Shown: in pieces, positions 1-64,000 of the stretch
Layout: the number at the start of each line of letters is the position of its first letter
Position numbering within the stretch: position 1 is the first letter of the stretch
Assembly (NCBI GenBank): GCA_016929635.1
Contig: JAFGIL010000010.1
Span: 829 to 64,828 of the forward strand
DNA length: 64,000 nucleotides
Reading direction: 5' to 3'
Source: Endomicrobiales bacterium
Lineage (GTDB): Bacteria; Elusimicrobiota; Endomicrobiia; Endomicrobiales; JAFGIL01
Position numbers and translations under genes: made by a program
The notes under the pieces: generated by a model
Database searches by the model: none
The model's input: only the letters and a program-made list of their open reading frames with translations
What the model was told of the DNA's origin: nothing

Positions 1-420
1 GACTTCCTGATCAAAATCAATATTATCAGCCTGTATATATACTGGGACTGTAGACCCCTGCATGTTATATATGACTTTGGGCCTGCCTCCCCACAATTTG
101 CCCGTATTGTTTTTCAGGTTATACTTTGCCTTTTCCGATTTGGCCTGTATCAGTTCATTATTATCACTGAAGGTTTTAAAATCCACCCTGCCGGATGCCT
201 CGACAGTATCATCTTTTTTATTTTGGATAATCTTTTTTGCCTTTAATGCATTTTTTCCTTTTCTAACCTCAGCTCCTTGAGAAAATACTACCTGCTGACC
301 GCCCTTTATCATCTCCATTTTCTTTCCGGTAACAGTCACCTTGGATTTACTGGCTCCGTACAAAAAACTGCTTATGAACAATATTATTAAATAAAATGAA
401 ATATTTTTTTTGATAAACAT
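1..420 (-). CDS. lptA: LptA/OstA-like periplasmic LPS transport protein (3' end cut by window edge)
   Basis: Absent from the ORF track because it runs off the window. From ATG at 420-418 the reverse complement reads MFIKKNISFYLIILFISSFLYGASKSKVTVTGKKMEMIKGGQQVVFSQGAEV...YIQADNIDFDQEV with no stop through position 1. It has a signal peptide plus an OstA_N-like pattern and lies directly downstream of lptC. Confidence 0.6.
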   Translation of the reverse strand, partial: MFIKKNISFYLIILFISSFLYGASKSKVTVTGKKMEMIKGGQQVVFSQGAEVRKGKNALKAKKIIQNKKDDTVEASGRVDFKTFSDNNELIQAKSEKAKYNLKNNTGKLWGGRPKVIYNMQGSTVPVYIQADNIDFDQEV

Positions 421-444
421 AGCCTTTAAATAAAAATCCCAATC

Positions 445-966
445 TCACATATTCTCATTCATTTCAACTCTTTGATTTTTAATCAATATGTATTCAAGGT
501 CAGGCGTAGCTTCCATCCCTTTGCCGTAAATGGTTTCATCCGGCTTAATAAGCTTTACTTCCTCTTCCGTGACTATTTTTTTATCCTCGGACAAATAATG
601 CAAATTACTTGTTTCCATCTTTTCGCCTTTAACCGTGTTAAGCACACATTCACCTTCTCCCCATATATCATAATTCTCCGTATTTATCCTACCCTTTTCA
701 GCTACGAGCGTAGATACATATTCCCCCTCTTTATAAAACTTTATCTCCGGGGACTCCAGAAGCACTTTATTTTCACTTTCCAAAATCTGCGCGAATCCTG
801 CGTTTAGTATCCAGTTTGGCTTTCCATCTTTCGTTTCCATTACATCGAAATCCTTGATGGTTTGATCCATGGCTGATATCTCGCCGCTTTGTTGTTTTGT
901 TTCCCGGCAGGAAACAATTACAAAAAAAATAAAGAATACTAACAGGTAAACTGCTTTTTTATTCAT
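445..966 (-). CDS. lptC: LptC-like LPS export protein (N-terminal anchor/lipobox-like VSC)
   Basis: 173 aa with an N-terminal hydrophobic anchor and a beta-rich LptC-like pattern (WILNAGFAQILESENKVLLESPEIKFY...TSNLHYLSEDKKIVTEEEVKL). It sits in the kdsC...lptC-lptA gene order. Confidence 0.6.
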   Translation of the reverse strand: MNKKAVYLLVFFIFFVIVSCRETKQQSGEISAMDQTIKDFDVMETKDGKPNWILNAGFAQILESENKVLLESPEIKFYKEGEYVSTLVAEKGRINTENYDIWGEGECVLNTVKGEKMETSNLHYLSEDKKIVTEEEVKLIKPDETIYGKGMEATPDLEYILIKNQRVEMNENM

Positions 967-967
967 A

Positions 968-1915
968 TTAACTTTTACGCTTTGAATCCGGCCTGGTTTT
1001 CCAGCGATTATGCATCCAAACCCACTGGGAAGTATACTTTCTTATATGGTCTTCTATTAATCCGGTAATATTCTGTGTGTTAGTGACAATATCGTTTTCT
1101 TCATTACCGGTTCGGACTAATTCAACCGGGCCCGAAATTATAGATTTATGTTTATCATCCGGCAATCTTATGTCCAAGGCCAAAACCACACTGGCTCCGG
1201 TTCTTATAGCCAAAGTTACAAGCCCGGAAGGCGTCCATGCAGGCCTTGAAAAAAAATTCACAAAAACACCCGGCACATCAGTATCCTGGTCAATCAAGAC
1301 GCCAATTGCCTCATTGTTTCTGAGGCTCCTGAGTATCTCCTTAGCCGAACTGATTTCCGAACGCAAAATAACGTTTATCCCTTTCGAACTGCGGTAACCT
1401 ACCAGCATTCTATTGATTTCCTCGATATAAATCTTCCTGGCAATTACATTAATCGGAAATCCGCTCACCGAAAGTGATGCCCCCATAAATTCCCAGTTCC
1501 CGCAATGAGCGCCGGCGATTAAAACACCTTTTCCATTGCTCAGGGCTTTTTCCATAATCTCCTTGTTTTCAATCTCAACAATAGAACGTATTTTCTCTTC
1601 CGTTAATTTAGGAAAGGAAAAAACCTCAAATAGATTTTTTCCCTGGTTTACAAAGACATCTCTGGCTGTTTTTTGCAGCTCACTTTTATCTTTATCGGGA
1701 AAGCATTTACTCAGATTATCTTCTACCGTCTTCCTTGCATGCCCGACCAAATAATAGGTCAGAAATCCCAGCCAGCCGCCCAGCTTTACGGAAAAACTAT
1801 ATGGCAATATAAGGACGATTTTCGAAAATACCAATGCAAGTAAATAATATATCTTGCGTAAAAGCTTTCTAAACATCTCATGACCCTTGATTCTCGATAT
1901 CTGATTTAAAAACAA
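968..1915 (-). CDS. lpxL: Lipid A biosynthesis (Kdo)2-lipid IVA acyltransferase, LpxL/HtrB family
   Basis: 315 aa with an N-terminal TM helix and the HCGNWEF motif (HxxxxD/E-type acyltransferase box of the LpxL/LpxM family). LPS gene context. Confidence 0.75.
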   Translation of the reverse strand: MFLNQISRIKGHEMFRKLLRKIYYLLALVFSKIVLILPYSFSVKLGGWLGFLTYYLVGHARKTVEDNLSKCFPDKDKSELQKTARDVFVNQGKNLFEVFSFPKLTEEKIRSIVEIENKEIMEKALSNGKGVLIAGAHCGNWEFMGASLSVSGFPINVIARKIYIEEINRMLVGYRSSKGINVILRSEISSAKEILRSLRNNEAIGVLIDQDTDVPGVFVNFFSRPAWTPSGLVTLAIRTGASVVLALDIRLPDDKHKSIISGPVELVRTGNEENDIVTNTQNITGLIEDHIRKYTSQWVWMHNRWKTRPDSKRKS

Positions 1916-1949
1916 AGATTGAGTACCAAGAATCCATCATCTCGGAACT

Positions 1950-2486
1950 CTAAATGTAACCTTCGGTTGCCTTGCCCCATACTTTCTGCGCTTTGAGGAC
2001 TATATCAACAACTTCCCTTAAAATTCCCTTCCCGCCCTGAAGCGAACTCACATAATCAGCCTCTTTTTTGACTTCAGGTAGAGCATCTTTCGGACAAACC
2101 GAAAACCCCACATTACGAATTACGGGAATATCCACTAAATCGTCTCCAATAAATGCCACTTCTTCCATTCCTATGCCGAGTTTATCAGCGATTTCCTTTA
2201 TAGCTTTGCTTTTATCCATACAGTCCTGATAAAGAAAATCTATGCCGGACTCTCTAGCCCTTAACTCTACCTGTTTGGACTCCCTTCCGGTAATCCAGGC
2301 AAACTTTATACCGCTGCCGCTTCTTTTTACCAGGTAGAAACCCATGCGGTCTTTTACGTTCCATACTTTTACTTCTTCTCCAGAATCTAAAATAATTATT
2401 TCACCGCCGGTAAGCACTCCGTCTACATCCATGCCCAGAAGTTTTACCCTGCGTGCCTTATTCAATATGTTTTTGCTTATTTTCAC
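1950..2486 (-). CDS. kdsC: 3-deoxy-D-manno-octulosonate 8-phosphate phosphatase
   Basis: 178 aa HAD-IIIA protein with LLGMDVDGVLTGG and FIGDDLVDIPV motifs, adjacent to kdsA/kdsB. Confidence 0.85.
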   Translation of the reverse strand: MKISKNILNKARRVKLLGMDVDGVLTGGEIIILDSGEEVKVWNVKDRMGFYLVKRSGSGIKFAWITGRESKQVELRARESGIDFLYQDCMDKSKAIKEIADKLGIGMEEVAFIGDDLVDIPVIRNVGFSVCPKDALPEVKKEADYVSSLQGGKGILREVVDIVLKAQKVWGKATEGYI

Positions 2487-2541
2487 TTAGCTGCTCCTTC
2501 AATTTTTTTGGATTTAATAAGGAATGTTATCTTAATTCACC

Positions 2542-2799
2542 CTATCCGACCGACTCCTCTTTTGGCAGATCCTTAAGCCATGGTGTTACATCATTGGGAA
2601 TTTGCCGTAAATAGGGTTTTAATAAATGATTCATTAAGAAGAATGCTATAATTAAACAGGTGTAAATAATCACCAGGGCTCTTACATGCCACTTCCAAGA
2701 AGGTTTCCATAATACAGGCGGTATATTCAACTCCGTTCCGCATTTTTTGCATAATTTTGCCCCATCTTTATTTTCCATATTACACTTTGGACACTTCAT
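2542..2799 (-). CDS. Small zinc-ribbon membrane protein (hypothetical)
   Basis: MKCPKCNMENKDGAKLCKKCGTEL (CxxC...CxxC) followed by one TM helix. I prefer the ATG at 2799 over the track's TTG at 2820 because GGAGG lies about 8 nt upstream of the ATG. Confidence 0.5.
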   Translation of the reverse strand: MKCPKCNMENKDGAKLCKKCGTELNIPPVLWKPSWKWHVRALVIIYTCLIIAFFLMNHLLKPYLRQIPNDVTPWLKDLPKEESVG

Positions 2800-2816
2800 C
2801 TGAAAACCTCCGATAA

Positions 2817-3650
2817 TCAACCCTTCTTTATTAAACGGTCTATTTTAAGGACTATTTTAAGAAAATCGGGCAATTCATTTAATGACAGGCTATTTGCCCC
2901 GTCGGAAAGTGCTTTTTTCGGGTTCGGATGCACTTCAACGAATATTCCAGCTATACCTACGGAAGCAGCAGCTTTTGCTAATGGCTTAACAAACTCCCTC
3001 TGTCCGCCGGATGATTTTCCCATACCTCCGGGTAGCTGCACAGAATGCGTGGCATCAAAAATAACCGGATAGCCGGTATTTTTCATAATAACCAGAGATC
3101 TGATATCAGTGATAAGATTATTATAACCAAACGAAGCCCCTCTCTCTGTAAGCAGTATCTTTTTATTTCCAGTCCTTTCGATTTTCTTTATAATATTCGA
3201 AACGTCATTCGGCGCCATAAACTGCCCTTTTTTAACGTTTACAACGCACCCTGACTCCGCGGATTTTAACAGAAGATCAGTCTGTCGGGAAAGAAACGCC
3301 GGAATCTGTATAATATCCGCAACCTCGCCTGCTTCATCCACTTCGTTAACGCAGTGGACATCCGTTAGAACCGGCACTTTGTATTTTGTTTTAATTTCAT
3401 CCAGTATTTCCAGGCCTTCTTCGATTCCCGGGCCTCTATATGCATCAATCGAGGTTCTGTTTGCCTTATCATATGAAGCCTTAAAAATAAACGGCAAATC
3501 AAACCTGGAAGCAATAGACTTAAGCCTTGCAGCTATACCCAATGCCTGCTTTCTGTTTTCAATAACACAAGGCCCTGCGATCAAAACCAGTTTATTATCA
3601 TTTGATATTTCGATTCTGTTCTGCTTAAGTTTTACGGTTCTTTGTTTCAT
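2817..3650 (-). CDS. kdsA: 2-dehydro-3-deoxyphosphooctonate aldolase (KDO8P synthase)
   Basis: 277 aa with the family pattern across the full length: LIAGPCVIE, FKASYDKANRTS, VKKGQFMAP, LTERG, DATHSVQLPGG. Confidence 0.95.
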   Translation of the reverse strand: MKQRTVKLKQNRIEISNDNKLVLIAGPCVIENRKQALGIAARLKSIASRFDLPFIFKASYDKANRTSIDAYRGPGIEEGLEILDEIKTKYKVPVLTDVHCVNEVDEAGEVADIIQIPAFLSRQTDLLLKSAESGCVVNVKKGQFMAPNDVSNIIKKIERTGNKKILLTERGASFGYNNLITDIRSLVIMKNTGYPVIFDATHSVQLPGGMGKSSGGQREFVKPLAKAAASVGIAGIFVEVHPNPKKALSDGANSLSLNELPDFLKIVLKIDRLIKKG

Positions 3651-3668
3651 AGTCTTTCACTCTCGTAT

Positions 3669-4409
3669 TTATATTATTTTTCCAATTCTTTTAACATCCT
3701 CAGGAGTGTCAACGCCAAAAGAATCCTTCCTTGAAATAATAACTTTTATTTTATGCCCGTTCTCTAGAACCCTTAACTGTTCCAGTTTTTCAATCTTCTC
3801 CAGCGGGGTTTGCTTCCAAGATGAATACTTTAATAAGAATTTGCGCCTGTATCCGTATATGCCGAGGTGTTTCAACCACAGCTTACTGCTAGTTTTTACC
3901 GCATCTTCGCGTTTAAAAGGAATGCAATAGCGCGAGAAATACAGCGCATTGCTGTTCTTATTGAGAACTACCTTGACTACGTTCGGATCGTCCAGTTCAG
4001 CACTATTCTTTATGGGATATGCTGCTGTAACCATATCAAGGTCAGAGTCCCTTAACAACTCTGAGGCCAGCTTATCAATCAAGACCGGTGATATTTTCGG
4101 CTCGTCACCCTGTATATTTATTAAAACATCCGCTTTTTTTTCTATCTTCTTTGCGACTTCAGCTAATCGGTCTGTGCCGCTGCTGCAGCTTTTTGAAGTT
4201 AACGCTACTTTTGCACCAAATTTTCTTGCAGCAGTTACTATTCTTATATCGTCCGTGGCAATTATTACATCATCCAGTTTCTTGCTTTTTTTGACTTGTC
4301 TATAAACATGTTCTATTAAGTATTTCCCTTTAACCAATAACAGCGGTTTAGCAGGCAAACGTGTAGAGCCGTATCTTGCGGGTATTATTCCAACAACTCG
4401 CTTTCTCAT
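3669..4409 (-). CDS. kdsB: 3-deoxy-manno-octulosonate cytidylyltransferase (CMP-Kdo synthetase)
   Basis: 246 aa with GIIPARYGSTRLPAKPLL and NIQGDEP motifs. Confidence 0.95.
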   Translation of the reverse strand: MRKRVVGIIPARYGSTRLPAKPLLLVKGKYLIEHVYRQVKKSKKLDDVIIATDDIRIVTAARKFGAKVALTSKSCSSGTDRLAEVAKKIEKKADVLINIQGDEPKISPVLIDKLASELLRDSDLDMVTAAYPIKNSAELDDPNVVKVVLNKNSNALYFSRYCIPFKREDAVKTSSKLWLKHLGIYGYRRKFLLKYSSWKQTPLEKIEKLEQLRVLENGHKIKVIISRKDSFGVDTPEDVKRIGKII

Positions 4410-4420
4410 TATTTAAAAGA

Positions 4421-5404
4421 TCACTCCTTATAATTTGTAATTGCTGCTTTAAGTTCAGCCGGTGTAACAGTAGCTGTGCCGAGTTTGCCTACCACAATAC
4501 CTGCTGCGAAATTGCTGAGTTCCGCAGCTTCGGAAAAACTGGCATTTGAGGCTACAGCCAGGGTAAAGGATGCAATTACCGTATCGCCTGCGCCGGTAAC
4601 ATCAAATACTTCCCTTGCTCTTGTAGGAATATGGGTGGTTTTATTCCCCGGCTCATAAAGAGTCATGCCTTTTTCTCCGCGTGTGATTAATACTGATTTA
4701 GAGCGCAATCTTTTAAGTATTTTAAATCCTAGATTATTTATATCCTTATCTTCTGATATCTCATGCGACCGCATCCCGCTGATTGCTTCGGATAAATTAG
4801 GTGTTATGCAACTTACATTTTTATACTGTAAAAAATGTTCAATCTTCGGGTCAACTACGACAGGAATACTTTGTTTACTCGCTAAGCTAATTGCTTTTCT
4901 CAGGATCGTCTTATTTATCATGCCCTTACCGTAATCAGATATTATGACCGCACTGGTATGCGGAATGATTTTGTCCAAATATCTTATTATTCTCTGATTT
5001 AAGCTCTTGGGAAGTTCCCCTTTGACTTCTCTATCAACACGTACAATCTGCTGATGTGCTGCAATTATTCTGGTTTTAATTATTGTAGGTCGGCTGTAAT
5101 CGCATATTAACCCCTCTGCATTTATCTTGTTAAGTAACAACTCATCCCTTAAATGATTCCCCACCATATCATTGCCAACAATTCCTGAAATATAAACCTG
5201 CGCCCCGAGACTTCTCAGGTTATTTGCTACGTTCCCTGCCCCTCCGAAACTGTAGGTCTCCTTTGTGGTTTCAACCACCGGGACAGGTGCTTCAGGCGAA
5301 ATGCGCGAAACTTTACCCCAGACAAACTTGTCTACCATTATATCACCCAAAACGAGTATTTTCTGCTTAGTGAATTTTGGTATAAAACGCAAAAGCTTTT
5401 CCAT
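4421..5404 (-). CDS. hldA: D-glycero-beta-D-manno-heptose-7-phosphate kinase (RfaE domain I type, PfkB family)
   Basis: 327 aa with ILVLGDIMVDKFVWGKVSRISPEAPVPVV and DVTGAGDTV (PfkB signature). No adenylyltransferase domain is fused. Confidence 0.8.
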   Translation of the reverse strand: MEKLLRFIPKFTKQKILVLGDIMVDKFVWGKVSRISPEAPVPVVETTKETYSFGGAGNVANNLRSLGAQVYISGIVGNDMVGNHLRDELLLNKINAEGLICDYSRPTIIKTRIIAAHQQIVRVDREVKGELPKSLNQRIIRYLDKIIPHTSAVIISDYGKGMINKTILRKAISLASKQSIPVVVDPKIEHFLQYKNVSCITPNLSEAISGMRSHEISEDKDINNLGFKILKRLRSKSVLITRGEKGMTLYEPGNKTTHIPTRAREVFDVTGAGDTVIASFTLAVASNASFSEAAELSNFAAGIVVGKLGTATVTPAELKAAITNYKE

Positions 5405-5486
5405 TAGATTAACTCCAATATTGTTTATATTTTCAAATATATTTTACAATATTTTTCTTCTTTTTTCCATTGGCCCCATTAAGTAA

Positions 5487-6269
5487 TTACCTGACATTTT
5501 CCATCTTGTTCAGCTTTGCAGTAACAGAGCCTATCATAACCTTTGAACTCATCTTTACAGGAATTTTCTTGTCATCTGCAGTAAGCCACACCCAGAGTTT
5601 CCCTTTTGCCTGAAATATCCCGGCATCTTCCCTGATTTTTGGCTCAACCACAAAACATTCAAATTTACCCACAGAGACTTTAATTTTTTCTTTCCGTACA
5701 ACCTTCACTGTTAAAGGCCATGATTTATCACCGGAATGTGCGTCAATGCTGTATTCCTTTCCTACTTCCAGTTTTTTTGTCCTCAAATAATAGAGCGAAG
5801 AGAGCACATCCTGTACCCATAACGGTGTTTTCCCTGTTTTACTTGATTCAACAATAGTAAACTGGTTATTTATCTGATCGAACAGAATCGTTTCCTTCTT
5901 TTTAAAGTTCCCCTCGGAAATATTACTCAGAAATTTTAAAGAGCAAAGACTTTCGACATCCATCCATGATTCATTCACATCCCTAACCTTAAAAAATTTA
6001 TCAAAAAACGGCGCTGACCTTGCCTTCGTAACAATATGATAGCACTTCCTTCCGTTCAACTCACTTACCGATTCAACATCCATACTTGCAGAACCCACTT
6101 TAATAAAACTCCAGCTAATACTAAAATCCAGCTTTTCCCCGCTAAGAAAAACCTTGTTTTTTTCACTCCTCCATGTAAAATCTGCTGAATCCAGCTTTTC
6201 TGCAAAAAAAGAGTTCCCAAAACATAATATCAATAAATAAATCGCTAATAATTTTCTTTTAGAATCCAT
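5487..6269 (-). CDS. DUF3108-like secreted protein
   Basis: Signal peptide plus a beta-rich pattern typical of DUF3108. The likely start is the ATG at 6269, overlapping the gmhB stop (TAATG), rather than the track's upstream start at 6296. Confidence 0.55.
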   Translation of the reverse strand: MDSKRKLLAIYLLILCFGNSFFAEKLDSADFTWRSEKNKVFLSGEKLDFSISWSFIKVGSASMDVESVSELNGRKCYHIVTKARSAPFFDKFFKVRDVNESWMDVESLCSLKFLSNISEGNFKKKETILFDQINNQFTIVESSKTGKTPLWVQDVLSSLYYLRTKKLEVGKEYSIDAHSGDKSWPLTVKVVRKEKIKVSVGKFECFVVEPKIREDAGIFQAKGKLWVWLTADDKKIPVKMSSKVMIGSVTAKLNKMENVR

Positions 6270-6844
6270 TATTTTTTCTTCTGCCCTAATATCCATTTGG
6301 CAGCAGCCAAGAGGTTCTGCTCAATTCTGTCAGGTTTAAGCCTTCCGCCGCTGGAATTTATTTTTTCCAGTTCCTCTTTGCCGTGTCCTGTCAGCAAAAA
6401 TATGCCGGTCCCGCCCATGTTTTGGCCTAACAGGAAATCATTAACATGATCCCCGATCGTAAAAGATTTTTTTAAATCAATATTTAACCTTTTTTGTGCC
6501 AGCTTTACCATGCCCAGCTTTGGCTTCCTGCAGCTGCAGTTGTCACCCGGAGCATGCGGACAATAATATAATGCATCCAGATATACGCCTTTTTTCTTCA
6601 ATAACTTCTTCAGGTGCGTATGTATCAAAGCCAGTTTCTTTTTGGTTAAATAACCCCTGCCTATACCGGACTGGTTTGTAACCAGTATCAGTTTATAACC
6701 GGCTTTGCGGAGCAATGACAATGACTCAACAGTGCCGGATAATATCCTGATATCTTTAACTTTTCTTAGATAATGCCTTTCCCTTATAATTGTGCCGTCA
6801 CGGTCTAAGAAAACTGCAATATTCTTTTTAGTTCTTTTTTCCAA
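6269..6844 (-). CDS. gmhB: D-glycero-beta-D-manno-heptose-1,7-bisphosphate 7-phosphatase
   Basis: 191 aa HAD-IIIA protein with FLDRDGTI and the Zn-binding CPHAPGDNCSCRKP loop. The track start is a TTG. Confidence 0.85.
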   Translation of the reverse strand: MEKRTKKNIAVFLDRDGTIIRERHYLRKVKDIRILSGTVESLSLLRKAGYKLILVTNQSGIGRGYLTKKKLALIHTHLKKLLKKKGVYLDALYYCPHAPGDNCSCRKPKLGMVKLAQKRLNIDLKKSFTIGDHVNDFLLGQNMGGTGIFLLTGHGKEELEKINSSGGRLKPDRIEQNLLAAAKWILGQKKK

Positions 6845-7842
6845 TATTCTTCTCCGGAAGTGATCTGTAACTTTACGTCAAGCACAAATATTTTTCTTCT
6901 TTTTTCATAGGGAATGGAATCCAGCAAACCATCAAGCTTTACCGCATCCTTTGCCGTAGTAACTATAGCCGAATCCTCAGCGGCGTTTAATATTACCGTG
7001 TTTATATCATTCTGATTGTACCAGTGGTGGTCCTTAAACGCAAAATGTTTCTTGATATTTAATTTATGCTTCTTCAGGGTATTTATAAAATTTCCGTTTT
7101 CGCCTAATGCCGACATTGCTATTATGCTGCGGTGCGGAAAATCATTCAGGCTGTAAACTAAATCACCCATCATCTGCCTGAATGCAACGGCATTATATAC
7201 AGCTCTTAAAGGAACCTTTGAGGTTATTTTTTCTATTTTAGCTTCTAGTTTTTTTAACGCTTCATCAGCCAGATGTTCCGTGTTGGTTAAAACAACCAAA
7301 TTCGCGCGTTTTAATGAAGAAACCGGCTCCCTTAGAATCCCGCTCGGTATAAGGGTTCCGTTCCCAAAAGGATCAACAGCATTAATACACACAATATCCA
7401 AATCCCTGTTCACTCTCCAATGCTGAAAACCATCATCAAGAATAAATATATCAGGCGAGTAATTTTTTATTGCCAAATCCGCAGACATACATCTATCAGC
7501 TCCAACTATCACAATTGATCCAGGTGCGCTCTGTGCGATTAAATAAGGCTCATCGCCTGCTTCTTCGGGCGTGGCAATTATTCTCTGTCTGTCGCTGACA
7601 GCAATGCTTTTCGAGTTTTTATCTTTTCTCAGGTAACCTCTTGTAAGAATCGCAGGTTTTAATCCGCTGGCAATCAAATCCTTGGCTATCTTTATGACAA
7701 AAGATGTTTTCCCCGTACCTCCCCATGTTATATTTCCCACGCTTATTACGGGGCGTAATAAATTACGCCTGGATGTCAGCATACGGTCTACGGATACAAG
7801 CATTCTATATATCGGCGATAACGGATATAACAGGATATTCAT
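6805..7842 (-). CDS. lpxK: Tetraacyldisaccharide 4'-kinase
   Basis: 345 aa with P-loop GNITWGGTGKTSF, plus ILTRGY and LDDGFQH. Confidence 0.9.
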   Translation of the reverse strand: MNILLYPLSPIYRMLVSVDRMLTSRRNLLRPVISVGNITWGGTGKTSFVIKIAKDLIASGLKPAILTRGYLRKDKNSKSIAVSDRQRIIATPEEAGDEPYLIAQSAPGSIVIVGADRCMSADLAIKNYSPDIFILDDGFQHWRVNRDLDIVCINAVDPFGNGTLIPSGILREPVSSLKRANLVVLTNTEHLADEALKKLEAKIEKITSKVPLRAVYNAVAFRQMMGDLVYSLNDFPHRSIIAMSALGENGNFINTLKKHKLNIKKHFAFKDHHWYNQNDINTVILNAAEDSAIVTTAKDAVKLDGLLDSIPYEKRRKIFVLDVKLQITSGEEYWKKELKRILQFS

Positions 7843-8594
7843 TTCCTTGTTTTCTCCCAGAGTTTTACATACTTGACAAGCACATAATAAGAATATAAAA
7901 CCGATAAAATAAATCCTTCCCTGCCATCCAGAAAACCTGCTTTCTGAACGTACATCCTTAAAAAAGTACCGACAGGATGAATCAGCAGCTGGCTTATATT
8001 AAACTTCTTTCCCTGCTCCGTCATTTCCCTTGCCCGCAGCGAAGAGTACCTGTCCATTTTAGAGAATAACTCATCTAAAGTAAAAAACGGAAACTGCAGC
8101 ATATGTCCCTTTAAATATCCTATCTTCCCGTTTAACTCAAATGTCTCGTGTACAAGCTGTGAAGTATACTTCATTTTATTCTTGTTAAAAAACTGGGGCT
8201 GGCGGTAATCCGGGTACCACCCGCAGTGTTTTATCTGATGATTCAAAAAATGGCTTATTCTCGGCACGTAGTAGGCATCGGCTTTTATCTCTCCCTTCAG
8301 CATCTCTTCTATCTCATTTTTAAGCTCAACGGTTACTCTCTCATCGGTATCAACACTTAAAATCCAATCGTTGCTTGTATGCGACAAAGCGATGTTCCGC
8401 AGCCTGCCAAAACCCGCGAATTTTTCCTGAATTATATTTTTCGTATATTCCTTGCATATATCAACCGTTTTATCCGTGCTGAATGAATCCAGCACAACAA
8501 TCTCATCAGCCCACTTCACGCTTTCAAGGCAATCCCTGATTTTATTCTCGTTATTATACGATAAAATATATACTGATAACTTCTTTTTTTCCAT
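7839..8594 (-). CDS. Glycosyltransferase family 2 (LPS core type)
   Basis: LSVYILSYNNENKIRDCLESV...VVLDSFSTDKT...SVDTDE (GT-A fold, DxD). Confidence 0.8.
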   Translation of the reverse strand: MEKKKLSVYILSYNNENKIRDCLESVKWADEIVVLDSFSTDKTVDICKEYTKNIIQEKFAGFGRLRNIALSHTSNDWILSVDTDERVTVELKNEIEEMLKGEIKADAYYVPRISHFLNHQIKHCGWYPDYRQPQFFNKNKMKYTSQLVHETFELNGKIGYLKGHMLQFPFFTLDELFSKMDRYSSLRAREMTEQGKKFNISQLLIHPVGTFLRMYVQKAGFLDGREGFILSVLYSYYVLVKYVKLWEKTRK

Positions 8595-8596
8595 TT

Positions 8597-9709
8597 TTAT
8601 TTCCTTATAAAAAGTTCATTGTATGTCTTAATCATTCTCTCTATCATAGCCTCATTGTTAAATCTATCTTTCACAAATTTAATCCCCGCAGCTCCCATTT
8701 CTTCGCGTTTTTTCTCGCTGCTTAACAGCACTTCGAGTGCTCTGACTAAATCCTTTGTATCTTCTTTATTAATCAACATGCCTGTTTCACCGTTTTTAAA
8801 AGTCTCCGGTATTCCACCTACATTTGTACCAATAACCGGCTTTCCCAAGGCTTGAGCTTCCACAACCACCTGGCCAAAACCTTCATTATCCCACGAAAGA
8901 AGACAGAAAACATCCATAGCAGCAATATGTTTCTCAACATCTTCCTGATAACCGGTAAAAACAACTGTGTCCTTGAGGCCCTTTTCCTGGGCAAGTTTTC
9001 TAAAATGGTCTTCAAGCGGCCCTGTACCTACTACAAGAAAGCGAAGCTGAGGATACTTATCATGCAATTTTTCCGCAGCTTCTATCAGATACTGATGCCC
9101 TTTGCCCTTGGGTTTATTTATCGCAGCCACGGTGCCTACAACCAGCTTGTTCTCAAGGTTGTATTTCCTCTTTAACTCCTTTACTTCATCTTCCGAAATG
9201 TTGTCATCGAATGTTTTGGTATTTAAACTGTTATAGATAACGCTCACTTTATCTTTAGGCACGCCTTCCCTTTTTATCAGCCCCTCTGCGACTGCATTTG
9301 AAATCGCAATTATCTTATCCGCGTAGTTGTAATGTGTCCTGCTGTAAACCGCATGAGCAAGCTGAGTGCGCCTGTGGAAAACAACTTTAATATCGCCGTT
9401 AAACCATTTCATTAAGATACAGGGCCAGAATACTTTTCCCTGGTGCGCATGCAGAATATTTATATTCTCTTTTCTTACGATATCATACAACCTGAATATC
9501 CCGAATGGGTCAAAAGAACCTTTTATAATTAAATGGTTTGCTTTAATCCCTAATTTCTGAGCCTGTTTAAAAATATAACTGTCTTTCGGTGCTCCTATGA
9601 AATTCTTTATACCCTTTTCTTCAAGGGAAAACGCCAAATCTATCATCCTTTTTTCAGCTCCGCCTGCTGTCCAGGAAGTATACAGATGCATAACTCTCAT
9701 TTCACTCAT
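8597..9709 (-). CDS. Glycosyltransferase family 4 (GT-B, GT1-like)
   Basis: 370 aa with N-terminal GGAEK and a C-terminal EGFGQVVVEAQALGKPVIGTNVGGIPE motif. Confidence 0.85.
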   Translation of the reverse strand: MSEMRVMHLYTSWTAGGAEKRMIDLAFSLEEKGIKNFIGAPKDSYIFKQAQKLGIKANHLIIKGSFDPFGIFRLYDIVRKENINILHAHQGKVFWPCILMKWFNGDIKVVFHRRTQLAHAVYSRTHYNYADKIIAISNAVAEGLIKREGVPKDKVSVIYNSLNTKTFDDNISEDEVKELKRKYNLENKLVVGTVAAINKPKGKGHQYLIEAAEKLHDKYPQLRFLVVGTGPLEDHFRKLAQEKGLKDTVVFTGYQEDVEKHIAAMDVFCLLSWDNEGFGQVVVEAQALGKPVIGTNVGGIPETFKNGETGMLINKEDTKDLVRALEVLLSSEKKREEMGAAGIKFVKDRFNNEAMIERMIKTYNELFIRK

Positions 9710-9734
9710 TAATATTTATTCCCTTTGTTATTTT

Positions 9735-10463
9735 TTAGGTTTCGGCAAGTACTTTTTTCCCCAAAGAAACGTATTCCTTAAAAGTTGCCTTGAAAAATGT
9801 TTCGACAACCTCCAGGTTTCTTCCTTTCACTTGTGCCCAGTACTGCCCCAAAGCCAGACTCATTTTAACGTAATCGCGCGTTGCAATCTGGGATTTATAA
9901 CAGGATATAGCTTTCGCTTTACCTTCCCATACCCCGCTGATATCAGATAAAACATTCGGATATAAAGGAAACCAGACCGGATACGCATATATAAGAAAAT
10001 CATACTTCTTACTGTTCCCGGCTTTTATTAAAGCATTGTTAACTGCCCTGTGGTCATAATGATTGTCAAGCAAAAACGGAATAAAAACTATTTCAGGCTT
10101 TTTTTCATCAAACAAATTTATCATCTTTTCGGGCAAATCCTTTTGTTCTGCCAGAGAATTTATCCCGTACTTCCATGATACGGAATCATTTATTCCCAGG
10201 GATTTCATTGCATTTCTTGATTCCTCATCCCTGGATTCATTGTCCGCTGTACAAAAAGCTACTGCTGCATTACCGCCCGATTTAACGTGTTTAATTAATG
10301 TCCCTCCACAGCCAACCGATTCATCGTCCTGGTGAGGAGCTAAAACCAAAACATTCCTGCAGGGCAGCTTTTCCTCAAGAACAAGAGAGTACTTAAGATA
10401 CGGCTGAATCAACTCATACAAACGGAATAGTTTCTGATAACGAATAAATTTGACCATAATCAC
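9735..10463 (-). CDS. PIG-L/LmbE family deacetylase
   Basis: VLVLAPHQDDESVGCGGT motif. The start is ambiguous (GTG at 10463 or ATG at 10457). Confidence 0.8.
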   Translation of the reverse strand: MIMVKFIRYQKLFRLYELIQPYLKYSLVLEEKLPCRNVLVLAPHQDDESVGCGGTLIKHVKSGGNAAVAFCTADNESRDEESRNAMKSLGINDSVSWKYGINSLAEQKDLPEKMINLFDEKKPEIVFIPFLLDNHYDHRAVNNALIKAGNSKKYDFLIYAYPVWFPLYPNVLSDISGVWEGKAKAISCYKSQIATRDYVKMSLALGQYWAQVKGRNLEVVETFFKATFKEYVSLGKKVLAET

Positions 10464-11365
10464 CTTGAAAAATCAACCTGTTTCACACCGCGGGGGTGTG
10501 CAACAGGTTTGAAGTTTTTGTGTTCACCTACAGGCAATCCCCTGAAAAAATCCCGGATCCTGTCAGAGACTCCTCTTTGTTTCAAATATTCAACCTTGCA
10601 TGCTTTTATAAACGCTTCATTGTCATGATTCAGTTTCTCTTTAATAACCAGCGGGTGAGTGCCTTTAAAATCCTTAAGATTTCCCAGGTCTGAAAAAAAT
10701 TCTTTTGCTGTCTTATTGCCGCAGTTCTTTTCTATCCAGACATCATCGTGCCAAAACCTGTGGAAAGACTTTATCTTATCCAGCATTAAGTCTGGAGGCC
10801 GCGCCCATCCATAATGATAAATTTCCGCACCGGTTCCCAGGGCTTTTATCTTTTTCCCGTTTTTCCTGAATCCCTGGGCATCTCCGTGGGATTTGATCCC
10901 TCTATTATTGCGTATAACCCTTACTTCATGCTTATACCAATTACGGCCGGCCTGTACAGTATAATAGCTTCCGTAGAAATGTACGAAATCGAAAAATAAC
11001 CCGTCTATATAAGAACGGGGTTCTGCAAATTCCAGAGCTTTCCTGATTTTATCGAATCCCTCCTCATGTAAAAGCTCATCTGCTTGTATGTAAAATATCC
11101 ACTCACAATTACATTTGGACAAAGCCAGATTTGTCTGTTCAGACAAAACCATCCCCCCGTCCCTTTGTTCACTGTTCCACTCAGTGTCAAATATTTTTAT
11201 TTTTGGACTGCCAATATCTGCTATTTCTTTCCTGGTATTGTCCTTGGATTTCCCCACGCAGACAATCATCTCCTCGCAAACAGGCAGAACCGATTTTATT
11301 GATTCTACGAATGGATAACCTAATTTTATACCGTCTTTAATAATCGTACAGCCGCTTAATTTCAT
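10460..11365 (-). CDS. Glycosyltransferase family 2-like; C-terminus encoded by a REP element
   Basis: The likely start is the ATG at 11365 (MKLSGCTIIKDG..., an ATGA overlap with the upstream stop). The last 14 codons (VAHPRGVKQVDFSR) read through the REP hairpin at 10473..10503. Confidence 0.6.
   Translation of the reverse strand: MKLSGCTIIKDGIKLGYPFVESIKSVLPVCEEMIVCVGKSKDNTRKEIADIGSPKIKIFDTEWNSEQRDGGMVLSEQTNLALSKCNCEWIFYIQADELLHEEGFDKIRKALEFAEPRSYIDGLFFDFVHFYGSYYTVQAGRNWYKHEVRVIRNNRGIKSHGDAQGFRKNGKKIKALGTGAEIYHYGWARPPDLMLDKIKSFHRFWHDDVWIEKNCGNKTAKEFFSDLGNLKDFKGTHPLVIKEKLNHDNEAFIKACKVEYLKQRGVSDRIRDFFRGLPVGEHKNFKPVAHPRGVKQVDFSR
10473..10503 (-). repeat. REP hairpin copy (core CACACCGCGGGGGTGTG at 10484..10500)
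   Basis: The same 17-nt core recurs at 39803..39819 (inverted), 40578..40594 and 44603..44619. The stem is CACACC/GGTGTG. Confidence 0.85.
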
Positions 11366-12561
11366 TTTATTTTTCCGTTTTTTACCGCTCCAAAAACCAT
11401 TCCTGTCAGCCAAAACAAATCCATGGCTACCCTGGGGCCATCTAACAGCGTATCAAGAAAATCCCCAATGAAAATTCCTATGATTCCCCATATCAAACCA
11501 ATACATAATGTTCTGGTAAAAACCTCTTCTGATAAATACAATAAACGCAGTTTAGCCAGCATTGAATAGAATATCAAAAATAAAAGTATTCCACCTATTA
11601 AACCAAAATCTGCTAGAAAATTCAAGTAAAATGAATGCAAATGAGGGTGCCTGGAAACGTTCTTTCTGTTATCAGGAAGCTTTTCAAAAAAAGCTTTTTG
11701 CCTTTTTCCCTGCCCGGGCCCAAATCCGAACAAGGGTTTGGATTTCAACTCCCACAAAGCAACCTTATAAAGCGAAACTCTCTCCTGTATACTCCCCTCC
11801 CTGATAGTCGTATTGCGGATTCTTGCCCTGATATCAGGTGATAAAAACTGCAGCACCAATATAGCTAATAAAATCGAGGCGGTGCCTATTATTAACCTGC
11901 GCAAATTTACTTTCCTGTTCATGAAAATAAAAACACTAAAGGCCAGATATGTTAAAAAAGTGGATACATAGTATCCGCGGGAACCGCAAAGAAAAATTGC
12001 TCCGAGGAAAAACAAAGACATGAATAGGAATAACTTCCTTTTTGCACCCGAAAACTCGCTGTTATAAAGGAAGTGCGCCAGGGAAAAAAAGGAAAGCATC
12101 AGGCTAATAGCAGCCAATGCTATATGAGAATGCAAGCCCTTAAGCAGGCCTTCATGCGCCAGGTAAAAATCCTGCCCGATCGTCTTAAAAAACAAACCGA
12201 AGTACGCCAGAACTGAAAGCCCTATTAATACTGAAAAAGTTATATAGTAAACCCAAAACGAACGCCTGACTAAGAGAATATCCCCCAGCGCATAGCCCAG
12301 CATAAAGGGCAGAATCCAATGGCTGAAATATCCCATCATGGTATTGTATCCAATTACAGGTTCGGTGGAAAAAACCGTCCGCAACAAGCCATATATCATA
12401 AATATTTTCAGCCAAAAAAAGAATTTGTCGCTGCGCAGTTTCTTCCAAAAACTCCAGGATAAGAAAAAACCAATTCCGCTGACCGCATAGCCTGCTATGT
12501 GCGTAAAAGGTATGCTGAATGCAAAAATATAGTTTAGTATTTTTATTGTTTTTTCAATCAT
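11362..12561 (-). CDS. O-antigen ligase (WaaL/Wzy_C)-like polytopic membrane protein
   Basis: 399 aa, roughly 10-12 TM helices, GSRGYY and FGFGPGQG loops typical of the O-antigen ligase family. First gene downstream of the promoter at 12658..12686. Confidence 0.7.
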   Translation of the reverse strand: MIEKTIKILNYIFAFSIPFTHIAGYAVSGIGFFLSWSFWKKLRSDKFFFWLKIFMIYGLLRTVFSTEPVIGYNTMMGYFSHWILPFMLGYALGDILLVRRSFWVYYITFSVLIGLSVLAYFGLFFKTIGQDFYLAHEGLLKGLHSHIALAAISLMLSFFSLAHFLYNSEFSGAKRKLFLFMSLFFLGAIFLCGSRGYYVSTFLTYLAFSVFIFMNRKVNLRRLIIGTASILLAILVLQFLSPDIRARIRNTTIREGSIQERVSLYKVALWELKSKPLFGFGPGQGKRQKAFFEKLPDNRKNVSRHPHLHSFYLNFLADFGLIGGILLFLIFYSMLAKLRLLYLSEEVFTRTLCIGLIWGIIGIFIGDFLDTLLDGPRVAMDLFWLTGMVFGAVKNGKIK

Positions 12562-12657
12562 TTAATTATTTCATTAAAACTTAAAAAGAGGACTAAATTC
12601 AAAATACCCAGAACTTAATCCTCTTAATTATTAATACTTATAATTTACATTTTTTTA

Positions 12658-12686
12658 ATTATATATGTTTAATCAGTTTTTGTCAA
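12658..12686 (-). promoter_or_regulatory. Sigma70-type promoter, perfect consensus TTGACA-N17-TATAAT
   Basis: The minus strand reads TTGACA (12686..12681), a 17-nt spacer aaaactgattaaacata, then TATAAT (12663..12658). It lies about 95 nt upstream of the O-antigen-ligase-like start, at the head of the co-directional LPS operon. Confidence 0.55.
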
Positions 12687-12797
12687 GCTTAATGATTCTC
12701 CCCCGCAGTAGAAAAAGCCTGGAGATAGATTGACGAAAGCATATATTAATTAAAGAAAAACGGTTGAAAAAATAAACATATTGTTAACTTCATTTTT

Positions 12798-12867
12798 TAC
12801 GGGCATAAAGCCCCACACTACAAAAATTATTTTTTTATGTAGTGTAGCCCCTTGTGGGCGTAATAAT
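12798..12867. repeat. Pair of inverted ~27-nt GC-hairpin repeat units (family 2)
   Basis: tacGGGCataaaGCCCcacactaca (12798..12822) and tgtagtgtaGCCCcttgtGGGCgtaataat (12838..12867). The same unit type occurs at 54833..54862 and 54894..54919. Confidence 0.75.
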
Positions 12868-12904
12868 GTCAAAATCTCTTTGCCTTGTTATTAATGTATG
12901 ACAA

Positions 12905-12951
12905 GACAAAAAACAACACCGGGTGTTTATCTTGTTTAACACCCGGTGTTG
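12905..12951 (-). terminator. Rho-independent terminator of the 7,833-aa ORF
   Basis: The minus strand reads CAACACCGGGTGTT-aaacaagata-AACACCCGGTGTTG (14-bp perfect stem) followed by TTTTTTGTCTTG. It lies 27 nt after the stop codon. Confidence 0.7.
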
Positions 12952-12977
12952 ATAACTGATTTTGTTGAAAACAAATA

Positions 12978-15900
12978 TTAACCAGCGGCCTCGATTGCCT
13001 GAAGCAATCCCGCCCTTGTCGGCTGCTGAAGGGTTTCAATAATGTTCTGCAGTTCGATTAATGGAATGGTCTCAAAATCCCTCAGATTACTTATCAGGGC
13101 TGCAATTGCATTCCTTTTCCTCCCTGCAATACCATCGTAAACAGCCGGAGGAATTACCCCTGATTCCACGATACTGCCGCAAATACTATCTCTTGCTTCC
13201 ATCTTGAGCCTTCTTGAGTATTTGACGCTAGTATCATACATGCTAAGGTCATCCAGATTTCCTCCGAGTTTATCTCCGTCAAGAGCTAACAGATTAAAGC
13301 ATAATATTACGTATGCCTGTCTGACCTGATCTGTCTCGAAGTTGCGATTCTCCATAGTTACATAACGATGTTCAATCATGCCAAGGCAGATTCCGTGCAG
13401 ATAGTTCATTATATCGGATAAAGTCTCAGACTGTTTTGCTTTATCGTCACTGTTTTCTATAATCTCGAGAAACCTGTTCATATCCTGCTTAAACCTTTTT
13501 TCATCAACCTCAAAACCTTTGCCGAATTTAATTCCTTCTATAGCAGTTCTCAACTCCCTGGCTGTACGGCGTACAGATACCTCATAATCCGAAGGTCTTA
13601 TCACATACATCGAAACAAACTCCATAAGATCCTGGACGGCCTCAACAGAAGGAACGTTTCTTCCGTGGAAATAACGCTGTCCCTGGGCTCTCATTCTTGC
13701 CGGCCTTGTCTTTCTGTCAGGAAGCAGCGCTATTGCCTTGCTGACAGTCTCACCGAACTCCTGAATCGTCACTCTTAAACGCTCAAAGATATCGCTCTCG
13801 GGAATATCAACCCTCATTATTTTTCTCTTTGCATCGACTCCTATGGCGTTATTCAAATACCTCATCAATTCATCTTTTTTAAGCCCTGTTCTTCTTATAT
13901 CTTCCAGAGTTGGAAGCGTAAACTCAACCGATGCGTTCTCATCAACAACCCCGAAGGACTCTCCCAAGGTTTTTGTCTGATGTCTGATTATTCCCAAGTC
14001 ATTCATGCTCTGTGCTATTTCTCCGTCACTGTAAGCTTCTGCATTATAAATAAATAAAGTGACGTATTCTTCCGGAACCGAAGCTTTCTCCTGTTGTCTT
14101 GCTGTTTCATTCTGAACTTGATAATCGTTCAAGAAGACATTAATATCAGTTACCAGAATATCTCCCGATAAATAGACATCTACACCCGTAAACCCAAGAG
14201 CCATTGCGACTTTAATAGAAGAATATAAAGACCTTGCATCCTTATGATCCGAAACAGAAATGCCCAGGCTTATCCCGTCAACCTGCGGCATGCTTCTAAC
14301 CTGCTCAAGCATCCAGAATGTGTAATAGACTCTCATTGCGTTATTTTCATAATCATTGTTATAACTCCTCATTACAGATTCATCATCAATTGTATCATCC
14401 AGTTCTCTCTGCCTCCTTGTAAGAGCCAAAGCCTGATGCTTCACATATGATTTCAGATCATCTGATACTTTCTCAACATAGTTTTCGAATGCGTCTTTTT
14501 GAGCGCCTCTTAAACTGACTCTTTCTGCAAGATACTCTTCATTTATCGACATATCTGCGTTAAACATATCTTTAAACCGTACTTCACCTGCCTGGCCCTG
14601 CCATATGCCTAATGCTTTTTGTGCATAACCATACAACTGGTCAACTGACCTGATTCTTCTTACTCTTCTGTCTGCGCTCATGAGGATGTTCATATCGAAA
14701 TCCATAACAACATCTGATTTTCCCGTGGTAACGGCAGACTGGTTTCTAACCTGGGTTGTCTTAGCTCCAGCATATGTCTCCAGGAATTCTTCGGAAGTCG
14801 CATCTATTGGAACTGTCTGACTAATCCTGTCACTAGCCTTGAGTTGTTTATTTAATGCCTCATTATCCAGCGATGACTGAACGTCTTTTTCCAACCCAGC
14901 ATATAAGCTCAATAAATTAGATAATATCATCCCACCAAACTCGTGTGCTCTCAGTTTTTTCTGCTCTCTGCCATAAGCTTCGAACTCATCTATTCTGGCA
15001 AGGACTTTTTCAATCCTTTTTATACCGGCCATCTTAAACAGCACGGATATGTCCGGAGCAAATGCCTGAATCTCTCTTGCCTCATTTAATAAAGCTTCAA
15101 ATTGCCCTCTTATATCGGAAATTGATCTTTCAACTCTTCCCCAGTTACGGTCTCTTTCCAGTGTGCCAGGTCCAAGTTCTCTGTATAATGACATAGTAAA
15201 TCCTGAGCACCTGGAGTGAGCTGATTTAATCCTTTTAACGAAACCTAATACCTTAGCTCTAAAATCTGCGACAATTTGTTGCGGTGCATATCCGGAAAAA
15301 ACCATTGTGCCCATTACGCCCAAATGGTCTACTGCTTTTTCTATGTCAGGAAACCTGATATCGTTTATTTCAACACGCAATTCACCTGCTATTGCAGGAT
15401 TCATTCCTGTATAAATCGAATCAATGTTTAAGGGCTTTTTCGTCCCTTTTACAGGAAGGCCCAGATCAACAAGTATTTCATTAAAACTCTTTCCGGCTTC
15501 TACGGAGTGTGTTACTATCTGATAGCATAAAACATAGTACAGGTTTTTCATCACACCAAGGTCCGCAAATCTTTCGGATAGTTTATCAGGTACTGCTATG
15601 TGCAGTTTTACTGCAAAAGTGCCGTTTCCTGCGTCTATTGTTTCTGCAAATATCCTGAAGTTCACGGGATTCCCGTCTATTTCCGCGACTATGTACGGTA
15701 CTCTATCTGCACCAGCGGTTAACTCAACAACATCTTCTCTAGCATCCAGTTCAGATTCGGTTGTTACAGCAAACCTTATCCTGTTAATACCTGCTTTTGT
15801 TAAATCTACATCTTGTTCAGTCAGCTTTTCCTCGTTCTCACCGCCATAGGTAAATACTACTGATGTTGTCCTTTCTGCATCAGGGTAATCAGTTCTTATC

Positions 15901-18900
15901 TCGGTATATCTGTCAAACAAATCCATCACCATATTTTTTGCAAGTTTGTGAGGGAAGAAAGTTCTAATCGAATCCTTATATGCATTCCATACAGGCCCGC
16001 TGAGTCTGCTTACAGGGCCTCGTTCAATTATTGAACGCACATCCATTGGGATAATATCCTCATGCCCTAATTCCAGAGCATGGGCAAGCTCGTGTTCAAT
16101 TATTGTGTCCTGCAGCCATTCAGGAAGCCTGGACATTAATTTTTCATTTAAATATATCACATGGCTTATAATAATATTCCCTTCACCTTCCGTAGAACCC
16201 GTCAAAGTTTTTGTCTCTGCTGGCGTTAGAAATCCGAGCCTTTCGGAAGTAGCAGTTACCTCAATATTCGGATTCTTTTCTTTAAGGATTTTTTGAACAC
16301 TTTCTAATTTCGCTTTAAAATGTTCACTTCTATCTTCCGTTTCACCTCTACCCAAGGCTGCGGCCACAACAGGAAATGTCAAAGGCCCGTAAATACCAAC
16401 AACAAATATACCTACTCCAAGGAATCCTCCAACTATCGCTCCGCCAAGGCCTACGGTTAAAAGCGCTATTATTGCTCCTATATTAAAAATGCCTGCCCCG
16501 GCAATAACTCCGACAGTAAGCATTGTTATGACTCCGCTTACTATTCCGCCATAAGCAGCAGCTGTCCAGGTTTTCGCATTACTCAAGCCATACCCTAACT
16601 CGCCAAAAACACTGAATCTCTGGTATGACGCTAGAACAGGAAACGTTAATCTTGTTAAAGCCGGTAAATTAAACGATTGCCCCGCACTTCTTCCGATAAG
16701 CCATAAAAAGAATTTCTGCACCCATCCAAGCCTTTGGTATTCATCCATTCTGTGAAGTTCCATTAACTCCGCATCCAATGCAGCAAGACTTTCGAGTATT
16801 TCTAATTGACGATCTCTGAGCTCATCCATTTCATCTGCGGAAACTGCTAATCTTGGGGCTCCCGGTTTTCTTTCTTTTGCATGTGCCTTAATTACTTCTC
16901 TTGCTTCTGCCAATTCTGACCGGTTTACCTGATGCCCTTTATCTGACATCATCAATCTATTCGCTCTGGATACAATAGCGTTTGCCTCATCCAGTGTCAT
17001 TCCAACAGCGATTTCCGGCACATCTACAACTGACGGCAAAGTTGACGGCACATCCTTTACTATTTGGGCCGGAGTAGCGTGTGTCACTTTGGTTACAGAA
17101 GCGCTAAGGGATCTTCTGGGTTTTATTGTCTTTTTTGGCGCGCTCAGAGCTTCCTGGATATCGCTGAGTTCACCATATAAATTTGCTGCGCGCACATAAA
17201 GCCTTGCGCGTTCTTCCTGTATTGCTAATTGTGCTTGTGTGAGCATACCTTCGCCGGAAGAAGAAACACTTGCAATCTGAGCCCTAACATAAGCTAACCA
17301 TCTCCTGAATTGCTCAGATTTTTCTTCATTCGATAAATTGCTGACTTGCACCATTTCCGGTGACAACATCTTTGCCCGTCCGGGAACTTTACTCTGCCTG
17401 GATGATGTGGTTCCATCGCTAACCTGAGTTATGCGTATATCTCCAAACCATGCCTGGATTTCTTCAGGTGTTGTATCTGCATCGGTTATTAATCCGAATT
17501 CAAAACCAGCCAAATCTGCCCTGTAACGCCACACCCTGTATGCTCCGTCTTGAGCCAAATTTGCCAGTTCAGCACCTCTTACTCCGGAATTATTCTGTAA
17601 TCCCTGATTAGGATTAGATTGGTAACCTTCGGTAAAAATCATAAAGAACCTTACTCCCTGTGTTTCTAGCGCAGATAATCCCTGGTCAACCTGAGCTATA
17701 TTAAGCCCTGCTGAAACCGGTGCAGGTTCAGATTCCGGGATTGGCGTTGACTCAGGCGGTGCTGCAGGTTCAGCTTCTTGCGAAGATTCTTGTGCAGGTT
17801 CAGGTGGAAGCTTTTCTGTTGTCCCTTTTTCTGGGAGTAATTCTTCCTTTGCAACAGCCTTTTTCCCTCCTTCCATCGATGATTCAGGCTGTTCTACAGG
17901 TACTAATGGAGATGCAGGTTCTGCAAGACCAAGCTTGGCTTTCATAGAAGGTGTTAAAATCCAACTATATGATTCAGGATATATATATCCAACTAGAACT
18001 AGAGTTATTAACGCGGGTAGAATCAATAGCACTCCTATAGTTGTAACGAAGGATCCGGATTTACCTGTAACACCTTTTCCATCAGCAGATATACTAAATC
18101 TCTCAAATAACCATTTAGAAGATAATATTGCAAATACCATACCTATTCCAGTAAATATACCAAGAGCTACTATTGAACCTATCAATATTTTTGTAAGCGT
18201 ATTGATAACTCCAGTAGCCTGTGAAATCATACCTATTGAAACTCCCGCAGTTGATAATAATGCAATAATAGCAACAAGACCAATAACTGTTACTAGTAAA
18301 CCTATAAATCCTGCAAAGAGCACCCTGGCAACACCTCTTGATCCTCTTATATTCGATCTGCGCACATACTGACCACCCCTATTCCATTGACCTGGACGAA
18401 ACCATGGATTTCCGGTCCCGTACTCTCTAGTAGATCCACTGCACCATATTAAATAAAATAAAATCACCCCAACTAAAATTACTGGAACAGAACAAACAGC
18501 ACCAACAATGAACCTTTTAAAAGGAGTATCCATGCCAAACGCATTTAAAATGTCTACAATTGGACCCGGATATTCTTCAGAACCTGTTTCTATCTTATCT
18601 TTTGGAGGAACTTCAGCTTTTACTCTTTCTCGTTCATAGTCTATTACTCCCCTTCTCCTCTTTGCAGGTTCGGCTAAGTCTGTATCAGAATCAACACTAA
18701 CTTGAGTTATATTTCTAATTCCTTGAGTTTTGATGATATCAACTATAGCTACTAGGGAATATCCACCTATAAACAGAAATAGAAAGATGGCACCTATAAG
18801 ATGACGTTTTCCTCTAAGCTTTCTGGCAAGCCATGCAAGACCAAGAAAAAACATAAATCCAACTACACCATAGGCCATAAGCTTTCTATGCGTTTCAGAT

Positions 18901-21900
18901 AATTGTGAGAAAAATGATGGATTACGGAGTTTAAAACCAAACTCTACTAAATACTTACCAGAAGAATGTTCATGTAACTTTAATTCTATTAAATACTTAG
19001 GATATGCATTTGGAGAAGTATCTGCACCACGTTTGGCAAAATCTTCGATTATTCTATCAACATCACCTTCATAATACTCACCTTCTTGTCCATCTTTATT
19101 ACCAATAGGTTCAGTATCAGGCAATTCTCCGGTATAATGTATAGTGTTACAATTTAATGCCTGAAAAGTGTTTGAAAGCACTTCTCTTACTTGAGGTAAA
19201 TCATTAACTTCTACAGTATCACCAACATTTATAAGTTCTGGTAATCCCGGTTCTTCTTCCGGCATTTCGGCTGGCGGGACTTCAATATCTACTTCTTTTT
19301 CTCCTTTTTTTTCTATTTCCCCAGTTGTGCCATCTTCTGAAATCGGTATTCCTTGTCTTGTCATACTGTCTTCAGATGAGGAAGGAGTTTCCATAGGAGA
19401 AATCTGAGGCGATGGTTCTTGTTTAGGTACCAGAAGACCTCCGATTATAAGTATACCTACAAGCAAAGCTGTAAGAAACGCCGAAGCAATCAATGTTGCA
19501 CCAACACCAGGCTCACTAGAAGCTGGCCTTTCTGTATTTCGCAGCCATAACTGCACTGTTGGCGGGGCACTATTAATTTTATCAGTAAATTCTACTACAC
19601 CATCTTTTCCCAGCTTGTGTTTATCCACATATTCAAGAAAACTATCATTATAATATTTATGCAAGCCAAAGCTTCCAGCCCCAGCCAGGAGAGTATACAT
19701 TAAGTATATTCCAATTGCTGCTGCTAAACCATAAGAAGCTACAAACGGAATTGCTAATGGAGCAAGAAACAGGGCTAAAAATGGAAAATTAATTAATAAT
19801 CCCAATCTGTAAAATTTCCCTTTCTTTGAATCGTATTCTGCACCAAGCGTGCCCTTATGCCATGTCATAAAAATTGCTGACAATACTACCCAGGAAAATA
19901 ATCCTGTAATTGCAGAAATACCTATCAAAGCAATGGTAGATATACCTAAAGGCAAAACAAAAAGCGCTAAAACACCCAGCAAACCAGCAGGAACTAATGC
20001 AAGAATTGCCAACAATCCTGTTTCTTTAAGAGGAGCAACAGTCCCGATTTCTTTCTTGAATTGTTTCCACGCAGCATCTTTTGCTGTTTGATCAGCACCT
20101 GCACTTTCGTATGCTTGCTGATAGTTTTGCAGACTTTCCTGATAGCTTACTGAACCTGGTAGTCCTGTTCTTCTATCGAGACTTCTTAATACTCCCCCTT
20201 TTCGTTCGATCCTTGCTTGATAAGTATTGACCCAGCGTTCATACACATTAAATATCAATACAACCATACCCTCTCTTAGTGCTTTATCCTGCCTTATATC
20301 TTCCGGGAAGAATTCAAGTATTTCCCGGTTTAATTGCGGCCTTTTCATTAAATTTCTTAAAAGCGCAAGCCTCTCAACATTCGATTTTCCTTCTAAATCA
20401 AGGCCGTAATTTTGGCAAATTAAAAATAGAATCCACTGCCCGAGCCTTTCTCTCAGATGAGCAGCGTTTATATACTCAGCTTCTTCTGGTAAAAATGCTT
20501 TCAATTTATCTTCACTTGTAGTAGCTAATAAAAATCTAACTAAAGGCTGGGCTTTTTCTTTGTTTGTCCTTCCCTTACCTCTCCTTTCTTCATTTTCAAA
20601 TTCCAGTTCCAACTCTTCTTCTATGGTAAGTAAATAAAGCCATTCTATAACATCTTTCAAAAATTGTTCATCCGTTCTTTGTCCAAACTCCTGTATAGCT
20701 TTTATCTCTTTTCTTCCCAATTTTAGCTTGTCAGTCTTTCCTTTAAGCAGTATTTCCAAAACTCCCTGCAAATAATTTATTCCATCAGCAGCTTTAAGTT
20801 TTCCAAATTCAGTTAGAATTCCCCTCTGGAATTGTGAAATCGAAATCAATTGCATCCTATAGCGTGCAACTACTCCCTGTACCTGAGGGACAATATAAGT
20901 GGGCTTTTTTGATAACCTATCTTGTAAAACATCTAGATATACTAATTTATCTGGAATGAGTAATATTTTATCCAGATTTTGCATAACTTGATCTGTATTA
21001 GTAATGTCATAACTTACATATTCCGGCGATAATGGAAACGGATCGGCTGTCAATAACCACTCATTAGGATTGTGTGTAATATTCCATGCGGTATGGGCTA
21101 TGATGTTTGCGAGTTGCTCTACAGTCAGGCCTTTTGCAGCTATTGCGGGGTTTGTAAAGCTCAGCCATTCATCTATTGATGCCAATACTAAATCCGCTAA
21201 ATCTTCAGGATTTAAACCTTCCAGTGCATCGCGCTCCAATTCTGATAAATCATCTCTGTCTTCTATTACAGCTCTTGCTACTCGAATAGCTATTTCACGT
21301 GCATTCTCACTATCCAAAGGTGTTAATTTTCCAAGAAGGTCTCCGGCAATATTCATTGAAGTCTGTATGAATATCATACCGCGTGTAAGCGCGGCTTTAT
21401 CGCTTTTCGGGCTGTGTTTCGATAGAAATGCCTGAAATATCTCACCTTGCTCGCCATTTTGTGCATAGTCTGCCAATGCTGCTGTCACCTCATCAAGCTC
21501 TGCAAGAGGTGCAAAACGTACAGATGCCTCTTTCCTGATTCTTCCAAGCTCTTTTGCATCCAGTTTAGCTGCCTGTTCTTTGGTTACTGTTATCTGTGCC
21601 AGTTTCTTATTGTCTACAATAGCTCTAAACGCTCTAAGAATTGGGTCAGTCTCAGGTTTTAATTCAGGGCTTATTATCTCTAGTCTAACACTACCTTCTT
21701 CATCAATATAAGCCAGATCAATATAAAGCCAATGCCTGCGTCCGGGCAGATTTATCTGCAATTCAATAGGATCTTCAGTGAATAAATTCGCAATTCCTTC
21801 TCTAATCATTGCTTTATCGCTTTCTGTAGGTAAAGGATATTCATTCCTGCCAGCTTGTAGATTGGCGAATTCAAACAATGCTTTAGATAGTTCAAAGACC

Positions 21901-24900
21901 AGGTTTACCAGTTCCTCCTCTTTTGTTTCCCTTTGTGCCATGAATTCAGCGCTTGTTTCTTCGTTAAACCTTTCAGCCATCATTGCTGATAGGTATCTTA
22001 CCATGCCTAATACCTGCAAACTTTTTTGCCTCTGCGCCTTTGTTTCCGGCTTGAATCTCTTTAAGAGACGCCCGTACTCCATCATCACATATTCCCTTAG
22101 TGTAGCAGGGGTTGCAAGTTGTGCACCAAGTCCAACTTGTGATAGCTCGCCAGGATCATCTGCATTAAGCCATTCAGTCCTATTACTTCTTCTTTCAAGT
22201 GGCTGCGCGTACCTTTGTATATTCGCAAAATCACCGTTAGCATCAAGAAATATTTTATATCCTGCACCTTCTAACTGCACTGTAATATCTCCAGTGCTAT
22301 CCCTATGCCATGTTAAATAACTTCCCAATTTGCTTGGATACGTTACTCTATTTTCCCTAACAATCAGAACTCCTTTTTCTATAAGATTAGTTGCAACTTT
22401 TGCAAACTCATTTGTATCCAAATCTTGTAATTCATCTTCCCGAAGTGTGTCATCTCGTGTAGCAATAATTTGTTTAGCAACATCCGACATTGCACTTTCT
22501 TCAGTCTCCGGCTCAACAATACTTGATAAAGCACCTGCCTCCGGCGTGCCAATTGAATCTACATCATTTGCCTCTATAGCATCAAGGAAAGCCTGACGGT
22601 TTGCATCCTGCATGAAAGCCTTCCTGGATATAGTAAATGTCCCAAGAAGGTCCGGGTCAAGAGGCGTTTCTGCTTCCGGTCGGGACATACCTTTTTCTCC
22701 TCTAAGCACACTATAATAAGCTGCTTTAGGGCCTGATATTTCCAGCATCCACTCATCAGATTCTCTATCCATGAAAAACCTTACTCTTTTTATTGATGGA
22801 TTAAAAGTTGCAATTTCATCAGCAAAATGTATTGCCAAATCAACAAAATCCTTAAAATCTTCTAATAAATGGTATTTATCTCCATCAGTTCCTTCAACTT
22901 TAACATCATAATTGACAAAGTATTTATCTTTAAATGCAAACAAATCTACACCTTCTAAAACTGTACGAACAAGCTCTCCATGAAAACCGGTTATACCCGC
23001 AGATACTGCATGGTCCATTGCTGCCTGCATACGACCTTCTTGTTGAATCCCGAATTTTTCAAGTATTACCGGCACAAACCTGTCATGCGTAACAGTAACA
23101 GTCCTTTGTGCAGTAACAGCACCTCCATGTCTTCCACCTTCTATTGTTGCAGTAAGTATTCTTATTAATCTAGAAACCATGGATTCCCTGGCATTTCTCT
23201 CGACAAGATCCACTAAATAATCCCCTGCTAATTCGCCGGCCGCATATACTCTATTACCAGTTAAATCATTTAAGCTTAAATCCATTCCTGTCCTAACTTC
23301 GTTTGGACTGACAGCTGCACGCCAAATATATGCTATCGGACTTTCTGCGGGAGAAATTTGCCCTAGTGGAATACTGTCATATATAACAGGATACTTACCG
23401 GTTGCAGCCCGTAGTATAGTCCGCAGGACTGCTTCATTTCCTGTTTCGCGGGCTCTGTTTATTGTATACAAATCCAGGTCGCTTAAAAATGTATCTCTGG
23501 TTCTGTCTTCATTATAAAGATTTTCGACAAGCACTGCTTCCTGCGTTGAAAGCCCGGCTATATGTATTAACAGAGGGTACGCTATTGCCTGGGCAATAGC
23601 GTTGGGGCTTGCACTGTCAAGAAATCCTTCCAAAAGATCTATACTAAGAACCAAACCGTCTTCAGTAGCCCTGAAATTAACCATTGATACACCGGGAGCT
23701 GTTTCATTTTTACGTGTAAAAGTATCGCCAGGCACTTTTTTAACTTCAACTTTTACCCGCAGTCCTTTATTAATCCCGGCTTTTAACTCTACTGTTTCTC
23801 CCTCCAGTGCCTGTACTATTGCTGTATGCTCAGCTTGAGTGCGTTCACGAATAATATCCTGAACTTCATTTATTAATCCAGCATCAACTTCCTGAAGTTG
23901 GGATTCCCTTATTCCTTTACAAATCCTTTGTAAACCAACATCACTGTCTACAGTCTCTCCCAGTCCTATTCTTACTGCCTCATAAACTTGCCTGCCCGAT
24001 AATTTATTAAGTCTACCTTCATAATACTCAAGGAGTCTTCTTGCAAATAACTTCATACGTTGAGAAATAACATCATCTGCTGAAACCTCTCTCTGCATAA
24101 TAGTTAATAATAGATTCACCTCTTCCTGCAAAAGGATAGATGGTATATCTGATGTTTTTTCACCATGTTTCCTTTCCCCCCAAATTGTACTATCCTCATC
24201 AAACTCCATTAAATTTGGGTATCTAAAATTAACATGAAAACGCTCATCAAACCTCAATACTTCAAAAAGGTCAGAAAAGAAACGAATAGGCCTGCCCTGA
24301 TATTCAGCAATAGGTTGCTGGTATTCCCGTAAAACTGCCCAGGCAAAATTAATTACCTTCTCTGTTGGAGTTCCTTGATACTTTGAAGGTATCCCGTCTG
24401 GATATGATTCCACACACGCATATGACAGCAATCGTTGCACAGCATCACTGGACAGGGGTCTGTCAATCAAAATCGAAACAGAGAAATCTCCGCTGACTAC
24501 ATCAGCAACAGAAGGCCAACGTGCTATTATAACACCACCCTGTTCAAGTAAATCGCGGATTCCTTGAACTCCTTCACCTACAACTCTATTCTCAATTTCT
24601 TGTCGCTTTCTTTCTTTTTCCTGTCTTGCGAATTCTTCTGTATAGCCGCTCGTGCTTATAGTTCTACGCCTCGCCGTTATTTCTACCACATGGCCTTTAT
24701 CAAATTTGAATGTATACGTCTGTTTTTCAACAGTTACAGTAACTTCACCTCTGTCAACTAATCTACCAGCGCCAATGATATCTTTCAATTTTTGCGTTGG
24801 GACAACGTTATGCTCTATACGTCTTCCCTTAAAAAGAGTATCCTCGATAATGGTTTCTACTTCAAGAAATCCATTACTAATTAATTCCTCTACAACAGCT

Positions 24901-27900
24901 ATATCATCTAAATCCCCGGCACGTCCCAGTATTTCACCAAGTTCTATTGCTTCAGCAGATTCTGCCATTCCGGAAGGCTTAGCTTTAGCAGCCTCAACTA
25001 CATTAGCTTTCAGCAAAGGAAAACCCTGGGTGTTAACCTTATTTCCTTTTAAAGCATTAACTACAACAACTATCATATCAATCAAATTATCATCCGCTAC
25101 TTCATCAAAAGTTTCTCTATCAAAACTATAAACTTTTCTGTCTATTGCTTCCCGCACTTTTTCTGCAGTAATTTCCTTGCTTTCCTGGATTACGTCATCC
25201 TCTAAAACGTTTCCTAAATTGAAATCTATTCTAGAATAATCTGACTGCGCAACTACTACTCCCATAACCCTGTTAAATACTTCTTCAGGTGAAAATTCAT
25301 AAGTAGTCCTATACACACCAAATGTATATTCCTCCTGCTTGTTTTGATAAAAAATAGCAGAAATCGAAAAGCCACGCAGCATACCTTCCCTTACTTTAAC
25401 TAGATATACTTCTTTACCAATTTCAATAACACCCAAACCGATTCCATTGCCTATAAGATTAAGCAGTTTTTTTGTTGGCTGAAATTTATCTTGCCCTATA
25501 TCACTTCTTGTTTTTTCCAAATAACCTGCTTTAACCAGTTTAGATGCCGGAGAAGCCCCCCCTTTGCCAAAAAACAGCCTTGCATCAGGTGTGACCAAAT
25601 TGTGGATTCCATGTCTGACGGCGTTTGCAAGATACATAGCACCCAGCGCCAATCCTAAATTACCACTTAATCCCGCAACTATCCCTCCAACTAACAATGT
25701 CCAAAAATTTACAGCTAATATGCCTCTTGCCCGCTTCCTCTGCGCTTCATCATAATCCCCTGATAGAACTAAAATCAAAGACCTTTTGCATAAAATTATC
25801 ATATTAAACATTATTAGATTTACTGGAGAAATTCCGGCAGCCATCAATGCCCAACTAGTAACACCTTGAAATATTATCCACGTACCTGCTATTAAACTTT
25901 TAGCAACAATCCTAGAAGTAGTATCTGTCCCTTCCCCTCTGTGTAATTCATGAAATACTTCCGGTACTAAAAAGCCCAGAAACTCAACAATTGCCGGAAA
26001 GATAACAGTTACAAACGTACCTTCTTCATCCAATCCCAGTTTCCCCGCTATCCACTGGCCCATTCTCTCCGTAATTGGAAGCATTAATTGTTCACTATCT
26101 ACAGCAGTGGCGACGAGTGTATCACCAGATTGAGGAGCAACAGGATGACGTTTCAGCCATTCATCCATTTGTGCTAACCATTCATCTATCTGAGAAGTTG
26201 TTAACTCCACACCTGCGTTTTTTAAAGTAACCATATGGTCTGGCGGGGCTGTGTTAAGTTCTGTCAAATCAATAAATAGTTGATCATCTAAGTCTGTGAT
26301 TGCCCTTATAAGCTCCCTTGTCATTACCTGAAGTCCGTCTTGCTCTGCTAAACGACTAAGAAGAGATTCAGTTTCTCCGGTTTGTTCACGATTTTTTACT
26401 AAATTACGAATCATCCGCGCAATTTCCGGCTGATATATCTGCAATCTTAAATATTGCACAGCCATTTCATTGCCGCCTTCCTGTCGTAGTTCCTCCAGAA
26501 ACCGCGGTAATGTTTTTAAACTGTCAATTTCTGCCAAAATCGTTTCCGGACTAACAATAGTGACTTTACCTAATGCTCGATTCTGCGCCAACTTTGCTCT
26601 ATGTTCTTGACTCTTATATATAGCTGCTAACTCATAATTCCTAAATACTTCCCCGGCAATTCTTGCTAGTTCATAATATATATCACCGATATTAGCCCAT
26701 ACAACATCAAGTTGAGGATTTAGCAAAGCAGCTCTCCTGAAATGCTTTAAAGCTTCCCCTGGATCATAACTTTTATAACAAGTACCTAACGCATTATGAT
26801 AACCTGCTTCCTGCGGATTTGCAGCAATAAGCCTTTCGATGACTTCAATACGTTTATCCGTTTCTCCTGTTCTGGAATAAACCCTATCCAATTCCTCAAG
26901 AGCGTTTATATGATTAGGATTTTGTTCTAAAGCTACTGTGAAAAACATTTCTGCATTTGTTAAATATCTGGACCTGTCAGTTTCTGATGTGCCTGCTAAA
27001 TCCGCTAATTCATAACTCACTACCCCGGAGCGATAGTATGCTTCAGAATTGTTAGGATTAAGTCTTAGTGCTTGAGAATAAAATTCTAAAGCTGCTTTAT
27101 AATTTCTAATCCTTTCATACGCATAACCGAGATTAAACCACACAGCTGCTTCACGAGGTAGAATTATCGTTAACTCTTTATAGACTTCAGCAGCTCTTCT
27201 ATAGTATCTCTCCGTACCACGCCTTAAACAGAGTAATCCAAGCCTGCTCAATAAGGATATATCCTTTTGCTCAGGAGATTGTTCATTTGATAACCTTACT
27301 GCTTCTTCATAACACTCAATCCCGTCATCATAACTGCCAAGATTACTATAGCAATCCCCAAGAGCTGACCATGCGTCAATCCTGTCAGGAGCAGCTTCAG
27401 TCAGTCTTTTTAATACATACTCTGCGCTTCCGTAATTTTGCTGGCCCAAATAAATGTTAGCTAAATCAACTAATGCCGCAACATCTTTATATCCTGTTTC
27501 TGCCAATCTTTGCCTTAATGCATTGATTTCACTACCTTCATCCTGCACCGGGGCAGTATGTTCTGTACCATCTCTCTTTCCTGTAAGTGCAACTTGCTCT
27601 AAACCCTGGTCAAATCCCAACAAAGTGACAATCCTATTTACTAATTCTAAATTTTCTTGATCACCATCAAAATAACTTAATGCTCTTTTAAATTTTGCAA
27701 GAATATCAGCATTACTAAGATGCATTTTAATCATACCAGAAAGTTCACCACTTTCTTCAATAATTCTTAGAGCTCTTAAAGGATCTATTTGTATTAAAAT
27801 TATAAAGCTTCTAACTCTTGATACATTTACAAGTAATTCAGCTCGTGTTTTTGTTACCTCTTCTAATGCATCAGCAACTACTTGTGATTGCAGATTTGCC

Positions 27901-30900
27901 ACATCTACGCTTTCTAACCGTTCCAGCAAATACACAATTTCAGGTCTATGATTCGGTCTTGTACCTTCTATGCTTACACCTAAACTTTCTAAGAAATCTC
28001 TTATACTCTTCGCTTTATTGCCATCATCTAAACCTTCTGCTAACGGAGAAATTAAAACCCGTAATATAATAGCTATATCATTTATAGTTAAGCGTTCTAA
28101 ATCTAAATCACTTAGTCTGCCTATTAGACTATCTACATCCGCAATAAAGGCAGTATCTAATGAAGACGAAATATCCACGGGCATAACTCCTGCATCACTT
28201 CCTTTTAGTCCCTCTAAAACACGTGGAAGTACTTTGAGAGATTCACCAACTGACAAACCTAAACCACCAACCAAATCATGGATTAGAATTAATGGTTTAT
28301 CATCATCCAAAGTTTCATCCAGTTCATCCAACATATCTCTTAAAGTTGGATCTAAATACATTTCAACATAATCTTCTACATCTTCAATAGATAATGTACC
28401 ACCATCTACTAATTTTCTGAGCCTTTCTGCTAGTGTATCTGCTGCATCTTGACTAACAAATAGTCTTTCCTCCGGGTCATGCGTAAGGTTCCATGCGGCG
28501 TGGGCTATGATGTTTGCAAGTTGGTCTATAGTCAGTCCTTTAGCAGCTGCTGCGGGATTTGTAAACTGCAGCCATTCATCTATAGATGTTAATACTAAAT
28601 CAGCTAAATCTGTAGGATTTAAACCTTTCAATGCTTTACGTTCTGCTTCTGGTAAAACCTCTTTGTCTTCTATTATGGCTCTCGCCACTTTAATCGCTTT
28701 ATCACGGGCGGTCTTACAATCTGTAAAAGTGAGTTCTCCTGCAATGTTTATTGAAGTCTGGATGAATATCATACCGCGCGTCAACGCATCCCTGTCGCTT
28801 TCCGGGCTATGTCTTGATAAAAATTCCTGGAATACCTCTCCGTTTTCACCATTTGCAATATAATCTGCCAATGCTGCTGTAACGTCATCAAGTTCCGCTA
28901 CAGGAGCAAAGCGTTCAGCTGCTTCTTTTGCATATATCTCCAACTCTTCTGGCTCTAATTCTTCTAACGAACGTCCGTACTTTAACAACACATACTCCCG
29001 TAATGTACCACGGGTAAGAATTGGCACACCAACACCTGATCCAACACGAATAGGACGGAAAAATACATCAGGTGCAACATGTCTATCATCAACTCCCAAA
29101 ACCGCTGCAGAAGCTTCTAACTCTACTTTCTGTCCAATCTCCAATTTTGCCCTTTCCAACAACTGATCAATTGTGGAAGGAGACATTGTTATTGCTGATA
29201 AATTGGAGCCCTGCCTTCGCGACAATATATTAAATAAAGGTACCGAATCCGATGCACCATCTATATGAATGCCTGGACACTCCGTACCAACTCTTTCCAA
29301 TGCAGATAAACTTACATTTTTTGACACCCCGGTTGGTGTTTCTACTACAAGAATGCGTTCTAAAATTTCTTTATCCAACGCTTCTTCAATGTCATCCAAA
29401 AAACAATATGGAGTAATGGTAACCAGTATGTTGTTTTCCGAGCAGTAATCTAAAAAAGCCATAAACTTAGATTTATTAGCTCTTAATTCAACGGGGAATT
29501 TTTTAGGGTCAAGGAATTCATCCAAGATTGTATCCCAATCAAAAGAAATCACGGCAACGGGTTTTTCCGGTATAAGCTCCCTCGAATCGTATGTCATATT
29601 AAATGCTGTGTGGGCACAGATATTGGCAAGTTGCTGCGCATTAAGATCGGAAAGATTAAGGTTCACAAGCCTTAAGCCCCTGAGTGTGTTTACAATTATC
29701 TTGATTATTAACAGAATTCTGTTTTGTTTTATTACAGTTTCTTCCTGCAGGATTGCCTTTGATATATCCCTTGCAACCCTAAACAGAGCAAAAACATTTA
29801 CAGAGTTCAGTGAGGCTGTTTCAACAAGAACTCTGTGAATAATGTCAATACCGCTTGCAAGCCTTAGGCGTTTATTAGCCCATTCGGCATCATCCATACC
29901 TTCGGGCTTGTGTGCATTGAGGAACCTATTCAATTCTGCATAGGAATTACGGCCTATTGATTTTGCAGCAACAACCGCCGATACATTCCCAAGTTCATCA
30001 AATATTTTCTCTAAATCACCCATCTCGGCTGACGGTGCATACCGCTCGGATGCTTCTTTTTCGAGTCTTTCCCGTTCTTTTGGATCTAACTCATCCCAGC
30101 TGTCCCACTTGGCTTGGCCATATTGTAATATCACGTAAGCTTTAATATTGGCTTGTGTTGTTAGTCTTTCATTGCGATACGGTTCATATACTGCATTTAC
30201 CAGCTGAGTAGCTTCTTTTGCAAAAGAAGCCTGGTTAATGTCTGTGTGGAAATAGCGCACTAATTTTCTGTATACTTTCTTCTTCGTCATTTGCGGGTTA
30301 ACTGAATTTAATATAGTATATGTTATTGATTGCGGCTTCTGCGCGACAACGGCTTGTATAACTTGTGCTATTTTAACCAACATCTCTGCATTAAAAGTTA
30401 TCCCCTCTGGATATGAATCTCTGGAAAGAGCATCCTGAATAATCCTTATTACACGCCCTAACTCTGTTAAATCTACTGCAAGTTCATTACTGCTGTATGA
30501 ACTTAGATATTTTTCAAGCTTTTTGTAAGCATCCATCTTGGGATCTTGTTCTTTCGCTTTTGGTGCTGCTTGTTTATATTTTTGCTCTGGTTCGTTAGGA
30601 ATACTTCCAAAAAGGTGTTCTAACAGATTTTTCCACTTTTCGGAAAAAGTTTCCAGAGCACCAGTAATCTCAGTGAGATTACATTGCGCAAACAAACTGG
30701 CGAAATAATCTGCAGTTGGATCTAATATATCTTTAATAAGTATCGTATCCATCTGCTGTATTAAAAATAGAATAGCAAGAGGCCTGTCCCTATCTGACAC
30801 ACCTGCTAAAAATCTATTTACCTCATAACCAAGCTTCTTGAATTGAGCAAGCTCCTGTTCGGTATAACCGGCAGTTATAGGAATCTCTAATGACATACCA

Positions 30901-33900
30901 TTAACATTAACGTGAACAGATAGTTCATAAAACGTTTCATCATGAAGAGTATAATTTCTTATGCGGGTATTCCGCGTTTTAATTGCACCCTCTTCACTAC
31001 GCAGATATAAACCTCTCAATACAATATATAATCTCTGCGCTAATTTTGCATTATCTAACTCATCCCTCCTCTCTTCAGCTTCCGCTAAATATTCAATATA
31101 CCAGGGATTAAAATATAGGTCCATTCTACTAGTTATTTCTGCCATCTGTATCGGCTCAAAAAATGCTGGGACATCAGTCTTAATAATATTTTTGATTTTC
31201 CATTTTTTCTCAATAGCTTGTAATAAAAATTCAATTTCTTCGCTTCTGCCATGCAAGACGGTTCTTGTATCTAGCAGCTTCTCAATATCATCAATGACTC
31301 CTCTTAAAACAGGAATTCTTGCAAGGTCATATCCTTTTTCCACGAAGTCAATTATCTGTGAAGCATAGGCGTCTAACTGCTGATTTCTATCCATCATCAG
31401 CAATGAAGGTACGGCCCTGAGTGCGATGTTTTTGCCTTGTTCCACCCTTGATTTATTAGTTATTACGAACTTTCCATTGCTGTATATAATAGAAGCTTCT
31501 GATATTGTTGAGAGCGAGGAATTGGGAATGCTCAATATCTGCATACCGCCACTGCTGGAAAATTCCAGAGAGGTTTCTTTCTCTCTTACTCCTACTGAAC
31601 CCACAATACTGAAAGGAATGCTTTCATCACCTGCAACAACCGTTGTTGTAAATTCCTGTCCTGTATTGGGATCAACATATCTTATTTCCAATCCGTCATC
31701 TGTATGCCTGTATTCAAGCACTGACCTCTGGCTTGCGCTGCCAAGCCAAATATGCCCTGCTGTGCCTTCAGGAATAGACGCATCAATTCCTGGCTCTATC
31801 ATAAAAGATGTCGGCGTCTGCATTAAAAGCGGTATAGCCATATTTCTTGCCATGTTAAGGCTCTGCATATTAAACCGCATATGAGTAACAACATTTGCAA
31901 CCCATATCGCGGTTTTTGTAGGCATCCAAAACAGCAACCCGCCCCAAATACCTGACCTGGTTGCGGCCATTATCATTGCCCTATTGATTTCATCGAGTCC
32001 GATTTCCCGTTCTTGTCTATAAATATCCGATAATCTATGGCCTCTATGAAAGTCTGCTACTTGTTTGTTGTTTATAGTTGGCAACAGGTTTACAGCATTC
32101 AGTGTAAGATTTTTTACTGAATCTAAAACAGGAGAAAAACCCAGCATAGTGGTTATCTGTCCTGACTCCTTGATTGCCGCGATACGAACTGCCAGCCCTA
32201 GTATAAACCACTGGCCCCTGCTCAAACCCGCATTTGCATAGTAGTTGCTGACAATATTTCCAAGGTCTCCGAATAAAAATCTGAGCACAAATCTGTTTTT
32301 CAGCCAGGAAATCGTCTCATTGTTCATAAGAGTTGCTCCCGGCCTGCTTCTTAAAACCTCTGTAGCATACGGAGATAGAGTAACACGCTGTCCATTGACA
32401 TCAACTGTAGCAGAAACCATTTCCGCTTCTTCCTCTTTCTGTTCCGCTTTTCTGGTTAATTCATGAATCTCATCCAATTGGCTTCTTCTCAGTTCCTTTA
32501 AAACGTTTAAAAACCTGGTGTGCCCGGGAATAGCAGCCTCTTTTGGAGTGGATGCTGCTATCTTGGCGTACAACGCCTCTGCTTCCGCTATTTTGTTGCT
32601 GTTGTAAAACGCACTATTAATAGCTGCCTGGCACCTTCTGTGCAATTGCAGCAGGCCCTGATAATCATCTAAAGGCGGGACTTCCCATTCTCCCAGCCTT
32701 AATGAATCGACTAACGTTCTCCTTTGGGTGGCCAGGCATTCAACAAGGAAATGAATCTGCATCCTCATCCGGCGCGGAACCTTATAGGAATACATCAGCT
32801 GTACCAGATCCCTTAACTTACCGATTTCCTTATCCAGCGGGAGGATGGCATCACCAATGTTAATACGGTCTATGTTAGACTGTATCTGGTCAATCTTGGC
32901 AAATATAAGCCCTAGCCTTTTTTTCTGGACGTCGCTAATATTTGGTATAGCATTCACTCTGTCCCTTAACGCCCTGCGTATTTTTTCAAGCACTGCGGGC
33001 ACCTGTTTTTTCCTTTTACCCACTTCCAGGTTCTGCAGTTCAGGATATTCCTCAGGCTTAGAGAATGCTTCCGATTCAACTATCAACTGGGCTATGGCAG
33101 ACTCCCATGCTTCTAAATCCTGCTGCTGTTGAGCACCCAACGATGCCGGTACAGCTCTTTCGTAATATAGATCTATTTCCAAATCTCTTATGATTTCCAT
33201 TGCTTTATAAACATCGCCATTATCAAGCGCAGCTTGAGCTTGCTTTATTTTACCTCTAAAATCCGGCTTGTAGCTGCCAAGCTCTTCGATCCATTGCGAA
33301 AGGAGACCATGCATGTTTTGAGCCGGCACTCTAGTCCTGCGGCCGGAAGCTATGGACTTCATAAGCTCTATAACAAAAGCTCTTTTCCCCGATCTGTTCA
33401 ACTTCTTCATTATTTCCCTTATTTGATTAGAATCATACTCATAAACTTCCATGCCTCCATACCACCACTGGAGGTATTCAATGTTTTCCGAGCCGCGCCA
33501 ACCGCGGTATTTATGCAAGTTTAGATATGCATGAACTGCCCACGATAATAGAGCGCCTACCATAATACTATTCGCGATAAATAAACTTGAACCAAAGCCA
33601 AATGCAAACCTCTGCCAGAATCCCCTGCTGGCAAGGACATCTGCTGAAAACGCAGCCCTTATCCAGCCAAGAATTCCTGTCCATCCTTTTTCTGCCATAA
33701 CAGCTCTGATATTTGCCCTTACATCAGGATGCAGCACAGCAAATATCCATCCTATCAACAATGGTGCGATAATGCCTGTTGGGTCAATGAATGAAGCAAC
33801 TAACGTGCCAATGGTCAAAGCAAAAGTTTCAATAATCGGAGCGCCTATAACAGGATGTACCACACGGTACTCTATTGTTTCCCATCCTGTTAATCCTTCT

Positions 33901-36479
33901 TTCCCTTTCTTATCCTTAAGATATTCAAACCTGTTTTGGCTAATATTTAGAAGCTGACCGTTTTCTGCTGCTTGCGCATTAGAAGAATATTGCTCTATCA
34001 TCCCAAAGACCTTGTCTATCTTTGCTTCTAAAGCATCGAAAGAGTGCTCCCGCACCACAAGATCAATAAATCCTGCGATGTTCTCTCTCTGGCTCGAACC
34101 TCTATCTAAACGGTCCCTGCACCTGCGTAAAATTCCTATCGGGCCACCCAGATTATTTCCCGCAAAATCGTTTATCCAGGTAATCATCTCGTTTCTCATT
34201 TCATCGCCTTCCGGAAGCACTAAAAAGGAGTTCATCGCCTGATTGCCTAGCTCCAGGAATTCCTGATATATTGAAATAAGGGTATTCATCTTCGCTTCTA
34301 ACTCCTTCTGTACAGCCGAATCATCAAGATTATCCAGTTCTGCTTCGATTTCAAGGCAAAGATCTATACACTCCTGCTTTTTGTCATCGATACGCACAAC
34401 AAGCCGTTCAAGAATTCCTTTTACTTTGTCTAATATTGGTTCATTGCTTTGGACCTGTGATTCTATTATTGAAGCAACTATCTCTTTCCCCTGTTCAGCT
34501 TTAGTAATTTTACCCGTAGCCGGATCGAAATAAACCGTAGATGTTATCTCTTCTCCATCTTTATCCAGGCATAAAACATTTATCGGGAATGTACCATTCC
34601 TTTTTCTTCCTTCAAAAAACAGCTTCGGCTTATCATGGGTGAGCTCGCCTTCCAGCGGGAAGTATTCCCAGAACTTTGCATTAACCCCTGCTACGTCACC
34701 GGCTAGCAGCATCTCCTTTAGACCTTCCACCCTGGTTAAAGCTGTTTCTGCAAATTCCGTAGCACCGCCGATTTTTTGCGCAGCTGATGCGTCAGCTGAG
34801 TTTACCAGTTCGGTTAAACTTTGAAGCGCCAATGCTTCTGACAGGAACTCCCCTTGTTTCAGCAGCAGCTCCGAATAAACGTCTTCGGCAAAACCTGTTT
34901 CCTGGGTTACATTCGGAGTGATTACAAGGTAAGGCACGCTTCTTTCCCTCATAAGCTCGCATAGTCCGGGGGTATGGAACCCTCCGGTTATCAGAACCAC
35001 AATTTCCTCAGCATTATTCAGCAGGGCTGAAATGCTGTTTTCCATTTTTGCATCAACAGCATCCTCCGGTTTTGCTGTCTCTGTTAGCTGTGTCCTATCC
35101 TCTATCCCCTGGACTCTATCCTCTATTTTGCAATTAGAAAGTATACACTCGTTTCTTTTGATGTTCACCCCGTAATACTCGTTTAATAACTCTATATGCG
35201 GTGTTATTCCTGCAAGTTTATCATTGCCGATATATTTAGCCCACAGCAGCTCGTAATCGGAAAGGTTGTTCCGGACATACTCATAGTCATCAGCTGATAT
35301 CTTGTATGAAAGGTAATCCTTGAGATACTTCGTAAACTCGATAAGGAATATGACATCACGCTCGCTCTGGCTCAACGCAAGCCTTATGCGTATCTCATTT
35401 AACAGCCTCTGCTCCTCACGAATCAGCTCAAGCGGATTTAAATTCTGGCTGGTTTCAAGGTATTTGAAAAACTGCTTTAAGTTCGGATAATTGTCCTGGA
35501 TGTCAAGATTGTAGACTTTGACTATTTTTGACAGGTAAACGTATAGAAGGTTCGGCTGGGTAAAATTCGAAGTATAGTTGGCCAGCATGTTGAATGCATT
35601 ATAAGGCAACTTCTGCTTCAGGAGGTTAAGGAAACTCTGCAGTTCCTGCCCTACTTTTTTGTATTTCATCTTGCCGCTTATTTCAAATGTTTTTGAAAAC
35701 TCAATGATATTCTGATATTTATCCACATCCACCCCGAGCTTGCCGGCCTGTGCAAGCAGATCCGAATAGTACTTATGGGGTTTCAGGTTTCCTTCTTTGT
35801 GTTTCTCAATGGTTTTAGTCAATTTTTTGTTCCTGGAATTAAAATACCTTTGTTCCAGCTGAACCAGGTCTTCATTGAGAAATTCTATCTCTGAATTAAT
35901 CTGCTTCTGTTTTTCGTTTATGGTCTTAAGCCTCAGTATGTTGTCAGTATGGAGTTTCCTGTTCTCCACGCCGACCAAAAGATCAGTTTTTCCCGATTTT
36001 ACAGAGTAGTATTCCGCACCGGTAAGTTTACCGCTGTCAATCAGGGCTTCAAGCACTTTATCTTTCAACTCTTTATCATCCACATCAGTGAGCCATGAAG
36101 TATCTATGTTGCCCGATGCGCCTTCTATATAGACATTCTTCAGGTCGTACTTCTTATCTAAAATTGAAAGGATTTTAGATATATTCCTCTGCACTTCTGG
36201 ATGACAGTGGAGGTCCTGGATGTTTACCACTACTCTCTTGCAGCGCCCGGCACCGGAAGCTTGAGACTCATCAACCAGGTCAGTCTGTGCTCTTTGCCGG
36301 GAGTCCCGTACTTCAGTGATCCTTCCTATAACGCCGGGAATAAAGAAGCTGTCAAAGATTTCCCTGAATTCCGCCGTTTCTTTTCTTTTTTCAACAACAG
36401 CCTGCAGCGGCTGGCTGACTATGAAAGAAAAAACAAAGCAGCAGGTTGTCAAAACCGCTATAAATTTTTTGATATTCAT
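12978..36479 (-). CDS. Giant multi-anchored envelope protein, 7,833 aa (uncharacterised)
   Basis: 23,502 nt without a stop in an AT-rich background. AAGGAG lies 7 nt upstream of ATG 36479. N-terminal signal peptide MNIKKFIAVLTTCCFVFSFIVSQPLQA. Six TM-helix clusters, a TPR block, HExxH, internal duplications, and an intrinsic terminator after the stop. Confidence 0.85.
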   Translation of the reverse strand: MNIKKFIAVLTTCCFVFSFIVSQPLQAVVEKRKETAEFREIFDSFFIPGVIGRITEVRDSRQRAQTDLVDESQASGAGRCKRVVVNIQDLHCHPEVQRNISKILSILDKKYDLKNVYIEGASGNIDTSWLTDVDDKELKDKVLEALIDSGKLTGAEYYSVKSGKTDLLVGVENRKLHTDNILRLKTINEKQKQINSEIEFLNEDLVQLEQRYFNSRNKKLTKTIEKHKEGNLKPHKYYSDLLAQAGKLGVDVDKYQNIIEFSKTFEISGKMKYKKVGQELQSFLNLLKQKLPYNAFNMLANYTSNFTQPNLLYVYLSKIVKVYNLDIQDNYPNLKQFFKYLETSQNLNPLELIREEQRLLNEIRIRLALSQSERDVIFLIEFTKYLKDYLSYKISADDYEYVRNNLSDYELLWAKYIGNDKLAGITPHIELLNEYYGVNIKRNECILSNCKIEDRVQGIEDRTQLTETAKPEDAVDAKMENSISALLNNAEEIVVLITGGFHTPGLCELMRERSVPYLVITPNVTQETGFAEDVYSELLLKQGEFLSEALALQSLTELVNSADASAAQKIGGATEFAETALTRVEGLKEMLLAGDVAGVNAKFWEYFPLEGELTHDKPKLFFEGRKRNGTFPINVLCLDKDGEEITSTVYFDPATGKITKAEQGKEIVASIIESQVQSNEPILDKVKGILERLVVRIDDKKQECIDLCLEIEAELDNLDDSAVQKELEAKMNTLISIYQEFLELGNQAMNSFLVLPEGDEMRNEMITWINDFAGNNLGGPIGILRRCRDRLDRGSSQRENIAGFIDLVVREHSFDALEAKIDKVFGMIEQYSSNAQAAENGQLLNISQNRFEYLKDKKGKEGLTGWETIEYRVVHPVIGAPIIETFALTIGTLVASFIDPTGIIAPLLIGWIFAVLHPDVRANIRAVMAEKGWTGILGWIRAAFSADVLASRGFWQRFAFGFGSSLFIANSIMVGALLSWAVHAYLNLHKYRGWRGSENIEYLQWWYGGMEVYEYDSNQIREIMKKLNRSGKRAFVIELMKSIASGRRTRVPAQNMHGLLSQWIEELGSYKPDFRGKIKQAQAALDNGDVYKAMEIIRDLEIDLYYERAVPASLGAQQQQDLEAWESAIAQLIVESEAFSKPEEYPELQNLEVGKRKKQVPAVLEKIRRALRDRVNAIPNISDVQKKRLGLIFAKIDQIQSNIDRINIGDAILPLDKEIGKLRDLVQLMYSYKVPRRMRMQIHFLVECLATQRRTLVDSLRLGEWEVPPLDDYQGLLQLHRRCQAAINSAFYNSNKIAEAEALYAKIAASTPKEAAIPGHTRFLNVLKELRRSQLDEIHELTRKAEQKEEEAEMVSATVDVNGQRVTLSPYATEVLRSRPGATLMNNETISWLKNRFVLRFLFGDLGNIVSNYYANAGLSRGQWFILGLAVRIAAIKESGQITTMLGFSPVLDSVKNLTLNAVNLLPTINNKQVADFHRGHRLSDIYRQEREIGLDEINRAMIMAATRSGIWGGLLFWMPTKTAIWVANVVTHMRFNMQSLNMARNMAIPLLMQTPTSFMIEPGIDASIPEGTAGHIWLGSASQRSVLEYRHTDDGLEIRYVDPNTGQEFTTTVVAGDESIPFSIVGSVGVREKETSLEFSSSGGMQILSIPNSSLSTISEASIIYSNGKFVITNKSRVEQGKNIALRAVPSLLMMDRNQQLDAYASQIIDFVEKGYDLARIPVLRGVIDDIEKLLDTRTVLHGRSEEIEFLLQAIEKKWKIKNIIKTDVPAFFEPIQMAEITSRMDLYFNPWYIEYLAEAEERRDELDNAKLAQRLYIVLRGLYLRSEEGAIKTRNTRIRNYTLHDETFYELSVHVNVNGMSLEIPITAGYTEQELAQFKKLGYEVNRFLAGVSDRDRPLAILFLIQQMDTILIKDILDPTADYFASLFAQCNLTEITGALETFSEKWKNLLEHLFGSIPNEPEQKYKQAAPKAKEQDPKMDAYKKLEKYLSSYSSNELAVDLTELGRVIRIIQDALSRDSYPEGITFNAEMLVKIAQVIQAVVAQKPQSITYTILNSVNPQMTKKKVYRKLVRYFHTDINQASFAKEATQLVNAVYEPYRNERLTTQANIKAYVILQYGQAKWDSWDELDPKERERLEKEASERYAPSAEMGDLEKIFDELGNVSAVVAAKSIGRNSYAELNRFLNAHKPEGMDDAEWANKRLRLASGIDIIHRVLVETASLNSVNVFALFRVARDISKAILQEETVIKQNRILLIIKIIVNTLRGLRLVNLNLSDLNAQQLANICAHTAFNMTYDSRELIPEKPVAVISFDWDTILDEFLDPKKFPVELRANKSKFMAFLDYCSENNILVTITPYCFLDDIEEALDKEILERILVVETPTGVSKNVSLSALERVGTECPGIHIDGASDSVPLFNILSRRQGSNLSAITMSPSTIDQLLERAKLEIGQKVELEASAAVLGVDDRHVAPDVFFRPIRVGSGVGVPILTRGTLREYVLLKYGRSLEELEPEELEIYAKEAAERFAPVAELDDVTAALADYIANGENGEVFQEFLSRHSPESDRDALTRGMIFIQTSINIAGELTFTDCKTARDKAIKVARAIIEDKEVLPEAERKALKGLNPTDLADLVLTSIDEWLQFTNPAAAAKGLTIDQLANIIAHAAWNLTHDPEERLFVSQDAADTLAERLRKLVDGGTLSIEDVEDYVEMYLDPTLRDMLDELDETLDDDKPLILIHDLVGGLGLSVGESLKVLPRVLEGLKGSDAGVMPVDISSSLDTAFIADVDSLIGRLSDLDLERLTINDIAIILRVLISPLAEGLDDGNKAKSIRDFLESLGVSIEGTRPNHRPEIVYLLERLESVDVANLQSQVVADALEEVTKTRAELLVNVSRVRSFIILIQIDPLRALRIIEESGELSGMIKMHLSNADILAKFKRALSYFDGDQENLELVNRIVTLLGFDQGLEQVALTGKRDGTEHTAPVQDEGSEINALRQRLAETGYKDVAALVDLANIYLGQQNYGSAEYVLKRLTEAAPDRIDAWSALGDCYSNLGSYDDGIECYEEAVRLSNEQSPEQKDISLLSRLGLLCLRRGTERYYRRAAEVYKELTIILPREAAVWFNLGYAYERIRNYKAALEFYSQALRLNPNNSEAYYRSGVVSYELADLAGTSETDRSRYLTNAEMFFTVALEQNPNHINALEELDRVYSRTGETDKRIEVIERLIAANPQEAGYHNALGTCYKSYDPGEALKHFRRAALLNPQLDVVWANIGDIYYELARIAGEVFRNYELAAIYKSQEHRAKLAQNRALGKVTIVSPETILAEIDSLKTLPRFLEELRQEGGNEMAVQYLRLQIYQPEIARMIRNLVKNREQTGETESLLSRLAEQDGLQVMTRELIRAITDLDDQLFIDLTELNTAPPDHMVTLKNAGVELTTSQIDEWLAQMDEWLKRHPVAPQSGDTLVATAVDSEQLMLPITERMGQWIAGKLGLDEEGTFVTVIFPAIVEFLGFLVPEVFHELHRGEGTDTTSRIVAKSLIAGTWIIFQGVTSWALMAAGISPVNLIMFNMIILCKRSLILVLSGDYDEAQRKRARGILAVNFWTLLVGGIVAGLSGNLGLALGAMYLANAVRHGIHNLVTPDARLFFGKGGASPASKLVKAGYLEKTRSDIGQDKFQPTKKLLNLIGNGIGLGVIEIGKEVYLVKVREGMLRGFSISAIFYQNKQEEYTFGVYRTTYEFSPEEVFNRVMGVVVAQSDYSRIDFNLGNVLEDDVIQESKEITAEKVREAIDRKVYSFDRETFDEVADDNLIDMIVVVVNALKGNKVNTQGFPLLKANVVEAAKAKPSGMAESAEAIELGEILGRAGDLDDIAVVEELISNGFLEVETIIEDTLFKGRRIEHNVVPTQKLKDIIGAGRLVDRGEVTVTVEKQTYTFKFDKGHVVEITARRRTISTSGYTEEFARQEKERKRQEIENRVVGEGVQGIRDLLEQGGVIIARWPSVADVVSGDFSVSILIDRPLSSDAVQRLLSYACVESYPDGIPSKYQGTPTEKVINFAWAVLREYQQPIAEYQGRPIRFFSDLFEVLRFDERFHVNFRYPNLMEFDEDSTIWGERKHGEKTSDIPSILLQEEVNLLLTIMQREVSADDVISQRMKLFARRLLEYYEGRLNKLSGRQVYEAVRIGLGETVDSDVGLQRICKGIRESQLQEVDAGLINEVQDIIRERTQAEHTAIVQALEGETVELKAGINKGLRVKVEVKKVPGDTFTRKNETAPGVSMVNFRATEDGLVLSIDLLEGFLDSASPNAIAQAIAYPLLIHIAGLSTQEAVLVENLYNEDRTRDTFLSDLDLYTINRARETGNEAVLRTILRAATGKYPVIYDSIPLGQISPAESPIAYIWRAAVSPNEVRTGMDLSLNDLTGNRVYAAGELAGDYLVDLVERNARESMVSRLIRILTATIEGGRHGGAVTAQRTVTVTHDRFVPVILEKFGIQQEGRMQAAMDHAVSAGITGFHGELVRTVLEGVDLFAFKDKYFVNYDVKVEGTDGDKYHLLEDFKDFVDLAIHFADEIATFNPSIKRVRFFMDRESDEWMLEISGPKAAYYSVLRGEKGMSRPEAETPLDPDLLGTFTISRKAFMQDANRQAFLDAIEANDVDSIGTPEAGALSSIVEPETEESAMSDVAKQIIATRDDTLREDELQDLDTNEFAKVATNLIEKGVLIVRENRVTYPSKLGSYLTWHRDSTGDITVQLEGAGYKIFLDANGDFANIQRYAQPLERRSNRTEWLNADDPGELSQVGLGAQLATPATLREYVMMEYGRLLKRFKPETKAQRQKSLQVLGMVRYLSAMMAERFNEETSAEFMAQRETKEEELVNLVFELSKALFEFANLQAGRNEYPLPTESDKAMIREGIANLFTEDPIELQINLPGRRHWLYIDLAYIDEEGSVRLEIISPELKPETDPILRAFRAIVDNKKLAQITVTKEQAAKLDAKELGRIRKEASVRFAPLAELDEVTAALADYAQNGEQGEIFQAFLSKHSPKSDKAALTRGMIFIQTSMNIAGDLLGKLTPLDSENAREIAIRVARAVIEDRDDLSELERDALEGLNPEDLADLVLASIDEWLSFTNPAIAAKGLTVEQLANIIAHTAWNITHNPNEWLLTADPFPLSPEYVSYDITNTDQVMQNLDKILLIPDKLVYLDVLQDRLSKKPTYIVPQVQGVVARYRMQLISISQFQRGILTEFGKLKAADGINYLQGVLEILLKGKTDKLKLGRKEIKAIQEFGQRTDEQFLKDVIEWLYLLTIEEELELEFENEERRGKGRTNKEKAQPLVRFLLATTSEDKLKAFLPEEAEYINAAHLRERLGQWILFLICQNYGLDLEGKSNVERLALLRNLMKRPQLNREILEFFPEDIRQDKALREGMVVLIFNVYERWVNTYQARIERKGGVLRSLDRRTGLPGSVSYQESLQNYQQAYESAGADQTAKDAAWKQFKKEIGTVAPLKETGLLAILALVPAGLLGVLALFVLPLGISTIALIGISAITGLFSWVVLSAIFMTWHKGTLGAEYDSKKGKFYRLGLLINFPFLALFLAPLAIPFVASYGLAAAIGIYLMYTLLAGAGSFGLHKYYNDSFLEYVDKHKLGKDGVVEFTDKINSAPPTVQLWLRNTERPASSEPGVGATLIASAFLTALLVGILIIGGLLVPKQEPSPQISPMETPSSSEDSMTRQGIPISEDGTTGEIEKKGEKEVDIEVPPAEMPEEEPGLPELINVGDTVEVNDLPQVREVLSNTFQALNCNTIHYTGELPDTEPIGNKDGQEGEYYEGDVDRIIEDFAKRGADTSPNAYPKYLIELKLHEHSSGKYLVEFGFKLRNPSFFSQLSETHRKLMAYGVVGFMFFLGLAWLARKLRGKRHLIGAIFLFLFIGGYSLVAIVDIIKTQGIRNITQVSVDSDTDLAEPAKRRRGVIDYERERVKAEVPPKDKIETGSEEYPGPIVDILNAFGMDTPFKRFIVGAVCSVPVILVGVILFYLIWCSGSTREYGTGNPWFRPGQWNRGGQYVRRSNIRGSRGVARVLFAGFIGLLVTVIGLVAIIALLSTAGVSIGMISQATGVINTLTKILIGSIVALGIFTGIGMVFAILSSKWLFERFSISADGKGVTGKSGSFVTTIGVLLILPALITLVLVGYIYPESYSWILTPSMKAKLGLAEPASPLVPVEQPESSMEGGKKAVAKEELLPEKGTTEKLPPEPAQESSQEAEPAAPPESTPIPESEPAPVSAGLNIAQVDQGLSALETQGVRFFMIFTEGYQSNPNQGLQNNSGVRGAELANLAQDGAYRVWRYRADLAGFEFGLITDADTTPEEIQAWFGDIRITQVSDGTTSSRQSKVPGRAKMLSPEMVQVSNLSNEEKSEQFRRWLAYVRAQIASVSSSGEGMLTQAQLAIQEERARLYVRAANLYGELSDIQEALSAPKKTIKPRRSLSASVTKVTHATPAQIVKDVPSTLPSVVDVPEIAVGMTLDEANAIVSRANRLMMSDKGHQVNRSELAEAREVIKAHAKERKPGAPRLAVSADEMDELRDRQLEILESLAALDAELMELHRMDEYQRLGWVQKFFLWLIGRSAGQSFNLPALTRLTFPVLASYQRFSVFGELGYGLSNAKTWTAAAYGGIVSGVITMLTVGVIAGAGIFNIGAIIALLTVGLGGAIVGGFLGVGIFVVGIYGPLTFPVVAAALGRGETEDRSEHFKAKLESVQKILKEKNPNIEVTATSERLGFLTPAETKTLTGSTEGEGNIIISHVIYLNEKLMSRLPEWLQDTIIEHELAHALELGHEDIIPMDVRSIIERGPVSRLSGPVWNAYKDSIRTFFPHKLAKNMVMDLFDRYTEIRTDYPDAERTTSVVFTYGGENEEKLTEQDVDLTKAGINRIRFAVTTESELDAREDVVELTAGADRVPYIVAEIDGNPVNFRIFAETIDAGNGTFAVKLHIAVPDKLSERFADLGVMKNLYYVLCYQIVTHSVEAGKSFNEILVDLGLPVKGTKKPLNIDSIYTGMNPAIAGELRVEINDIRFPDIEKAVDHLGVMGTMVFSGYAPQQIVADFRAKVLGFVKRIKSAHSRCSGFTMSLYRELGPGTLERDRNWGRVERSISDIRGQFEALLNEAREIQAFAPDISVLFKMAGIKRIEKVLARIDEFEAYGREQKKLRAHEFGGMILSNLLSLYAGLEKDVQSSLDNEALNKQLKASDRISQTVPIDATSEEFLETYAGAKTTQVRNQSAVTTGKSDVVMDFDMNILMSADRRVRRIRSVDQLYGYAQKALGIWQGQAGEVRFKDMFNADMSINEEYLAERVSLRGAQKDAFENYVEKVSDDLKSYVKHQALALTRRQRELDDTIDDESVMRSYNNDYENNAMRVYYTFWMLEQVRSMPQVDGISLGISVSDHKDARSLYSSIKVAMALGFTGVDVYLSGDILVTDINVFLNDYQVQNETARQQEKASVPEEYVTLFIYNAEAYSDGEIAQSMNDLGIIRHQTKTLGESFGVVDENASVEFTLPTLEDIRRTGLKKDELMRYLNNAIGVDAKRKIMRVDIPESDIFERLRVTIQEFGETVSKAIALLPDRKTRPARMRAQGQRYFHGRNVPSVEAVQDLMEFVSMYVIRPSDYEVSVRRTARELRTAIEGIKFGKGFEVDEKRFKQDMNRFLEIIENSDDKAKQSETLSDIMNYLHGICLGMIEHRYVTMENRNFETDQVRQAYVILCFNLLALDGDKLGGNLDDLSMYDTSVKYSRRLKMEARDSICGSIVESGVIPPAVYDGIAGRKRNAIAALISNLRDFETIPLIELQNIIETLQQPTRAGLLQAIEAAG
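15440..15880 (-). other. Module shared with the second giant ORF (copy in the 7,833-aa protein)
   Basis: VVFTYGG...AGINRIRFAVTTES...NFRIFAETIDAGNGTFAVKLHI...LVDLGLPVKG aligns with TVYFINDSG...AGFNVIRFAGYAES...AFRVWAEVIPTQNGSAINLHI...LKELGLPSRF at 56580..56980. Confidence 0.65.
16080..16094 (-). other. HExxH zinc-metallopeptidase-type motif (HELAHALELGH)
   Basis: The reverse complement reads CAC GAG CTT GCC CAT (His about 6796), within WLQDTIIEHELAHALELGHEDIIP. A third His sits at the +10 spacing seen in metzincin and WLM/SprT-like proteases. Confidence 0.5.
21060..21560 (-). repeat. Intragenic ~170-aa module, copy B
   Basis: VRFAPLAELDEVTAALADY...LTRGMIFIQTSMNIAG...DLADLVLASIDEWLSFTNPAIAAKGLTVEQLANIIAHTAWNITHN. 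DNA example: ccatgcggtatgggctatgatgtttgcgagttg here versus ccatgcggcgtgggctatgatgtttgcaagttg in copy A. Confidence 0.9.
26650..27500 (-). other. TPR repeat block (about 7-8 repeats, approximate bounds)
   Basis: Canonical TPR helices, e.g. AWSALGDCYSNLGSYDDGIECYEEAVRL, VWFNLGYAYERIRNYKAALEFYSQALRLNPNNSEAYYRSG, YHNALGTCYKSYDPGEALKHFRRAALLNP. Confidence 0.8.
28470..29015 (-). repeat. Intragenic ~170-180-aa module, copy A
   Basis: TLREYVLLKYGRS...ERFAPVAELDDVTAALADY...LTRGMIFIQTSINIAG...DLADLVLTSIDEWLQFTNPAAAAKGLTIDQLANIIAHAAWNLTHD. It matches copy B closely at both protein and DNA level. Confidence 0.9.
30170..30330 (-). other. J-domain-like segment with HTD instead of HPD
   Basis: TYTILNSVNPQMTKKKVYRKLVRYFHTDINQASFAKEATQLVNAVYEPY aligns by eye with the DnaJ J-domain consensus (DYYxILGV...IKKAYRKLAxKYHPDKN...FKEINEAYEVL). 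The HTD codons are at 30240..30248. Confidence 0.4.
34900..36260 (-). other. N-terminal domain with Tiki/ChaN/TraB-like motif pattern (approximate bounds)
   Basis: VVVNIQDLHCHPEVQ...VYIEGASG...VVLITGGFHTPGL resembles the GExH...H...E...GxxH layout of the ChaN/erythromycin-esterase/TraB (Tiki) superfamily. Motif-level resemblance only. Confidence 0.3.
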
Positions 36480-36496
36480 TTTACTTCTCCTTGAAA

Positions 36497-36535
36497 CAAA
36501 ATAAAAAACCCATCCGGTTTACTTCTGGATGGGTT
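36497..36535 (-). terminator. Intrinsic-terminator-like hairpin between the small upstream ORF and the giant ORF's RBS
   Basis: The minus strand reads AACCCATCC-agaagtaaacc-GGATGGGTT followed by TTTTTTATTTTGTTTC, then AAGGAG and ATG. The stem overlaps the stop of ORF 36535..37053. Confidence 0.6.
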
Positions 36536-37053
36536 TATAAATTTTTATTTTCATGTATTAAATAATTTTTATCTATTGCGCCTCTGGGCAAAAGATATAG
36601 TATCATCAAGAACATTATGCATATCAGGAAACTTTCGAAATAGATATAAAATGCTATATATTCATAGAATAGATCAAAAGCATTTACCTGCACTTTAGAG
36701 AATATTGTGTTAGATGCGGTTAAACCGCCAAAAACATTACTCAAAGACGTGTCAAGATTGCTGTTAAACGTGTATAAAAAGTGGATGTTTTTTTTCTTAG
36801 GGTTCCTGTGTTGCTTGTGCTGTTGTGAAGTGTCAGAAAAGGTGTTTACGCTATCCGGCGCTATCGCATCAGTTACGATCTTAACTGAAGCCGATATGCA
36901 CCATGTTAGAAAAAAAGCTTTTGAGGCGTGAAGTGTATTGCTGAAATACTCCTCTTCAAACAAACAGGACAACTCATCACCTGCCTGACAAAAAGGAGAT
37001 ATTAGCTGGAGAAGCAAACTTGGAATGATAATTAAAAAAACCGTTAATTTCAT
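36535..37053 (-). CDS. Hypothetical small secreted/membrane protein
   Basis: 172 aa with an N-terminal signal-like segment MKLTVFLIIIPSLLLQLISPFCQA and a C-terminal hydrophobic helix. No recognisable family and a weak RBS. Confidence 0.4.
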   Translation of the reverse strand: MKLTVFLIIIPSLLLQLISPFCQAGDELSCLFEEEYFSNTLHASKAFFLTWCISASVKIVTDAIAPDSVNTFSDTSQQHKQHRNPKKKNIHFLYTFNSNLDTSLSNVFGGLTASNTIFSKVQVNAFDLFYEYIAFYIYFESFLICIMFLMILYLLPRGAIDKNYLIHENKNL

Positions 37054-37260
37054 AATAGAATTATACTCTTTAAAGCTTTATTTATTATATAGTAAATATA
37101 TGAAAAATCTATGAAATTATTGAAAGAAATTTGTAAAATTTGAACAACCTTATTATTGCTATAAAACCTGCTGTTTTCAATCTAAAGAAAGTATAATAAC
37201 TTTTACTACAAATTTCAATGGTTTTTTTAAAATAAAAGATCTATTGCCAACCGATACGGG

Positions 37261-39792
37261 TCATTGATTAATATACCCCCACTCCTCAAGCATGGAGCGA
37301 AGCTGTTTTGAGGATTTACCCGGCTCCTTCCTCTCAGTTAATTCATCATAAACTGTTCCCAGCAGTAATCTGTTCCCTTTAATAAATCTGAAATCATCCG
37401 GCCAGCCATCTATTTTATCCCGTTCAGAAGATGTTATTTTATATGAATCAAGCATAGGCAAGGCATATCTGCCAACAAGAATTTCTCCGTACTTCACCTG
37501 CCTGCCGTCCAAATATGAATTGATTGTAAATTCCAAATTTTCAGGTGTAATCCTGAATGACAATTCATCATCAGGATTTAATTTAAAACTGCAGTATCTT
37601 CTGCCTTTATTGAGAATCTCAGACGATGTTTCAATCCCGGATATCTCCCCTTTTGCATACAAATTAACTCTTACTGATCTATCTTTTTCTCCCAAAAACT
37701 TAACTTTATATTTTTTGCTTTTAGGCACATAGGCTTCCAACAGCCTTTTCATTCTTGGTAAGAGCGTTTTATTGAAGGGATGCTTATATGCCAGATTATT
37801 TTCACACAACGGGTCTTCTATGATGTTAAAAAGTTCATCAGCCACAACCGACTCTTCCGGAAATTTATTGCGCGGAGCAAAATTGTTGACGTATAGCCAC
37901 TCATTCTTCCAGTAAATCCCGTAGTTCTGCCATCCCTGGTGAAATGATACAATTTCTTCTTTTAACTCTTGTCCGGAAAACACGGCTTTTAAACTTTTTC
38001 CCTGAAACTCTTTTGGTATTTTCAGGTTCAATAGATCCAAAATGGTGGGGGCCAGGTCAAGCAGCTGTATTTTATCTTCAATTTTCAAGCCATTTTTGAC
38101 GTCGGGAATTAACATTTCTTCGGGTAATACAAAAAATAGCGGTACATTAATATCTTCAGGAATTAGCGATACTCCATGCGAGTGAAAAGTTACTTTTTTC
38201 TTCCTCCAGGGCCCGAACTTTGTCGGCCAGTCATATTCAAGTGTCCTGAAAGTAACACCGTGGTCAGATGTAAAAATAATAATCGTATCTTTATCCAGTC
38301 CGGAAGCCTCAAGATATTTTCTCAGCTGCCCGATATAGTCATCATGATAGATAATCTCACCCAGATAAAGTATCTTTCTGAAATTACGCAGAATACCGCC
38401 TCTTTTTACTGACTTCCAGACATATTTCAGCGGAGGCCGGTAAGGCCCGTGAGGCCCGTCATAATAAAGCATCATGAAAAACTTTTCCCTGCCGTGAGCT
38501 TTAAGCCACTTAATGCCCTCTTTTGTAACATGAGGAGGGCTGTACCCGGAATGCTCAAGGTTTATTACCTCATCGAAACCCAGGTCAGCGGAAAACCCCT
38601 GTCCGTCGGAAAAAAGAGAGCATGAGCCTATGGCCGCTGTTCTGTACCTGTTTTCCTTTAACTTAGAAAGAAGCGTCGGGAGTTTTCTTTCATAAAACTT
38701 CTCCCTTGCTTTTTTTGTTACCTCATAGTGAGTTGATATCTCGGAAATCCCGCTCGGGGGCTGCGACATTAGAAACGAAGGCACTGAAAGCTTGGTCATG
38801 TTTCCGTTAGAAAAAGCTTTGTTGAAATTTATGCCGCTTTCAGCATATCGCCATAAATTAGGAGAAAACCTGCTGTTTAAATGGTCTCTTCTGAACGAAT
38901 CAATAACTATTAAAATAACATTTGGTTCTTTTTGCTCGGTTACCTTAGTATAAATACCTGGCTGTGCCCAGAAAGCAAGAGTCGTGGTAGTGCTTATTTT
39001 CGGATAAGAATTCAAATCCGAAACATTCAAAGCCTGGCCGTAACACAATCCGGTGTCACAGGTTTTACATGCATCTCCATCAACTTCAAAAGATTCATCT
39101 GAAAGGTTGATATTTTCGGTTATGAATCGGATTTTAACCCACTGTTTCTCAAAATCCTTCAAGTCAACTTCCGCAAAATTCCATTTCCCGTCCCTTTCCT
39201 GTATCTGGGGATGGAAGTATTTATAGAAATTTTTGTAGTATCCGTCATGTGACTTCCACCTAAACGGGAGCAAGGGATACTCTGTTTTCTCAAAAACGAC
39301 GTGCGATTCCTTCTTCCTGTCAATAACGAATATTTTAAAACTGGCCGGTAAAAATATTGCCCTGTCGATAGATGAGACTATGCCGTAATCGAACTTCAGT
39401 ATGGGGTTTTCAGGGAGATAAAGCGCATATTCAATCACAGACGGAGTAGGAGCCATGATACAGTCCCGATGATCTGTTTTCAGGGGGAACCAGCCCAGTG
39501 ACAAATGCATATTCAAATCATGCATATGCTGGGATGGATGGTTTTGAAAGTATTGATACATTGCTAAATAATCCTTTGCTGAATCAAGGTCTCCTGTTTT
39601 TATCTTTGCATTTTTCAGGCCTTCCGTAAAATCATAGTAAAGCCTGTGCTTTACACTGAATTCTTGTCCGGGCAAGTCTGCCATTTCTATCCTTTGATCC
39701 CGAGGAATAACCAAAGACAGATAAAATACAGCAAATGCTATCAATAAAAATAAAAAAGTTATAAATATTATGCGCAAATAATCCTTAATCAT
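37261..39792 (-). CDS. Sulfatase-family (alkaline-phosphatase superfamily) membrane-anchored hydrolase/transferase
   Basis: About 843 aa from the ATG at 39792 (MIKDYLRIIFITFLFLLIAFAVF). The track's GTG at 39807 lies inside the REP hairpin. Core motifs are NVILIVIDSFRRDHL and IIIFTSDHG. Confidence 0.7.
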   Translation of the reverse strand: MIKDYLRIIFITFLFLLIAFAVFYLSLVIPRDQRIEMADLPGQEFSVKHRLYYDFTEGLKNAKIKTGDLDSAKDYLAMYQYFQNHPSQHMHDLNMHLSLGWFPLKTDHRDCIMAPTPSVIEYALYLPENPILKFDYGIVSSIDRAIFLPASFKIFVIDRKKESHVVFEKTEYPLLPFRWKSHDGYYKNFYKYFHPQIQERDGKWNFAEVDLKDFEKQWVKIRFITENINLSDESFEVDGDACKTCDTGLCYGQALNVSDLNSYPKISTTTTLAFWAQPGIYTKVTEQKEPNVILIVIDSFRRDHLNSRFSPNLWRYAESGINFNKAFSNGNMTKLSVPSFLMSQPPSGISEISTHYEVTKKAREKFYERKLPTLLSKLKENRYRTAAIGSCSLFSDGQGFSADLGFDEVINLEHSGYSPPHVTKEGIKWLKAHGREKFFMMLYYDGPHGPYRPPLKYVWKSVKRGGILRNFRKILYLGEIIYHDDYIGQLRKYLEASGLDKDTIIIFTSDHGVTFRTLEYDWPTKFGPWRKKKVTFHSHGVSLIPEDINVPLFFVLPEEMLIPDVKNGLKIEDKIQLLDLAPTILDLLNLKIPKEFQGKSLKAVFSGQELKEEIVSFHQGWQNYGIYWKNEWLYVNNFAPRNKFPEESVVADELFNIIEDPLCENNLAYKHPFNKTLLPRMKRLLEAYVPKSKKYKVKFLGEKDRSVRVNLYAKGEISGIETSSEILNKGRRYCSFKLNPDDELSFRITPENLEFTINSYLDGRQVKYGEILVGRYALPMLDSYKITSSERDKIDGWPDDFRFIKGNRLLLGTVYDELTERKEPGKSSKQLRSMLEEWGYINQ

Positions 39793-39799
39793 TTTACCC

Positions 39800-39837
39800 T
39801 TGCACACCCCCGCGGTGTGTTTCGCTATGGTTTTTCA
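39800..39837 (+). repeat. REP hairpin copy, inverted relative to the other three (3' flank of the RAYT gene)
   Basis: TTGCACACCCCCGCGGTGTG at 39800..39819, followed by a degenerate ATGGTT tail. Confidence 0.85.
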
Positions 39838-39874
39838 ATGTGTTTTTGTAGGATAATTCCATATTGATAGATTT

Positions 39875-40570
39875 CTACTCCAACAGGAGCTTCTTTATTT
39901 TTGCTAATTCCTTTTGATATGAAATATTATCATATACAAACCTTTTATAGTCTTCCGGATTAATATCCAGCAAATCATCATAGTTGCATATCTTTTTGTT
40001 ACTTTGAGTTTTATTTATATATTCATCAAATGAAGAGTGCTTCCAGTCATCTGGAATACTTACTAAACCCGCAGTTGTAGGATTAAGATGCAAATAACAC
40101 GTTAAATAAAGCAGTTGTTCTTGCGTCCTGACTGCTACATGTTTGAATCTACTTTCCCATAACGGGCCTTTTCGTTTATGTTTTGTGTTGAAATATCGTG
40201 TATAGCTGTTTAAAACATTATTCATAAATATAGAAATTCCGTTTTTTTCTTTCTGCTTCAGGACTAAATGAATATGAGTCGGCATGAGGCAATAAGTTAT
40301 TATTTCAACAAGCATATCTTGATTAGCAACATGTTCTGTTATAAATCTCTCATCATTTAATGATTCATTTTTTCTTAAGCACACTGAAAGACTTATATTT
40401 TGCCTAAACTTATAGTACTGGACTAATTGTATAAACCTTAAAAACTCATTGTTATCATTAAAAATCAGGTACTTAGCAATACTTCTATTGAATACATGAT
40501 AAACTCCATCTATTGCAAGCTTCTGATTTCTATATGGCATAAATCCATCCAAAACACATTGCAATTTCAA
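39875..40570 (-). CDS. REP-associated tyrosine transposase (RAYT; IS200/IS605 TnpA-like Y1 HUH enzyme)
   Basis: YHVFNRS..., the HUH motif in LMPTHIHLVLKQ, and the catalytic-Tyr helix YLTCYLHLNPTTAGLVSIPDDWKHSSFDEY. The track start is a TTG; the ATG at 40540 (MPYRNQ...) is more likely. Confidence 0.85.
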   Translation of the reverse strand: MKLQCVLDGFMPYRNQKLAIDGVYHVFNRSIAKYLIFNDNNEFLRFIQLVQYYKFRQNISLSVCLRKNESLNDERFITEHVANQDMLVEIITYCLMPTHIHLVLKQKEKNGISIFMNNVLNSYTRYFNTKHKRKGPLWESRFKHVAVRTQEQLLYLTCYLHLNPTTAGLVSIPDDWKHSSFDEYINKTQSNKKICNYDDLLDINPEDYKRFVYDNISYQKELAKIKKLLLE

Positions 40571-40597
40571 CCATATTCACACCGCGGGGGTGTGCAA
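40567..40597 (-). repeat. REP hairpin copy (5' flank of the RAYT gene)
   Basis: tcaaccatattCACACCGCGGGGGTGTGcaa is identical over 31 nt to the copy at 44592..44622. Confidence 0.9.
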
Positions 40598-40600
40598 AGG

Positions 40601-42685
40601 TTAAAATCCTATTTTGTCGCTGTCGTTTTCCATAAGTTTAATAAGGACTTGCTTTAACTCCCTGACTTTTCTTGGATTTTTATCCGCAACATCGACATTG
40701 TATCCTGTTTCATTTTTTATGTCGTAAAGCTCATACTTAACGCCTTCCCGAGTAGGTATATAGATAAGCCTGTAATTTCCATCGTCAATCATCCTGTGTT
40801 TTGCAATATTCAGCAGGTCCTGGTATTTATCCTTGATGATTACTTCCATATTATAAGTAAAATCAATCTCTGATATCCCGGTTATATCAGGATACATAAT
40901 GCGCTGCTCCTGATAAAACGCCTCAACAACATCGCTGAACCATATACCTGTCTCGGAAAATGCAACCAGTCCAAAATCCTGGTTCTCATCCCTTATTAGA
41001 GGCATCAAGCTTACTCCGTCAATTCCTTCGGGTATCCCCAGTTGCAGATAATCAAAAATAGTCGGCATCACGTCAACATCCCTTGTGACTTTCTCGACCT
41101 TTCTTTTTTTGAACAGTCCGTCAGGGAATCTGACAACTAACGGGACATTCAAAACATTCGGCCCTCTCAGGTGCTCGCCGTGCCCTATTGACCAACCATT
41201 CTCGTAAAGATTCTCGCCGTGATCAGCGGTTATTATAATGATAGTTTTATCAAAAACCTTTTTTCTCTTTAAAAATTCCGTTATATCTCCCACCGCTGAG
41301 TCAAAAGAGCTCACAGCTCCTTTATATAAACCCCGAATCTGCATTAAATCCTCTTCGTCAAAGGATTCCTTTTCATAAATCGTAGGCGGCTTCATATATT
41401 TATATTTTTTCCTGTAACCGGGCAGGGCATATTTTCTATAAAAAGGGTTTGGGGATGCGTAAGGAAAATGCGTTGCCGAAAAAAAAGTCAGGCAGCAAAA
41501 TTTCTCGCCTTTCATCAAGCATTTCAAAGTAGATTTGAGTTCCCCCGTAAGCAAAAATGGATCCCCGTTATTTGCCAGTTCCTTGAGTTCCGGAAAGATT
41601 GTGCGGGCAAAATTGTTTGTCAGATAAGGCAAAAGCATTAGATGCATTTCAAGTGAACGCTGGTTAATAATTGTCACAAAATTAAAATACGGCACCTTTA
41701 TCTTATCAAAACCTATATCCATTCTTGAAAAAACATCACCGGCAAAATCACTTACAACCGCTGTCCTGTATCCCTGTTTCCGCAGCATTTCTACAAAACT
41801 GTGTTTTCTGTGGTCTCTTTCCCACTTACTCGGAAACATATGCCTTACCCCGTGATTTAAGGGGTATTTCCCGGTTAGAAAAGATATCATGGCCGGAAAA
41901 GTCCGGGGCAAAGAGGTGTGAGCTGAATCGAACACAACTCCCTCATCAATCAGTTTGTTAATATTCGGGGTAACTTCCCTTTCATAGATCATGTCTTTTC
42001 TCAGGGAATCGGATGCAAGAATCAGTATGTTAGGCCCTTTGTTTTTATGGGATATGTTTAGGATATCCTTCATAAAAACAAATAAAACCAGGACTATGAA
42101 CACAGTTGCCAGCTTTACCCTTAACCTTGCATTATTTTTCAACCAAATCAATATAGAACTTAATAACAGCAGTATCAATAATACTTTTAGGGATAGCAGG
42201 GGCCAATCACCCATATAGTCAGTAACAAAAATCTGAAAAGCGCCAAGAATACCGCCTTTGTCGTAAAAAGCTTCCGAGTAAAGCTGAGGATATTTTTTTA
42301 ATGAGGCCAGCAGGAAATAAGCAAAAACCGTAAATATCCATAAAACACGCAGGCCCGCTTCACATCTCTGTTCTTTTGTAAATGAGAAAGGAGAAGGGTT
42401 GGAATTTTCTCTAAACAAATTCCTTACAACAAAATCCGAAGTTAATCCTACGATATATCCTATAATAGCGTATACCAGAAGTATTTTTACCTGGATGTAA
42501 AGAATGTACGGCCAGAATTTGTTTATTATGAGCTCCGAAACATCCGACTGGGTAATCCCCATCAAACTGAATCCGAAGTTCCAGATAAGAGAAATGAAAA
42601 AAAGGAAAGAATAGAAAACTATCCCGTATAAAGCGCCGCACGGCAAAAAGCGTTTTAATATAGGACAGACCCGATCTCTGAACAC
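40601..42685 (-). CDS. Polytopic membrane protein with C-terminal sulfatase/phosphoethanolamine-transferase-like domain
   Basis: 694 aa. About 5-6 N-terminal TM helices, then NILILASDSLRKD, HTSLPRTFPAMISFLTGKYP and IIITADHGE. There is no C/S-x-P-x-R formylglycine motif, so it looks like an EptA/LtaS-type transferase rather than a true sulfatase. Confidence 0.7.
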   Translation of the reverse strand: MFRDRVCPILKRFLPCGALYGIVFYSFLFFISLIWNFGFSLMGITQSDVSELIINKFWPYILYIQVKILLVYAIIGYIVGLTSDFVVRNLFRENSNPSPFSFTKEQRCEAGLRVLWIFTVFAYFLLASLKKYPQLYSEAFYDKGGILGAFQIFVTDYMGDWPLLSLKVLLILLLLSSILIWLKNNARLRVKLATVFIVLVLFVFMKDILNISHKNKGPNILILASDSLRKDMIYEREVTPNINKLIDEGVVFDSAHTSLPRTFPAMISFLTGKYPLNHGVRHMFPSKWERDHRKHSFVEMLRKQGYRTAVVSDFAGDVFSRMDIGFDKIKVPYFNFVTIINQRSLEMHLMLLPYLTNNFARTIFPELKELANNGDPFLLTGELKSTLKCLMKGEKFCCLTFFSATHFPYASPNPFYRKYALPGYRKKYKYMKPPTIYEKESFDEEDLMQIRGLYKGAVSSFDSAVGDITEFLKRKKVFDKTIIIITADHGENLYENGWSIGHGEHLRGPNVLNVPLVVRFPDGLFKKRKVEKVTRDVDVMPTIFDYLQLGIPEGIDGVSLMPLIRDENQDFGLVAFSETGIWFSDVVEAFYQEQRIMYPDITGISEIDFTYNMEVIIKDKYQDLLNIAKHRMIDDGNYRLIYIPTREGVKYELYDIKNETGYNVDVADKNPRKVRELKQVLIKLMENDSDKIGF

Positions 42686-43605
42686 ACTTCCTCCACTTGT
42701 ATATCCTGCATATCGTTTTTCTTTATTACTTTATGTTTGCTTAACGGCTGGGGGCCTATCTGGTTCGGATCCGTAGGTCCGAAAAGAGCTACAACAGGTA
42801 TGCTGAGGCTTGCTGCTAAATGCATGGCGCCTGAGTCAATACCTACAAATATTTTCGCTTTCTTTATTAAAGCAGCAAGCGGCATAATTCCGTCTGGTTT
42901 TGAAAAGATTTTCATGGAAGGAGTAAAACTATTTGAAATTGTCCTTAATTCATCTATTTCGCTTTGCGAACCTATAAGAACGGGAGAAAATCCTTTATTG
43001 AGAATCCACATTATTAAACTTATCCAGTTTTTTTGCATCCATTGTTTATGTTTCCTTCTGGAACTGGACCCCGGAGCAACGATTACCAGCTTATTTGCGT
43101 CAATATTCTCCTTTTTTAACCAATAATCAGCTTTTTCCGATTCATATCCCGGGACTTTTACTAATCCAGTATAATCTTTGGGTATTTCAATCAACCCCAG
43201 GCTTTTTCCCAAATTCATGTTATTAAGCAAAGACGGTACTCCGGCACGTTTTACTTTTTCTGTTAAAATAAAGCTCGAAACCAAAGAAGAAAAACCGCAG
43301 CGTTTTTGAATGCCCGCAAAATAGCTTAACAGCAAAGATTCGGGTGATTCGGAAAAAAGCACTGCTTTATTGAATTTCTTTTCCTTTAATAACTTCAGGA
43401 TTCTATATTTTAGAAATATATTTTCCCTGGGTTTCACGATAACTTCGTCAACAAGGCCTGTAGCTTCAAGAAGCAAGACAAGTTCCGGCCTTACAAGGCT
43501 GCTCAATTTTACATCCCTCAGCTCTTTTTTAGCTGCGTATAATACAGGCAAGCTGAATAGCAGGTCGCCCAGCTGATTCATATGGAAAAAAATTATTTTA
43601 TCCAT
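42655..43605 (-). CDS. Glycosyltransferase family 9 (heptosyltransferase-like)
   Basis: The likely start is the ATG at 43605 (MDKIIFFHMNQLGDLLFSLPV). C-terminal GIDSGAMHLAASLSIPVVALFGPT. Confidence 0.8.
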   Translation of the reverse strand: MDKIIFFHMNQLGDLLFSLPVLYAAKKELRDVKLSSLVRPELVLLLEATGLVDEVIVKPRENIFLKYRILKLLKEKKFNKAVLFSESPESLLLSYFAGIQKRCGFSSLVSSFILTEKVKRAGVPSLLNNMNLGKSLGLIEIPKDYTGLVKVPGYESEKADYWLKKENIDANKLVIVAPGSSSRRKHKQWMQKNWISLIMWILNKGFSPVLIGSQSEIDELRTISNSFTPSMKIFSKPDGIMPLAALIKKAKIFVGIDSGAMHLAASLSIPVVALFGPTDPNQIGPQPLSKHKVIKKNDMQDIQVEEVCSEIGSVLY

Positions 43606-44588
43606 TTTTTTACTTCCTTTAATACATCTTCGGGTTTTATTTCCCTTAAACAGGGAAAATCCTTGCACTTAGGCTGTGTCCTGCACGGAGAACAGGGATA
43701 ATCTTTTCTTATTATAACAGCGTTCCTTGAAATCGGGGCAGTTTCGTTTACGTCAGATCCTCCGAAGATTGCTATTGTAGGAATATTCAGGGCTGCGGCA
43801 AGCTGTACCGGGCCGGTATCTCCCCCGATTACTAACCTGCATTTTTTCAATATACCATGAAGCGCAGGTAAAGAAGTCTGCCCGCATAAATTTATAATGT
43901 CGGGATTATTAGTTGGTTCAAAGTCGCCTTTATTGCCTAAAATTAAAATCTTAATATCGTACTCCAGCTTTAACATTGAATCAATAAGCTCCATATAGTG
44001 TTGCTTTGGCCATCTTTTTGATAACCCCCGCGCATGCGGCACAATGCCGATAATTCTGTCTGAAATAGGGAGTCCATTTTTTTCAAGTATTTCCTCAGTC
44101 CGCTTCTCGCTTTCGGGCGTTGCCTTAATGTTGAACTTAGGTTCTACTTTTTTCCCTGCAATAAAACGGACCGTCTCAAGGTTCCTGTTAACGGCATTGA
44201 AAGAACTGCTTTCAGGAAAAACCTCCTTTTCAAAAATCCAGCTGAACTCCTTTAATCCCGGAACACCTATCCTTTGTCTTGCTCCGGATAAAAGCGAAAT
44301 AAGGCTTGTCCTCAGCAAACCCTGTAAATCAATAACCAAATCAAATCTTTTTTCCTGAACACTCATTATCACCCGGAGAAACTCAACTATCCCATTGTTT
44401 CTATTCCACACCATAATGTCATCTACATCGGGGAAAAGGGATAACAAATCTGCAAACGTATCAAAGACAAGCCAGGATATATTACTGTCCGGGTAAAGCT
44501 TCTTTAAAGCAACCAGAGTCGGATTTGCATGTATTATATCACCAAATGAGCTTGGTTTTATTATTAAAATCTTCATAAACACCTTCAT
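43593..44588 (-). CDS. Glycosyltransferase family 9 (heptosyltransferase-like)
   Basis: ILIIKPSSFGDIIHANP, GGDTGPVQLAAALNIPTIAIFG and a CSPC...C tail. Confidence 0.8.
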   Translation of the reverse strand: MKVFMKILIIKPSSFGDIIHANPTLVALKKLYPDSNISWLVFDTFADLLSLFPDVDDIMVWNRNNGIVEFLRVIMSVQEKRFDLVIDLQGLLRTSLISLLSGARQRIGVPGLKEFSWIFEKEVFPESSSFNAVNRNLETVRFIAGKKVEPKFNIKATPESEKRTEEILEKNGLPISDRIIGIVPHARGLSKRWPKQHYMELIDSMLKLEYDIKILILGNKGDFEPTNNPDIINLCGQTSLPALHGILKKCRLVIGGDTGPVQLAAALNIPTIAIFGGSDVNETAPISRNAVIIRKDYPCSPCRTQPKCKDFPCLREIKPEDVLKEVKKWIK

Positions 44589-46285
44589 TTTTCAACCATA
44601 TTCACACCGCGGGGGTGTGCAAGAAAGGTTTTGGATGCTTCAAATACTTCGTCCACTGTAACCAGCTCCATACATTTTTTGGTTACACAGTTACGATTGC
44701 GGCATGGCTGACAATCAACCTTATGCTGAATAATCTTTACATTTTTACCGTAAGGACCTGTACGGTTGGCGATAGTCGGCCCTAGTATGGCAACAACAGG
44801 AACGTTTAATGCACAGGCTAAATGCATGGGCCCTGCTTCATTTCCGACAAATAAACAGCTTTTTTTAAACAATGCCGCAACTTCATTTAAATTGAGCATT
44901 CCTGTTAAATCTGTCATACCGTTTTTACTCTTATGCTTTATTAACTGGTTCAATCCTTTCTCGCTTGCTCCTCCTTCTTTTCCTCCTATAAGTATCACCT
45001 GCGCTCCGAATTCAGAAACTAATTTATCTGCAAGCTCAGAAAACCTTTCAGGAAACCAGCGCCTGGCAATCCATCCCCCGCCCGGAAACATAATCACAAC
45101 AGGTTTTTCTGCATTAATACCTTTTTCTTTTAAAATACTATCGACCCTTTTAGCGACCTCTTCCTTGATAATAATTTTATATTCAGGGTTATCCTTCAGG
45201 CATCCCAAATATTCCGCAACTCTTAGATGCCGGTTAATACAATGAGTATCGATTTTTTCAGGCTTAATTTCTTTCGAGAACAGCCAGGACAGCTCTTTCA
45301 TCCCATAAGTGGAGCCCGACGCAAGCTTAAACCTGGCACCTGCCATCCATACCATAAATGCGGATTTAAACAATCCGTGCAAATCTATGCTTAAATCAAT
45401 CTGTTTTGACCTCAAATATTTTCTCAGTTTCGAGAAGTAACCTAATCCTGTTTTTCTTCGGTCAAATATAATCACTTCATCCAAATCCGGGTTGCCTTCC
45501 AAAACCGGCGCACAGCGTTCGTCAACAAACCACCCTATCCATGCTTTGGGATACTTTTTTCTTAAAGCGGACAGCGTAGGCAGTGCAAAAACAACATCAC
45601 CTATGCGGCTTGGCTGAACTATAAGAATTTTCGGGCACGGATGATGCTCCAGATATTCCCTGGCATCTTTTGACCAGAAATAGTTATTCGTGAACAAAGA
45701 CAGCTCTTCCAGGGATTCTTTTATATCTCTTGTATAATTCTCAATTTCTGTTTCTTTCTCTATTTTTACAGGTTTGCCATACGCCACTACAGCCCTGGAA
45801 AAAGGGACCGGCAGCTTATACTGGTCCCATGTTTTCCTAAGCAGTTTATGTTTTTTTGAACAAGTGCTTACAGGGACAAGCAGTCTGTTTGACTTCATAG
45901 CAAGATAAAGGACACCCGGTTTCACGTCGTGCAGAGGGCCTTTCGGGCCGTCTACCGCAAAAGCAGTGGAATATCCGTTTTTTACCATGCGTATTATCTT
46001 CACCAATGCTTTTTCCCCGCCTTTAGTCGAAGAACCCCTTACCACCGAATATCCAAGCAGCTGAAGTATACCGCTTTGTATTTCCCCGTCCCTTGAAAGG
46101 CTGCTCATGAGCACGGCTTTCCTGCTCTGCCTTTGGCAATAAAGAAGAAATTGCTCTCCATGCCAGAACGCAAATACAACGTTTTCTTCTTTTCTCCAGA
46201 CTTCGCCGTTTACTTCATCAATCCGCAAAGTCATATTGAGCAATCTTATTATTATCCATCCGATAAAAGATATGAGTTTTGTCAT
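44585..46285 (-). CDS. Fusion protein: DUF374 (lysophospholipid-acyltransferase-like) + GT9 heptosyltransferase-like domain
   Basis: The N-terminal ~200 aa carry FAFWHGEQFLL...SLSRDGEIQSGILQLLGYSVVRGSSTKGG...FAVDGPKGP (DUF374). The C-terminal ~350 aa carry ILIVQPSRIGDVVFALPT...GNEAGPMHLACALNVPVVAILGPT (GT9). Confidence 0.75.
   Translation of the reverse strand: MTKLISFIGWIIIRLLNMTLRIDEVNGEVWRKEENVVFAFWHGEQFLLYCQRQSRKAVLMSSLSRDGEIQSGILQLLGYSVVRGSSTKGGEKALVKIIRMVKNGYSTAFAVDGPKGPLHDVKPGVLYLAMKSNRLLVPVSTCSKKHKLLRKTWDQYKLPVPFSRAVVAYGKPVKIEKETEIENYTRDIKESLEELSLFTNNYFWSKDAREYLEHHPCPKILIVQPSRIGDVVFALPTLSALRKKYPKAWIGWFVDERCAPVLEGNPDLDEVIIFDRRKTGLGYFSKLRKYLRSKQIDLSIDLHGLFKSAFMVWMAGARFKLASGSTYGMKELSWLFSKEIKPEKIDTHCINRHLRVAEYLGCLKDNPEYKIIIKEEVAKRVDSILKEKGINAEKPVVIMFPGGGWIARRWFPERFSELADKLVSEFGAQVILIGGKEGGASEKGLNQLIKHKSKNGMTDLTGMLNLNEVAALFKKSCLFVGNEAGPMHLACALNVPVVAILGPTIANRTGPYGKNVKIIQHKVDCQPCRNRNCVTKKCMELVTVDEVFEASKTFLAHPRGVNMVEK
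44592..44622 (-). repeat. REP hairpin copy inside the 3' end of the DUF374-GT9 gene
   Basis: tcaaccatattCACACCGCGGGGGTGTGcaa. It encodes the terminal peptide AHPRGVNMVEK and ends beside the ATGA stop/start overlap with the next gene. Confidence 0.9.
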
Positions 46286-46310
46286 CTTAAAATCCAGATA
46301 CTAAAACAAC

Positions 46311-47558
46311 TCAATTTATTATAGAATTAATAATTTCTAATGTTCTATTGCACGCACCTTTTTGTTTTTCAACTATTTCCCTGGCTTTTACACCGGTGCT
46401 TTTTCTATAACCGGCATCTGAAATTAATCTATCTATTTCGGTTGTCAATTCATCCTTATCTCTTACCTGAATTGACCCGCCGTTTTCTTTCAATATAGCT
46501 GCTTCAGATAAAAAATTCTGCATATACGGCCCGAATATAACCGGTTTTGAATGCGCCGCCGGCTCTATCGGATTCTGCCCGCCTTTGTTTACCAGCGAGC
46601 CTCCTACAAAAACAATATCGCTCATTTCATAGAATCTCTGCAGCTCACCAAAAGTATCTACAATAAGGCAATCTGCGCACTGTTTCTGCTTAGATGTCCG
46701 GAAAGCATATTCTATTCCCAAATTCTTTGCCAATTTGGATATTTCGCGTGACCTTTCTATGTGACGAGGTGCAATAATCATTTTTAAACCATTATGTTTT
46801 TTCTTCAGTTCTTTCCATGCTGATAAAATTATACCTTCTTCGCCATTCCTTGAACTCGCAGCCAGCAGAATTAAATCATTCTCCTTGAACCCGAATCCTT
46901 CCCTTGAAAATCCATCTGATAAAGATATACTGTCATATTTCAAATTGCCCGTCTCTCTTATGCTTCTTCCTGAATATCCCAGGTTTATCAGCCTTTCCAT
47001 ATCCATACGGGATCTTGCTGCTATAAAATCAATTGAATTTATGACTCTTTGCCAGAAAAATCTCAGTAATACATAGTGATTAAATGAAAAATCCGATAAC
47101 CTGGCATTTATTAGAGCTACTTTTAAATTATTTTTCTTGGCTGTAAAGATTAATCCGGGCCACAGCTCCGTTTCTATCAATATGAGGCATTTCGGCCTGA
47201 AAAAAGAAATGTACTTTTGGACAATAAAAGAAAAATCCAAAGGAACATATAATATAGAATCTGCCAAATCATTTTCTTCGGAGTACTTTCTTCCGGCAAA
47301 AGTCATTGTAGTAATAATTACCTTATGTTTCCCCCTTAGATTCCTCAATAGAGGTTCAACAGCTTTCACTTCACCCAAAGATGCGCAATGAAACCACAAA
47401 GATCCTTTTTCGGGATATATCCCTCGTTTATAAATACCAAACCTTTCCGGCAATTTATAAAAAAACTCGGTCTTTGACCTTTTGCCGTAACGAAACAATA
47501 TAAAAACCAGAATTGGGATTGAAAAAAGAAATAGAATCGAGTTATAGAGAAAAATCAT
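46311..47558 (-). CDS. waaA: 3-deoxy-D-manno-octulosonic acid transferase
   Basis: 415 aa with WFHCASLGEVKAVEPL and a C-terminal GGSLVNKGGQNPIEPAAHSKPVIFGP. Confidence 0.9.
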   Translation of the reverse strand: MIFLYNSILFLFSIPILVFILFRYGKRSKTEFFYKLPERFGIYKRGIYPEKGSLWFHCASLGEVKAVEPLLRNLRGKHKVIITTMTFAGRKYSEENDLADSILYVPLDFSFIVQKYISFFRPKCLILIETELWPGLIFTAKKNNLKVALINARLSDFSFNHYVLLRFFWQRVINSIDFIAARSRMDMERLINLGYSGRSIRETGNLKYDSISLSDGFSREGFGFKENDLILLAASSRNGEEGIILSAWKELKKKHNGLKMIIAPRHIERSREISKLAKNLGIEYAFRTSKQKQCADCLIVDTFGELQRFYEMSDIVFVGGSLVNKGGQNPIEPAAHSKPVIFGPYMQNFLSEAAILKENGGSIQVRDKDELTTEIDRLISDAGYRKSTGVKAREIVEKQKGACNRTLEIINSIIN

Positions 47559-47586
47559 TTGGTTGGATGCTTTCCCTGGACTATCT

Positions 47587-48174
47587 TTAGGATTTTACCC
47601 TTTTAGCATGTTTTTTGATTGGAACCCAGAAAATTACCCCGCAAGACGAATACTGGGGTTCAAAAGTTTTGTTGTTTTTTAACTTCACGCCTATCTTTTC
47701 GCTGTCTATTATCTTAAACACGTTATCCAGGACAGCAAAAGAAGTAAGCTTATATTGGTTTGTAAGAGTGCAATCTTCCTGTTTCGCCTCTTCATTTATC
47801 AGCTTTGTTATGAAATTAGCGGACTGATCAAGCGCATCCAAACCGATAGAGTGAAGGATTTTAGCCAGGATATTCTCTTCCGTACTCTGAACGTCTCTTA
47901 TTTCACGCTCTATTTCACTTCCTATCGTTACCAGATAAAAAGTGGCTGCCACCCAGTTCTCGGGCATTTCTATTCCTAAATCAAAATTCACTTTTTCCCT
48001 ATCCACAGTATCGTAAATAGCTGCAGAACTGATGATCCTGTCGGCATGGTCCTTTTCCCTTTTAACAGCTTCCTCAATCTGGGGTGTAATCTCGGATACC
48101 TTAGATATTGTTTTTAAAAGCTGCTGTATATTGCGCGTGCGCAGATTAATTTTATATTTTTTTATTTTTCTCAT
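47587..48174 (-). CDS. Hypothetical protein
   Basis: 195 aa with plausible coding character and operon position. I could not recognise a family. Confidence 0.45.
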   Translation of the reverse strand: MRKIKKYKINLRTRNIQQLLKTISKVSEITPQIEEAVKREKDHADRIISSAAIYDTVDREKVNFDLGIEMPENWVAATFYLVTIGSEIEREIRDVQSTEENILAKILHSIGLDALDQSANFITKLINEEAKQEDCTLTNQYKLTSFAVLDNVFKIIDSEKIGVKLKNNKTFEPQYSSCGVIFWVPIKKHAKRVKS

Positions 48175-48188
48175 ATGACCCTAAAATA

Positions 48189-49097
48189 CTAACGCCTTTT
48201 TTCCCTGCGTTTGCGGTATAATTCCCACTCGTAAACCAACGGGCTTGCAATGTATATGGATGAATATGTACCAACTATAATTCCGATTACAAGAGCAAAG
48301 GCAAAATCATGTATAACTTCGCCCCCGAACAAAAACAGAGCCAGGACAACCAGAAAGGAAGTAAGAGAGGTTATGACGGTTCTTGAAAGCGTCTGATTAA
48401 TACTGGAGTTTATTACCGTCGGCAAATCGCTCTTTGCCAGCATCCTGAGATTCTCACGGATTCTGTCAAATATAACGATAGTATCGTTAATCGAATATCC
48501 TGCCAAAGTCAGTATTGCGGCAATTACTGTAAGTGTTATCTCTTTATTGAATATTGAAAAAATTCCTATAACTATAAACACATCGTGCGCTAACGCCAGC
48601 ACTCCGGCTATTCCCCATAAACCGGAATGGAATCTGAAGGCAACGTACACGATTATTCCAAGCAAAGAAAAGATTATGGCAAAAAATGCCTGTTTGACCA
48701 GGTGATGGCCGATCGCCGGCCCCACGTACTCGCTTCTCTCGATTTCAACCTTGTTATCCGGATATTTCTCGCTTAATGTTTTCACTACTTTTCTAGCAAA
48801 TCCTTCTGCATTAAAATCTGCCTTCTTTATCCTGATAATCACGGAGTTATTGTCAGAGCTCTGCAGCTCATAACCAATAATATCTGATTCATTCAGTGTT
48901 GAACGAAGGTCATCCATATTCATCTGTTTTTCAAAAGCCAGCTGCAATAGAATCCCTCCCTTGAAATCTATACCCAGGTTAGGGCCGCCTTTAACAAGCA
49001 AAGATATCGCTCCCGATAAAATAACAACAACAGAAACTATAAAAAATAAGCGTCTCTGTCCTATAAAATCAATGTTCATCTTTTTTAAAATCTCCAC
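48189..49097 (-). CDS. secF: Protein translocase subunit SecF
   Basis: 302 aa with GIDFKGGILLQL and a six-TM SecDF core ending in YSINDTIVIFDRIREN. Confidence 0.95.
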   Translation of the reverse strand: MEILKKMNIDFIGQRRLFFIVSVVVILSGAISLLVKGGPNLGIDFKGGILLQLAFEKQMNMDDLRSTLNESDIIGYELQSSDNNSVIIRIKKADFNAEGFARKVVKTLSEKYPDNKVEIERSEYVGPAIGHHLVKQAFFAIIFSLLGIIVYVAFRFHSGLWGIAGVLALAHDVFIVIGIFSIFNKEITLTVIAAILTLAGYSINDTIVIFDRIRENLRMLAKSDLPTVINSSINQTLSRTVITSLTSFLVVLALFLFGGEVIHDFAFALVIGIIVGTYSSIYIASPLVYEWELYRKRREKRR

Positions 49098-49154
49098 TAT
49101 AAACCTCCAATCTTTTAATCTGTTTAACCTGCAAGGTTATACAGTCCTAGCAAA

Positions 49155-50570
49155 TTATAAACTAAGTTTTTCTATTATTCTTTCCTGGAAAAGCAGTTCA
49201 TATATTGATTTTGTAACTAAAATTGCAGTAAACATGCTGACCAGAATACCTAGAGTCAGAGTCACGGCAAAACCTTTTACAGGCCCCGTGCCGAACTGAA
49301 ATAAAAATATGGCAGCGATCAGAGTCGTAACATTTGCATCCATAATCGTGTGAAAAGCTTTCTGATAACCCGCATCAACCGCAAGCCTGTGGGTTTTACC
49401 TGCTTTCAGTTCCTCTCTGATCCTTTCCAATATCAGAACGTTTGCATCAACCGCCATACCCAGGGTCAATATAATACCTGCCATACCGGGCAGTGTAAGC
49501 GTAAACCTGAAGTATGCCATTAACCCAAGTAATAATATAATATTAAGAAAAAGAGCGAAGTCAGCTATCAAACCGGAGAACTTGTAGTAGAACGCCATAA
49601 ATATAAGTACGACTATAGCACCAAAAATAGTTGCCTTTACTCCTGCCTTAATTGAATCCTCACCCAATGTAGGCCCTACGGAACGCTCCTCAATAATCTT
49701 TACCGGTGCAGGTAATGCACCAGCTCTTAATATAGTTGCAAGCAGTTTTGCATCTTCCATGGTAAAATTACCTTCAATAATAGCCTTTCCGTCGGGAATA
49801 CGCGTTCTTATTACGGGAGCTGATTGAACAACCCCGTCTAATACAATAGCCAGGTTTCTTTCTATATTTTCTCCTGTTACGCGTGAAAATATTTTTGCGC
49901 CGTCCCTGTTAAACTCAATGGAAACGTGAGGATAACCAAACTCTCCGCCGATATTCACCTTTGCGTCTACAAGATAAGCCCCTGTAAGCTCAGGTGATGA
50001 TTTTAAAATGTAGTAACGGTCTTCCTTGCCGGGAAAAACCGCATGCCCTTTAGGAATCATTTTTACGATTTCAGGAAAATCGTTTAGCTCCTCAAAACGG
50101 GCTTCTTTTTCCCTCAACTCCTCTGCTATGTCACCCAAGGCTGTACTCTCATCCACCAGGCGAAATTCCAGAAGTGCGGTTTTGCCGATTAAATCCTTTG
50201 CTCTTTCCGGATCTTTTATGCCGGGCAGCTGAATTACAATCCACCTTTCTCCCTGGCGTGCAATTAAAGGTTCTGCAACGCCAAACTGGTCCACTCTGTT
50301 ACGGATTATCTCAATTGCCCGTCCTATCGCATCATTTACGTCAACACCCGGCTCAAGCTTATCAGCATCCAGCTCAAGTACCAGATGTATTCCTCCTCGG
50401 AGGTCCAATCCCAGGTTCAGGATTTTACTTACAATCTTGTCTTTGAGCCTCTCCCTTTTATCCCTTTCCTGTTGAGACAATCCATACCACTCAACTGTGG
50501 GGTAAAGGAAATAAATTGCCAATCCCAAAAAAAGCACAGTTACCAAAATTTTTACTTGCAATCTGGACAT
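49155..50570 (-). CDS. secD: Protein translocase subunit SecD
   Basis: 471 aa with LGLDLRGGIHLVLE, a periplasmic P1 domain, and the TM core with AVDANVLILERIREE. GAGG lies 6 nt upstream of the ATG. Confidence 0.95.
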   Translation of the reverse strand: MSRLQVKILVTVLFLGLAIYFLYPTVEWYGLSQQERDKRERLKDKIVSKILNLGLDLRGGIHLVLELDADKLEPGVDVNDAIGRAIEIIRNRVDQFGVAEPLIARQGERWIVIQLPGIKDPERAKDLIGKTALLEFRLVDESTALGDIAEELREKEARFEELNDFPEIVKMIPKGHAVFPGKEDRYYILKSSPELTGAYLVDAKVNIGGEFGYPHVSIEFNRDGAKIFSRVTGENIERNLAIVLDGVVQSAPVIRTRIPDGKAIIEGNFTMEDAKLLATILRAGALPAPVKIIEERSVGPTLGEDSIKAGVKATIFGAIVVLIFMAFYYKFSGLIADFALFLNIILLLGLMAYFRFTLTLPGMAGIILTLGMAVDANVLILERIREELKAGKTHRLAVDAGYQKAFHTIMDANVTTLIAAIFLFQFGTGPVKGFAVTLTLGILVSMFTAILVTKSIYELLFQERIIEKLSL

Positions 50571-50590
50571 ATATTACCTCGCTTTCTTTT

Positions 50591-50685
50591 GGGACAGACA
50601 CTTTATGTTTTATATGTTTCTATTTAAAATACTTAGTAATTAATATACTGTACAATAAACATATAAAACATAAAGTGTCTGTCCC
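50591..50685. repeat. 95-bp palindromic element: 29-bp perfect inverted arms + 37-nt AT-rich loop
   Basis: GGGACAGACACTTTATGTTTTATATGTTT (50591..50619) has its exact reverse complement at 50657..50685. TTTT flanks both sides. It fills the gap between the HD-gene stop and the secD RBS. Confidence 0.9.
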
Positions 50686-50687
50686 TT

Positions 50688-51374
50688 TTAAAGAAGTTTT
50701 TTTCCGTTTATTATTAATTCAAACTTACACTTCAGAAACTCTGCTGCTCTTCTGCACATTATCATCCGGGACATGAATATTTCAAAATACTCCATTACTT
50801 TAGAAATATTCTGGTCAACATTCAATTCCAGGGTAATAATCTTTTTATTGCCGTCGATTTTCAGGAAAGACCTTTCAACGGCAAAGTTTACCCTGTCATG
50901 AATATCTACTGCGATCATGCTGGGATTACGCACCCGTGCTTTATGAACATCAGATTTATCCGCCAGTATCAATGCTGCTGCAACCGGATTAACGGGATCT
51001 CCTATTTCCTCCTCGTGGTTTCCGATAGCTGAAATTACCATAGCAATTTCATTAGGGTCAGCGCCCATTTGTTTTAAAATCTTCATAGAAATAAGAGCAG
51101 CCGACTGTCCGTGATCCTGACGGTTCACGACATTTCCTATATCATGCAGATACCCTGCTATTCCTGCCAGCTCCGGCATCGGATGTTCATAACCTAAATG
51201 ATTCAATACATTCTGAGCTACAGAGGCAACCAGACTCACATGCCTGAAACCATGCTCTGTATATCCTACTGCTCCCAAATAGCTGTTGGCAGCCTCGATA
51301 AAATTATTTACCGTATGGTTCTTTTTTACTGCCTCAAGAGTAATCCCGGAGTATTTTTGTTTGGTTTTTACCAT
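50688..51374 (-). CDS. HD-domain phosphohydrolase-like protein (paralog 1)
   Basis: 228 aa with YTEHGFRHVSLVA, GYLHDIGN and ILADKSDV. Collinear with the protein at 54150..54818. Confidence 0.7.
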   Translation of the reverse strand: MVKTKQKYSGITLEAVKKNHTVNNFIEAANSYLGAVGYTEHGFRHVSLVASVAQNVLNHLGYEHPMPELAGIAGYLHDIGNVVNRQDHGQSAALISMKILKQMGADPNEIAMVISAIGNHEEEIGDPVNPVAAALILADKSDVHKARVRNPSMIAVDIHDRVNFAVERSFLKIDGNKKIITLELNVDQNISKVMEYFEIFMSRMIMCRRAAEFLKCKFELIINGKKLL

Positions 51375-51469
51375 ATTTTAGCTTTCAGCTTTCAGACATC
51401 AGTCTTCAGCAAAAAATATTTATAATTGTTTTCAAAGCAGACAGCTGATGACTGAAGACTGACGACTTA

Positions 51470-51853
51470 TTATTTTACAACCTCAGGAGTAACCACCTGC
51501 TCAGAATTAGTAACCACATTACTTATAGCCGACTTTGATATCTGGACTTTAACACCGTCGGCAATCTTGACTTCCAAAACATTACCTTTAACATTAACAA
51601 CTGTCCCGTACAAACCGCCGTTAGTTATAATCTTGTCATCCTTTTTTACGGAATTCAGCATTATCTGGTGTTCTTTTGCCTTTTTCTGCTGCGGCCTAAT
51701 CAACAAAAAATAGAAGATTCCGAATATCACAATTAAAGGAAAAAAACTTCCGAAAGGGCTTTGCCTGGGTACAGCCTCCTGTGCATAAAGGGCAGGCGTA
51801 AAACCTGCTAAATAAAATAGTGCTAAAATTATCTTTGTTGGCTTAAAAGACAT
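51470..51853 (-). CDS. yajC: Preprotein translocase subunit YajC
   Basis: FPLIVIFGIFYFLLIRPQQKKAKEHQIMLNSVKKDDKIITNGGLYGTVVNV. Confidence 0.9.
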   Translation of the reverse strand: MSFKPTKIILALFYLAGFTPALYAQEAVPRQSPFGSFFPLIVIFGIFYFLLIRPQQKKAKEHQIMLNSVKKDDKIITNGGLYGTVVNVKGNVLEVKIADGVKVQISKSAISNVVTNSEQVVTPEVVK

Positions 51854-51868
51854 AAATATCCTCCTGTA

Positions 51869-53020
51869 TTATTTCTTTTTTTTGTCCTTTTTTTTACTCT
51901 TTTTTCCTTCTATCATTTCTTTATCGCTTTCCATTCTTTGCTTAACCATGACAAGTACTTTTGCTGCACGAACGGCAATTGATTTGTCTTCATCATCAAG
52001 AAGTGACTCTAAATCTTTAATATCTCCCTGATTTGCCATAGCCTCAAGTGCTTCGAGTGCTTTTATTTTTGCATCCCTTTCGTCGGATTTCAATACTCCC
52101 AGCACAAACTCTTTACCCGAATCATCTCCTAATATGAATAAAGACTTGCTGGCTGCAATACGTACCAAACCGTTGGGATCATCTAAGATGTCAAGCAATG
52201 CTTTAATGCTTTTATTCTCTTTAAAACTAAACATACCTAAAGACAAAGCGGCATTTTCTCTTACTATAGCGTCTTCATCCATCAGAAGCTCCCTGATTTG
52301 CGGTATACTTTCTAAATCGTCCAATTTACCCAAAGCAATGCAGGCTTCTACCTTGGGCTCCCGGTTCCAGTCTTTTAATCTCTCTCTGATAGCAGGAGCA
52401 ACTGTGGGATCACCCATGTCGCCTAAAGCTTCCGCAGCTTTTGCACGCACCTGGTACTTTGTACTTCTCAACGCAGAAACGAAATCTTCTTTTACGGTTT
52501 TATCGCCTAATTTCGCCAAGGCAACAAGGCATGCATCAACAACTCTTCCGTCGTTGTCATCAAGATTTTTATTTAAAATCGTTATTGCACCCTTATCTCT
52601 AATATCTCCTAAAACTGTAGCTGCCTGAACACGGAGAGTATTCTTGGCTATGGCGCGTGCCCTTTCAAGAGGCGCCGCCTCTTCGGAAAGTTCGGGTTTT
52701 GTATCAAGGATATTGACTAAAACAGGCAGTCCGGAATCATCACCTAGTTTATATAGCGCTTCCGCAGCCTTAATACTCACGAAATCATTGTTGTCGTCCA
52801 GCATATCTCTTAATATAGGTATGTAATCCTGGCTTCCTATCTGAAGTATTGCTTCTATTGCTAAACTCCTGACTTCACGGCTCTGATCATTCAATCCAAG
52901 CTGTATCACATCCAGCTCATCAGAATTGCCTTCGCTCATCAAGTTTATTGAATTACTGGTAATCAGTATAATAGAAATAAATAATAATAAATAATGTTGT
53001 TTTTTCATATATTTTTTCAA
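51869..53020 (-). CDS. HEAT-repeat (PBS-lyase-like) protein with signal peptide and Lys-rich tail
   Basis: Repeated V/IRxxAAxALGxxGD units, e.g. VRSLAIEAILQIGS, VRAKAAEALGDMGD, VRENAALSLGMF, VRIAASKSLFILGD. Confidence 0.7.
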   Translation of the reverse strand: MKKYMKKQHYLLLFISIILITSNSINLMSEGNSDELDVIQLGLNDQSREVRSLAIEAILQIGSQDYIPILRDMLDDNNDFVSIKAAEALYKLGDDSGLPVLVNILDTKPELSEEAAPLERARAIAKNTLRVQAATVLGDIRDKGAITILNKNLDDNDGRVVDACLVALAKLGDKTVKEDFVSALRSTKYQVRAKAAEALGDMGDPTVAPAIRERLKDWNREPKVEACIALGKLDDLESIPQIRELLMDEDAIVRENAALSLGMFSFKENKSIKALLDILDDPNGLVRIAASKSLFILGDDSGKEFVLGVLKSDERDAKIKALEALEAMANQGDIKDLESLLDDEDKSIAVRAAKVLVMVKQRMESDKEMIEGKKSKKKDKKKK

Positions 53021-53022
53021 CG

Positions 53023-54818
<1,796 letters not shown>

Positions 54819-54832
54819 ATTTCTGAATTAGT

Positions 54833-54919
54833 TGTAGTGTAGGCCTTTATGGCCGTAATAATAAAAACATCCATATTTTTAGTATGTTATTTCTTATGCC
54901 CACAAGGGGCTACACTACA
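54833..54919. repeat. Pair of inverted family-2 GC-hairpin repeat units
   Basis: tgtagtgtaGGCCtttatGGCCgtaataat (54833..54862) and ttatGCCCacaagGGGCtacactaca (54894..54919). They match the units at 12798..12867, with compensatory stem changes. Confidence 0.75.
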
Positions 54920-54952
54920 TATATTATAAGTCATTAACTACACTGCTGGAAT

Positions 54953-54978
54953 AAAAAAACAGGCAATTTTTTGCCTGT
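54953..54978 (-). terminator. Rho-independent terminator downstream of the >=2,956-aa ORF
   Basis: The minus strand reads ACAGGCAA-aaaa-TTGCCTGT followed by TTTTTTTAT. The plus strand also has a T-rich tail, so it may act in both directions. Confidence 0.65.
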
Positions 54979-55030
54979 TTATTATATCAAATTTAGTTTA
55001 AAAAATAAATAATATTCTTATATTGGTAAA

Positions 55031-55086
55031 CGTAGGGGCGACTTTAGTCGCCCTTAATAAAAAGGGCGGATAAATCCGCCCCTACG
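55031..55086. repeat. 56-nt compound hairpin: two inverted 25-nt units, each with its own GC mini-hairpin
   Basis: cgtagGGCGACtttaGTCGCCctt / aataaa / aagGGCGGAtaaaTCCGCCcctacg. It starts 5 nt after the stop codon of the >=2,956-aa ORF. The internal stems differ by compensatory changes (GAC/GTC versus GGA/TCC). Confidence 0.8.
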
Positions 55087-55091
55087 AAGAA

Positions 55092-58000
55092 CTACGCAGC
55101 GGAAGTTATTGCCTGATGCAAAGCAGTATCAAAGGAGTCATCCAGCAGGTCTTTTAATGATTCTTTTATTTTCAAATCCCTGATTTTATCTATTATTCCA
55201 AGCAGATACTGTTCAAATTCAGCATAAATCTGTGCCCTATCGCTGACTGCTGCCTGCTCGTATATCTCTTTGTAGCTTAAAACCCTGCGCCTGATGCCGT
55301 CAAACACTACTCTGTCTCGCTTAATATCTTTTTCTGTTTTAACAGTAAACTCTTCTTTATCAAACTTAGACAATATTTCAGCTATTTTCTGCCCTTCACT
55401 GACCTCATCAGACTCCTCTTCCAGTATTCCTAAAATTTCATTGAAAAGCTCCTCATGCAATTCCTTTACTTTAATACCATGATCAAACTTATATCCTAAA
55501 TTATATGCTTCCTTTTTCTTCTCTTCAGGAGTCCTGGGCCCCATAATATTAGTGATTAAATTCAAAATCTGAAGTTCTGCAACCTGCGCCCTTGCAACGC
55601 TTTCTGCTTCCGCAAAATCATTATCCAGCGTTAACCATACGGCTCCGGACTTACCGGCTTTTAACGTTATATTCCTTATCCTGGTTTCAGTTTCTTTATC
55701 CACTACAAGCTCAGTAAAGTTAAGTTTCAAAGCTTCATTCGAACCTTCGGCTACTTCAGGGATTTGATCAGGATCTGTAATAAGATGTTCTATCACAAAA
55801 GAACCGTACCTGCTTTGAATTATATTCTTAATTTCCTCCGCATTTCTGATATCAGCCCCAAAGGAAATCGAAACAAGGAAATCTTTATCATCCATAAGAT
55901 TGAATAAATCCTGGAAATCACTAAAATCCATTCTGCCTTCCAGATTTATATTAAAATGTACCCCATCAAAACCTAAAGTTTTTATAAGTGTGATTTTATC
56001 CGTATTTGATAAGTCTTCTATACTGGATATATTGCATCCTGCGACCAGTTTCTTACCGGATTTTCCAGCAGTTTTTACAAGCATACTTATTTGTGATTGC
56101 ATGGCTTTATCTTTATCTACAACCGCCTCTTTAGGAGCCATCTCTGAACCCATTTCTTCCATCTCACCCAGCTGAGATTCATCCAGCCAACCCAAATTTA
56201 AAGAACCATTCTCAACCAAGTTGTCTATCCGCACTATACCGCTTCTTTCCATTACAGATCCATCACTGGGTTTGCTGATTAAACCGGCTATATCCGTTAT
56301 TGTATTTATTCCTCTCTGCCAGAGTCCAACTTCAACTGCAAGACCGGTACCTCTTGCAAACGATTCAACTGATTTCTGCCTTGCAATCTGGCATAGATCA
56401 ATCTTGAACTCTTCTATATCGTCTTTTCCCTGAATGATATGCGCGTTGCCAAGCAATGTATCTCTGTCTATCTCATCAACAGAAGTTTCAGGTGAAGAGA
56501 TATTAGGGATATCCTGATCAAATCCTTCTCTTCCAGCAGAAGAAATAACAATATCCGGCATAAGCAGGCTTCCATCCTGGAATCTACTCGGCAATCCCAG
56601 TTCTTTAAGCTGCCTGACTAACCCTCCGTTCTTGTGCACATTTTTCCAGAACTCAACTGCCAATAATCTTAAAAGGGCATCTACATCCAAATCTTCAATG
56701 TCTCCCAAGACTTCTTCCGGATTTTGTATATGCAAATTAATTGCGGAACCGTTTTGAGTAGGTATAACTTCAGCCCAGACTCTAAAGGCTTTTGCAGCTC
56801 CTTCATAGTTAAGCACTAAATTAGGTTTCAACTCCAAATAATCTTTCACCTGCGAGCTTTCCGCATAACCGGCAAACCTGATAACATTGAATCCTGCTCC
56901 AGCAATGGCATTCATCCTGTCTTGTGCAACAGTATCCGTCTCCCCTGAATCATTAATGAAATATACTGTTGGTGACTGCGCCACACCAAAGTTTTCCCTT
57001 AAAAATCTGCATCTATCCATCGTATTTTTAACTACTTTTTTCACCAAACTTTTTATACTTACCGTCTTTCCCGCTATCTCAATCCCGCTGATAACAGCAT
57101 TCGGTGTATCATGTTCGGATCTGAATTTGTCGGCTATTACTTGAACTACTCCTGCAAATATTCCCTGTGGGGATCGGGCATTCCTTTCAAAAGATTCTAG
57201 CAGCGGGGCTTGTGCTGCCACACTGCCCAATGCCGCTAAAACCGGAGACTGGCTGTATTTTAATTCTGGTTTAATTGGGACATTTTTTGCAGGATTATAT
57301 TCACCTATATCCAACAATACAGCCTTAGCAGCTTCAGAAAGTATCAAATTCGAATCATTCTTCATTCTATCCTCTACTTCCGATATCAAAGCAAAAATAT
57401 GGCTTTCAGAACTCCTATCCATACCATATTTCGTAAGCCACAGTTCGATTACTTGTCTTTTAATCTTTCCTATCTGTTCTCTATTTTCTGCTTTTGTATC
57501 GGTAACCTCTTCGAAGTGTTCCACATCATAAAAATATGGATGCCCATCCCGAACAATAATATTAAAAAGAAAATGAGATGAAACAAAATACCCGCATTCA
57601 GCAACTTGATCCCCGATAGCTTCTAATTCTCTAAAAAACTCCCAGGTTATTTTCCCTGCTTCTTCCGAAAGGCCGTATAGATTATCACCTTCCAAATACT
57701 CCATTAGAATTGCCCTTCCCCAATATTCACCTGTTTCACTCTTTTCATCCAGTTCCGGAGCTCCTGCAACTTTATTCTCATTCAGCTTATATAAAATCTG
57801 CATCTCCTTGAGGAATAAATCCACAAAACGTTCATGCCTGCATAATTTTAACAGCTTTACTTTCGGACTTCCAACAGAGTCTCTGTCTGCGTTATCATTT
57901 ACTATCATCCCAAAAGCATTAACTCCCCTGCCGGCAATATCTATGAGCTGCAAATTATCATCTATTTCCCGGACCAAATGGTACTTCAATATCTGCGGTA

Positions 58001-61000
58001 AAGCATTTTGTAAATATGATGCGAATTCAGCTACTGAATCAGTGACTGAAACTCCATTTTTAAGAATATCCTCCCTTGCTATAAAATCCCAGTAGATATC
58101 AACTATATTAGTATCTAATCTTACACCCTGTAAGTAATTAATCATAAATTGCCTTGTCAGCATCCGGATTAATTCATTTATTTTTTGTTCAACCTCCGGA
58201 GTAAATTCATCTTCAAAATCTCTTATTATTCCCATATATATGTGCTTAAAAGCAAGATATGTGGAGTATTCAAAATAAGAAATTCTTTCAAATATCTCGC
58301 TGGAGATTTTCCTGGAGTTTAATATTCTTATTAAATTATGGAAGTTATCTGAAGTTCTTTCAGTTGTAATATCTAAACCACTAATCTGCAAATATACACT
58401 CATTAACTCATATTGAGATGTATCCGGAACATTTAAAGCTAGATACTCATCAACTTCGTGTTTAGGAATAAGACTTATCAGTTCAATAGGCGTTCTTCTT
58501 ATCGCTCCTTCTGTGATTTGAATGATTTTATTTCCATCCGCGCTAACAACAACTCTTGCATCTGCCATTTTACCATCATCAGTAACTATATATTCAACGG
58601 GAATTATTTCCAATCCATAATCATCACTGAATTGATTATATGAATCCTCTAATGCAAGAAGCTTATTATACATCGACCTGCTTGTTCTTCTGTATTTTTC
58701 TCTTATTTGTTCCAAAGACAATGGGACATATTCTCTCTGGGCTGATTTTAACTCCCCAAAAACACTGTCTGTAATTTGTGCAGATATCCTCTGCAAATTA
58801 CTTTCTGCCGTTAACCACACAGAAAGCTCTTCAATAGGTTTAAATATCCTTTCTATTATCTCTGCAAACAACTCAAGGACTCTGCCTCTTTTAACACCAA
58901 GGGCAACTTCAGGCAATTGGGTGCTGCTCCTATTTTCCTTAATTCTCGATACTATTTCTTCCATTTCCTCGCGTGAAGTCTTTATATCCTTTATTTCCCA
59001 ATCATCTTTCTCCTTTGAATAAAAAGAATTGACTTCCGATAGGAGTAAATCCAGTTTATCAGCAGGTATATGTTTGAATATTTCTTCTAGCTCTTCAGGA
59101 GAATGAGAAACAATTACTCTAGAAATACTATACCCACTATTAGTTTCAAAAGCACTCAATTCATCTTGATTTAAACTGTTAAAATCATAAGCCGCTTCAC
59201 TTAAAATACTTGCCCTTAGTTCTACTGGTAAGTTTTTAAAAGCTGATATAAATTGAATATGTAGCCCCGCGCCAAAAAACAACAATTTTCCAGCAGCTTT
59301 TAATCCCTGATTCCCGAAACGAGACAACAATATAAAAGTATTCTCAATTTCAGCAACTGCCCAAGATACATTCTCACCTGCCAATTCTTGTATTCTATCA
59401 AGTTTATCTTCAAATACTCTAAACAATCTATGAACAGAAAGTTGCTTATCCATCTCAGAGATGACTTCTAATGCCCAATCATATTCCCTTTTATAGAATT
59501 CTTCAAAACTTGTCGCAAACCTTTCGTAACCAACTTGTGCTCTTGATTGGAAGTAAGAGATGTAATAACTCTGTTCCTCATCTTCCTGAGATCTATTCAA
59601 CTTAACAGCACCTTCTATATCTTGAGGCCTGTTAAAAACTTTCTCTATCGCTACTGCCTGCCTTGCCAACGTAAGGGCAAGTTCTGAAGCTTCCCTGTCA
59701 ATTAAAAATATATCATCAGCATATTCTGCTGAGGCGCGCATAAGCCCGCCATCCGGATTTAATACTGCCTTTTCTTTTTTTGTCGCTTGTTCATAGCTAA
59801 TAATCTTATCCTGAGATTTGCTATAAACAAACCGATGTGCTCTGCCTGGATAACGGTCCCCCACAAGACCTTCACCAAGGCCCTGGGCTATTTCTATTAC
59901 TACAGTATCAGTATTGTGCTCATCGGGATCCGCAGTATAAATTACGAAAGAATAATCCGCATCTACTGCTTCAGTTATCTGCACCGCAGGATATACATCA
60001 AAATGATCCAATCCCATTTTTTGTCTCTCAAGATAAGCCCCCACACTCCAGATAGATGCCCAAACGTGTTTTACTGCCATCTTTACATCTTCATCCATAA
60101 CATTAGAAAATGTACCATATTGACCCATGCCAAGGCCCGGATATTCATCTAAATCTTCACCATTTGTCCCGACTCGCACGAACACACCATTATCTCTGAA
60201 AGTTAAGTCTTCAATAGCATTTTTTATACTGTGTCTTCCAAAAATCCTACCATGAACTTCTACTTCAGGCTTATCCCAGATAGAATCCGGGATATTCATT
60301 CCAAGAATAAGCTCCCGCACCCTAGAAAGTCTTGTAATAATGTCATTTATATCATTATTGTTTATAGTCTTAACAATATTTACAATTTCTGTTTCAACTC
60401 CGGGATTTGCATCTAAAACTCTTTTAAACGTTGCATAAGGTAAAACAGGACCCCAATTTACACGACTTGCATTTTCGTCACCCGAATATTCAGCATTATA
60501 AACTGACAATCCAGTTGATAATTTATGTAGATTTGCAAATTTGCTGCTGGCTTCTCTTGGATTTCGTGTTTCACTCCATTCAAGAACATTCTTAGGTGTT
60601 GTTAAATCAACTTCAGCAAGTTCAGGTTTTGGTTTTTTAGGCTTGTATGACTCATAATCAGATATCTCCTGGTCAGTTGCCAGCCTTAACTCAACATTAT
60701 CTTTCTCTACCTTTATATAAACCCATTTATCTTTAAATTTTTCCAGATCAGCAAGGTTTTGGCTGTTCAAAACAATATGCGGTATCCCCCAAGCACGGGC
60801 ACGTCCCTGAGCATGAGACAGCCCTGCCGGTTCATCACAGGTTATTATACCCATAGGTCTTGCATAAGTCGGATCTGCGGTAGGATAATATTCAATTGCT
60901 ACAATCTCATTGTCCTTAATTGCCCAAAGTTGCTCAAAATCAGAAATGTCAGATATAATTCTTAAAACACCAACACTTTCTCCAATAACTTTTGGTGTAT

Positions 61001-63962
61001 ATCTAGTTTCTGATGAAGTTTTTATTAACAAGGCTTCATGTTTTTCTAGTGCCTGTGAATTATATCTATAATGTTCAATGAATGTAACTATGATTAACCT
61101 GGCGAGTGTTCTGATAAACCTGAGGTGGGTATATTTTAATGTTTCGTTATATGCTTGGCTCAACGCCTTTTGAATCTGGCTCATACCTGCTTCCATCTGT
61201 TTCATATACTGTTCAGGACTGCCCCTTAAATCATGACCTTTTAAGAATTTTTGCAGTCTTTCATCGTTTGCAATACCGTTTTCAAGCCCAAACATATAAA
61301 TCATTAATATTTCAAACAGCTCAAATGCAGGTGCAATGTATTTTGCTGCAATCCTGAGCCTTAAAGATGGTTTTGCCCCAGCGTAAAAATCATCCAGGTC
61401 TTTTTTTGCGTTCCAGAACCAGAATAACGGGATTAACCATTTAATCACTTTTACAGTGCTTGCTTTCATAAGAAAATCTGCTTGATCTTTTTCTTCCGCT
61501 GTATCGGGTATTTGGTTTTTCATTTTAATAGTAAACTTAATTCCTTTTTTTCCGTCTTTTTCCCATTTTTCCGCTACAACTGCAGCACCTAAAGCCGACA
61601 CATACATGTGTAAATTCTGAAGCCACCATTCAAAACCATAGCTTACAGATCCTGATGCATTCTTCATCGGCTCTCTTAAAATATAGTCATTCGAATAAGG
61701 AGACTGCAGAGCCCTATTTATTTTGGACAACTGTTCCCCGCTCTCATCATTAATTAAATGACAAACACATACATACTCAATAACGATTTCATCGTCGCTT
61801 TGTTTAGCATTGAAATAACTGTTCTGATCAACCATTCCCATTTCCCTGGAGACCTTCCAGAGGTTTAATAAAAGATTATACATCGCTGCATGGTCAAAAG
61901 AAGCATAGGTATCGCCATCTTCAACATTGATTTTTACCCAGGTATCCGGCAATGTAGTCGTAACCCAATGTTTCAGCTCTTCCTGTGACACTAAAGGTTC
62001 TCTTGAGATAAGCAGATTTATTCTTCTAATTGCGTTCAGCATAATTGCCATACGGGAATCAGGTAAACCTAACCTTTGACATATATCATCATTTGATGCC
62101 AGGTAATCACTAATTATCTGCATGTTTCTTTTCATTGAAACTCTTATTTCGGTGCCATCTAGCATAAGCAATCCCAAATTGACTGATGACTCTCCTTTTT
62201 CCCTAACATCTCTTTCCCATTTGGCAAATTCTGTCTGCCATGCTTTAAATCTTTTGTCATTTTTAGACAAATCCATGTAAACATTTCTCATTTCAGGAAT
62301 TCCGTCAATACCCATACCCAAATAACCCCGCAGCAAGGCTACCTGATTATCCAGATCCTCAGCTCTTTCCTGCAGGCTTAATGCATCCCCGAACCCTTCA
62401 GGCACGGATGTTGTTACTGGTTTCTTATAATACTTATCATATTCTTCCTGGGCAATTTGCTGATATAAGTTATCATATACATTCCTCATTATAAATTCCG
62501 TTGCTTTATTACGAATACCCAACGCTGTTGAAAGCAGTTCTCTTGGATATTTATTAAGCATTACAATCTTTATTCTATCATCAACTTGCTCATCAAAAAT
62601 TACTTCAAGCACATTGTAAAGTTCTTTATAATATTCAAAACCTATGTCTGTAGGCAAATTATGAGCCACTAAAATCGGCTTTAACTGGCTCCAATATTGC
62701 TCGATCTGTTCAATAGACGCTTTATAAATAAACTCCCACTCATCAGAAAAAGTTAATCCTGTTTCCTGTTCATAGATATCCGCTAATTCATCCCCTAAAC
62801 CATGCTCCCTGCCGCTCTTTCTAAGATCCATTCGTGTAACGTAAAGCACATATCCGCGTTTATTAAATCTTTGTTTCTCTCCTAAGGGAGTAAATGGCAT
62901 ATACAGCATATCAGCCAAAGGAGGGGTTGATTCTTTGGGCCTTGAAGTAAAATTTCCTGCGTCTAGCAACCGTACCTTTCCATCAATCAGCCCATACTGT
63001 TTCATATATCCATCTGCAAGATATCCGCCACGCCTCATTGCTTCTATATCAAGCCTTGCTTTTTGCCTTACTATATCTTTAGCTCTGGCAGAATCTCCGT
63101 CCTGCAAAGCTTTCTCAAGGGCTTTAGGCAATTCCTCTGCTTCAATTTGATAGATTACATGTTTAAAATCATGCTTTCTTCCTTTACTTGAAAACTTTGC
63201 CCTGAGACCGATAGCCACATCTGCAATTAAATCAGGAATCAACCTTCGGGCTTCCATGTATCCTCTGGTTGTAAATAATTCCGCCATAAAAGGTGTTCTT
63301 CCTGTTCTACTATGAATAATTTTCATAACAAACGAAAGTCTTCCTTGAGGACGGTCCTTAGAAGTACGACGATATACATCTGTCTCATATCCTTCAGTTA
63401 TTACATCATCAAAAGTACCCCTGGATGCCATCCTCATCATTTCACTAACCGTATATACTCCACCTATCCTTCTAGCTTGGTCTTGCTCCTGAATGGCACG
63501 ATACTCCTGTGATTCTAATAAATCGTTAAAGGCCTTTTCCCACTGTTCTATTATTTCATCATCCACTTGCACTTCTTTTGCTTTAACTGTTTGTACTTCT
63601 TCATCCTTAGCTGCTTGTCCCGTAGAACTGATGTATTGATTTACTATTGCAGCAACTATTTCAGCCTGCCTTCTGGTTCTTAGCGCCCGGAAAGGACTTA
63701 CTTTCATCACATCATCAGCTGTTACTGTCCTTCCTGTCACCAGCTTGCCGAGTTGTGAATTTGCCAGCTTTACCCCTGATAATGCATTTCTAAGTGAAGG
63801 ATGTGCTTTTAACTCCGACCTTAATTCCTTTAGACTCACTGTTTGCCGCCCTGATGAGCTACGGCTCATACTCGTCAGAGGCCACCATTCCGGTAAAATG
63901 CCTTTTAAGACCAAATAGTTATTATGTGAATGAAATTCTTTGCTCGGGAAAATCGAAAGCAA
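55092..63962 (-). CDS. Second giant protein, >=2,956 aa, with a GWD-like dikinase module (5' end uncertain or possibly outside the window)
   Basis: 8.9-kb ORF. The track start is a TTG, and the frame has no stop between 63962 and the window end at 64000. The first ATG is at 63869. Contains a PEP-utilizer His domain, a PPDK_N-type ATP-grasp, kinase-like segments, and a module shared with the 7,833-aa protein. Confidence 0.8.
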   Translation of the reverse strand: MLSIFPSKEFHSHNNYLVLKGILPEWWPLTSMSRSSSGRQTVSLKELRSELKAHPSLRNALSGVKLANSQLGKLVTGRTVTADDVMKVSPFRALRTRRQAEIVAAIVNQYISSTGQAAKDEEVQTVKAKEVQVDDEIIEQWEKAFNDLLESQEYRAIQEQDQARRIGGVYTVSEMMRMASRGTFDDVITEGYETDVYRRTSKDRPQGRLSFVMKIIHSRTGRTPFMAELFTTRGYMEARRLIPDLIADVAIGLRAKFSSKGRKHDFKHVIYQIEAEELPKALEKALQDGDSARAKDIVRQKARLDIEAMRRGGYLADGYMKQYGLIDGKVRLLDAGNFTSRPKESTPPLADMLYMPFTPLGEKQRFNKRGYVLYVTRMDLRKSGREHGLGDELADIYEQETGLTFSDEWEFIYKASIEQIEQYWSQLKPILVAHNLPTDIGFEYYKELYNVLEVIFDEQVDDRIKIVMLNKYPRELLSTALGIRNKATEFIMRNVYDNLYQQIAQEEYDKYYKKPVTTSVPEGFGDALSLQERAEDLDNQVALLRGYLGMGIDGIPEMRNVYMDLSKNDKRFKAWQTEFAKWERDVREKGESSVNLGLLMLDGTEIRVSMKRNMQIISDYLASNDDICQRLGLPDSRMAIMLNAIRRINLLISREPLVSQEELKHWVTTTLPDTWVKINVEDGDTYASFDHAAMYNLLLNLWKVSREMGMVDQNSYFNAKQSDDEIVIEYVCVCHLINDESGEQLSKINRALQSPYSNDYILREPMKNASGSVSYGFEWWLQNLHMYVSALGAAVVAEKWEKDGKKGIKFTIKMKNQIPDTAEEKDQADFLMKASTVKVIKWLIPLFWFWNAKKDLDDFYAGAKPSLRLRIAAKYIAPAFELFEILMIYMFGLENGIANDERLQKFLKGHDLRGSPEQYMKQMEAGMSQIQKALSQAYNETLKYTHLRFIRTLARLIIVTFIEHYRYNSQALEKHEALLIKTSSETRYTPKVIGESVGVLRIISDISDFEQLWAIKDNEIVAIEYYPTADPTYARPMGIITCDEPAGLSHAQGRARAWGIPHIVLNSQNLADLEKFKDKWVYIKVEKDNVELRLATDQEISDYESYKPKKPKPELAEVDLTTPKNVLEWSETRNPREASSKFANLHKLSTGLSVYNAEYSGDENASRVNWGPVLPYATFKRVLDANPGVETEIVNIVKTINNNDINDIITRLSRVRELILGMNIPDSIWDKPEVEVHGRIFGRHSIKNAIEDLTFRDNGVFVRVGTNGEDLDEYPGLGMGQYGTFSNVMDEDVKMAVKHVWASIWSVGAYLERQKMGLDHFDVYPAVQITEAVDADYSFVIYTADPDEHNTDTVVIEIAQGLGEGLVGDRYPGRAHRFVYSKSQDKIISYEQATKKEKAVLNPDGGLMRASAEYADDIFLIDREASELALTLARQAVAIEKVFNRPQDIEGAVKLNRSQEDEEQSYYISYFQSRAQVGYERFATSFEEFYKREYDWALEVISEMDKQLSVHRLFRVFEDKLDRIQELAGENVSWAVAEIENTFILLSRFGNQGLKAAGKLLFFGAGLHIQFISAFKNLPVELRASILSEAAYDFNSLNQDELSAFETNSGYSISRVIVSHSPEELEEIFKHIPADKLDLLLSEVNSFYSKEKDDWEIKDIKTSREEMEEIVSRIKENRSSTQLPEVALGVKRGRVLELFAEIIERIFKPIEELSVWLTAESNLQRISAQITDSVFGELKSAQREYVPLSLEQIREKYRRTSRSMYNKLLALEDSYNQFSDDYGLEIIPVEYIVTDDGKMADARVVVSADGNKIIQITEGAIRRTPIELISLIPKHEVDEYLALNVPDTSQYELMSVYLQISGLDITTERTSDNFHNLIRILNSRKISSEIFERISYFEYSTYLAFKHIYMGIIRDFEDEFTPEVEQKINELIRMLTRQFMINYLQGVRLDTNIVDIYWDFIAREDILKNGVSVTDSVAEFASYLQNALPQILKYHLVREIDDNLQLIDIAGRGVNAFGMIVNDNADRDSVGSPKVKLLKLCRHERFVDLFLKEMQILYKLNENKVAGAPELDEKSETGEYWGRAILMEYLEGDNLYGLSEEAGKITWEFFRELEAIGDQVAECGYFVSSHFLFNIIVRDGHPYFYDVEHFEEVTDTKAENREQIGKIKRQVIELWLTKYGMDRSSESHIFALISEVEDRMKNDSNLILSEAAKAVLLDIGEYNPAKNVPIKPELKYSQSPVLAALGSVAAQAPLLESFERNARSPQGIFAGVVQVIADKFRSEHDTPNAVISGIEIAGKTVSIKSLVKKVVKNTMDRCRFLRENFGVAQSPTVYFINDSGETDTVAQDRMNAIAGAGFNVIRFAGYAESSQVKDYLELKPNLVLNYEGAAKAFRVWAEVIPTQNGSAINLHIQNPEEVLGDIEDLDVDALLRLLAVEFWKNVHKNGGLVRQLKELGLPSRFQDGSLLMPDIVISSAGREGFDQDIPNISSPETSVDEIDRDTLLGNAHIIQGKDDIEEFKIDLCQIARQKSVESFARGTGLAVEVGLWQRGINTITDIAGLISKPSDGSVMERSGIVRIDNLVENGSLNLGWLDESQLGEMEEMGSEMAPKEAVVDKDKAMQSQISMLVKTAGKSGKKLVAGCNISSIEDLSNTDKITLIKTLGFDGVHFNINLEGRMDFSDFQDLFNLMDDKDFLVSISFGADIRNAEEIKNIIQSRYGSFVIEHLITDPDQIPEVAEGSNEALKLNFTELVVDKETETRIRNITLKAGKSGAVWLTLDNDFAEAESVARAQVAELQILNLITNIMGPRTPEEKKKEAYNLGYKFDHGIKVKELHEELFNEILGILEEESDEVSEGQKIAEILSKFDKEEFTVKTEKDIKRDRVVFDGIRRRVLSYKEIYEQAAVSDRAQIYAEFEQYLLGIIDKIRDLKIKESLKDLLDDSFDTALHQAITSAA
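56580..56980 (-). other. Module shared with the 7,833-aa protein (copy in the second giant ORF)
   Basis: See 15440..15880. Anchors conserved in the same order: VxF, AG[IF]NxIRFA, [TA]ES, FR[IV]xAE, NG, LHI, LGLP. Confidence 0.65.
57500..57950 (-). other. Protein-kinase-like segment with a degenerate catalytic loop (approximate bounds)
   Basis: Gly-rich IAGRGVNAFG, VKLLKL, FLKEMQILYKL, hinge-like ILMEYLEG, SSHFLFNIIV (no HxD Asp) and PYFYDVEHF. Pattern-level resemblance only. Confidence 0.3.
59600..60560 (-). other. PEP synthase / PPDK / glucan-water-dikinase type ATP-grasp nucleotide-binding domain (PPDK_N-like)
   Basis: FVRVGTNGEDLDEYPGLGMGQYGTFSNV (compare VRSSAxxEDLPxxSFAGQxxTFLNV), VKHVWASIWSVGAYLERQKMGL, PAVQITEAVDADYSFVIYTADP and IEIAQGLGEGLVGD. 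Confidence 0.75.
60660..61010 (-). other. PEP-utilising-enzyme mobile (phosphohistidine swivel) domain
   Basis: VAIEYYPTADPTYARPMGIITCDEPAGLSHAQGRARAWGIPHIVL matches the G-G-x-T/S-S-H-A-A-I-x-A-R-x-x-G-I-P signature. The putative phospho-His codon is at 60813..60815. Confidence 0.7.
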
Positions 63963-64000
63963 TAATAAAGTGGTAAAAATAATATAGGTTAGCGTGGGTG

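Follow-up and report, generated by a model that had tools for sequence, protein, structure and literature searches.

A 7,833-codon gene of an uncultivated Endomicrobiales bacterium encodes a multi-pass membrane protein assigned by sequence to a large family of giant proteins

Positions 12978..36479 on the minus strand of the 64,000-nucleotide stretch of DNA analysed here (the window; a contig of a MAG from an uncultivated bacterium of the Endomicrobiales, Elusimicrobiota) constitute a real, intact chromosomal gene for a multi-pass membrane protein of this organism. As judged from sequence comparison, the encoded giant protein (MBN1621174.1) is a member of a large, multi-copy Endomicrobiales family of giant proteins with conserved ends and a diverging or shuffled middle, and the architecture of this family, comprising the head, a zincin module, a tail and a partner gene, is apparently undescribed. 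We consider it moderately probable that this intact family gene specifies a membrane-threaded, possibly self-processing platform with an exported head.

The gene begins with ATG and holds 7,833 sense codons followed by one stop. Over the same interval, the other five frames contain 217-723 stops each and stay open for at most 225 codons, which bears out the single uninterrupted frame reported in a preliminary description of this DNA and rules out a chance ORF. A ribosome-binding site, AAGGAG (36487..36492, minus strand, as are all features given below), was read directly 7 nt 5' of the ATG, and an intrinsic terminator (12908..12951) lies beyond the stop; its perfect 14-bp stem encloses a loop of 10 nt and is followed by T6, and it folds with a dG of -26.2 kcal/mol (z = -5.5). 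The first 27 residues (36399..36479; MNIKKFIAVLTTCCFVFSFIVSQPLQA|V) appear signal-peptide-like, with KK, a 16-residue hydrophobic core and LQA|V, and are kept in the family alignments. These three elements had all been noted before, the last as a cleavable-looking signal peptide. NCBI nr already contains this protein under the name "tetratricopeptide repeat protein".

The family was recognized through the N-terminal part of the protein. Copies of this part (aa 1-~556) were confirmed by tblastn at 463 places in GTDB species genomes, with several per genome, mostly heading ORFs longer than 3,800 aa; the genome of the source MAG likewise holds several paralogs. Its identity to 51 proteins and 79 loci, in alignments that start at residue 1, is 35-56%. 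The 51 protein matches cover solely aa 1-~556 of the giant protein, while 61 of the 79 family ORFs continue beyond the 10-kb flank, and relatives of 3,000-6,500 aa and more are common. Cargo found in the paralogs includes CMP kinase, Maf, HD, methyltransferases, PGK, AA kinase, PolyA_pol, SecA_DEAD, HEAT and PPDK_N, of which SecA_DEAD occurs in two family members and is absent from MBN1621174.1. The search for orthologs and synteny among MAGs that had been recommended earlier succeeded for the head but not for the body, for which no ortholog was detected, nor for the gene neighbourhood, which is unconserved across the related loci beyond a small upstream gene.

The head itself, the N-module (aa ~28-560; 34800..36398), is predicted to form an alpha/beta core interrupted by a ~270-aa helical insert and is TIKI/erythromycin-esterase-like. 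Its invariant residues are D89, H91, Q97, E119, E156, R442, G499-G500-x-H502 and P522, with D89-x-H91, E119 and H502 unchanged across alignments of 52, 31 and 38 sequences. Five of the top 11 Foldseek matches of the N-module (AF2 model, pLDDT 88.6) against the PDB were to EreC, Bcr135/136 and HopBA1, which belong to the TIKI superfamily (PMC6254334), all of them weak (E at least 0.29). Moreover, its His-to-Glu spacing is 28 residues, as it is for the catalytic residues of RRSP and Bcr135 (PMC6254334). Pfam, NCBIfam and PDB sequence-profile searches with the N-module gave no TIKI/Ere member family. The Tiki/ChaN-like N-terminal domain suggested in the preliminary description thus receives real, if not conclusive, support from the fold search and the catalytic motifs. 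The acid-x-His...Glu (28 residues on)...His pattern of the TIKI/TraB/PrgY/ChaN/Ere superfamily is invariant in the giant family, the predicted core may likewise be a parallel beta-sheet with flanking helices, and the placing of a putatively extracytoplasmic domain ahead of TM helices is PrgY/TraB-like. In contrast to that superfamily, the N-module has Asp for the first Glu, its core is split by the helical insert, and thousands more residues follow it in the same chain.

TM-like segments were called from hydropathy (KD19, threshold 1.4), which gave five hydrophobic clusters with ~20 such segments in total. Cluster 1 (aa 876-987; 33519..33854) carries the CPBP/Rce1-like triad E884 / FAVLH917 / H983AYLN987, cluster 2 (aa 3487-3627; 25599..26021; 4-5 helices) the CPBP-like triad IVEFL / FHELH / HGIHN, and cluster 3 (aa 5486-5679; 19443..20024; 5 helices) the CPBP-like triad LKETG / FMTWH / HKYYN; clusters 4 (aa 5867-6163; 17991..18881; 6 helices) and 5 (aa 6656-6709; 16353..16514; 2-3 helices) were defined by hydropathy. 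Five of the six clusters claimed previously were therefore recovered, and the sixth (nt 31866-32300, aa 1394-1538) stayed below a KD19 of 1.4. Both Pro/Glu-rich linkers that had been described were found, the first, also rich in Ser, at aa ~5686-5750 (19230..19424) and the second at aa ~6190-6260 (17700..17912). For clusters 3 and 4, the K/R counts on either side of the helices agree with a model that has both linkers outside; the charge bias near clusters 1 and 2 is contradictory. A six-anchor topology with domains alternating between cytoplasm and periplasm is plausible.

The triads in clusters 1-3 follow the E / FxxxH / HxxxN order and spacing of CPBP/Rce1 correctly, and paralog P0045 has the canonical EExxxR / FxxxH / HxxxN in the corresponding place behind its head. 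The clusters of the giant protein differ from CPBP/Rce1 in that motif 1 is degenerate (E-T, without the Arg) and in that they have no detectable sequence similarity to each other. Five E/FxxxH/HxxxN triads occur in the whole protein against 0.17 expected in shuffles, two of the five lying within a soluble repeated domain (domain X, see below). No CPBP match of the TM clusters was obtained with Pfam PF02517 on the excised clusters or in a PDB profile search that included the Rce1 structure, nor in iterative HMM searches with the canonical P0045 module or by pairwise phmmer. The J-like segment proposed for this protein was dropped, since its sole HPD (aa 917) sits within a TM helix of cluster 1 and a DnaJ match is absent.

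The HExxHxxxxxH motif pointed out in the preliminary description was found as HELAHALELGH at aa 6796-6806, 99 aa past the last TM helix, within a minimal zincin-like module (aa ~6765-6830; 15990..16187). Among 61 long family members, 51 HExxH motifs were counted against 1.9 expected, and 37 lie within 200 aa past a TM helix. Members have one or more such modules ~100-190 aa beyond a TM helix, mostly at aa ~800-870, the typical member having one TM helix at aa ~640-700 after the head and HExxH ~130 aa later. The top matches of the zincin family profile against the PDB were MJ1213 (E = 0.024), projannalysin (0.18) and M48 (0.23), all sub-threshold, and a 171-aa tile of the giant protein matched the Pfam families YgjP-like (E = 0.003) and SprT-like (0.006) below their gathering cut-offs; the zincin matches are sub-threshold once 52 tiles are counted. 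The module resembles M48, M56 and the minigluzincins (MJ1213/projannalysin, HtpX/Ste24, BlaR1) in being a short HExxH module right after TM helices and in the ...IY(I/L)N...L...hh-HELxH context that precedes it, and it differs in scores below significance, a third zinc ligand without a confident call, and its embedding within a giant protein. The HExxH island has thus gained support as a putative zincin-like module.

Downstream of this module lies a conserved C-terminal region (aa ~6840-7740; 13260..15962) common to a second giant ORF in the window, P0058, P0059 and P0060, followed by the C-terminal tail GLLQAIEAAG (12981..13010), a variant of the family ending [ILV]L[SAGE]AA-COOH with an extra Gly after AA. 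Tails ending in AA were seen in 7 database proteins and in 10 of the 18 locus ORFs whose stop is visible, and gut and rumen orthologs have conserved tails. The ssrA degron has an end similar to the C-terminal ...LxAA; tRNA and tmRNA genes, the latter of use for setting the ssrA tag beside the tail, are absent from the window.

On the 5' side, the giant gene is preceded by a small gene of 172 aa (36535..37053) with a signal-peptide-like N-terminus and, near its C-terminus, a TM helix followed by the basic LPRG-type motif of its ending (...LYLLPRGAID...); a Pfam match is absent. A same-strand ORF of 120-230 aa ends at most 450 nt upstream (mostly 40-170 nt) in 57 of 72 related loci, and the layout with N- and C-terminal hydrophobic helices is common to 49 of 58 such upstream ORFs, including that of the window, which matches the L060 upstream ORF in phmmer (E = 6e-4). 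Furthermore, the small ORF is joined in frame to the large ORF in P0059. Taken by sequence, the small gene is a conserved partner in a giant-gene cassette. A hairpin of 12 bp with a T-run (36506..36536) was read from the sequence between the small gene and the ribosome-binding site of the giant gene, and because it fills this gap, a separate promoter has no room there.

Between the two ends, the giant protein proved almost entirely dark to profile libraries. About 95% of it is without a Pfam family match, and the tiled profile check recommended earlier, run as a Pfam scan of 52 tiles of 300 aa, gave nothing significant besides TPR, a PEPcase match (E = 0.0019) failing correction for the number of tiles. 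The TPR block was indeed found by profile matches at aa ~2980-3278 (26646..27542). Residues 985-2980 have zero homologs among 5.8 billion proteins, the last 5,000 aa have zero relatives in GTDB genomes and JGI metagenomes, the body had zero matches in the 79 family loci by tblastn or phmmer, and homologs of the body were detected only in its own MAG and one other. In our searches, aa 600-6800 are a body without a detectable homolog apart from these two MAGs. Self-comparison uncovered a ~175-aa helical domain, domain X, that is present three times, at aa 2127-2303 (29571..30101; also present in P0006), aa 2504-2676 (28452..28970) and aa 4972-5145 (21045..21566), so the body, described before as non-repetitive, is mostly but not fully so. 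Copies 2 and 3 share 69% protein and 76.6% DNA identity (E = 1e-72), and a pattern scan of metagenomes for domain X came back empty. If the number of helices in cluster 2 is even, all three copies would share one side of the membrane.

We propose that the head would be exported via Sec and would be a hydrolase working at the outer surface of the inner membrane, that the TM clusters would stitch the chain through the membrane with large soluble blocks on both faces, and that the two Pro/Glu linkers and the blocks adjacent to them would lie most consistently outside. Built-in protease-like modules may cut the chain or its partners, and by this proposal the gene would provide a multi-module platform that is anchored in the membrane and possibly processes itself, comparable to the giants of Omnitrophota; candidate roles are to remodel the envelope or to interact with other cells. 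A more far-reaching version, in which one membrane-threaded polyprotein of dozens of modules is an unrecognised bacterial way to build envelope machinery, would have the small partner help insert the chain, proteases within the chain (a TIKI-like one outside, zincin and CPBP-like ones at the membrane) cut it, the ...AA tail set its turnover and the rapidly diverging middle serve as swappable cargo for cell interactions; we regard this version as quite doubtful.

Alternatively, the gene may encode a modular effector-delivery protein following the logic of MARTX or polymorphic toxins, whose ends and TM clusters would export or translocate a middle that is cargo for a host, prey or neighbour cell, with the proteases releasing the cargo. 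This reading, which we hold to be fairly unlikely, would account for the conserved ends, the variable shuffled middle and the many paralogs per genome, for the protease-like modules, and for paralog cargo that is nucleotide- or ATP-dependent and workable only within a cell. The TIKI fold is found in the toxin effectors RRSP, PMT (PMT-C1C2) and HopBA1 (PMC6254334), a YD-repeat-like secreted protein is encoded upstream in 18 related loci, the Omnitrophota giants have been read as attack or attachment proteins, and published surveys tie huge bacterial proteins to host association. The likeness to MARTX toxins is, however, one of logic (conserved ends, unrelated modules arrayed in a variable centre, built-in protease activity): the giant protein is without RTX/glycine-rich repeats, a cysteine protease domain or T1SS genes, and it has many genuine TM helices, ~20 strongly hydrophobic ones, which favour a stable stay in the membrane of the producer. 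No T1SS, T2SS, T5SS or T6SS genes adjoin the giant gene, whose neighbours are instead LPS-core, SecDF and Tgt genes; the YD-repeat-like protein and the other upstream genes that the rumen-type loci conserve are absent from the window. Moreover, toxin or immunity domains were not found in the profile scans, and the family also occurs in lineages without a known lifestyle.

An unprocessed membrane-anchored scaffold or mega-enzyme, with the head alone outside, the bulk on the cytoplasmic face, modules acting on other substrates (HtpX-like quality control, BlaR1-like signalling) and the ...AA tail setting turnover, appears rather improbable. The layout of typical members, with one TM helix after the head and then HExxH, is that of a sensor-protease (sensor outside, zincin inside) and speaks for it, together with the cytoplasmic-type enzymes in paralogs and the degron-like ...LxAA; in the window giant, however, the zincin lies near the C-terminus after five TM clusters rather than beside the head, the Pro/Glu linkers after TM clusters suggest substantial parts outside, and linkage to a regulator or substrate gene was not found.

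That the gene is an artefact, whether several family genes wrongly assembled into a chimera or a pseudogene in decay that is still open, is highly improbable. The source is a short-read MAG contig, several paralogs in the genome could mislead an assembler, GC3 is 0.44-0.50 at the ends versus 0.21-0.29 in the middle, and an ortholog confirming the full length was not found in the GTDB and JGI searches. Against this, a 7,833-codon frame at 40% GC is beyond chance origin or persistence, repeated 20-mers within the gene number zero, and the internal copies share no more than 76.6% of their DNA. The start and end also match the family pattern, with the N-module from residue 1, the common C-terminal region and tail, and the small gene 5', in a family in which multi-thousand-residue members are common. 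In addition, a dN/dS of 0.22 for domain X copies 2 and 3 points to purifying selection between the internal copies. A conventional giant protein (repeat adhesin, S-layer or NRPS/PKS), which the size, the signal peptide and the envelope-biogenesis neighbourhood might suggest, has a negligible chance, as Ig, cadherin, RTX, beta-helix, condensation, adenylation and KS domains are absent from whole-protein and 300-aa tile scans, in agreement, beta-helix apart, with the preliminary description, and the sole repeats are TPR and the three helical copies amid many TM helices.

Compared by description, the closest known kind appears to be the signal-peptide-plus-TM giants of Omnitrophota (West-Roberts et al. 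2023; Nielsen & Lui 2026; 'Archaeovorin'-type), which combine a signal peptide, many TM helices, TPR/HEAT and scattered enzyme domains (bioRxiv 10.1101/2023.11.21.568195; 10.64898/2026.06.07.730766). Shared with them are one huge ORF in the small genome of a bacterium that is uncultivated and that West-Roberts et al. assign to the PVC supergroup (bioRxiv 10.1101/2023.11.21.568195), a signal peptide with many clustered TM helices (by hydropathy for the window giant), TPR/HEAT scaffolds in divergent sequence that is unannotated over most of its length, N-terminal peptidase-like domains by the signal peptide, and cytoplasmic-type enzymes in relatives (PPDK in the second giant ORF; in paralogs a glycolytic enzyme, SecA_DEAD and methyltransferases). 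The window giant differs in belonging to another phylum and, at 7,833 aa, in falling under the thresholds of West-Roberts et al. of at least 10,000 aa for 'large' and at least 30,000 aa for 'giant' proteins (bioRxiv 10.1101/2023.11.21.568195). It has a TIKI/Ere-like head where C39 or S8 is found there, and it is without SecA_DEAD and has no genes for type II secretion or pili in its vicinity; the family head, the ...LxAA tail and the upstream small gene are not described in those papers. Very large proteins are abundant in Elusimicrobia (bioRxiv 10.1101/2023.11.21.568195; 10.64898/2026.06.07.730766; PMC11573180). The earlier statements that the protein fits no familiar giant-protein class and is the best candidate in the window for an undescribed system were therefore overstated, given these comparable giants, its presence in NCBI nr and a family of hundreds of copies.

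Giant genes fill several percent of these small genomes, and the Endomicrobiales giants can be treated as what appears to be one recognisable family, marked by a head that is conserved and probably catalytic, by a zincin module and a tail motif, and by a partner gene. On offer are thus residues for mutation, modules for expression and a two-gene cassette for searching, as well as a direct comparison with the Omnitrophota giants. Endomicrobium proavitum is a cultured member of the Endomicrobiales; if it carries the family, how multi-thousand-residue membrane proteins are made, inserted and used could become testable in the laboratory.

The C-terminal region shared by these proteins has a core (aa ~7256-7563) predicted to be beta/alpha and TIM-barrel-like (AF2 pLDDT 51.5; core scores 60-90), and Foldseek with this low-confidence model gave GH84 (E = 3.5e-4); a conserved Asp-Asp pair of the GH84 type was not seen in the 5-sequence alignment of the region. 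When the C-terminal alignment was used for a profile search there were no matches although members exist, probably reflecting a limit of candidate selection. The second giant ORF of the window (55092..64000), of the same superfamily, comprises at least 2,968 aa, its N-terminus lying beyond the window, and combines PPDK_N with the common C-terminal region and the ending ...LHQAITSAA.

The giant open reading frame (12978..36479, minus strand; MBN1621174.1) runs, as the preliminary description had it, for 7,833 uninterrupted sense codons from an ATG start to a single stop, and an AAGGAG ribosome-binding site, read directly, precedes the ATG by 7 nt. Beyond the stop lies a perfectly paired 14-bp stem with a 10-nt loop and a T6 run; folding of this hairpin gave a dG of -26.2 kcal/mol (z = -5.5). 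The other five frames over the same interval hold 217-723 stops and no open run longer than 225 codons; at 40% G+C, an open frame this long cannot be due to chance. By exact look-up, the giant and its neighbours belong to an 'Endomicrobiales bacterium' MAG (contig of 64,833 bp; locus tags JW871_), and the NCBI record annotates the protein solely as 'tetratricopeptide repeat protein'. Both the start and the end of the giant match the layout of its family, its small upstream partner gene is present, and family relatives of 3,000-6,500 aa are frequent. No 20-mer is repeated within the gene, and its two most alike internal segments share only 76.6% DNA identity with a dN/dS of 0.22, a ratio that indicates selection on the protein. 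The giant gene is real, and an artefact of assembly is an unlikely explanation for it. Its GC3 is 0.44-0.50 at both conserved ends versus 0.21-0.29 in mid-gene (aa ~2500-6500); the neighbouring genes average 0.395 +/- 0.034, and a second giant ORF in the window is low as well (0.26-0.35). A possible reason for this contrast is that the long variable middle, the body, has evolved faster or under weaker constraint; a different origin is another.

A protein search with giant residues 1-1200 matched 51 proteins, each over residues 1 to ~556 only, at 23-56% identity. This N-terminal module, hereafter the head, marks a family of giant proteins: the matches with a named source come from Endomicrobiales or Elusimicrobiota MAGs, save one from a Chlamydiota MAG, often with several per MAG. 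A scan of one genome per GTDB species, by pattern with tblastn confirmation, yielded 463 head copies. The best 79 of these 463 loci (L001-L079) belong to Endomicrobiales/Elusimicrobiota that were sampled in the rumen, the termite gut, groundwater and sediments, one assembly supplying up to six of them, and the giant's own genome holds at least five head copies plus C-terminal relatives. At 61 of the 79 loci, the ORF exceeds the 10 kb of fetched sequence, often reaching at least 3,860 aa, indicating that large-to-giant size is the rule in the family. The tails of gut and rumen members fall into orthologous groups with 25-84% identity, and thus the long bodies are conserved coding sequence. Some genomes carry giant family genes in tandem: L012 has a second head at ~19075, and in L078 a 3,180-aa ORF ending ...LLSAA lies directly upstream of a head-bearing giant gene. 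At L059 (JBDRNO010000048.1, labelled Bacteroidota), the head-bearing ORF ends after 281 aa, which could reflect mis-binning or a decayed copy.

AlphaFold2 modelled aa 1-580 confidently (pLDDT 88.6, pTM 0.85; 52 sequences) as helices interleaved with beta-strands, a fold interrupted at aa ~174-449 by an insert made only of helices. No match to the head was found among Pfam, NCBIfam and PDB sequence profiles, and no PDB match of the model in Foldseek was significant; ranks 1, 2, 9, 10 and 11 of the Foldseek PDB matches are the erythromycin esterase EreC, Bcr135/136 and HopBA1. The TIKI superfamily, whose defining features are a core of parallel beta-sheet and a catalytic set of 2His/2Glu, includes Bcr135, HopBA1, ChaN, PMT and the Ere enzymes (PMC6254334). 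Invariant in the family heads are D89-x-H91 after a strand, E119, and G499-G500-F-H502 after another strand, residues compatible with this 2His/2Glu set. H91 and E119 are spaced by exactly 28 residues, the spacing also seen in RRSP (H3902-E3930) and Bcr135 (H85-E113). The Tiki/ChaN-like N-terminus proposed in the preliminary description was a good guess, with which fold ranks and invariant residues agree, and the head is a likely, as yet unproven, member of the TIKI/Ere superfamily.

The partner gene (36535..37053, minus strand), directly upstream of the giant, encodes a 172-aa protein whose N-terminus resembles a signal peptide and whose C-terminal TM helix leads into LLPRGAID; no Pfam family matches it. 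Among the 72 related loci with enough upstream sequence, 57 carry a same-strand ORF of 120-230 aa ending at most 450 nt (mostly 40-170 nt) upstream of the head, and 49 of 58 such ORFs, the window's counted, combine a two-helix layout with an LPRG/LPRS/LTRRN/LARS motif. Partner-type ORFs in the family measure 160-210 aa; the window's copy matched those of L060 and L046 (phmmer E = 6e-4 and 9e-3, respectively), and in P0059, a related 3,489-aa protein from Ca. Liberimonas magnetica, the small ORF and the head form one in-frame fusion. The 55-nt gap between partner gene and giant ATG (36480-36534) is taken up by the giant's RBS and by a hairpin of 12 bp with a T-run, and thus the two genes are probably co-transcribed, with the hairpin attenuating read-through, rather than served by a separate promoter. 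In one gut/rumen subfamily (L055 6373-8470 and 17 further loci), the conserved genes that precede the giant on the same strand encode a ~700-aa secreted YD-repeat-like protein plus two or three additional small membrane proteins; the window has none of these genes.

Family members with a visible stop mostly end in ...[ILV]L[SAGE]AA, as at loci L012, L015, L026, L039, L040, L054, L062, L063, L065 and L071 and in proteins P0012, P0028, P0034, P0037, P0039, P0041, P0044 and P0058-P0060. The last residues of the giant are ...LLQAIEAAG and those of the second giant ORF ...LHQAITSAA, while none of 28 other window ORFs checked has an AA ending. The ssrA degron ends similarly, and by analogy the family's tail may serve turnover control.

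The giant's N-terminus, MNIKKFIAVLTTCCFVFSFIVSQPLQA followed by V, reads directly as the n-, h- and c-regions of a Sec signal peptide and is signal-peptide-like. Hydropathy placed ~20 TM-like segments in five clusters (aa 876-987, 3487-3627, 5486-5679, 5867-6163 and 6656-6709); of the six hydrophobic clusters first described, these five are seen and the sixth (aa 1394-1538) is weakly hydrophobic. That earlier description proved largely correct in other respects: both Pro/Glu-rich linkers and the TPR block are present, and its HExxHxxxxxH motif is HELAHALELGH at aa 6796. The J-like segment was not borne out, as the sole HPD sits within a TM helix and no DnaJ model matched. Most of the giant is indeed non-repetitive, the exception being domain X, a helical domain of ~175 aa in triplicate (aa 2127-2303, 2504-2676 and 4972-5145) that was also found in P0006 and P0059. 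The body thus consists of TPR repeats, the three copies of domain X and thousands of residues without a match, even in 300-aa tiles. No relatives of the body were found among the 79 family loci and no homologs of residues 985-2980 among 5.8 billion proteins; for the final 5,000 residues, neither GTDB genomes nor JGI metagenomes gave a close relative.

Protease-like modules recur beyond the head. HExxH occurs 51 times in the 61 long family ORFs versus 1.9 times expected from composition, and 37 of the 51 follow a TM helix by no more than 200 aa, in a shared context (...N..LL..F..HELRH...). A profile built from 23 TM-proximal HExxH segments had the minigluzincins MJ1213 and projannalysin and an M48 peptidase as its top PDB matches (E 0.02-0.23), a sub-significant and coherent set that suggests a zincin-like module. 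The giant's own segment matched YgjP-like (E = 0.003) and SprT-like (E = 0.006) in Pfam. Most members have the module behind a lone TM helix that comes soon after the head; in the giant it lies behind the fifth TM cluster. TM clusters 1-3 of the giant bear an E / FxxxH / HxxxN triad, which corresponds to the catalytic set of four residues in Rce1/CPBP intramembrane proteases. The paralog P0045, named CPBP in NCBI, has the canonical EExxxR / FxxxH / HxxxN at an equal distance from the head and reached only E = 0.23 against Pfam Rce1-like. Profile searches of the giant's TM clusters gave no link to CPBP, and a CPBP-like nature of clusters 1-3 is a lead only.

The C-terminal ~1,000 residues of the giant match P0058 (6,502 aa), P0059 and P0060 (3,040 aa). 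P0058 and P0060 are probably from the giant's own MAG, since their accessions fall in its MBN162xxxx range. In P0058 (MBN1622597.1), whose annotated start lacks the head, there are 29 TM-like segments and four or more CPBP-like triads; a near-identical internal duplication (aa ~1282-1398 and 2769-2884) accounts for two of these triads. The second giant ORF (55092..>64000, minus strand; at least 2,968 aa visible, N-terminus off the window) shares the C-terminal region, carries PPDK_N at aa 1174-1454 of the listed 2,956-aa ORF, and has no strongly hydrophobic segments in its visible part. The AlphaFold2 model of the shared region is poor (pLDDT 51.5); its beta/alpha core (aa ~7256-7563) best matched GH84 O-GlcNAcase and other TIM barrels in Foldseek (E from 3.5e-4), a tentative likeness.

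Paralogs carry cytidylate kinase, Maf, HD, SAM methyltransferase, PGK, amino-acid kinase and nucleotidyltransferase domains, as well as HEAT, DEAD, SecA_DEAD, ABC1/APH kinases, M48, DUF218 and PPDK_N. We propose that Sec would export the head, that the head would work as an esterase- or peptidase-type hydrolase at the inner membrane's outer face, and that the TM clusters would thread the chain repeatedly through the membrane. K/R counts beside the helices of clusters 3 and 4 fit an outside position of the Pro/Glu linkers and adjoining blocks (aa 5680-5866 and 6164-6655); those at clusters 1 and 2 are contradictory, so that the two largest blocks and the C-terminal region may lie on either side. 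Judging by the paralogs' enzymes that depend on nucleotides and ATP, much of the body would face the cytoplasm. Because TIKI-like, zincin and perhaps CPBP-like modules recur, we infer, as the most economical mechanistic idea, that these modules would process the giant itself or its partners. Rival readings are that the giant could be an effector-delivery protein of MARTX-like type, or a scaffold or sensor-protease that stays unprocessed at the cytoplasmic face.

No paper was found on this Endomicrobiales family, its head, tail or partner gene. By description, the closest kind is the giant signal-peptide-plus-TM proteins of Omnitrophota, so the giant does not stand outside every familiar giant-protein class as first thought. 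The Omnitrophota giants have many TM helices, TPR/HEAT repeats, N-terminal peptidase domains and divergent SecA_DEAD, PPDK and glycolytic domains, and combine extreme sequence divergence with a conserved architecture (bioRxiv 10.1101/2023.11.21.568195; 10.64898/2026.06.07.730766); Elusimicrobia are likewise rich in very large proteins (West-Roberts et al., bioRxiv 10.1101/2023.11.21.568195; PMC11573180). Different from the Omnitrophota giants, the window's giant falls below the size thresholds of those papers and has neither SecA_DEAD nor nearby secretion or pilus genes. Among the recently recognised giant membrane proteins of uncultivated, ultra-small bacteria, it represents a variant from a different phylum, defined by modules of its own. 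About 95% of the giant is uncharted and the family is widespread and multi-copy; its conserved catalytic-looking residues and two-gene cassette open it to experiment.

The giant's neighbours are ordinary chromosomal genes on the same strand, including those for a Kdo transferase, three heptosyltransferases, an O-antigen-ligase-like protein, glycosyltransferases, two sulfatase-domain membrane proteins, SecD/SecF and Tgt. An IS200-like (Y1_Tnp) transposase ORF (39875-40570, minus strand; GC3 0.29) lies between the two sulfatase-domain membrane-protein genes.

Follow-up and report, generated by a model that had tools for sequence, protein, structure and literature searches.

A shared module near the C-terminus of three giant Endomicrobiales proteins

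Among the closest described systems are the 'Archaeovorins' of Omnitrophota, giant multidomain membrane proteins of more than 30 thousand aa, for which the original report lists TPR, PPDK_N, HAD and HEAT among the domains (10.1101/2023.11.21.568195). Elusimicrobia are counted among the phyla prone to huge proteins (PMC11573180). Here we analyse two giant genes, A and B, within a 64-kb window (the whole stretch of DNA examined), together with a third giant, P0004, which is encoded elsewhere. A contig with 99.99% identity is present in SRR13394437.

The two systems have in common very long non-repetitive reading frames, many transmembrane (TM) helices and large unannotated stretches; of the domains listed for the Archaeovorins, A contains TPR and B contains PPDK_N. 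They also differ in several respects. Archaeovorins exceed 30 thousand aa whereas A and B reach 7.8 and 2.9 thousand aa, respectively. Their SecA_DEAD helicase and HEAT repeats were detected in neither A nor B, and many TM helices are found in A but none in B. There is no sequence relationship: in 1.84e9 proteins, the profile of the module presented below matched nothing beyond the giants described here and one repeat artefact. Furthermore, term searches of the Archaeovorin report located no account of a cassette shared at the C-terminus (10.1101/2023.11.21.568195).

Genes A and B are co-directional and lie 18.6 kb apart, in agreement with the ~19 kb of the preliminary description. Outside the shared region, their features are:

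12978..36479, minus strand: giant gene A, 7,833 aa (NCBI MBN1621174.1, Endomicrobiales MAG)
26646..27539, minus strand: TPR array of A, aa ~2981-3278, the sole Pfam-level domain in A
16353..16556, minus strand: final TM cluster of A, aa 6642-6709, ~130 aa N-terminal of the shared module
16059..16169, minus strand: zincin-like motif of A, aa 6771-6807, HELAHALELGH (HExxHx5H), ~40 aa upstream of the shared module
55092..63839, minus strand: giant gene B, 2,915 aa from NCBI's GTG start (MBN1621191.1, JW871_01205)
60669..60854, minus strand: weak match at aa 1049-1110 of B, possibly a phospho-histidine swivel domain
59601..60443, minus strand: PPDK_N, the PEP-synthase-type ATP-grasp of B, aa 1186-1466

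Protein A is labelled 'tetratricopeptide repeat protein' at NCBI. It contains ~20 hydrophobic helices grouped in four clusters, a signal or anchor at the N-terminus and a segment rich in K/R after the last TM cluster; self-BLAST found no internal repeats. Genes for LPS-core and lipid A biosynthesis enzymes flank A on both sides. The sole HExxH of A, at aa 6796, has the HExxHx5H spacing of the minimal SprT-like and YgjP-like zincins, and the corresponding Pfam matches are weak and below the gathering score (SprT-like, E = 0.0043, 17.3 bits vs a cut-off of 25.6; YgjP-like, E = 0.0055, 17.2 bits vs 26). The motif is restricted to A: it is missing from B, where HExxH does not occur, and from P0004, and thus lies outside the shared cassette.

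The true start of B is uncertain because its reading frame is still open at the window end. Residues of B are numbered here from the codon at nt 63996-63998, and numbering in the NCBI product is obtained by subtracting 53. The PPDK_N match (E = 1.4e-29, 103.9 bits vs a cut-off of 27) identifies an ATP-grasp of the PEP-utilising dikinase type, and PEP synthases in the PDB match it with E down to 9e-17. The ATP-grasp follows a weak pHis-like domain (GWD1_pHisD, E = 0.002, 18.1 bits, below the cut-off of 27), an order also found in glucan water dikinases. Unlike members of the PEP synthase / alpha-glucan water dikinase family, with which it has the PPDK_N ATP-grasp in common, B lacks a PEP-utilizers_C match, its only TIM-barrel signal being a weak one to KDGP_aldolase. 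Moreover, its ATP-grasp sits inside a 2,915-aa protein, and its scores fall far under the equivalog cut-offs. Neither a TM helix nor a signal peptide was predicted in B.

P0004 (MBN1622309.1, 3,040 aa, Endomicrobiales MAG) is encoded on a different contig of 35,123 bp; consecutive accession numbers suggest a common MAG for P0004, A and B. Its domains are HD, SAM-methyltransferase and DUF218, and it likewise shows no TM helix or signal peptide.

The part common to the giants is C-terminal and comprises a module of ~170 residues, a post-module region and a short terminal tail:

15435..15965, minus strand: module in A, aa 6839-7015, supported by BLASTP, shuffles and profile
56571..57068, minus strand: module in B, aa 2311-2476 (2258-2423 in the 2,915-aa product)
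13260..14852, minus strand: cassette region of A behind the module, aa 7210-7740, with its homologue in P0004 at aa 2469-2971
14127..14273, minus strand: block 'ISLGISVSD...LGFTGVDVYL' in A, aa 7403-7451 (3-way MAFFT; weak, hhalign E = 0.016)
55899..56048, minus strand: counterpart block 'LVAGCNISS...LGFDGVHFNINL' in B, aa 2651-2700, within the weak KDGP_aldolase match
12981..13007, minus strand: C-terminal tail of A, LLQAIEAAG, 5/9 identical to the B tail when right-anchored
55095..55121, minus strand: C-terminal tail of B, LHQAITSAA, 5/9 identities with A and 5/9 with P0004

Composition-adjusted BLASTP between A and B returned one significant HSP, which joins A aa 6839-7011 (nt 15447-15965) to B aa 2311-2472 (nt 56583-57068) over 173 columns with 28% identity and E = 5e-8, calculated over the full search space. 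The best local score (Smith-Waterman) is 121 and the maximum over 200 whole-protein shuffles is 84: 100 full shuffles of B gave 64 +/- 8 (maximum 84) and 100 shuffles of 40-aa blocks gave 64 +/- 6 (maximum 82). The module alone stands at z = 18 against shuffles. The ~150-aa alignment proposed in the preliminary description is therefore borne out, since it beats the shuffled controls. All peptides quoted there for A and B were found in place, and the anchors VVFTYGG/TVYFINDSG, AGINRIRFAV/AGFNVIRFAG, NFRIFAETID.../AFRVWAEVIP... and LVDLGLP/LKELGLP fall inside the HSP in the claimed order. A further anchor upstream, AKNMVMDLFDRY/VKNTMDRCRFLRE, belongs to the same HSP, but its proposed pairing is 4 residues off register.

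The suggestion that these proteins represent a family, instead of two unrelated oddities, gains from the third giant. The module profile detected P0004 at a whole-library E = 7e-5, and all three module pairs among A, B and P0004 exceed shuffles (z = 18.2, 14.2 and 7.5). Each protein carries a single copy, located 490-820 residues ahead of the C-terminus; no second copy was found in the three giants or in six-frame translations of other window ORFs. The module accounts for 2% of the length of A and 6% of B. Its invariant residues are mainly G, P and hydrophobic ones plus a D-R/R/E set, and no His, Cys or Ser is conserved across the three modules; with the family defined from three sequences, these conservation statistics are accordingly thin. 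Taken together, the comparisons indicate that the modules of A and B are homologous and form a small family of three giants. The proposed placement of this family within one locus does not hold, as P0004 resides on another contig. No DNA similarity was detected between A and B, and a recent duplication or gene conversion is thereby ruled out.

Beyond the module, A and P0004 have ~530 aa in common (BLASTP E = 4.5e-15; z = 11 in an anchored global alignment). For B, the same alignment yields z = 2.4 against A and 2.8 against P0004, with negative controls between -1.2 and 1.0, and the true pairing ranks 1 among all real-sequence windows in four comparisons. An HMM of the A and P0004 regions fails to pick up B, and aa 7403-7451 form the sole post-module stretch of A which aligns to B. 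These alignments weakly suggest that the post-module stretch of B is collinear with those of A and P0004. Similar C-termini had also been claimed. The last 150 aa do not align as a block (shuffle fraction 0.37), but the last nine residues do: a match of 5/9 as between A and B occurs in a background fraction of at most 4e-4 (13,754 internal 9-mers). The tail of P0004, LIAQITFAA, matches B equally in 5/9 positions (background at most 1.5e-4), and P0004 was selected through the module alone. All three tails follow the pattern L-x3-I-[ET]-x-A-[AG].

Searches for relatives were carried out at several levels. Exhaustive HMMER with a two-sequence module profile (E = 9e-108 against A itself) through 1.84 billion representative proteins returned only A, B, P0004 and one repeat artefact. 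The artefact, P0003 (1,023 aa, E = 1.5e-5), was rejected as a member; it consists of ten identical Ig-like repeats contributing 4.2 bits each. Protein homology searches with A aa 6760-7060, the three-sequence cassette alignment and A aa 5400-6830 gave nothing at E <= 1e-3, and these searches did not return even the query proteins. Cassette alignments against genome and metagenome contigs produced pattern matches only, none confirmed, and tblastn against phages and plasmids produced no match. No Pfam or NCBIfam family reaches its gathering score in the module or the cassette: Pfam at E <= 10 yields noise on the modules (BACON 0.067, DUF7483 0.13), Pfam models of sorting tags are absent from the cassettes of A and B, and NCBIfam, searched with the C-terminal 1,114 aa of A, whole B and whole P0004, finds nothing in the cassette. 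Among PDB sequences the best profile match has E = 0.8. AlphaFold models are of low confidence (pLDDT 38 for the 1,009-aa cassette, 49 for the 177-aa module); Foldseek of the module model against the PDB found nothing at E <= 0.001, a weak fold test given this pLDDT.

We propose, with a probability of about 55%, that an old, lineage-restricted C-terminal cassette is carried by three otherwise unrelated multidomain giants. N-terminal of the cassette all three differ: A has polytopic membrane regions and TPR, B the dikinase-type ATP-grasp, and P0004 the HD, SAM-methyltransferase and DUF218 domains. Accordingly, A looks membrane-embedded and B and P0004 look soluble. The cassette is considered old because identity is down to 25-30% and no DNA similarity persists; it would have been duplicated and then fused to, or retained at, the end of three giants within one Endomicrobiales lineage. 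It is most likely cytoplasmic, since neither B nor P0004 has a signal peptide or TM helix, both contain ATP- or SAM-dependent domains, and A is K/R-rich after its last TM cluster. Judging from its invariant residues, which are mainly G, P, hydrophobic and D-R/R/E with no His, Cys or Ser, the module appears to serve binding or assembly and not catalysis.

Alternative explanations start from the length of the proteins. Two very long sequences offer a large search space for chance or compositional matches, and the case of P0003 illustrates how weak repeated matches can sum to a low E-value. The shuffles (121 vs at most 84) already refute a chance similarity; the composition-adjusted E-value of 5e-8 takes the full search space into account, and an independent third member at E = 7e-5 library-wide has the module in the same C-terminal position and ends in the same tail, which leaves this explanation a negligible probability. 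A descent of A and B as whole proteins from one giant ancestor, with several modules kept along their length, is largely refuted and very improbable. In its favour, the main module and the tail are genuinely shared, and the HExxH-context windows compared in the preliminary description slightly exceed shuffles (score 40, fraction 0.0065). These windows were eye-picked, however, and give no BLAST HSP at E <= 10; B has neither HExxH nor a zincin match, so that no such context is common to both giants. The helix motif said to recur is at chance level (shuffle fractions 0.22 and 0.99), and B has no strong TM segment. In the comparison of 7,833 x 2,968 residues no further HSP falls below E = 0.4, and once the module is masked the best remaining score, 73, is within the shuffle range. 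The sharing is thus confined to the C-terminal cassette instead of several modules along both proteins, and the paralogy first proposed stands for this domain but not for the whole genes, whose N-terminal domains differ and which have no other similarity.

Two other readings accept the cassette and assign it a different role. A conserved C-terminal region with an extreme C-terminal tail on otherwise unrelated large proteins recalls an export or sorting signal, which dedicated machinery would recognise along with the tail in the manner of type I or type IX substrates; type IX CTD, type I and exosortase-type domains likewise combine a conserved C-terminal element with an end motif. The proteins are also acidic (D+E 14-17%) and poor in Cys (0.3-0.5%), a composition typical of type I substrates. 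We nevertheless hold this role to be distinctly unlikely. Genes for an ABC transporter, a membrane-fusion protein, a TolC-like protein or a sorting enzyme were not found in the 64-kb window. A and B show no repeat arrays and no RTX or Ig-like Pfam matches, and no Por_Secre_tail, PEP-CTERM-type or other sorting model matches the C-termini. The cassette, without a TM-plus-basic tail or RTX repeats, is much longer (650-1,000 aa) than such domains, and its module is separated from the C-terminus by 490-820 aa, distant from known signal positions. In addition, A is a polytopic membrane protein and the ATP- and SAM-dependent domains of B and P0004 are typical of cytoplasmic enzymes; all three giants appear cytoplasmic or inner-membrane. 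We also consider a catalytic role unlikely, in which the cassette, for instance as a divergent (beta/alpha)-barrel with an accessory domain, would perform the same chemical step in all three giants and be coupled in each to different upstream enzymes. B aa ~2631-2741 weakly match KDGP_aldolase, a TIM barrel (E = 2.8e-4), and a [beta]-helix-LGF[TD]GV-[beta] motif, reminiscent of the two initial beta-alpha units in many TIM barrels, is common to A, B and P0004. Strands and helices are predicted to alternate there in the low-confidence model, and genes for LPS-core and lipid A biosynthesis surround A. Against this, the KDGP_aldolase match does not reach the gathering score and has no parallel in A and P0004, hhalign gives no better than E = 0.016, catalytic-type residues are not evidently conserved in the module, and the cassette model (pLDDT 38) is too poor to be trusted.

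Returning to our proposal, the cassette may, with low confidence, act as a common handle for assembly or targeting. Tentatively, the soluble giants might use it to associate with each other or with the membrane-embedded A; all three might instead be subject to one recognition step. Docking modules such as dockerin/cohesin or the docking domains of PKS/NRPS would be comparable, as small terminal modules on very large multidomain enzymes; this likeness is purely an analogy. Polymorphic toxins show the reverse layout, a conserved N-terminus with variable C-terminal tips, whereas here variable N-terminal bodies are followed by a conserved C-terminal cassette. An undescribed recognition system, in which B and P0004 as soluble megadalton enzymes would be docked on A, or all three routed via one machine, in a lineage-specific mega-complex for envelope building, is an unlikely extension of the handle.

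Giant genes of bacteria are mostly unannotated and provide few handles for study. A delimited domain with a terminal motif provides one, and the module can serve as a search key for further members. If it were merely an orphan domain, the gain for domain catalogues would be modest. Should it prove to act in assembly or targeting, it would reveal how a bacterium with a small genome organises its very large proteins.

The giant proteins A and B, encoded by two very long minus-strand genes, share one domain of about 170 residues upstream of their C-termini (the module).

12978-36479, minus strand: giant A, 7,833 aa (MBN1621174.1, Endomicrobiales bacterium MAG)
55092-63839, minus strand: giant B, 2,915 aa from a GTG start at nt 63839 (MBN1621191.1)

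Exact look-up places both proteins on one 64,833-bp contig. The B reading frame is open as far as the window end, and its residues are counted here from the codon at nt 63996-63998 (minus 53 for product numbering). Composition-adjusted BLASTP returned a single significant HSP between the two proteins, A 6839-7011 versus B 2311-2472 (173 columns, 28% identity, E = 5e-8), while the next best reached E = 0.43. The best Smith-Waterman score is 121, compared with 64 ± 8 (maximum 84) in 100 full shuffles of B and 64 ± 6 (maximum 82) in 100 block shuffles of 40 aa; for the module alone, the shuffle test gives z = 18. Since the observed scores exceed the shuffled controls, the main module noted in the preliminary description, whose quoted peptides were all found in place, is retained. 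We put the probability of module homology at about 0.9. A and B showed no similarity at the DNA level, thus the duplication is old.

The same description proposed paralogy of A and B as whole proteins with several common modules. With the module masked, the best score falls to 73, an ordinary value. The suggested link around the HExxH motif of A gave a shuffle fraction of 0.0065 with hand-picked windows and no BLAST HSP, and two recurrent helix motifs gave 0.22 and 0.99. Concerning the similar C-terminal ends, the last 9 residues hold when right-anchored and the last 150 aa do not (shuffle fraction 0.37). The module homology is real, but narrow and very rare, and it gives no support to similarity in several modules along the two proteins.

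A two-sequence module profile was searched exhaustively against 1.84 billion representative proteins (E <= 1e-3), and four passed: A, B, P0003 and P0004. P0003 was rejected as a summation artefact of ten identical Ig-like repeats at 4.2 bits each. A single such repeat scores z = 5.5 against the A module and has no such score with that of B; this similarity is probably compositional (T/A/G/D-rich). P0004 (MBN1622309.1, 3,040 aa, E = 7e-5) is a third giant from a 35,123-bp contig of an Endomicrobiales MAG. The accessions of A and B are 17 apart, corresponding to the 16 intervening genes plus one, which indicates that numbering runs sequentially along the genome; as the P0004 accession comes 1,118 after that of B, all three probably belong to the same MAG. 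Every module pair is significant (A-B z = 18.2, A-P0004 z = 14.2, B-P0004 z = 7.5), with one copy per protein and none in other window ORFs.

Similarity extends beyond the module. A aa 7210-7740 and P0004 aa 2469-2971 can be aligned at E = 4.5e-15, which implies homology between these two proteins over their entire C-terminal 800-1,000 aa. An A+P0004 HMM found no match in B, and hhalign recovered only a 48-column block of the B post-module region around LGFTGV/LGFDGV (E = 0.016). When global alignments were fixed at both the end of the module and the C-terminus, they gave z = 2.4 for A-B and 2.8 for P0004-B (four negative controls -1.2 to 1.0; positive control 11). Against windows of real sequence the true pairing ranked first in 4/4 comparisons, with small margins and overlapping windows. 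These alignments are suggestive of post-module homology in B. The extreme C-terminal tails, right-anchored, read as follows:

A: LLQAIEAAG
B: LHQAITSAA
P0004: LIAQITFAA

Identities are 5/9 for both A-B and B-P0004 (background fraction <= 4e-4), and no such tail occurs among 29 other window ORFs. As only the module was used to select P0004, its tail independently confirms the earlier remark on C-terminal ends. We moderately favor a cassette architecture (module, post-module region and tail) that includes B.

The remaining parts of the three giants are unrelated, so that one orphan C-terminal cassette is carried by otherwise different proteins. In giant A, an N-terminal hydrophobic anchor is followed by about 20 more hydrophobic helices, which fall into clusters at aa ~898, 3487-3604, 5490-6163 and 6642-6709; a TPR array (aa ~2981-3278) is the sole match at family level, and self-comparison revealed no internal repeats. 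Its single HExxH, at aa 6796 (HELAHALELGH, HExxHx5H; window 16059-16169), shows SprT-like and YgjP-like matches, both below threshold. The motif sits after the last TM cluster and before the module, is absent from B and P0004, and could belong to a self-processing or substrate protease. Giant B contains a PEP-synthase-type ATP-grasp (PPDK_N, E = 1.4e-29) with a weak phospho-histidine-like domain ahead of it (window 59601-60854). This order is that of alpha-glucan water dikinases, unlike bacterial PEP synthases (ATP-grasp, swivel, TIM barrel), and the search for a PEP-utilizers_C domain was negative. Neither a TM helix nor a signal peptide is convincing in B. P0004 combines HD, SAM-methyltransferase and DUF218 domains, without TM helices.

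The cassette matched nothing in Pfam, NCBIfam, PDB sequences, phage and plasmid records, species-representative genomes, JGI metagenome contigs or a word-indexed 5.8-billion-cluster catalogue. AlphaFold from the three sequences reached pLDDT 38 on the cassette, and pLDDT 49 with pTM 0.49 on the module. At this confidence, the module model starts with two helices, continues with a helix-strand unit and a three-strand antiparallel meander, and ends in two further helices, and Foldseek retrieved no PDB match at E <= 0.001. Invariant columns are mainly G, P and hydrophobic, plus D18-R19, R24, T34, N61 and E70.

What could the cassette do? A weak KDGP_aldolase match in B hints at a shared catalytic (beta/alpha)-type unit; the three modules have no conserved His, Cys or Ser. 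The cassette might instead be an export signal. It belongs to none of the sorting-tag, docking or enzyme families tested. B and P0004 have ATP- and SAM-dependent domains but no export signals, and a K/R-rich segment follows the last TM cluster of A, which argues for a cytoplasmic cassette. We infer a non-catalytic shared handle, through which soluble giants would assemble with membrane-embedded A, or all three would undergo a common recognition step. Such an assembly or targeting role is a tentative proposal, with the odds against it.

The minus strand carries every family-matching ORF of at least 150 aa across the whole 64 kb.

445-12561, minus strand (Pfam): LptC, lipid A acyltransferase (LpxL-like), KdsC-, KdsA- and KdsB-like enzymes; on this side also PfkB kinase (RfaE-like), DUF3108, HAD phosphatase (GmhB-like), LpxK, several glycosyltransferases (GT2/GT4), PIG-L deacetylase, O-antigen-ligase-like protein
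37261-47558, minus strand, after giant A: two sulfatase-family membrane proteins, three GT9 heptosyltransferases, Kdo transferase (WaaA)
Following the Kdo transferase, minus strand: SecF, SecD, HD protein, HEAT protein, TGT, second HD protein, giant B

This content marks the window as part of the chromosome of a Gram-negative-type bacterium. GC is ~0.39 and GC skew uniformly negative (-0.05 to -0.31); an independent Logan assembly (SRR13394437) holds 8.6 kb at 99.99% identity, in which the 3′ end of B is included. Giant A (23.5 kb) is embedded in the long co-directional lipid A/Kdo/heptose/LPS-core array, a placement which hints at an envelope-related role. In the 55 nt upstream of its ATG (window 36480-36540), a 12-bp GC-containing hairpin and then a T-run on the minus strand look like the terminator of an upstream 172-aa ORF. 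Next comes an AAGGAG ribosome-binding site 7 nt ahead of the ATG, leaving no space for an obvious promoter. Third-position GC is 0.33 in A and 0.31 in B versus 0.34-0.47 in all 20 neighbouring genes tested, which could reflect low expression, different codon-use selection or different origin. An IS200-like Y1 transposase gene (39875-40570; Y1_Tnp, E = 1.8e-8) separates the two sulfatase-family genes, themselves distant paralogues (24% identity, E = 7e-17). The HD-domain genes (50688-51374 and 54150-54818) are also paralogues (44% identical, E = 3e-72), with YajC, HEAT-repeat and TGT genes between them.

Huge proteins are frequent in Elusimicrobia and Omnitrophota (PMC11573180). A study of Omnitrophota describes giants with many TM helices and a domain list including TPR, PPDK_N, HAD and HEAT (10.1101/2023.11.21.568195). 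A and B are giants of a similar kind, but they show neither the SecA_DEAD nor the HEAT hallmark given there and have no detectable sequence in common with them. The orphan cassette is new; it marks a three-member set of giants and offers a useful experimental handle on giant proteins.

Follow-up and report, generated by a model that had tools for sequence, protein, structure and literature searches.

Among transposases domesticated together with their own miniature repeats, REP/RAYT systems are the best example. To our knowledge, nearly all that has been described of them stems from Proteobacteria and a small number of further cultivated phyla. The reference case is the REPtron of E. coli, whose TnpA-REP protein, also called RayT (YafM), was placed in subclass 2.2 by Quentin et al. 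(2018, PMC6006769) and in Group 2 by Bertels et al. (2017), and is represented by PDB entry 4ER8. In the same classification the tyrosine motif of class 2 reads Y---NP and that of IS200 reads Y---Q (Quentin et al. 2018, PMC6006769), and canonical REPs, including those of subclasses 2.2, 2.4, 2.5, 2.7 and 2.8, are defined by a GT[AG]G foot (PMC6006769). Subclass 2.1, the TIRYT or TIRtron type (Di Nocera et al. 2013, PMC3733652; PMC6006769) and Group 1 of Bertels, consists of proteins with a Y[IV]HLNP motif, a WE pair and an SS tail, with a median length of 238 aa, and was reported without REP-like hairpins (PMC6006769). Elusimicrobia and Omnitrophica receive no mention in PMC6006769, and among the papers listed by a literature search none connects REPs with Elusimicrobiota or Omnitrophota.

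The 64,000-nt stretch of Endomicrobiales DNA analysed here (the window) carries one gene for a Y1 HUH endonuclease, bracketed by hairpin repeats of which two further copies lie nearby. Taken together, this is a known type of system (REP/RAYT, REPtron/TIRtron). Its protein subclass and its repeat type, however, appear to lie outside the published classifications, which left out these phyla.

The Y1 HUH gene and its relatives

The RAYT-like gene occupies positions 39875-40540 of the minus strand and encodes 221 aa followed by a stop codon. The sequence-only reading had described a CDS of 231 aa. The ORF itself stands, its strand being the minus strand, but the length does not, as the longer version begins at a TTG (40570) that is part of the repeat arm. 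The ATG at 40540 is the start both in the public gene call and in an alignment with 19 relatives, giving a 221-aa protein that begins MPYRNQ. An identical 221-aa public protein, with the same gene call, is found on an independent contig of an Endomicrobiales MAG (Elusimicrobiota), where it is annotated as 'transposase'. The gene is present once in the window, and the 90%-identity cluster of its protein has a single member.

The HUH motif is formed by H89-I-H91 (within PTHIHLV) and the catalytic tyrosine is Y149 in YLHLNP. Both the HUH motif and the tail YLHLNPTTAGLVSIPDDWKHSS, which had been picked out at first reading, are thus found in the protein. Among 20 aligned sequences T88, H89, H91, W128-E129, Y149, H151, L152, N153 and S169 are invariant, and P154 and S170 nearly so; the family consensus for the tyrosine motif is Y-I-H-L-N-P, for which the window protein has YLHLNP, accompanied by LWE and WxxSS. 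With its Y---NP motif the protein belongs to class 2 as defined by Quentin et al. (2018), along with the RAYTs and not with IS200 (Y---Q).

Comparison with curated models gave 35 bits for Pfam Y1_Tnp (cut-off 23), 60.8 bits for the NCBIfam equivalog REP_Tyr_transpos (NF047646), which is below its curated cut-off of 80, and 18.1 bits for the NCBIfam transpos_IS200 model (NF033573), for which the cut-off is 55. The REP_Tyr_transpos model matches all 20 aligned relatives (best E 1.2e-20, E up to 0.01), and the IS200 model matches 2 of the 20, weakly. When a profile of the family was compared with the PDB, the best match was 4ER8, the E. coli TnpA-REP with its REP hairpin (E 1.4e-5), with ISDra2 TnpA at E 0.002. 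An AlphaFold model of the window protein (pLDDT 76, pTM 0.77) likewise had 4ER8 as its best fold match (E 3.4e-5, target-normalised TM 0.65), followed by the IS608 and ISDra2 transposases. The earlier assignment to RAYTs rather than to IS200 is borne out by these scores, by 4ER8 ranking best in both sequence and fold, and by the Y---NP motif. Model and alignment also show a two-helix C-terminal tail of about 50 aa and a variable insert before the HUH strand; no helix-turn-helix match was obtained from Pfam, either with the whole protein or with the 71-aa tail, at E up to 1.

After the identical protein, the next relatives share only 50-57% identity with it; most belong to Omnitrophota MAGs and some to Elusimicrobiota and Scalindua, and their 90%-identity clusters are almost all singletons. 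An exhaustive search of 1.84 billion cluster representatives returned 197 at E<=1e-30, 5,655 at E<=1e-10 and 20,741 at E<=1e-3.

With E. coli TnpA-REP the window protein has in common the Y1 HUH fold, the Y---NP motif, the W-x-x-S-[ST] tail and a gene that, within the window, is single-copy, and the two loci have in common inverted cognate palindromes at the flanks of the gene and further intergenic copies. Identity between the proteins, however, is only about 15% in a structure-based alignment. The window protein is longer (221 aa vs 165), the two-helix tail and the insert before the HUH strand being its own, and has T-H-I-H where the E. coli protein has D-H-L-H (PMC6006769); its repeats lack the GTAG foot and probably number tens of copies at most, whereas the E. 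coli REPs number hundreds.

Judged by sequence motifs, the nearest described subclass is 2.1. The two share a tyrosine motif of the Y[IV]HLNP type, the W-E pair, the SS tail, a length above 200 aa and long inverted repeats around the gene. They differ in the C-terminal helix-turn-helix domain of subclass 2.1, not found here, in T-H-I-H as opposed to N-H-u-H, and in the hairpin pair that is almost always present in the window family, whereas 2.1 was reported without REP-like hairpins. Flanking hairpins of a non-GTAG kind, with copies elsewhere in the genome, are also a feature of subclass 2.6 and class 3 ('atypical secondary structures', Quentin et al. 2018), but 2.6 (Bacteroidetes) has YIH[QN]NP and WQ, and class 3 (Planctomycetes/Acidobacteria) has Y----Q and a CnGA foot.

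Repeats and their surroundings in the window

Inverted repeats of about 73 nt flank the gene, as found by repeat search and alignment. The upstream arm (40532-40605) is made up of a TAACC foot, the hairpin and GGTTGAAA, and runs up to the first codons of the gene. The downstream arm (39792-39864) has as its outer end the ribosome-binding region and the ATG (39792) of the next sulfatase-family gene. Each arm contains a 17-nt hairpin core, CACACCCCCGCGGTGTG, with the stem CACACC/GGTGTG and the loop CCCGC. In an exact-match scan the core lies on the plus strand downstream of the gene (39803-39819), and its reverse complement lies upstream (40578-40594, minus strand) and at two solo sites (10484-10500 and 44603-44619, both minus strand). 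Exactly these four matches are found in the 64-kb window when up to two mismatches are allowed, and a relaxed scan for a CACACC-N3-9-GGTGTG stem returned the same four sites only. The mean expectation from 100 dinucleotide-preserving shuffles was 0.00, and with none expected and four observed a chance origin of the copies is ruled out.

The four coordinates given by the sequence-only reading, and the opposite orientation of the hairpins around the gene, are thus reproduced by the window scan. Its 17-nt core is correct in sequence but falls short of the full extent of the repeat, which at the flanks is about 73 nt. Absence of the core away from the gene had been named beforehand as a finding that would speak against a REP/RAYT system; two solo copies are present in 63 kb. 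One of these (44565-44630, minus strand) lies between two heptosyltransferase genes, and the other (10446-10509, minus strand) has an unannotated ORF on one side and a PIG-L deacetylase gene on the other; each has about 58 nt in common with the upstream arm, at 74-83% identity. The 31-nt match noted previously of 40567-40597 to 44592-44622 is free of differences and forms part of a 33-nt identical block (40565-40597 and 44590-44622). Recent mobilisation is suggested by this single pair.

Folded as single-stranded DNA, the 49-nt elements form the hairpin, and in three of the four copies AACC...GGTT pairs lengthen the stem. The copy at 10446-10509 forms the longest palindrome, AACCTGTT-hairpin-AACAGGTT, with 14 of 16 positions paired, and the element there (core at 10484) has a fold energy of -14.1 kcal/mol (z -5.2). 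Corresponding values are -8.6 kcal/mol (z -3.6) for the copy at 40578, -6.1 kcal/mol for that at 44603 and about -6 kcal/mol for that at 39803. The hairpins are flanked by TTG and by (T)AACC / GGTT(A), and the GT[AG]G foot of canonical REPs is absent from the window hairpins. Table S1 of PMC6006769 contains no consensus that starts with an AACC or TAACC foot, and two common cores of the family are unmatched in it. A separate family of GTAG-tagged repeats, located with plain 9-mers, is present elsewhere in the window.

The window has a G+C content of about 39-40% and a plus-strand GC skew that is negative throughout, and its long ORFs are all on the minus strand. The Y1 gene sits between two sulfatase-family genes, within a lipopolysaccharide-core cluster that contains three family-9 heptosyltransferases, a Kdo transferase, an O-antigen ligase and a PIG-L deacetylase. 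The three hairpins of like orientation fill very short gaps between co-directional genes of this cluster, 25-45 nt before the next start codon, and a Shine-Dalgarno-like AAGGTG follows both solo copies. At the upstream arm, the preceding sulfatase-family gene takes its stop codon from the TAACC foot (TAA, 40601-40603). Both solo copies have AAACC as their foot, and here the ORFs upstream continue through the hairpin in the same frame, ending in ...AHPRGVNMVEK* at 44565-44630 and in ...AHPRGVKQVDFSR* at 10446-10509. For annotation, such read-through of the repeat explains short C-terminal extensions of the 'AHPRGV' type on neighbouring genes.

Pairing of gene and hairpin in related loci

A survey of the family was undertaken with 80 metagenome loci that contain relatives of the gene, of which the 73 that were non-redundant and had enough flank were analysed by script. 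A pair of hairpins brackets the gene in 64 of the 73. In 57 of these 64 the core is identical on both flanks, and 39 distinct cores occur among the 64 loci; when the upstream core of one locus was compared with the downstream core of another, only 3.7% of pairings were identical. The loop centres typically lie 30-90 nt before the start codon and 15-45 nt after the stop. The elements are built alike, from (T)AACC, a spacer of 4-10 nt, a stem with CACC at its end, a loop of 3-5 nt, GGTG, a further 4-10 nt and GGTT(A). Over 128 hairpins, the 18 nt to the 5' side show a 10.9-fold enrichment of AACC, and the 3' side a 7.5-fold enrichment of GGTT. It is common among related loci for the Y1 stop codon to fall within the TAACC foot of the downstream element.

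Orientation of the flanks is mixed, with 39 of the 64 loci direct, 24 inverted and one ambiguous; in a subset of 36 loci the loop distinguishes the two orientations by 3 nt or more, and here direct flanks outnumber inverted ones by 24 to 12. The inverted flanks that had been taken as the REP/RAYT arrangement therefore hold for the window but not as a rule for the family. Copies more than 250 nt from the gene were found in 12 loci (26 copies in 640 kb), while most 20-kb loci have none; the chance expectation for such cores is estimated at well under one per 20 kb. One locus (L091) has ten extra copies in 20 kb, all of them intergenic, right after stop codons and within a repeat of about 70 nt.

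Gene neighbours are generally not conserved. The commonest neighbour family is common to 4 of 69 loci, by which conserved operon membership of the Y1 gene is ruled out. Three loci (L095, L102 and L123) are nevertheless syntenic on both sides, with neighbours that are 72-78% identical and Y1 proteins that are 60-64% identical. Their hairpins differ (CTCACTTCCGAAGTGAG, ACCCGTTCCTGGAACGGG and ATCACCTACGAGGTGAT, respectively), and each is matched on both of its own flanks, with the TAACC / GGTTA feet kept save for single substitutions in a few. This pattern is what vertical inheritance of the gene would produce, provided that the flanking repeats follow the specificity of the protein. At orthologous positions, flanks and gene evolve in concert.

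A REP/RAYT-type reading and its alternatives

The locus is quite probably a REP/RAYT-type system, in which a single-copy, domesticated class-2 Y1 HUH nuclease lies between cognate repeats and solo copies are found nearby. This reading is carried by direct observations on the protein family and its catalytic motifs, on flanking and dispersed copies, on the family-wide pairing of gene and hairpin, and on the concerted change of the flanks. REPIN-like doublets of the identical 17-mer in two Omnitrophota MAGs also speak for it. Against it are the RAYT score below the cut-off, the missing GT[AG]G foot, the direct flanks of 39 of 64 loci and the low copy numbers where these can be counted (two solo copies in 63 kb here, four to six exact sites per Omnitrophota MAG, and nothing outside the flanks in most related 20-kb loci). 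A further point against it is that the 8-kb loci around the 17-mer in those two MAGs contain no close homologue.

On the model of the E. coli TnpA-REP and IS608 systems, whose structures are solved, the protein would bind the folded hairpin in single-stranded DNA and cleave near the conserved feet by Tyr149, with His89 and His91 holding a metal ion. Cleavage and rejoining would then copy or move the short hairpin elements, while the gene itself stays put. Binding, cleavage and the cleavage site are what we infer from these relatives, and the protein, rather than recombination or gene conversion, is presumed to spread or homogenise the repeats. The combination of constant feet with variable inner hairpins suggests that the feet are cleavage or target sequences and that the hairpin determines specificity. 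The 33-nt identical block begins at TTG, which follows AACC at a variable distance, and given this variable distance AACC may belong either to the element or to its target. In IS608, TTAC is such a target sequence.

It is rather unlikely, in our judgement, that the locus is instead an autonomous element of IS200/IS605 type, in which hairpin, gene and hairpin move together as single-stranded DNA; the solo hairpins would then be ends left behind or MITE-like derivatives. The family has in common with IS200/IS605 TnpA (IS608, ISDra2; subclass 1.1) the fold, the catalytic motifs and hairpins near both ends of the gene, and the same-strand hairpins of most related loci, including two-thirds of those with robust loop asymmetry, resemble IS200/IS605 ends. 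Most related loci are also without copies beyond the two flanks, and because neighbours differ among nearly all loci, the unit has moved over long times. In the window, however, the hairpins are inverted, the motif is Y---NP and not Y---Q, and the protein has 221 aa and not the approximately 150 of an IS200 transposase (core-only proteins of about 130-155 aa), with the IS200 model reaching 18 bits against its cut-off of 55. Copy number within the window differs as well, with one copy of the gene there; the public clusters are singletons, and there is no tnpB here. At the three syntenic loci the gene has stayed in one place while its proteins diverged to 60-64% identity, a sign of vertical inheritance and not of reinsertion.

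Less probable still is that these are host regulatory hairpins at operon junctions, serving as mRNA-stabilising stem-loops, processing sites or protein-binding sites unrelated to Y1 activity. The REPs of E. coli do affect mRNA stability, and three copies of the same orientation stand in short co-directional gaps close before start codons, with the Shine-Dalgarno-like AAGGTG after the solo copies. A role of the hairpins in mRNA processing or stability is possible. Rfam at gathering thresholds, however, gave no match in the window, and none of the four hairpins was called as an intrinsic terminator, there being no T run. Host signals would leave unexplained why 64 of 73 related genes, in unrelated contexts, each have their own matched pair, and why both flanks change jointly at orthologous sites; the matched pairs at the three syntenic loci are hard to explain in this way. 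A regulatory side-effect is compatible with spread driven by a RAYT and is not an alternative to it.

Within the REP/RAYT-type reading, the window gene may represent a large RAYT-like subclass with its own double-footed class of repeat, outside published classifications; this is advanced tentatively, with slightly less than even confidence. Such a subclass may consist of proteins about 220 aa long that carry the motifs T-H-I-H ... Y-[IL]-H-L-N-P ... SS and end in a tail of two helices lacking a helix-turn-helix, and may number about 200 clusters at 50% identity, mostly from MAGs of Omnitrophota, Elusimicrobiota and Planctomycetota. Its repeat may be described as (T)AACC - spacer - xxCACC-loop-GGTGxx - spacer - GGTT(A), in which the feet would be constant and the inner hairpin would change together with the protein. 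The repeat may tend toward stop codons and operon junctions, where it would sometimes supply a stop codon and sometimes be read through. As the flanks of related genes are either direct or inverted, the passage of an IS200-like element from mobile unit to immobilised RAYT could be on view in this subclass.

The locus extends to uncultivated lineages the principle of one gene, one cognate hairpin and concerted change of the two, and it does so with a type of repeat that lacks the GTAG guide and with a protein whose nearest described subclass was reported as hairpin-free. The matched protein-hairpin pairs (39 cores in 64 loci), together with the constant feet, provide material for understanding how Y1 nucleases read hairpins, and the mixture of direct and inverted flanks bears on the immobilisation of IS200-like elements.

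The same 17-mer was also scanned for in other genomes, with one genome per species and the source MAG not among them. Exact copies occur at four to six sites each in two Omnitrophota MAGs (JAUXSB01 and MHGF01) and at one site in a third. The other 56 loci with the 17-mer are single matches save one, mostly in high-GC genomes, and the single matches in high-GC genomes are due to chance. All four sites of MHGF01 and at least two of JAUXSB01 are inverted doublets 21-25 nt apart, which is the REPIN form, and some of the Omnitrophota doublets are bracketed by TAACC ... GGTTA. Searched by tblastn, the 8-kb loci around the copies of these MAGs yielded no close homologue of the Y1 gene. The only Y1 gene that tblastn found is a distant one of the 2.1 type, 7 kb from the 17-mer (locus L047); its protein has 305 aa, an NHLH motif and weak helix-turn-helix matches in the tail, the gene is flanked by 34-nt terminal inverted repeats, and over the core the protein has 33% identity to that of the window (E 6e-18).

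The CACACC hairpin core in Omnitrophota genomes

Omnitrophota MAGs also contain the exact 17-mer that forms the hairpin core in the window (CACACC-CCCGC-GGTGTG). Most of these occurrences are REPIN-like doublets, in which two inverted copies lie 21-25 nt apart. Matching loci were found in MHGF01 (Omnitrophica WOR_2 GWF2_43_52; loci L015, L030, L033 and L036) and in JAUXSB01 (L004, L020, L025, L047 and L058). The MAG containing the window is labelled Endomicrobiales (Elusimicrobiota), whereas those sharing its 17-mer are labelled Omnitrophota; the common core may reflect descent from a common ancestor, a transferred system, or a wrongly labelled MAG.

One of the JAUXSB01 loci, L047, encodes a Y1 protein of 305 aa (7000-7995 of the locus) with the motifs NHLH, YIHLNP and SS and with weak HTH matches at its C-terminus. 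The gene lies between terminal inverted repeats of ~34 nt (CATTTTAAGCATTGCTTAAAATGTAAAGTTATTT), making up a subclass 2.1-type TIRtron. The CACACC hairpins and this TIRtron occur in one MAG. The densest repeat cluster among the loci examined is that of L091, a metagenome locus encoding a relative of the Y1 protein in the window. There, the 8 kb surrounding the Y1 gene (3900-11800) contain about twelve copies, all of them intergenic, of a ~70-nt repeat with the hairpin CACCTACGAGGTG, and this genome is well suited to study of the Y1/hairpin family.

Reading frames through the solo hairpins

At each of the two solo hairpins in the window (10460-10520 and 44585-44640), the upstream ORF continues in frame through the repeat. 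Both ORFs carry AHPRGV in their C-terminal tails, and the tails are probably repeat-encoded extensions rather than native C-termini.

A GTAG-tagged repeat family and the giant ORFs

A second repeat family in the window, unrelated in sequence to the CACACC hairpins, carries a canonical GTAG tag and has four copies of the form GTAGTGTRG-short hairpin-RTAA. Those at 12821 (minus strand) and 12839 (plus) form an inverted doublet within 12797-12866; the others are at 54834 (plus; segment 54834-54860) and 54918 (minus; 54891-54921). An additional inverted doublet at 55032/55085 (segment 55032-55085) reads GTAGGGGCGAC-TTTA-GTCGCCC and GTAGGGGCGGA-TTTA-TCCGCCC. All of these elements are in gaps immediately 3' of two giant minus-strand ORFs, of 7,833 aa (12978-36479) and 2,956 aa (55092-63962). 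No second Y1 gene was found in the 64-kb window, and therefore a cognate RAYT of the GTAG family, if there is one, would be encoded outside it.

The 7,833-aa ORF contains internal repeats of ~200-260 nt with 78% identity, ~7.4 kb apart (21052-21533 and 28459-28928). Between its start (36479) and the end of ORF 36535-37053 is a hairpin with a 12-bp stem followed by a T-rich run (36506-36536), terminator-like on the plus strand. Elsewhere, a perfect 29-bp inverted repeat (50591-50619 and 50657-50685, spacer 37 nt) occupies most of the 117-nt gap from ORF 49155-50570 to ORF 50688-51374.

Follow-up and report, generated by a model that had tools for sequence, protein, structure and literature searches.

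A three-domain cassette of swivel histidine, PPDK_N ATP-grasp and all-helical domains in a giant Endomicrobiales protein, a putative "X, water dikinase"

The alpha-glucan and phosphoglucan water dikinases (GWD/PWD, EC 2.7.9.4/2.7.9.5) carry a phosphohistidine domain before a PPDK_N ATP-grasp and have no PEP/pyruvate TIM barrel. PEPS and PPDK combine an ATP-grasp with a swivel His domain in the reverse order and add a PEP-utilizers_C TIM barrel. RPH and the two-component small-molecule dikinases HpeHI, CreHI and PpsAB consist of three parts, namely, an ATP-grasp, a swivel His domain, and a separate acceptor domain that is not a TIM barrel; in RPH the order is ATP-grasp, acceptor, His, and its residues R117, T136 and E297 were probed by mutagenesis (PMC4844700). 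PPDK_N is also among the 20 most frequent domains of the giant proteins of Omnitrophota, the "Archaeovorins" (West-Roberts et al. 2023, doi 10.1101/2023.11.21.568195); that preprint reads the domain as a PPDK that interconverts pyruvate and PEP, and in its accessible part we found no mention of a preceding His domain, a missing TIM barrel, or a conserved helical domain.

We analyzed a giant ORF in a 64,000-nucleotide stretch of DNA from an Endomicrobiales bacterium (GCA_016929635.1; hereafter the window), the features of which are collected in Table 1. It resembles the Archaeovorins in being a giant multidomain ORF and in coming from that set of phyla with few cultured members; unlike them, it encodes a protein of about 2,900 aa, comes from Endomicrobiales, and has no detected transmembrane segments. 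Over its full length it corresponds to a GenBank entry (P0001, [quoted passage not shown]). The preliminary description had given at least 2,956 aa, the count from an alternative TTG start at 63962 (ORF 55092..63962, minus strand), with a frame still open at base 64000 and a protein perhaps longer. There is indeed no in-frame stop up to that base, but 2,956 aa is probably an overcount, because the GenBank protein, on a 64.8-kb contig, starts at GTG 63839 and has 2,915 aa. We take the size to be about 2,915-2,925 aa. The adjoining genes are of a housekeeping kind (HD, tgt, HEAT, yajC, HD, secD, and secF).

Table 1. Features of the giant ORF and its 3' flank, in window coordinates
Feature	Coordinates	Strand	Remarks
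Giant ORF	55092..63869	(-)	2,925 aa counted from ATG 63869, the basis of residue numbering
N-terminal orphan region, about 945 aa	61035..63869	(-)	no homologues or domains detected
Swivel phosphohistidine domain	60645..61007	(-)	aa about 955-1075; profile match, sub-threshold Pfam, AF2 fold
H1019 codon, predicted phospho-carrier His	60813..60815	(-)	motif GLSHAQGRARAWGIP; invariance and PEPS alignment
PPDK_N-type ATP-grasp nucleotide-binding domain	59529..60572	(-)	aa about 1100-1447; Pfam, NCBIfam, Foldseek
All-alpha domain, about 12 helices	58920..59507	(-)	aa about 1455-1650; candidate acceptor-binding domain
H1536 codon, GxGxH motif of helical domain	59262..59264	(-)	invariance
Protein-kinase-like (APH-like) segment	57438..57854	(-)	aa 2006-2144; PF01636 E=0.0014, below threshold
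Domain of unknown function, about 160 aa	56583..57068	(-)	aa 2268-2429; blastp
Partial TIM-barrel-like match, KDGP aldolase	55776..56108	(-)	aa 2588-2698; not significant
Terminator-like GC-rich hairpin and T-run	55062..55083	(-)	begins 9 nt past the stop codon of the giant ORF

Residues about 955-1650 appear to form a self-contained, portable cassette of three domains in the order swivel His, ATP-grasp, helical. An AF2 model of aa 945-1660 (pLDDT 83.6, pTM 0.74) has three domains. Over its entire 700 aa the cassette is 43-51% identical to counterparts in P0042-46, L004-L007, L084, and L085, which lie in ORFs of 1,400 to >7,336 aa with flanks unrelated to the giant protein. Cassette-bearing giant ORFs were found in Omnitrophota, Elusimicrobia (Elusimicrobiota), and other MAG lineages, and the closest relatives of the cassette are Omnitrophota ORFs of >3,500 to >7,300 aa. 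Two standalone proteins, of 691 aa from Margulisbacteria (P0049) and of 770 aa (P0002), contain only the three domains. Although PPDK_N in giants had already been reported, what is new is its place with a His domain and a 200-aa helical domain in a shared cassette, which recurs across the giant proteins of little-known bacteria and as a free enzyme of 690-770 aa.

For the ATP-grasp, PF01326 (PPDK_N) matches aa 1143-1423 (E=1.4e-29, 103.9 bits, cutoff 27), as the preliminary description had proposed, and the NCBIfam PEPS models match at E about 1e-29; the rph model scores 69 bits versus a cutoff of 999. A search of PDB sequences returned PEP synthase at 6e-19. All the motifs quoted earlier are present, starting at 1231 (VRVGTNGEDL), 1249 (GQYGTFSNV), 1269 (VWASIWS), 1294 (PAVQI), 1306 (YSFVIYTADP) and 1328 (AQGLGEGLVGD). 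The structural comparison that had been suggested, made here with the AF2 model and Foldseek, confirmed the fold and gave RPH (5hv1, E=7e-18), HpeI and PEPS as matches; the best structural matches are RPH and the two-component dikinases HpeHI, CreHI and PpsAB, with E about 1e-16 to 1e-18 and TM 0.81-0.84 when normalized to the isolated RPH ATP-grasp (5hv6). In contrast, full-length RPH superposes well only over this domain (rmsd about 18 Å over about 700 columns vs about 4 Å over about 360), the sequence identity is only about 20%, and the order of parts differs. No loss of catalytic residues is seen in the alignments: K1110, R1232, T1253, D1417, E1419, Q1441 and R1443 are conserved, and R1232, T1253 and E1419 pair with RPH R117, T136 and E297 in a pairwise alignment. 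K1110 belongs to the GxK..NL motif, in a column without variation in alignments A1 and A3, and is presumably the equivalent of K22 of RPH/PPDK, as judged from that motif. The aligned homologues likewise all keep the D-I-E and Q-x-R motifs.

The His domain is statistically weaker than the ATP-grasp and, as a single sequence, falls below the Pfam gathering thresholds, but profile and model evidence indicate that it is real. The best Pfam match of the isolated domain is PF22973 (GWD1_pHisD; E=1.6e-4, 21.7 bits, cutoff 27). PF00391, the family named for it in the preliminary description, remains under its cutoff (E=0.04, 13.9 bits, cutoff 23.1), and so of the two Pfam matches expected there only PF01326 was significant. 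With a six-sequence clade profile, however, the swivel domain of PEPS is matched at E=4e-4, and H1019 falls opposite the catalytic His. The motif AGLSHAQGRARAWGIPH begins at aa 1015, and its His is therefore H1019. This residue also pairs with the catalytic His of PEPS 8a8e and is invariant in alignments A1 (20 homologues), A2 and A3 (11 homologues). The AF2 model has the swivelling beta/beta/alpha fold, for which Foldseek returned Staphylococcus aureus pyruvate kinase (3t05_A, prob 1.0, 112 columns, rmsd 3.1) and RraA. Taken together, the profile search, the fold and the invariance of H1019 bear out the swivel domain that had been claimed. The GIP after the His helix is shared with PEPS/PPDK.

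The third domain is modeled with pLDDT mostly 80-94 and is conserved in P0041-46, P0049 and P0002, with H1536 among its invariant polar residues (8/8 sequences having the domain, standalone enzymes included). It has no match in Pfam, the PDB, or a GWD profile; hhalign against a GWD-like profile gave a probability of 0.1%. Its conservation, and the analogy with RPH and PEPS, in which acceptor domains are separate, suggest that it is a candidate acceptor site. The acceptor might also bind at some other place, or to another protein, because the domain is missing from P0003 and from relatives of ~28% identity (Acidobacteriota, Myxococcota, and Clostridia); these carry an N-terminal or a REC domain instead.

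These observations suggest to us, with a probability of roughly 60%, that the giant protein is cytoplasmic and that its cassette is a catalytically competent "X, water dikinase" whose helical domain holds the acceptor site. By homology, the chemistry would be that of a dikinase. The ATP-grasp would take up ATP, H1019 of the N-terminal swivel domain would attack the beta-phosphate to give pyrophosphorylated H1019, and the gamma-phosphate would pass to water, releasing AMP + Pi. The swivel domain would then deliver the remaining phosphate to an acceptor held by the all-helical domain around the invariant H1536, rather than by a TIM barrel as in PEPS/PPDK or a starch-binding array as in GWD. In Omnitrophota, Elusimicrobiota and related MAG lineages, the cassette would be a portable unit spliced into giant multienzyme proteins that are otherwise unrelated. 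As acceptor, a glucan is less likely than a soluble small molecule or a protein side chain. The preliminary description had favored a macromolecular or envelope substrate, and this found no backing: no signal peptide, convincing transmembrane helix, or carbohydrate-binding module was found in the giant protein. An envelope or polymer substrate is unsupported because there are no transmembrane helices.

The earlier leaning was toward a genuine alpha-glucan/phosphoglucan water dikinase acting on a glycogen-like polymer. The GWD/PWD order of domains is confirmed, the best Pfam match of the His domain is a GWD family, and the LSH..RAR motif around the catalytic His is common to both. Moreover, the nearest database relatives beyond the cassette's own clade are GWD-like proteins with PF01326 and PF22973, not PEPS or RPH, and many are labeled alpha-glucan water dikinase; according to published surveys, domains of the GT5 (starch-synthase), GT1 and phosphoglucomutase types are frequent in Omnitrophota giants. 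However, GT5 and PGM domains are absent from the giant protein and from five related giants scanned, no glycogen genes occur among the neighboring genes, and no CBM20, CBM45 or other carbohydrate-binding Pfam family matches the 2,925 aa at E<=1 (the Pfam copy may not include a CBM45 model). The N-terminal/central region of GWD has no counterpart (alignment A1), whereas the cassette, which is bacterial and lies inside a giant protein, ends in an additional helical domain, absent from GWDs and not recognized by the GWD-like profile. In GWD-like sequences RSDSNGEDL..GAGLYDS follows GLGE, whereas here VRVGTNGEDL..GMGQYGT precedes VWAS, as in PEPS/RPH, so that the R-x-S-x-N-x-EDL motif is in the PEPS-like place. 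With no CBM, no GWD N-terminal region and this motif order, a true glucan water dikinase was rejected as a candidate, and we regard action on such a polymer as unlikely. Pyruvate-PEP interconversion of the PPDK/PEPS type is the published interpretation of PPDK_N in Omnitrophota giants but is the least probable reading here; the PEP/pyruvate site would have to come from a divergent TIM barrel in another part of the protein, or be provided in trans. The order is wrong, and PF02896 has no match at E<=1 in the whole giant protein, in line with the earlier remark that no PEP/pyruvate TIM barrel is evident, and the scan of related giants gave none at E<=1e-3. The KDGP-aldolase-like segment (PF07071, E=2.3e-4, 21.5 bits, cutoff 26.7; PDB 3nzr, E=0.53) is a weak TIM-barrel-like match in its favor, but it is sub-threshold, about 1,150 aa distant, and not conserved in relatives. 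Standalone relatives adjoin PFOR or stand two genes from a true PPDK, though neither neighborhood was seen again at other loci.

Enzyme I of the PTS phosphorylates HPr, a precedent in the superfamily for a protein-directed module in which phosphate on H1019 would pass to H1536 (an HPt-like relay), to a receiver domain, or to another part of the giant protein; the cassette would then do the work of a histidine kinase by means of an ATP-grasp. In favor are the invariance of H1536, which lies on an all-alpha domain, the PF00072 receiver domain that P0003 has where the helical domain would be, and the HATPase_c and GGDEF signaling domains of related giants. The helical domain, however, has no detected sequence or fold likeness to HPt domains and gave only generic helical-repeat matches at E>0.1, the REC domain of P0003 is equally explicable as a regulatory input, and to our knowledge no PPDK_N-containing enzyme phosphorylates a protein with ATP. 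We consider such a relay improbable, slightly more so than the glucan reading. A catalytically dead structural or ATP-sensing element, retained as a scaffold, seems a little less probable again. Most of the giant protein is orphan and bears no enzymatic signature, and the kinase-like segment seemingly has no catalytic Asp; yet every catalytic position tested is conserved, H1019 included, and the cassette keeps its identity across phyla while the flanks have diverged completely.

Outside the putative dikinase cassette, few regions of the giant protein could be assigned. For the N-terminal 945 aa, a word-index protein search returned nothing at E<=1e-3, there was no Pfam match and no PDB match below E=1, and tblastn gave no HSP in 163 fetched loci. 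The hydrophobic helices noted earlier are not convincing membrane helices, because the Kyte-Doolittle 19-residue mean peaks at only 1.53 and charged residues lie inside. The "kinase-like segments" reduce to one faint, sub-threshold match, which resembles P0048 and the Pkinase-like region of P0047, itself an Endomicrobiales giant that matches Pkinase weakly; visual inspection revealed no clear catalytic Asp. The domain at aa 2268-2429 recurs in the window's other giant ORF, at aa 6839-7011 (about 15447-15965), with 28% identity by blastp and a pairwise E of 5e-8.

The giant protein is encoded by a minus-strand open reading frame that ends at 55092 and stays open up to the edge of the window. 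Its translation is identical, save for the start residue, to JW871_01205 in GenBank ('MAG: hypothetical protein', Endomicrobiales bacterium), a 2,915-aa protein that begins at GTG 63839 on a contig of 64.8 kb. Residues are numbered here from ATG 63869 as aa 1, which gives a total of 2,925 aa. Upstream of 63869 the translation is AT-rich and of low complexity, so a protein exceeding 2,956 aa, which the preliminary description of this stretch had allowed for, is improbable.

The identity of the ATP-grasp domain is beyond doubt. It matches Pfam PF01326 with E=1.4e-29 (aa 1143-1423), the NCBIfam models of PEP synthase (PEPS) with E ~1e-29 at scores far under the full-length cutoffs of those models, and, among PDB sequences, PEP synthase (6e-19) and rifampin phosphotransferase (RPH, 1e-11). 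The swivel phosphohistidine domain in front of it stays below the gathering score of PF22973 (E=0.007 in the whole protein, 1.6e-4 as an isolated domain) and of PF00391 (E=0.04). A profile built from six clade members, five of which match PF00391, nevertheless finds the swivel domain of PEPS 8a8e with E=4e-4 and places H1019 over the catalytic His; H1019 is invariant in two homologue alignments (n=20 and n=11). The domain is thus sub-threshold for both families in the single sequence but supported by the clade profile, by the invariance of H1019, and by the modelled fold. In a pairwise alignment, R1232, T1253, and E1419 fall on RPH R117, T136, and E297, which are residues probed by mutagenesis (PMC4844700). 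Invariant across the family are K1110 in a GxK..NL motif, the D1417-I-E1419 motif, and the Q1441-x-R1443 motif. The sequence motifs quoted in the preliminary description all lie where it had placed them, its candidate His is H1019 (codon 60813-60815), and its assignment of a swivel His domain followed by a PPDK-type (pyruvate phosphate dikinase) ATP-grasp is correct, with PF01326 recovered and neither the catalytic His nor the ATP-site motifs lost in the alignments. Its expectation that a PEP/pyruvate TIM barrel is lacking also holds, as Pfam gives no PEP-utilizers_C match at E<=1 in the giant protein.

An AF2 model of aa 945-1660, computed from an 11-sequence alignment, reaches a pLDDT of 83.6 and a pTM of 0.74 (an earlier model of aa 940-1560 had a pLDDT of 76) and divides the cassette into three domains.

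Candidate start codons of the giant open reading frame and domains of the cassette in the predicted structure
Feature	Coordinates	Detail	Basis
Candidate starts	TTG 63962, ATG 63869, GTG 63839		first start codons
Beta/beta/alpha domain	aa ~957-1075	H1019 at N-terminus of helix after GIIT strand	AF2 model
ATP-grasp	aa ~1100-1445		AF2 model
Bundle of ~12 helices	aa ~1455-1650		AF2 model

When searched against the PDB with Foldseek, the modelled ATP-grasp returns RPH (5hv1, 5hv6), HpeI (9goj), and PEPS (2ols) with E=1e-12 to 1e-18; RPH and PEPS had been named beforehand as structures for comparison. The first domain matches S. aureus pyruvate kinase chain 3t05_A (probability 1.0, 112 columns, rmsd 3.1) and RraA. 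We take the matched part of 3t05_A to be the extra PEP-utiliser-like C-terminal domain of that pyruvate kinase, and RraA to be a swivelling beta/beta/alpha protein. Within the cassette, conservation is lowest in the helical domain, yet the eight sequences that possess it all share invariant positions, among them H1536 in a GxGxH motif. Member-by-member Pfam searches and a PDB profile search give it no recognisable relative, and profile and Foldseek searches return just designed or generic helical bundles and 14-3-3/TOG at E>0.01-0.1, with the generic helical repeats matched by Foldseek all at E>0.1. A circular permutation, by which this domain would be the pre-His helical region of alpha-glucan water dikinases (GWDs) shifted to the C-terminus, was rejected at an hhalign probability of 0.1% against a GWD-like profile.

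A word-index search with the full 2,925 aa returned only the self-match, because scoring is limited to the 8,000 candidates with the greatest word overlap, and is uninformative on domains. With aa 951-1499, this kind of search found P0002 (770 aa, 31% identity) and P0003 (961 aa, with a REC domain), followed by many GWD-like proteins (PF01326+PF22973) ahead of PEPS- and RPH-like ones. In an exhaustive search of representatives with aa 1500-2699, the first ~150 residues past the ATP-grasp proved conserved in other very large proteins. By local BLAST, aa 958-1650 align as a single block at 43-50% identity with P0042-P0046 (1,433-3,453 aa, mostly cut off by contig ends) and at 28% with P0049 (691 aa) and P0002, of which the block makes up essentially the entire proteins. 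Species-representative genomes contain at least 519 loci that encode relatives, and the His domain precedes the ATP-grasp in nearly all of the best 80 of these; the His-first arrangement, of which the only examples characterised to date are, to our knowledge, glucan dikinases of plants and algae, is widespread in bacteria. The full 700-aa cassette occurs in the closest loci, L004 (51%), L005 (47%), and L006 (45%), with L007 at 43% over a truncated match; these four, from MAGs labelled Planctomycetales, Omnitrophota, and Elusimicrobia, lie in open frames of >1,000 to >7,336 aa. A metagenome scan adds L084 (>5,347 aa) and L085 (2,108 aa).

When the whole giant protein was compared by tblastn with 163 fetched loci, no HSP fell outside aa 935-1660, which indicates a conserved cassette set between unrelated flanks. 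The other giants have more sequence in common downstream of the cassette among themselves, not with this protein. Their partner domains are mostly nucleotide or phosphotransfer enzymes rather than glycogen enzymes: adenylate kinase, guanylate kinase, PRK/uridine kinase, GGDEF, and radical SAM/B12 in L005 (Omnitrophota MAG, >3,529 aa), AA_kinase, VTT, and HATPase_c in L006 (>7,336 aa), and SecA-like DEAD/PP-bind domains, HATPase_c, and a second partial PPDK_N in L084. The cassette is a portable unit of giant proteins, with standalone forms of 690-770 aa. Genes downstream of the standalone loci show no homology to the C-terminus of the giant protein. P0049 (L008:12197-15634, Margulisbacteria GWF2_35_9) is followed by pyruvate:ferredoxin oxidoreductase, and P0002 (L001:6254-8893) lies two genes away from a canonical PPDK; we rejected both as conserved partners, since neither neighbour recurs in other fetched loci. 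Acidobacteriota loci do have conserved neighbours, but these belong to a distant subfamily without the helical domain and may reflect phylogenetic closeness. His-first relatives of 670-720 aa (~28% identity, no helical domain) occur in Pyrinomonadaceae/Blastocatellia MAGs (L017, L020, L029, L042-L044, L048, L055, L065, L071), each start overlapping by 4 nt a preceding ~500-aa gene that, by eye, resembles a group II PLP-dependent decarboxylase. In one relative, P0004, a lipoprotein-like signal sequence stands at the N-terminus.

Because PPDK, PEPS, RPH, and GWD all use the pair of ATP-grasp and swivel His, for which there is mechanistic precedent (PMC4844700, PMC12167813), homology makes dikinase chemistry through H1019 most likely: ATP + acceptor + H2O would give AMP + acceptor-P + Pi via (pyro)phosphorylated H1019. 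In mode of action the cassette would be a GWD/RPH-type dikinase, and it shares with GWD the domain order and an LSH..RAR motif. It differs from GWD in that the protein has no CBM match in Pfam at E<=1, lacks the GWD N-terminal region, and carries its SNGEDL/GAGLY motif in a PEPS-like position. Its PF22973 match is sub-threshold even as an isolated domain (E=1.6e-4). From PEPS and PPDK it is set apart by the reversed domain order and the missing TIM barrel, and from RPH-type enzymes by a different order and the lack of a RIF-type domain. It is best described as a new architectural variant of the dikinase superfamily, consisting of His domain, ATP-grasp, and a novel helical domain. Since the standalone P0049 and P0002 hold only the three cassette domains, we infer the helical domain to be the leading candidate acceptor site. 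Distant relatives of 670-720 aa from Blastocatellia, Myxococcota, and Clostridia swap it for an N-terminal domain, and in P0003, from a Logan assembly, a receiver domain (PF00072) follows the His domain and ATP-grasp in its place. A bolder possibility, to which we give less than one chance in ten, is that the cassette acts as a novel type of ATP-driven phosphorelay, in which the PPDK-type ATP-grasp would load H1019 and the phosphate would then pass to a protein acceptor; the invariant H1536 of the adjoining helical domain and the Asp of a receiver such as that fused in P0003 are candidates. Giant multi-enzyme proteins would then own a non-canonical 'histidine kinase' that converts ATP to AMP and may control kinase-like and other modules along the same polypeptide.

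A preprint on Omnitrophota giant proteins (West-Roberts et al., bioRxiv 10.1101/2023.11.21.568195) places PPDK_N among their 20 most frequent domains and describes these domains as interconverting pyruvate and PEP. The data argue against that reading at least for the cassette clade. This corrects how PPDK_N domains in the giants of Omnitrophota, Elusimicrobiota, and allied lineages are currently read: those of the clade, at least, belong to a distinct, portable dikinase cassette of three domains rather than to pyruvate/PEP enzymes. Clusters of kinases and phosphotransferases in giant proteins are mentioned by a 2026 preprint on Omnitrophota, but the cassette module is not. The compact 700-aa unit, with free forms of 690-770 aa, offers an expressible and assayable way into giant proteins, nearly all of whose sequence is otherwise 'dark'. 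In an alignment of 20 homologues, in which P0007-P0031 were compared with aa 1231-1255 of the giant protein, GWD-like sequences carry the phosphate-loop motif RSDSNGEDL..GAGLYDS after the GLGE motif, and the equivalent motif stands before VWAS in the cassette clade, in PEPS/RPH, and in P0007, a GWD-like protein from Deltaproteobacteria; judged from these motifs, the canonical GWD ATP-grasp looks as if it contains a relocated segment.

The N-terminal ~945-950 aa are an orphan, with no homologues and no Pfam or PDB match. In the C-terminal 1,200 aa, an exhaustive representative search past the helical domain matches just a kinase-like stretch to two proteins, and aa 1651-2925 give empty or non-significant results against PDB sequences. 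The kinase-like segments proposed at the outset find faint support in an APH match at aa 2006-2144, which is sub-threshold (E=0.0014) and in which the catalytic Asp is not evident by eye; the region resembles P0047, a giant from Endomicrobiales whose Pkinase match is weak, in two places. A KDGP-aldolase (TIM-barrel) match at aa 2588-2698 is also sub-threshold. Residues 2268-2429 (56583-57068, minus strand) are 28% identical to aa 6839-7011 of the other giant ORF of the window (pairwise E=5e-8), which marks an uncharacterised domain of ~160-170 aa common to both proteins. That other ORF (12978-36479, minus strand, 7,833 aa) has Pfam matches only to a TPR block at aa ~3000-3250. The hydrophobic helices suggested at about 61270-61460 are not convincing, with a Kyte-Doolittle mean that peaks at 1.53 and charged residues within, and we rejected membrane anchoring on this maximum. 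As the N-terminus also has no signal-peptide-like hydrophobic stretch, the protein is provisionally treated as cytoplasmic. The GWD-like order put forward in the preliminary description stands as anatomy. The inferred polymer or envelope substrate is unsupported, as no CBM, signal peptide, or convincing transmembrane helix turned up.

A GC-rich hairpin with a T-run starts 9 nt past the stop codon of the giant ORF, and the genes downstream are HD, tgt, a HEAT-repeat gene, yajC, HD, secD, secF, a kdtA-like gene, and a heptosyltransferase. A PHROGs search gave no match, which together with these chromosomal housekeeping neighbours rejects a phage origin; the locus is ordinary bacterial chromosome. 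The usual tgt-yajC-secD-secF cluster (47587-54818, minus strand) is interrupted by the HEAT-repeat protein gene (51869-53020) and flanked or interrupted by HD-domain protein genes at 54150-54818 and 50688-51374. Nearly all ORFs of at least 150 aa in the window (1-64000) lie on the minus strand, and each 2-kb bin has a negative GC skew (about -0.05 to -0.31), a pattern that fits co-oriented genes on a single replichore arm.
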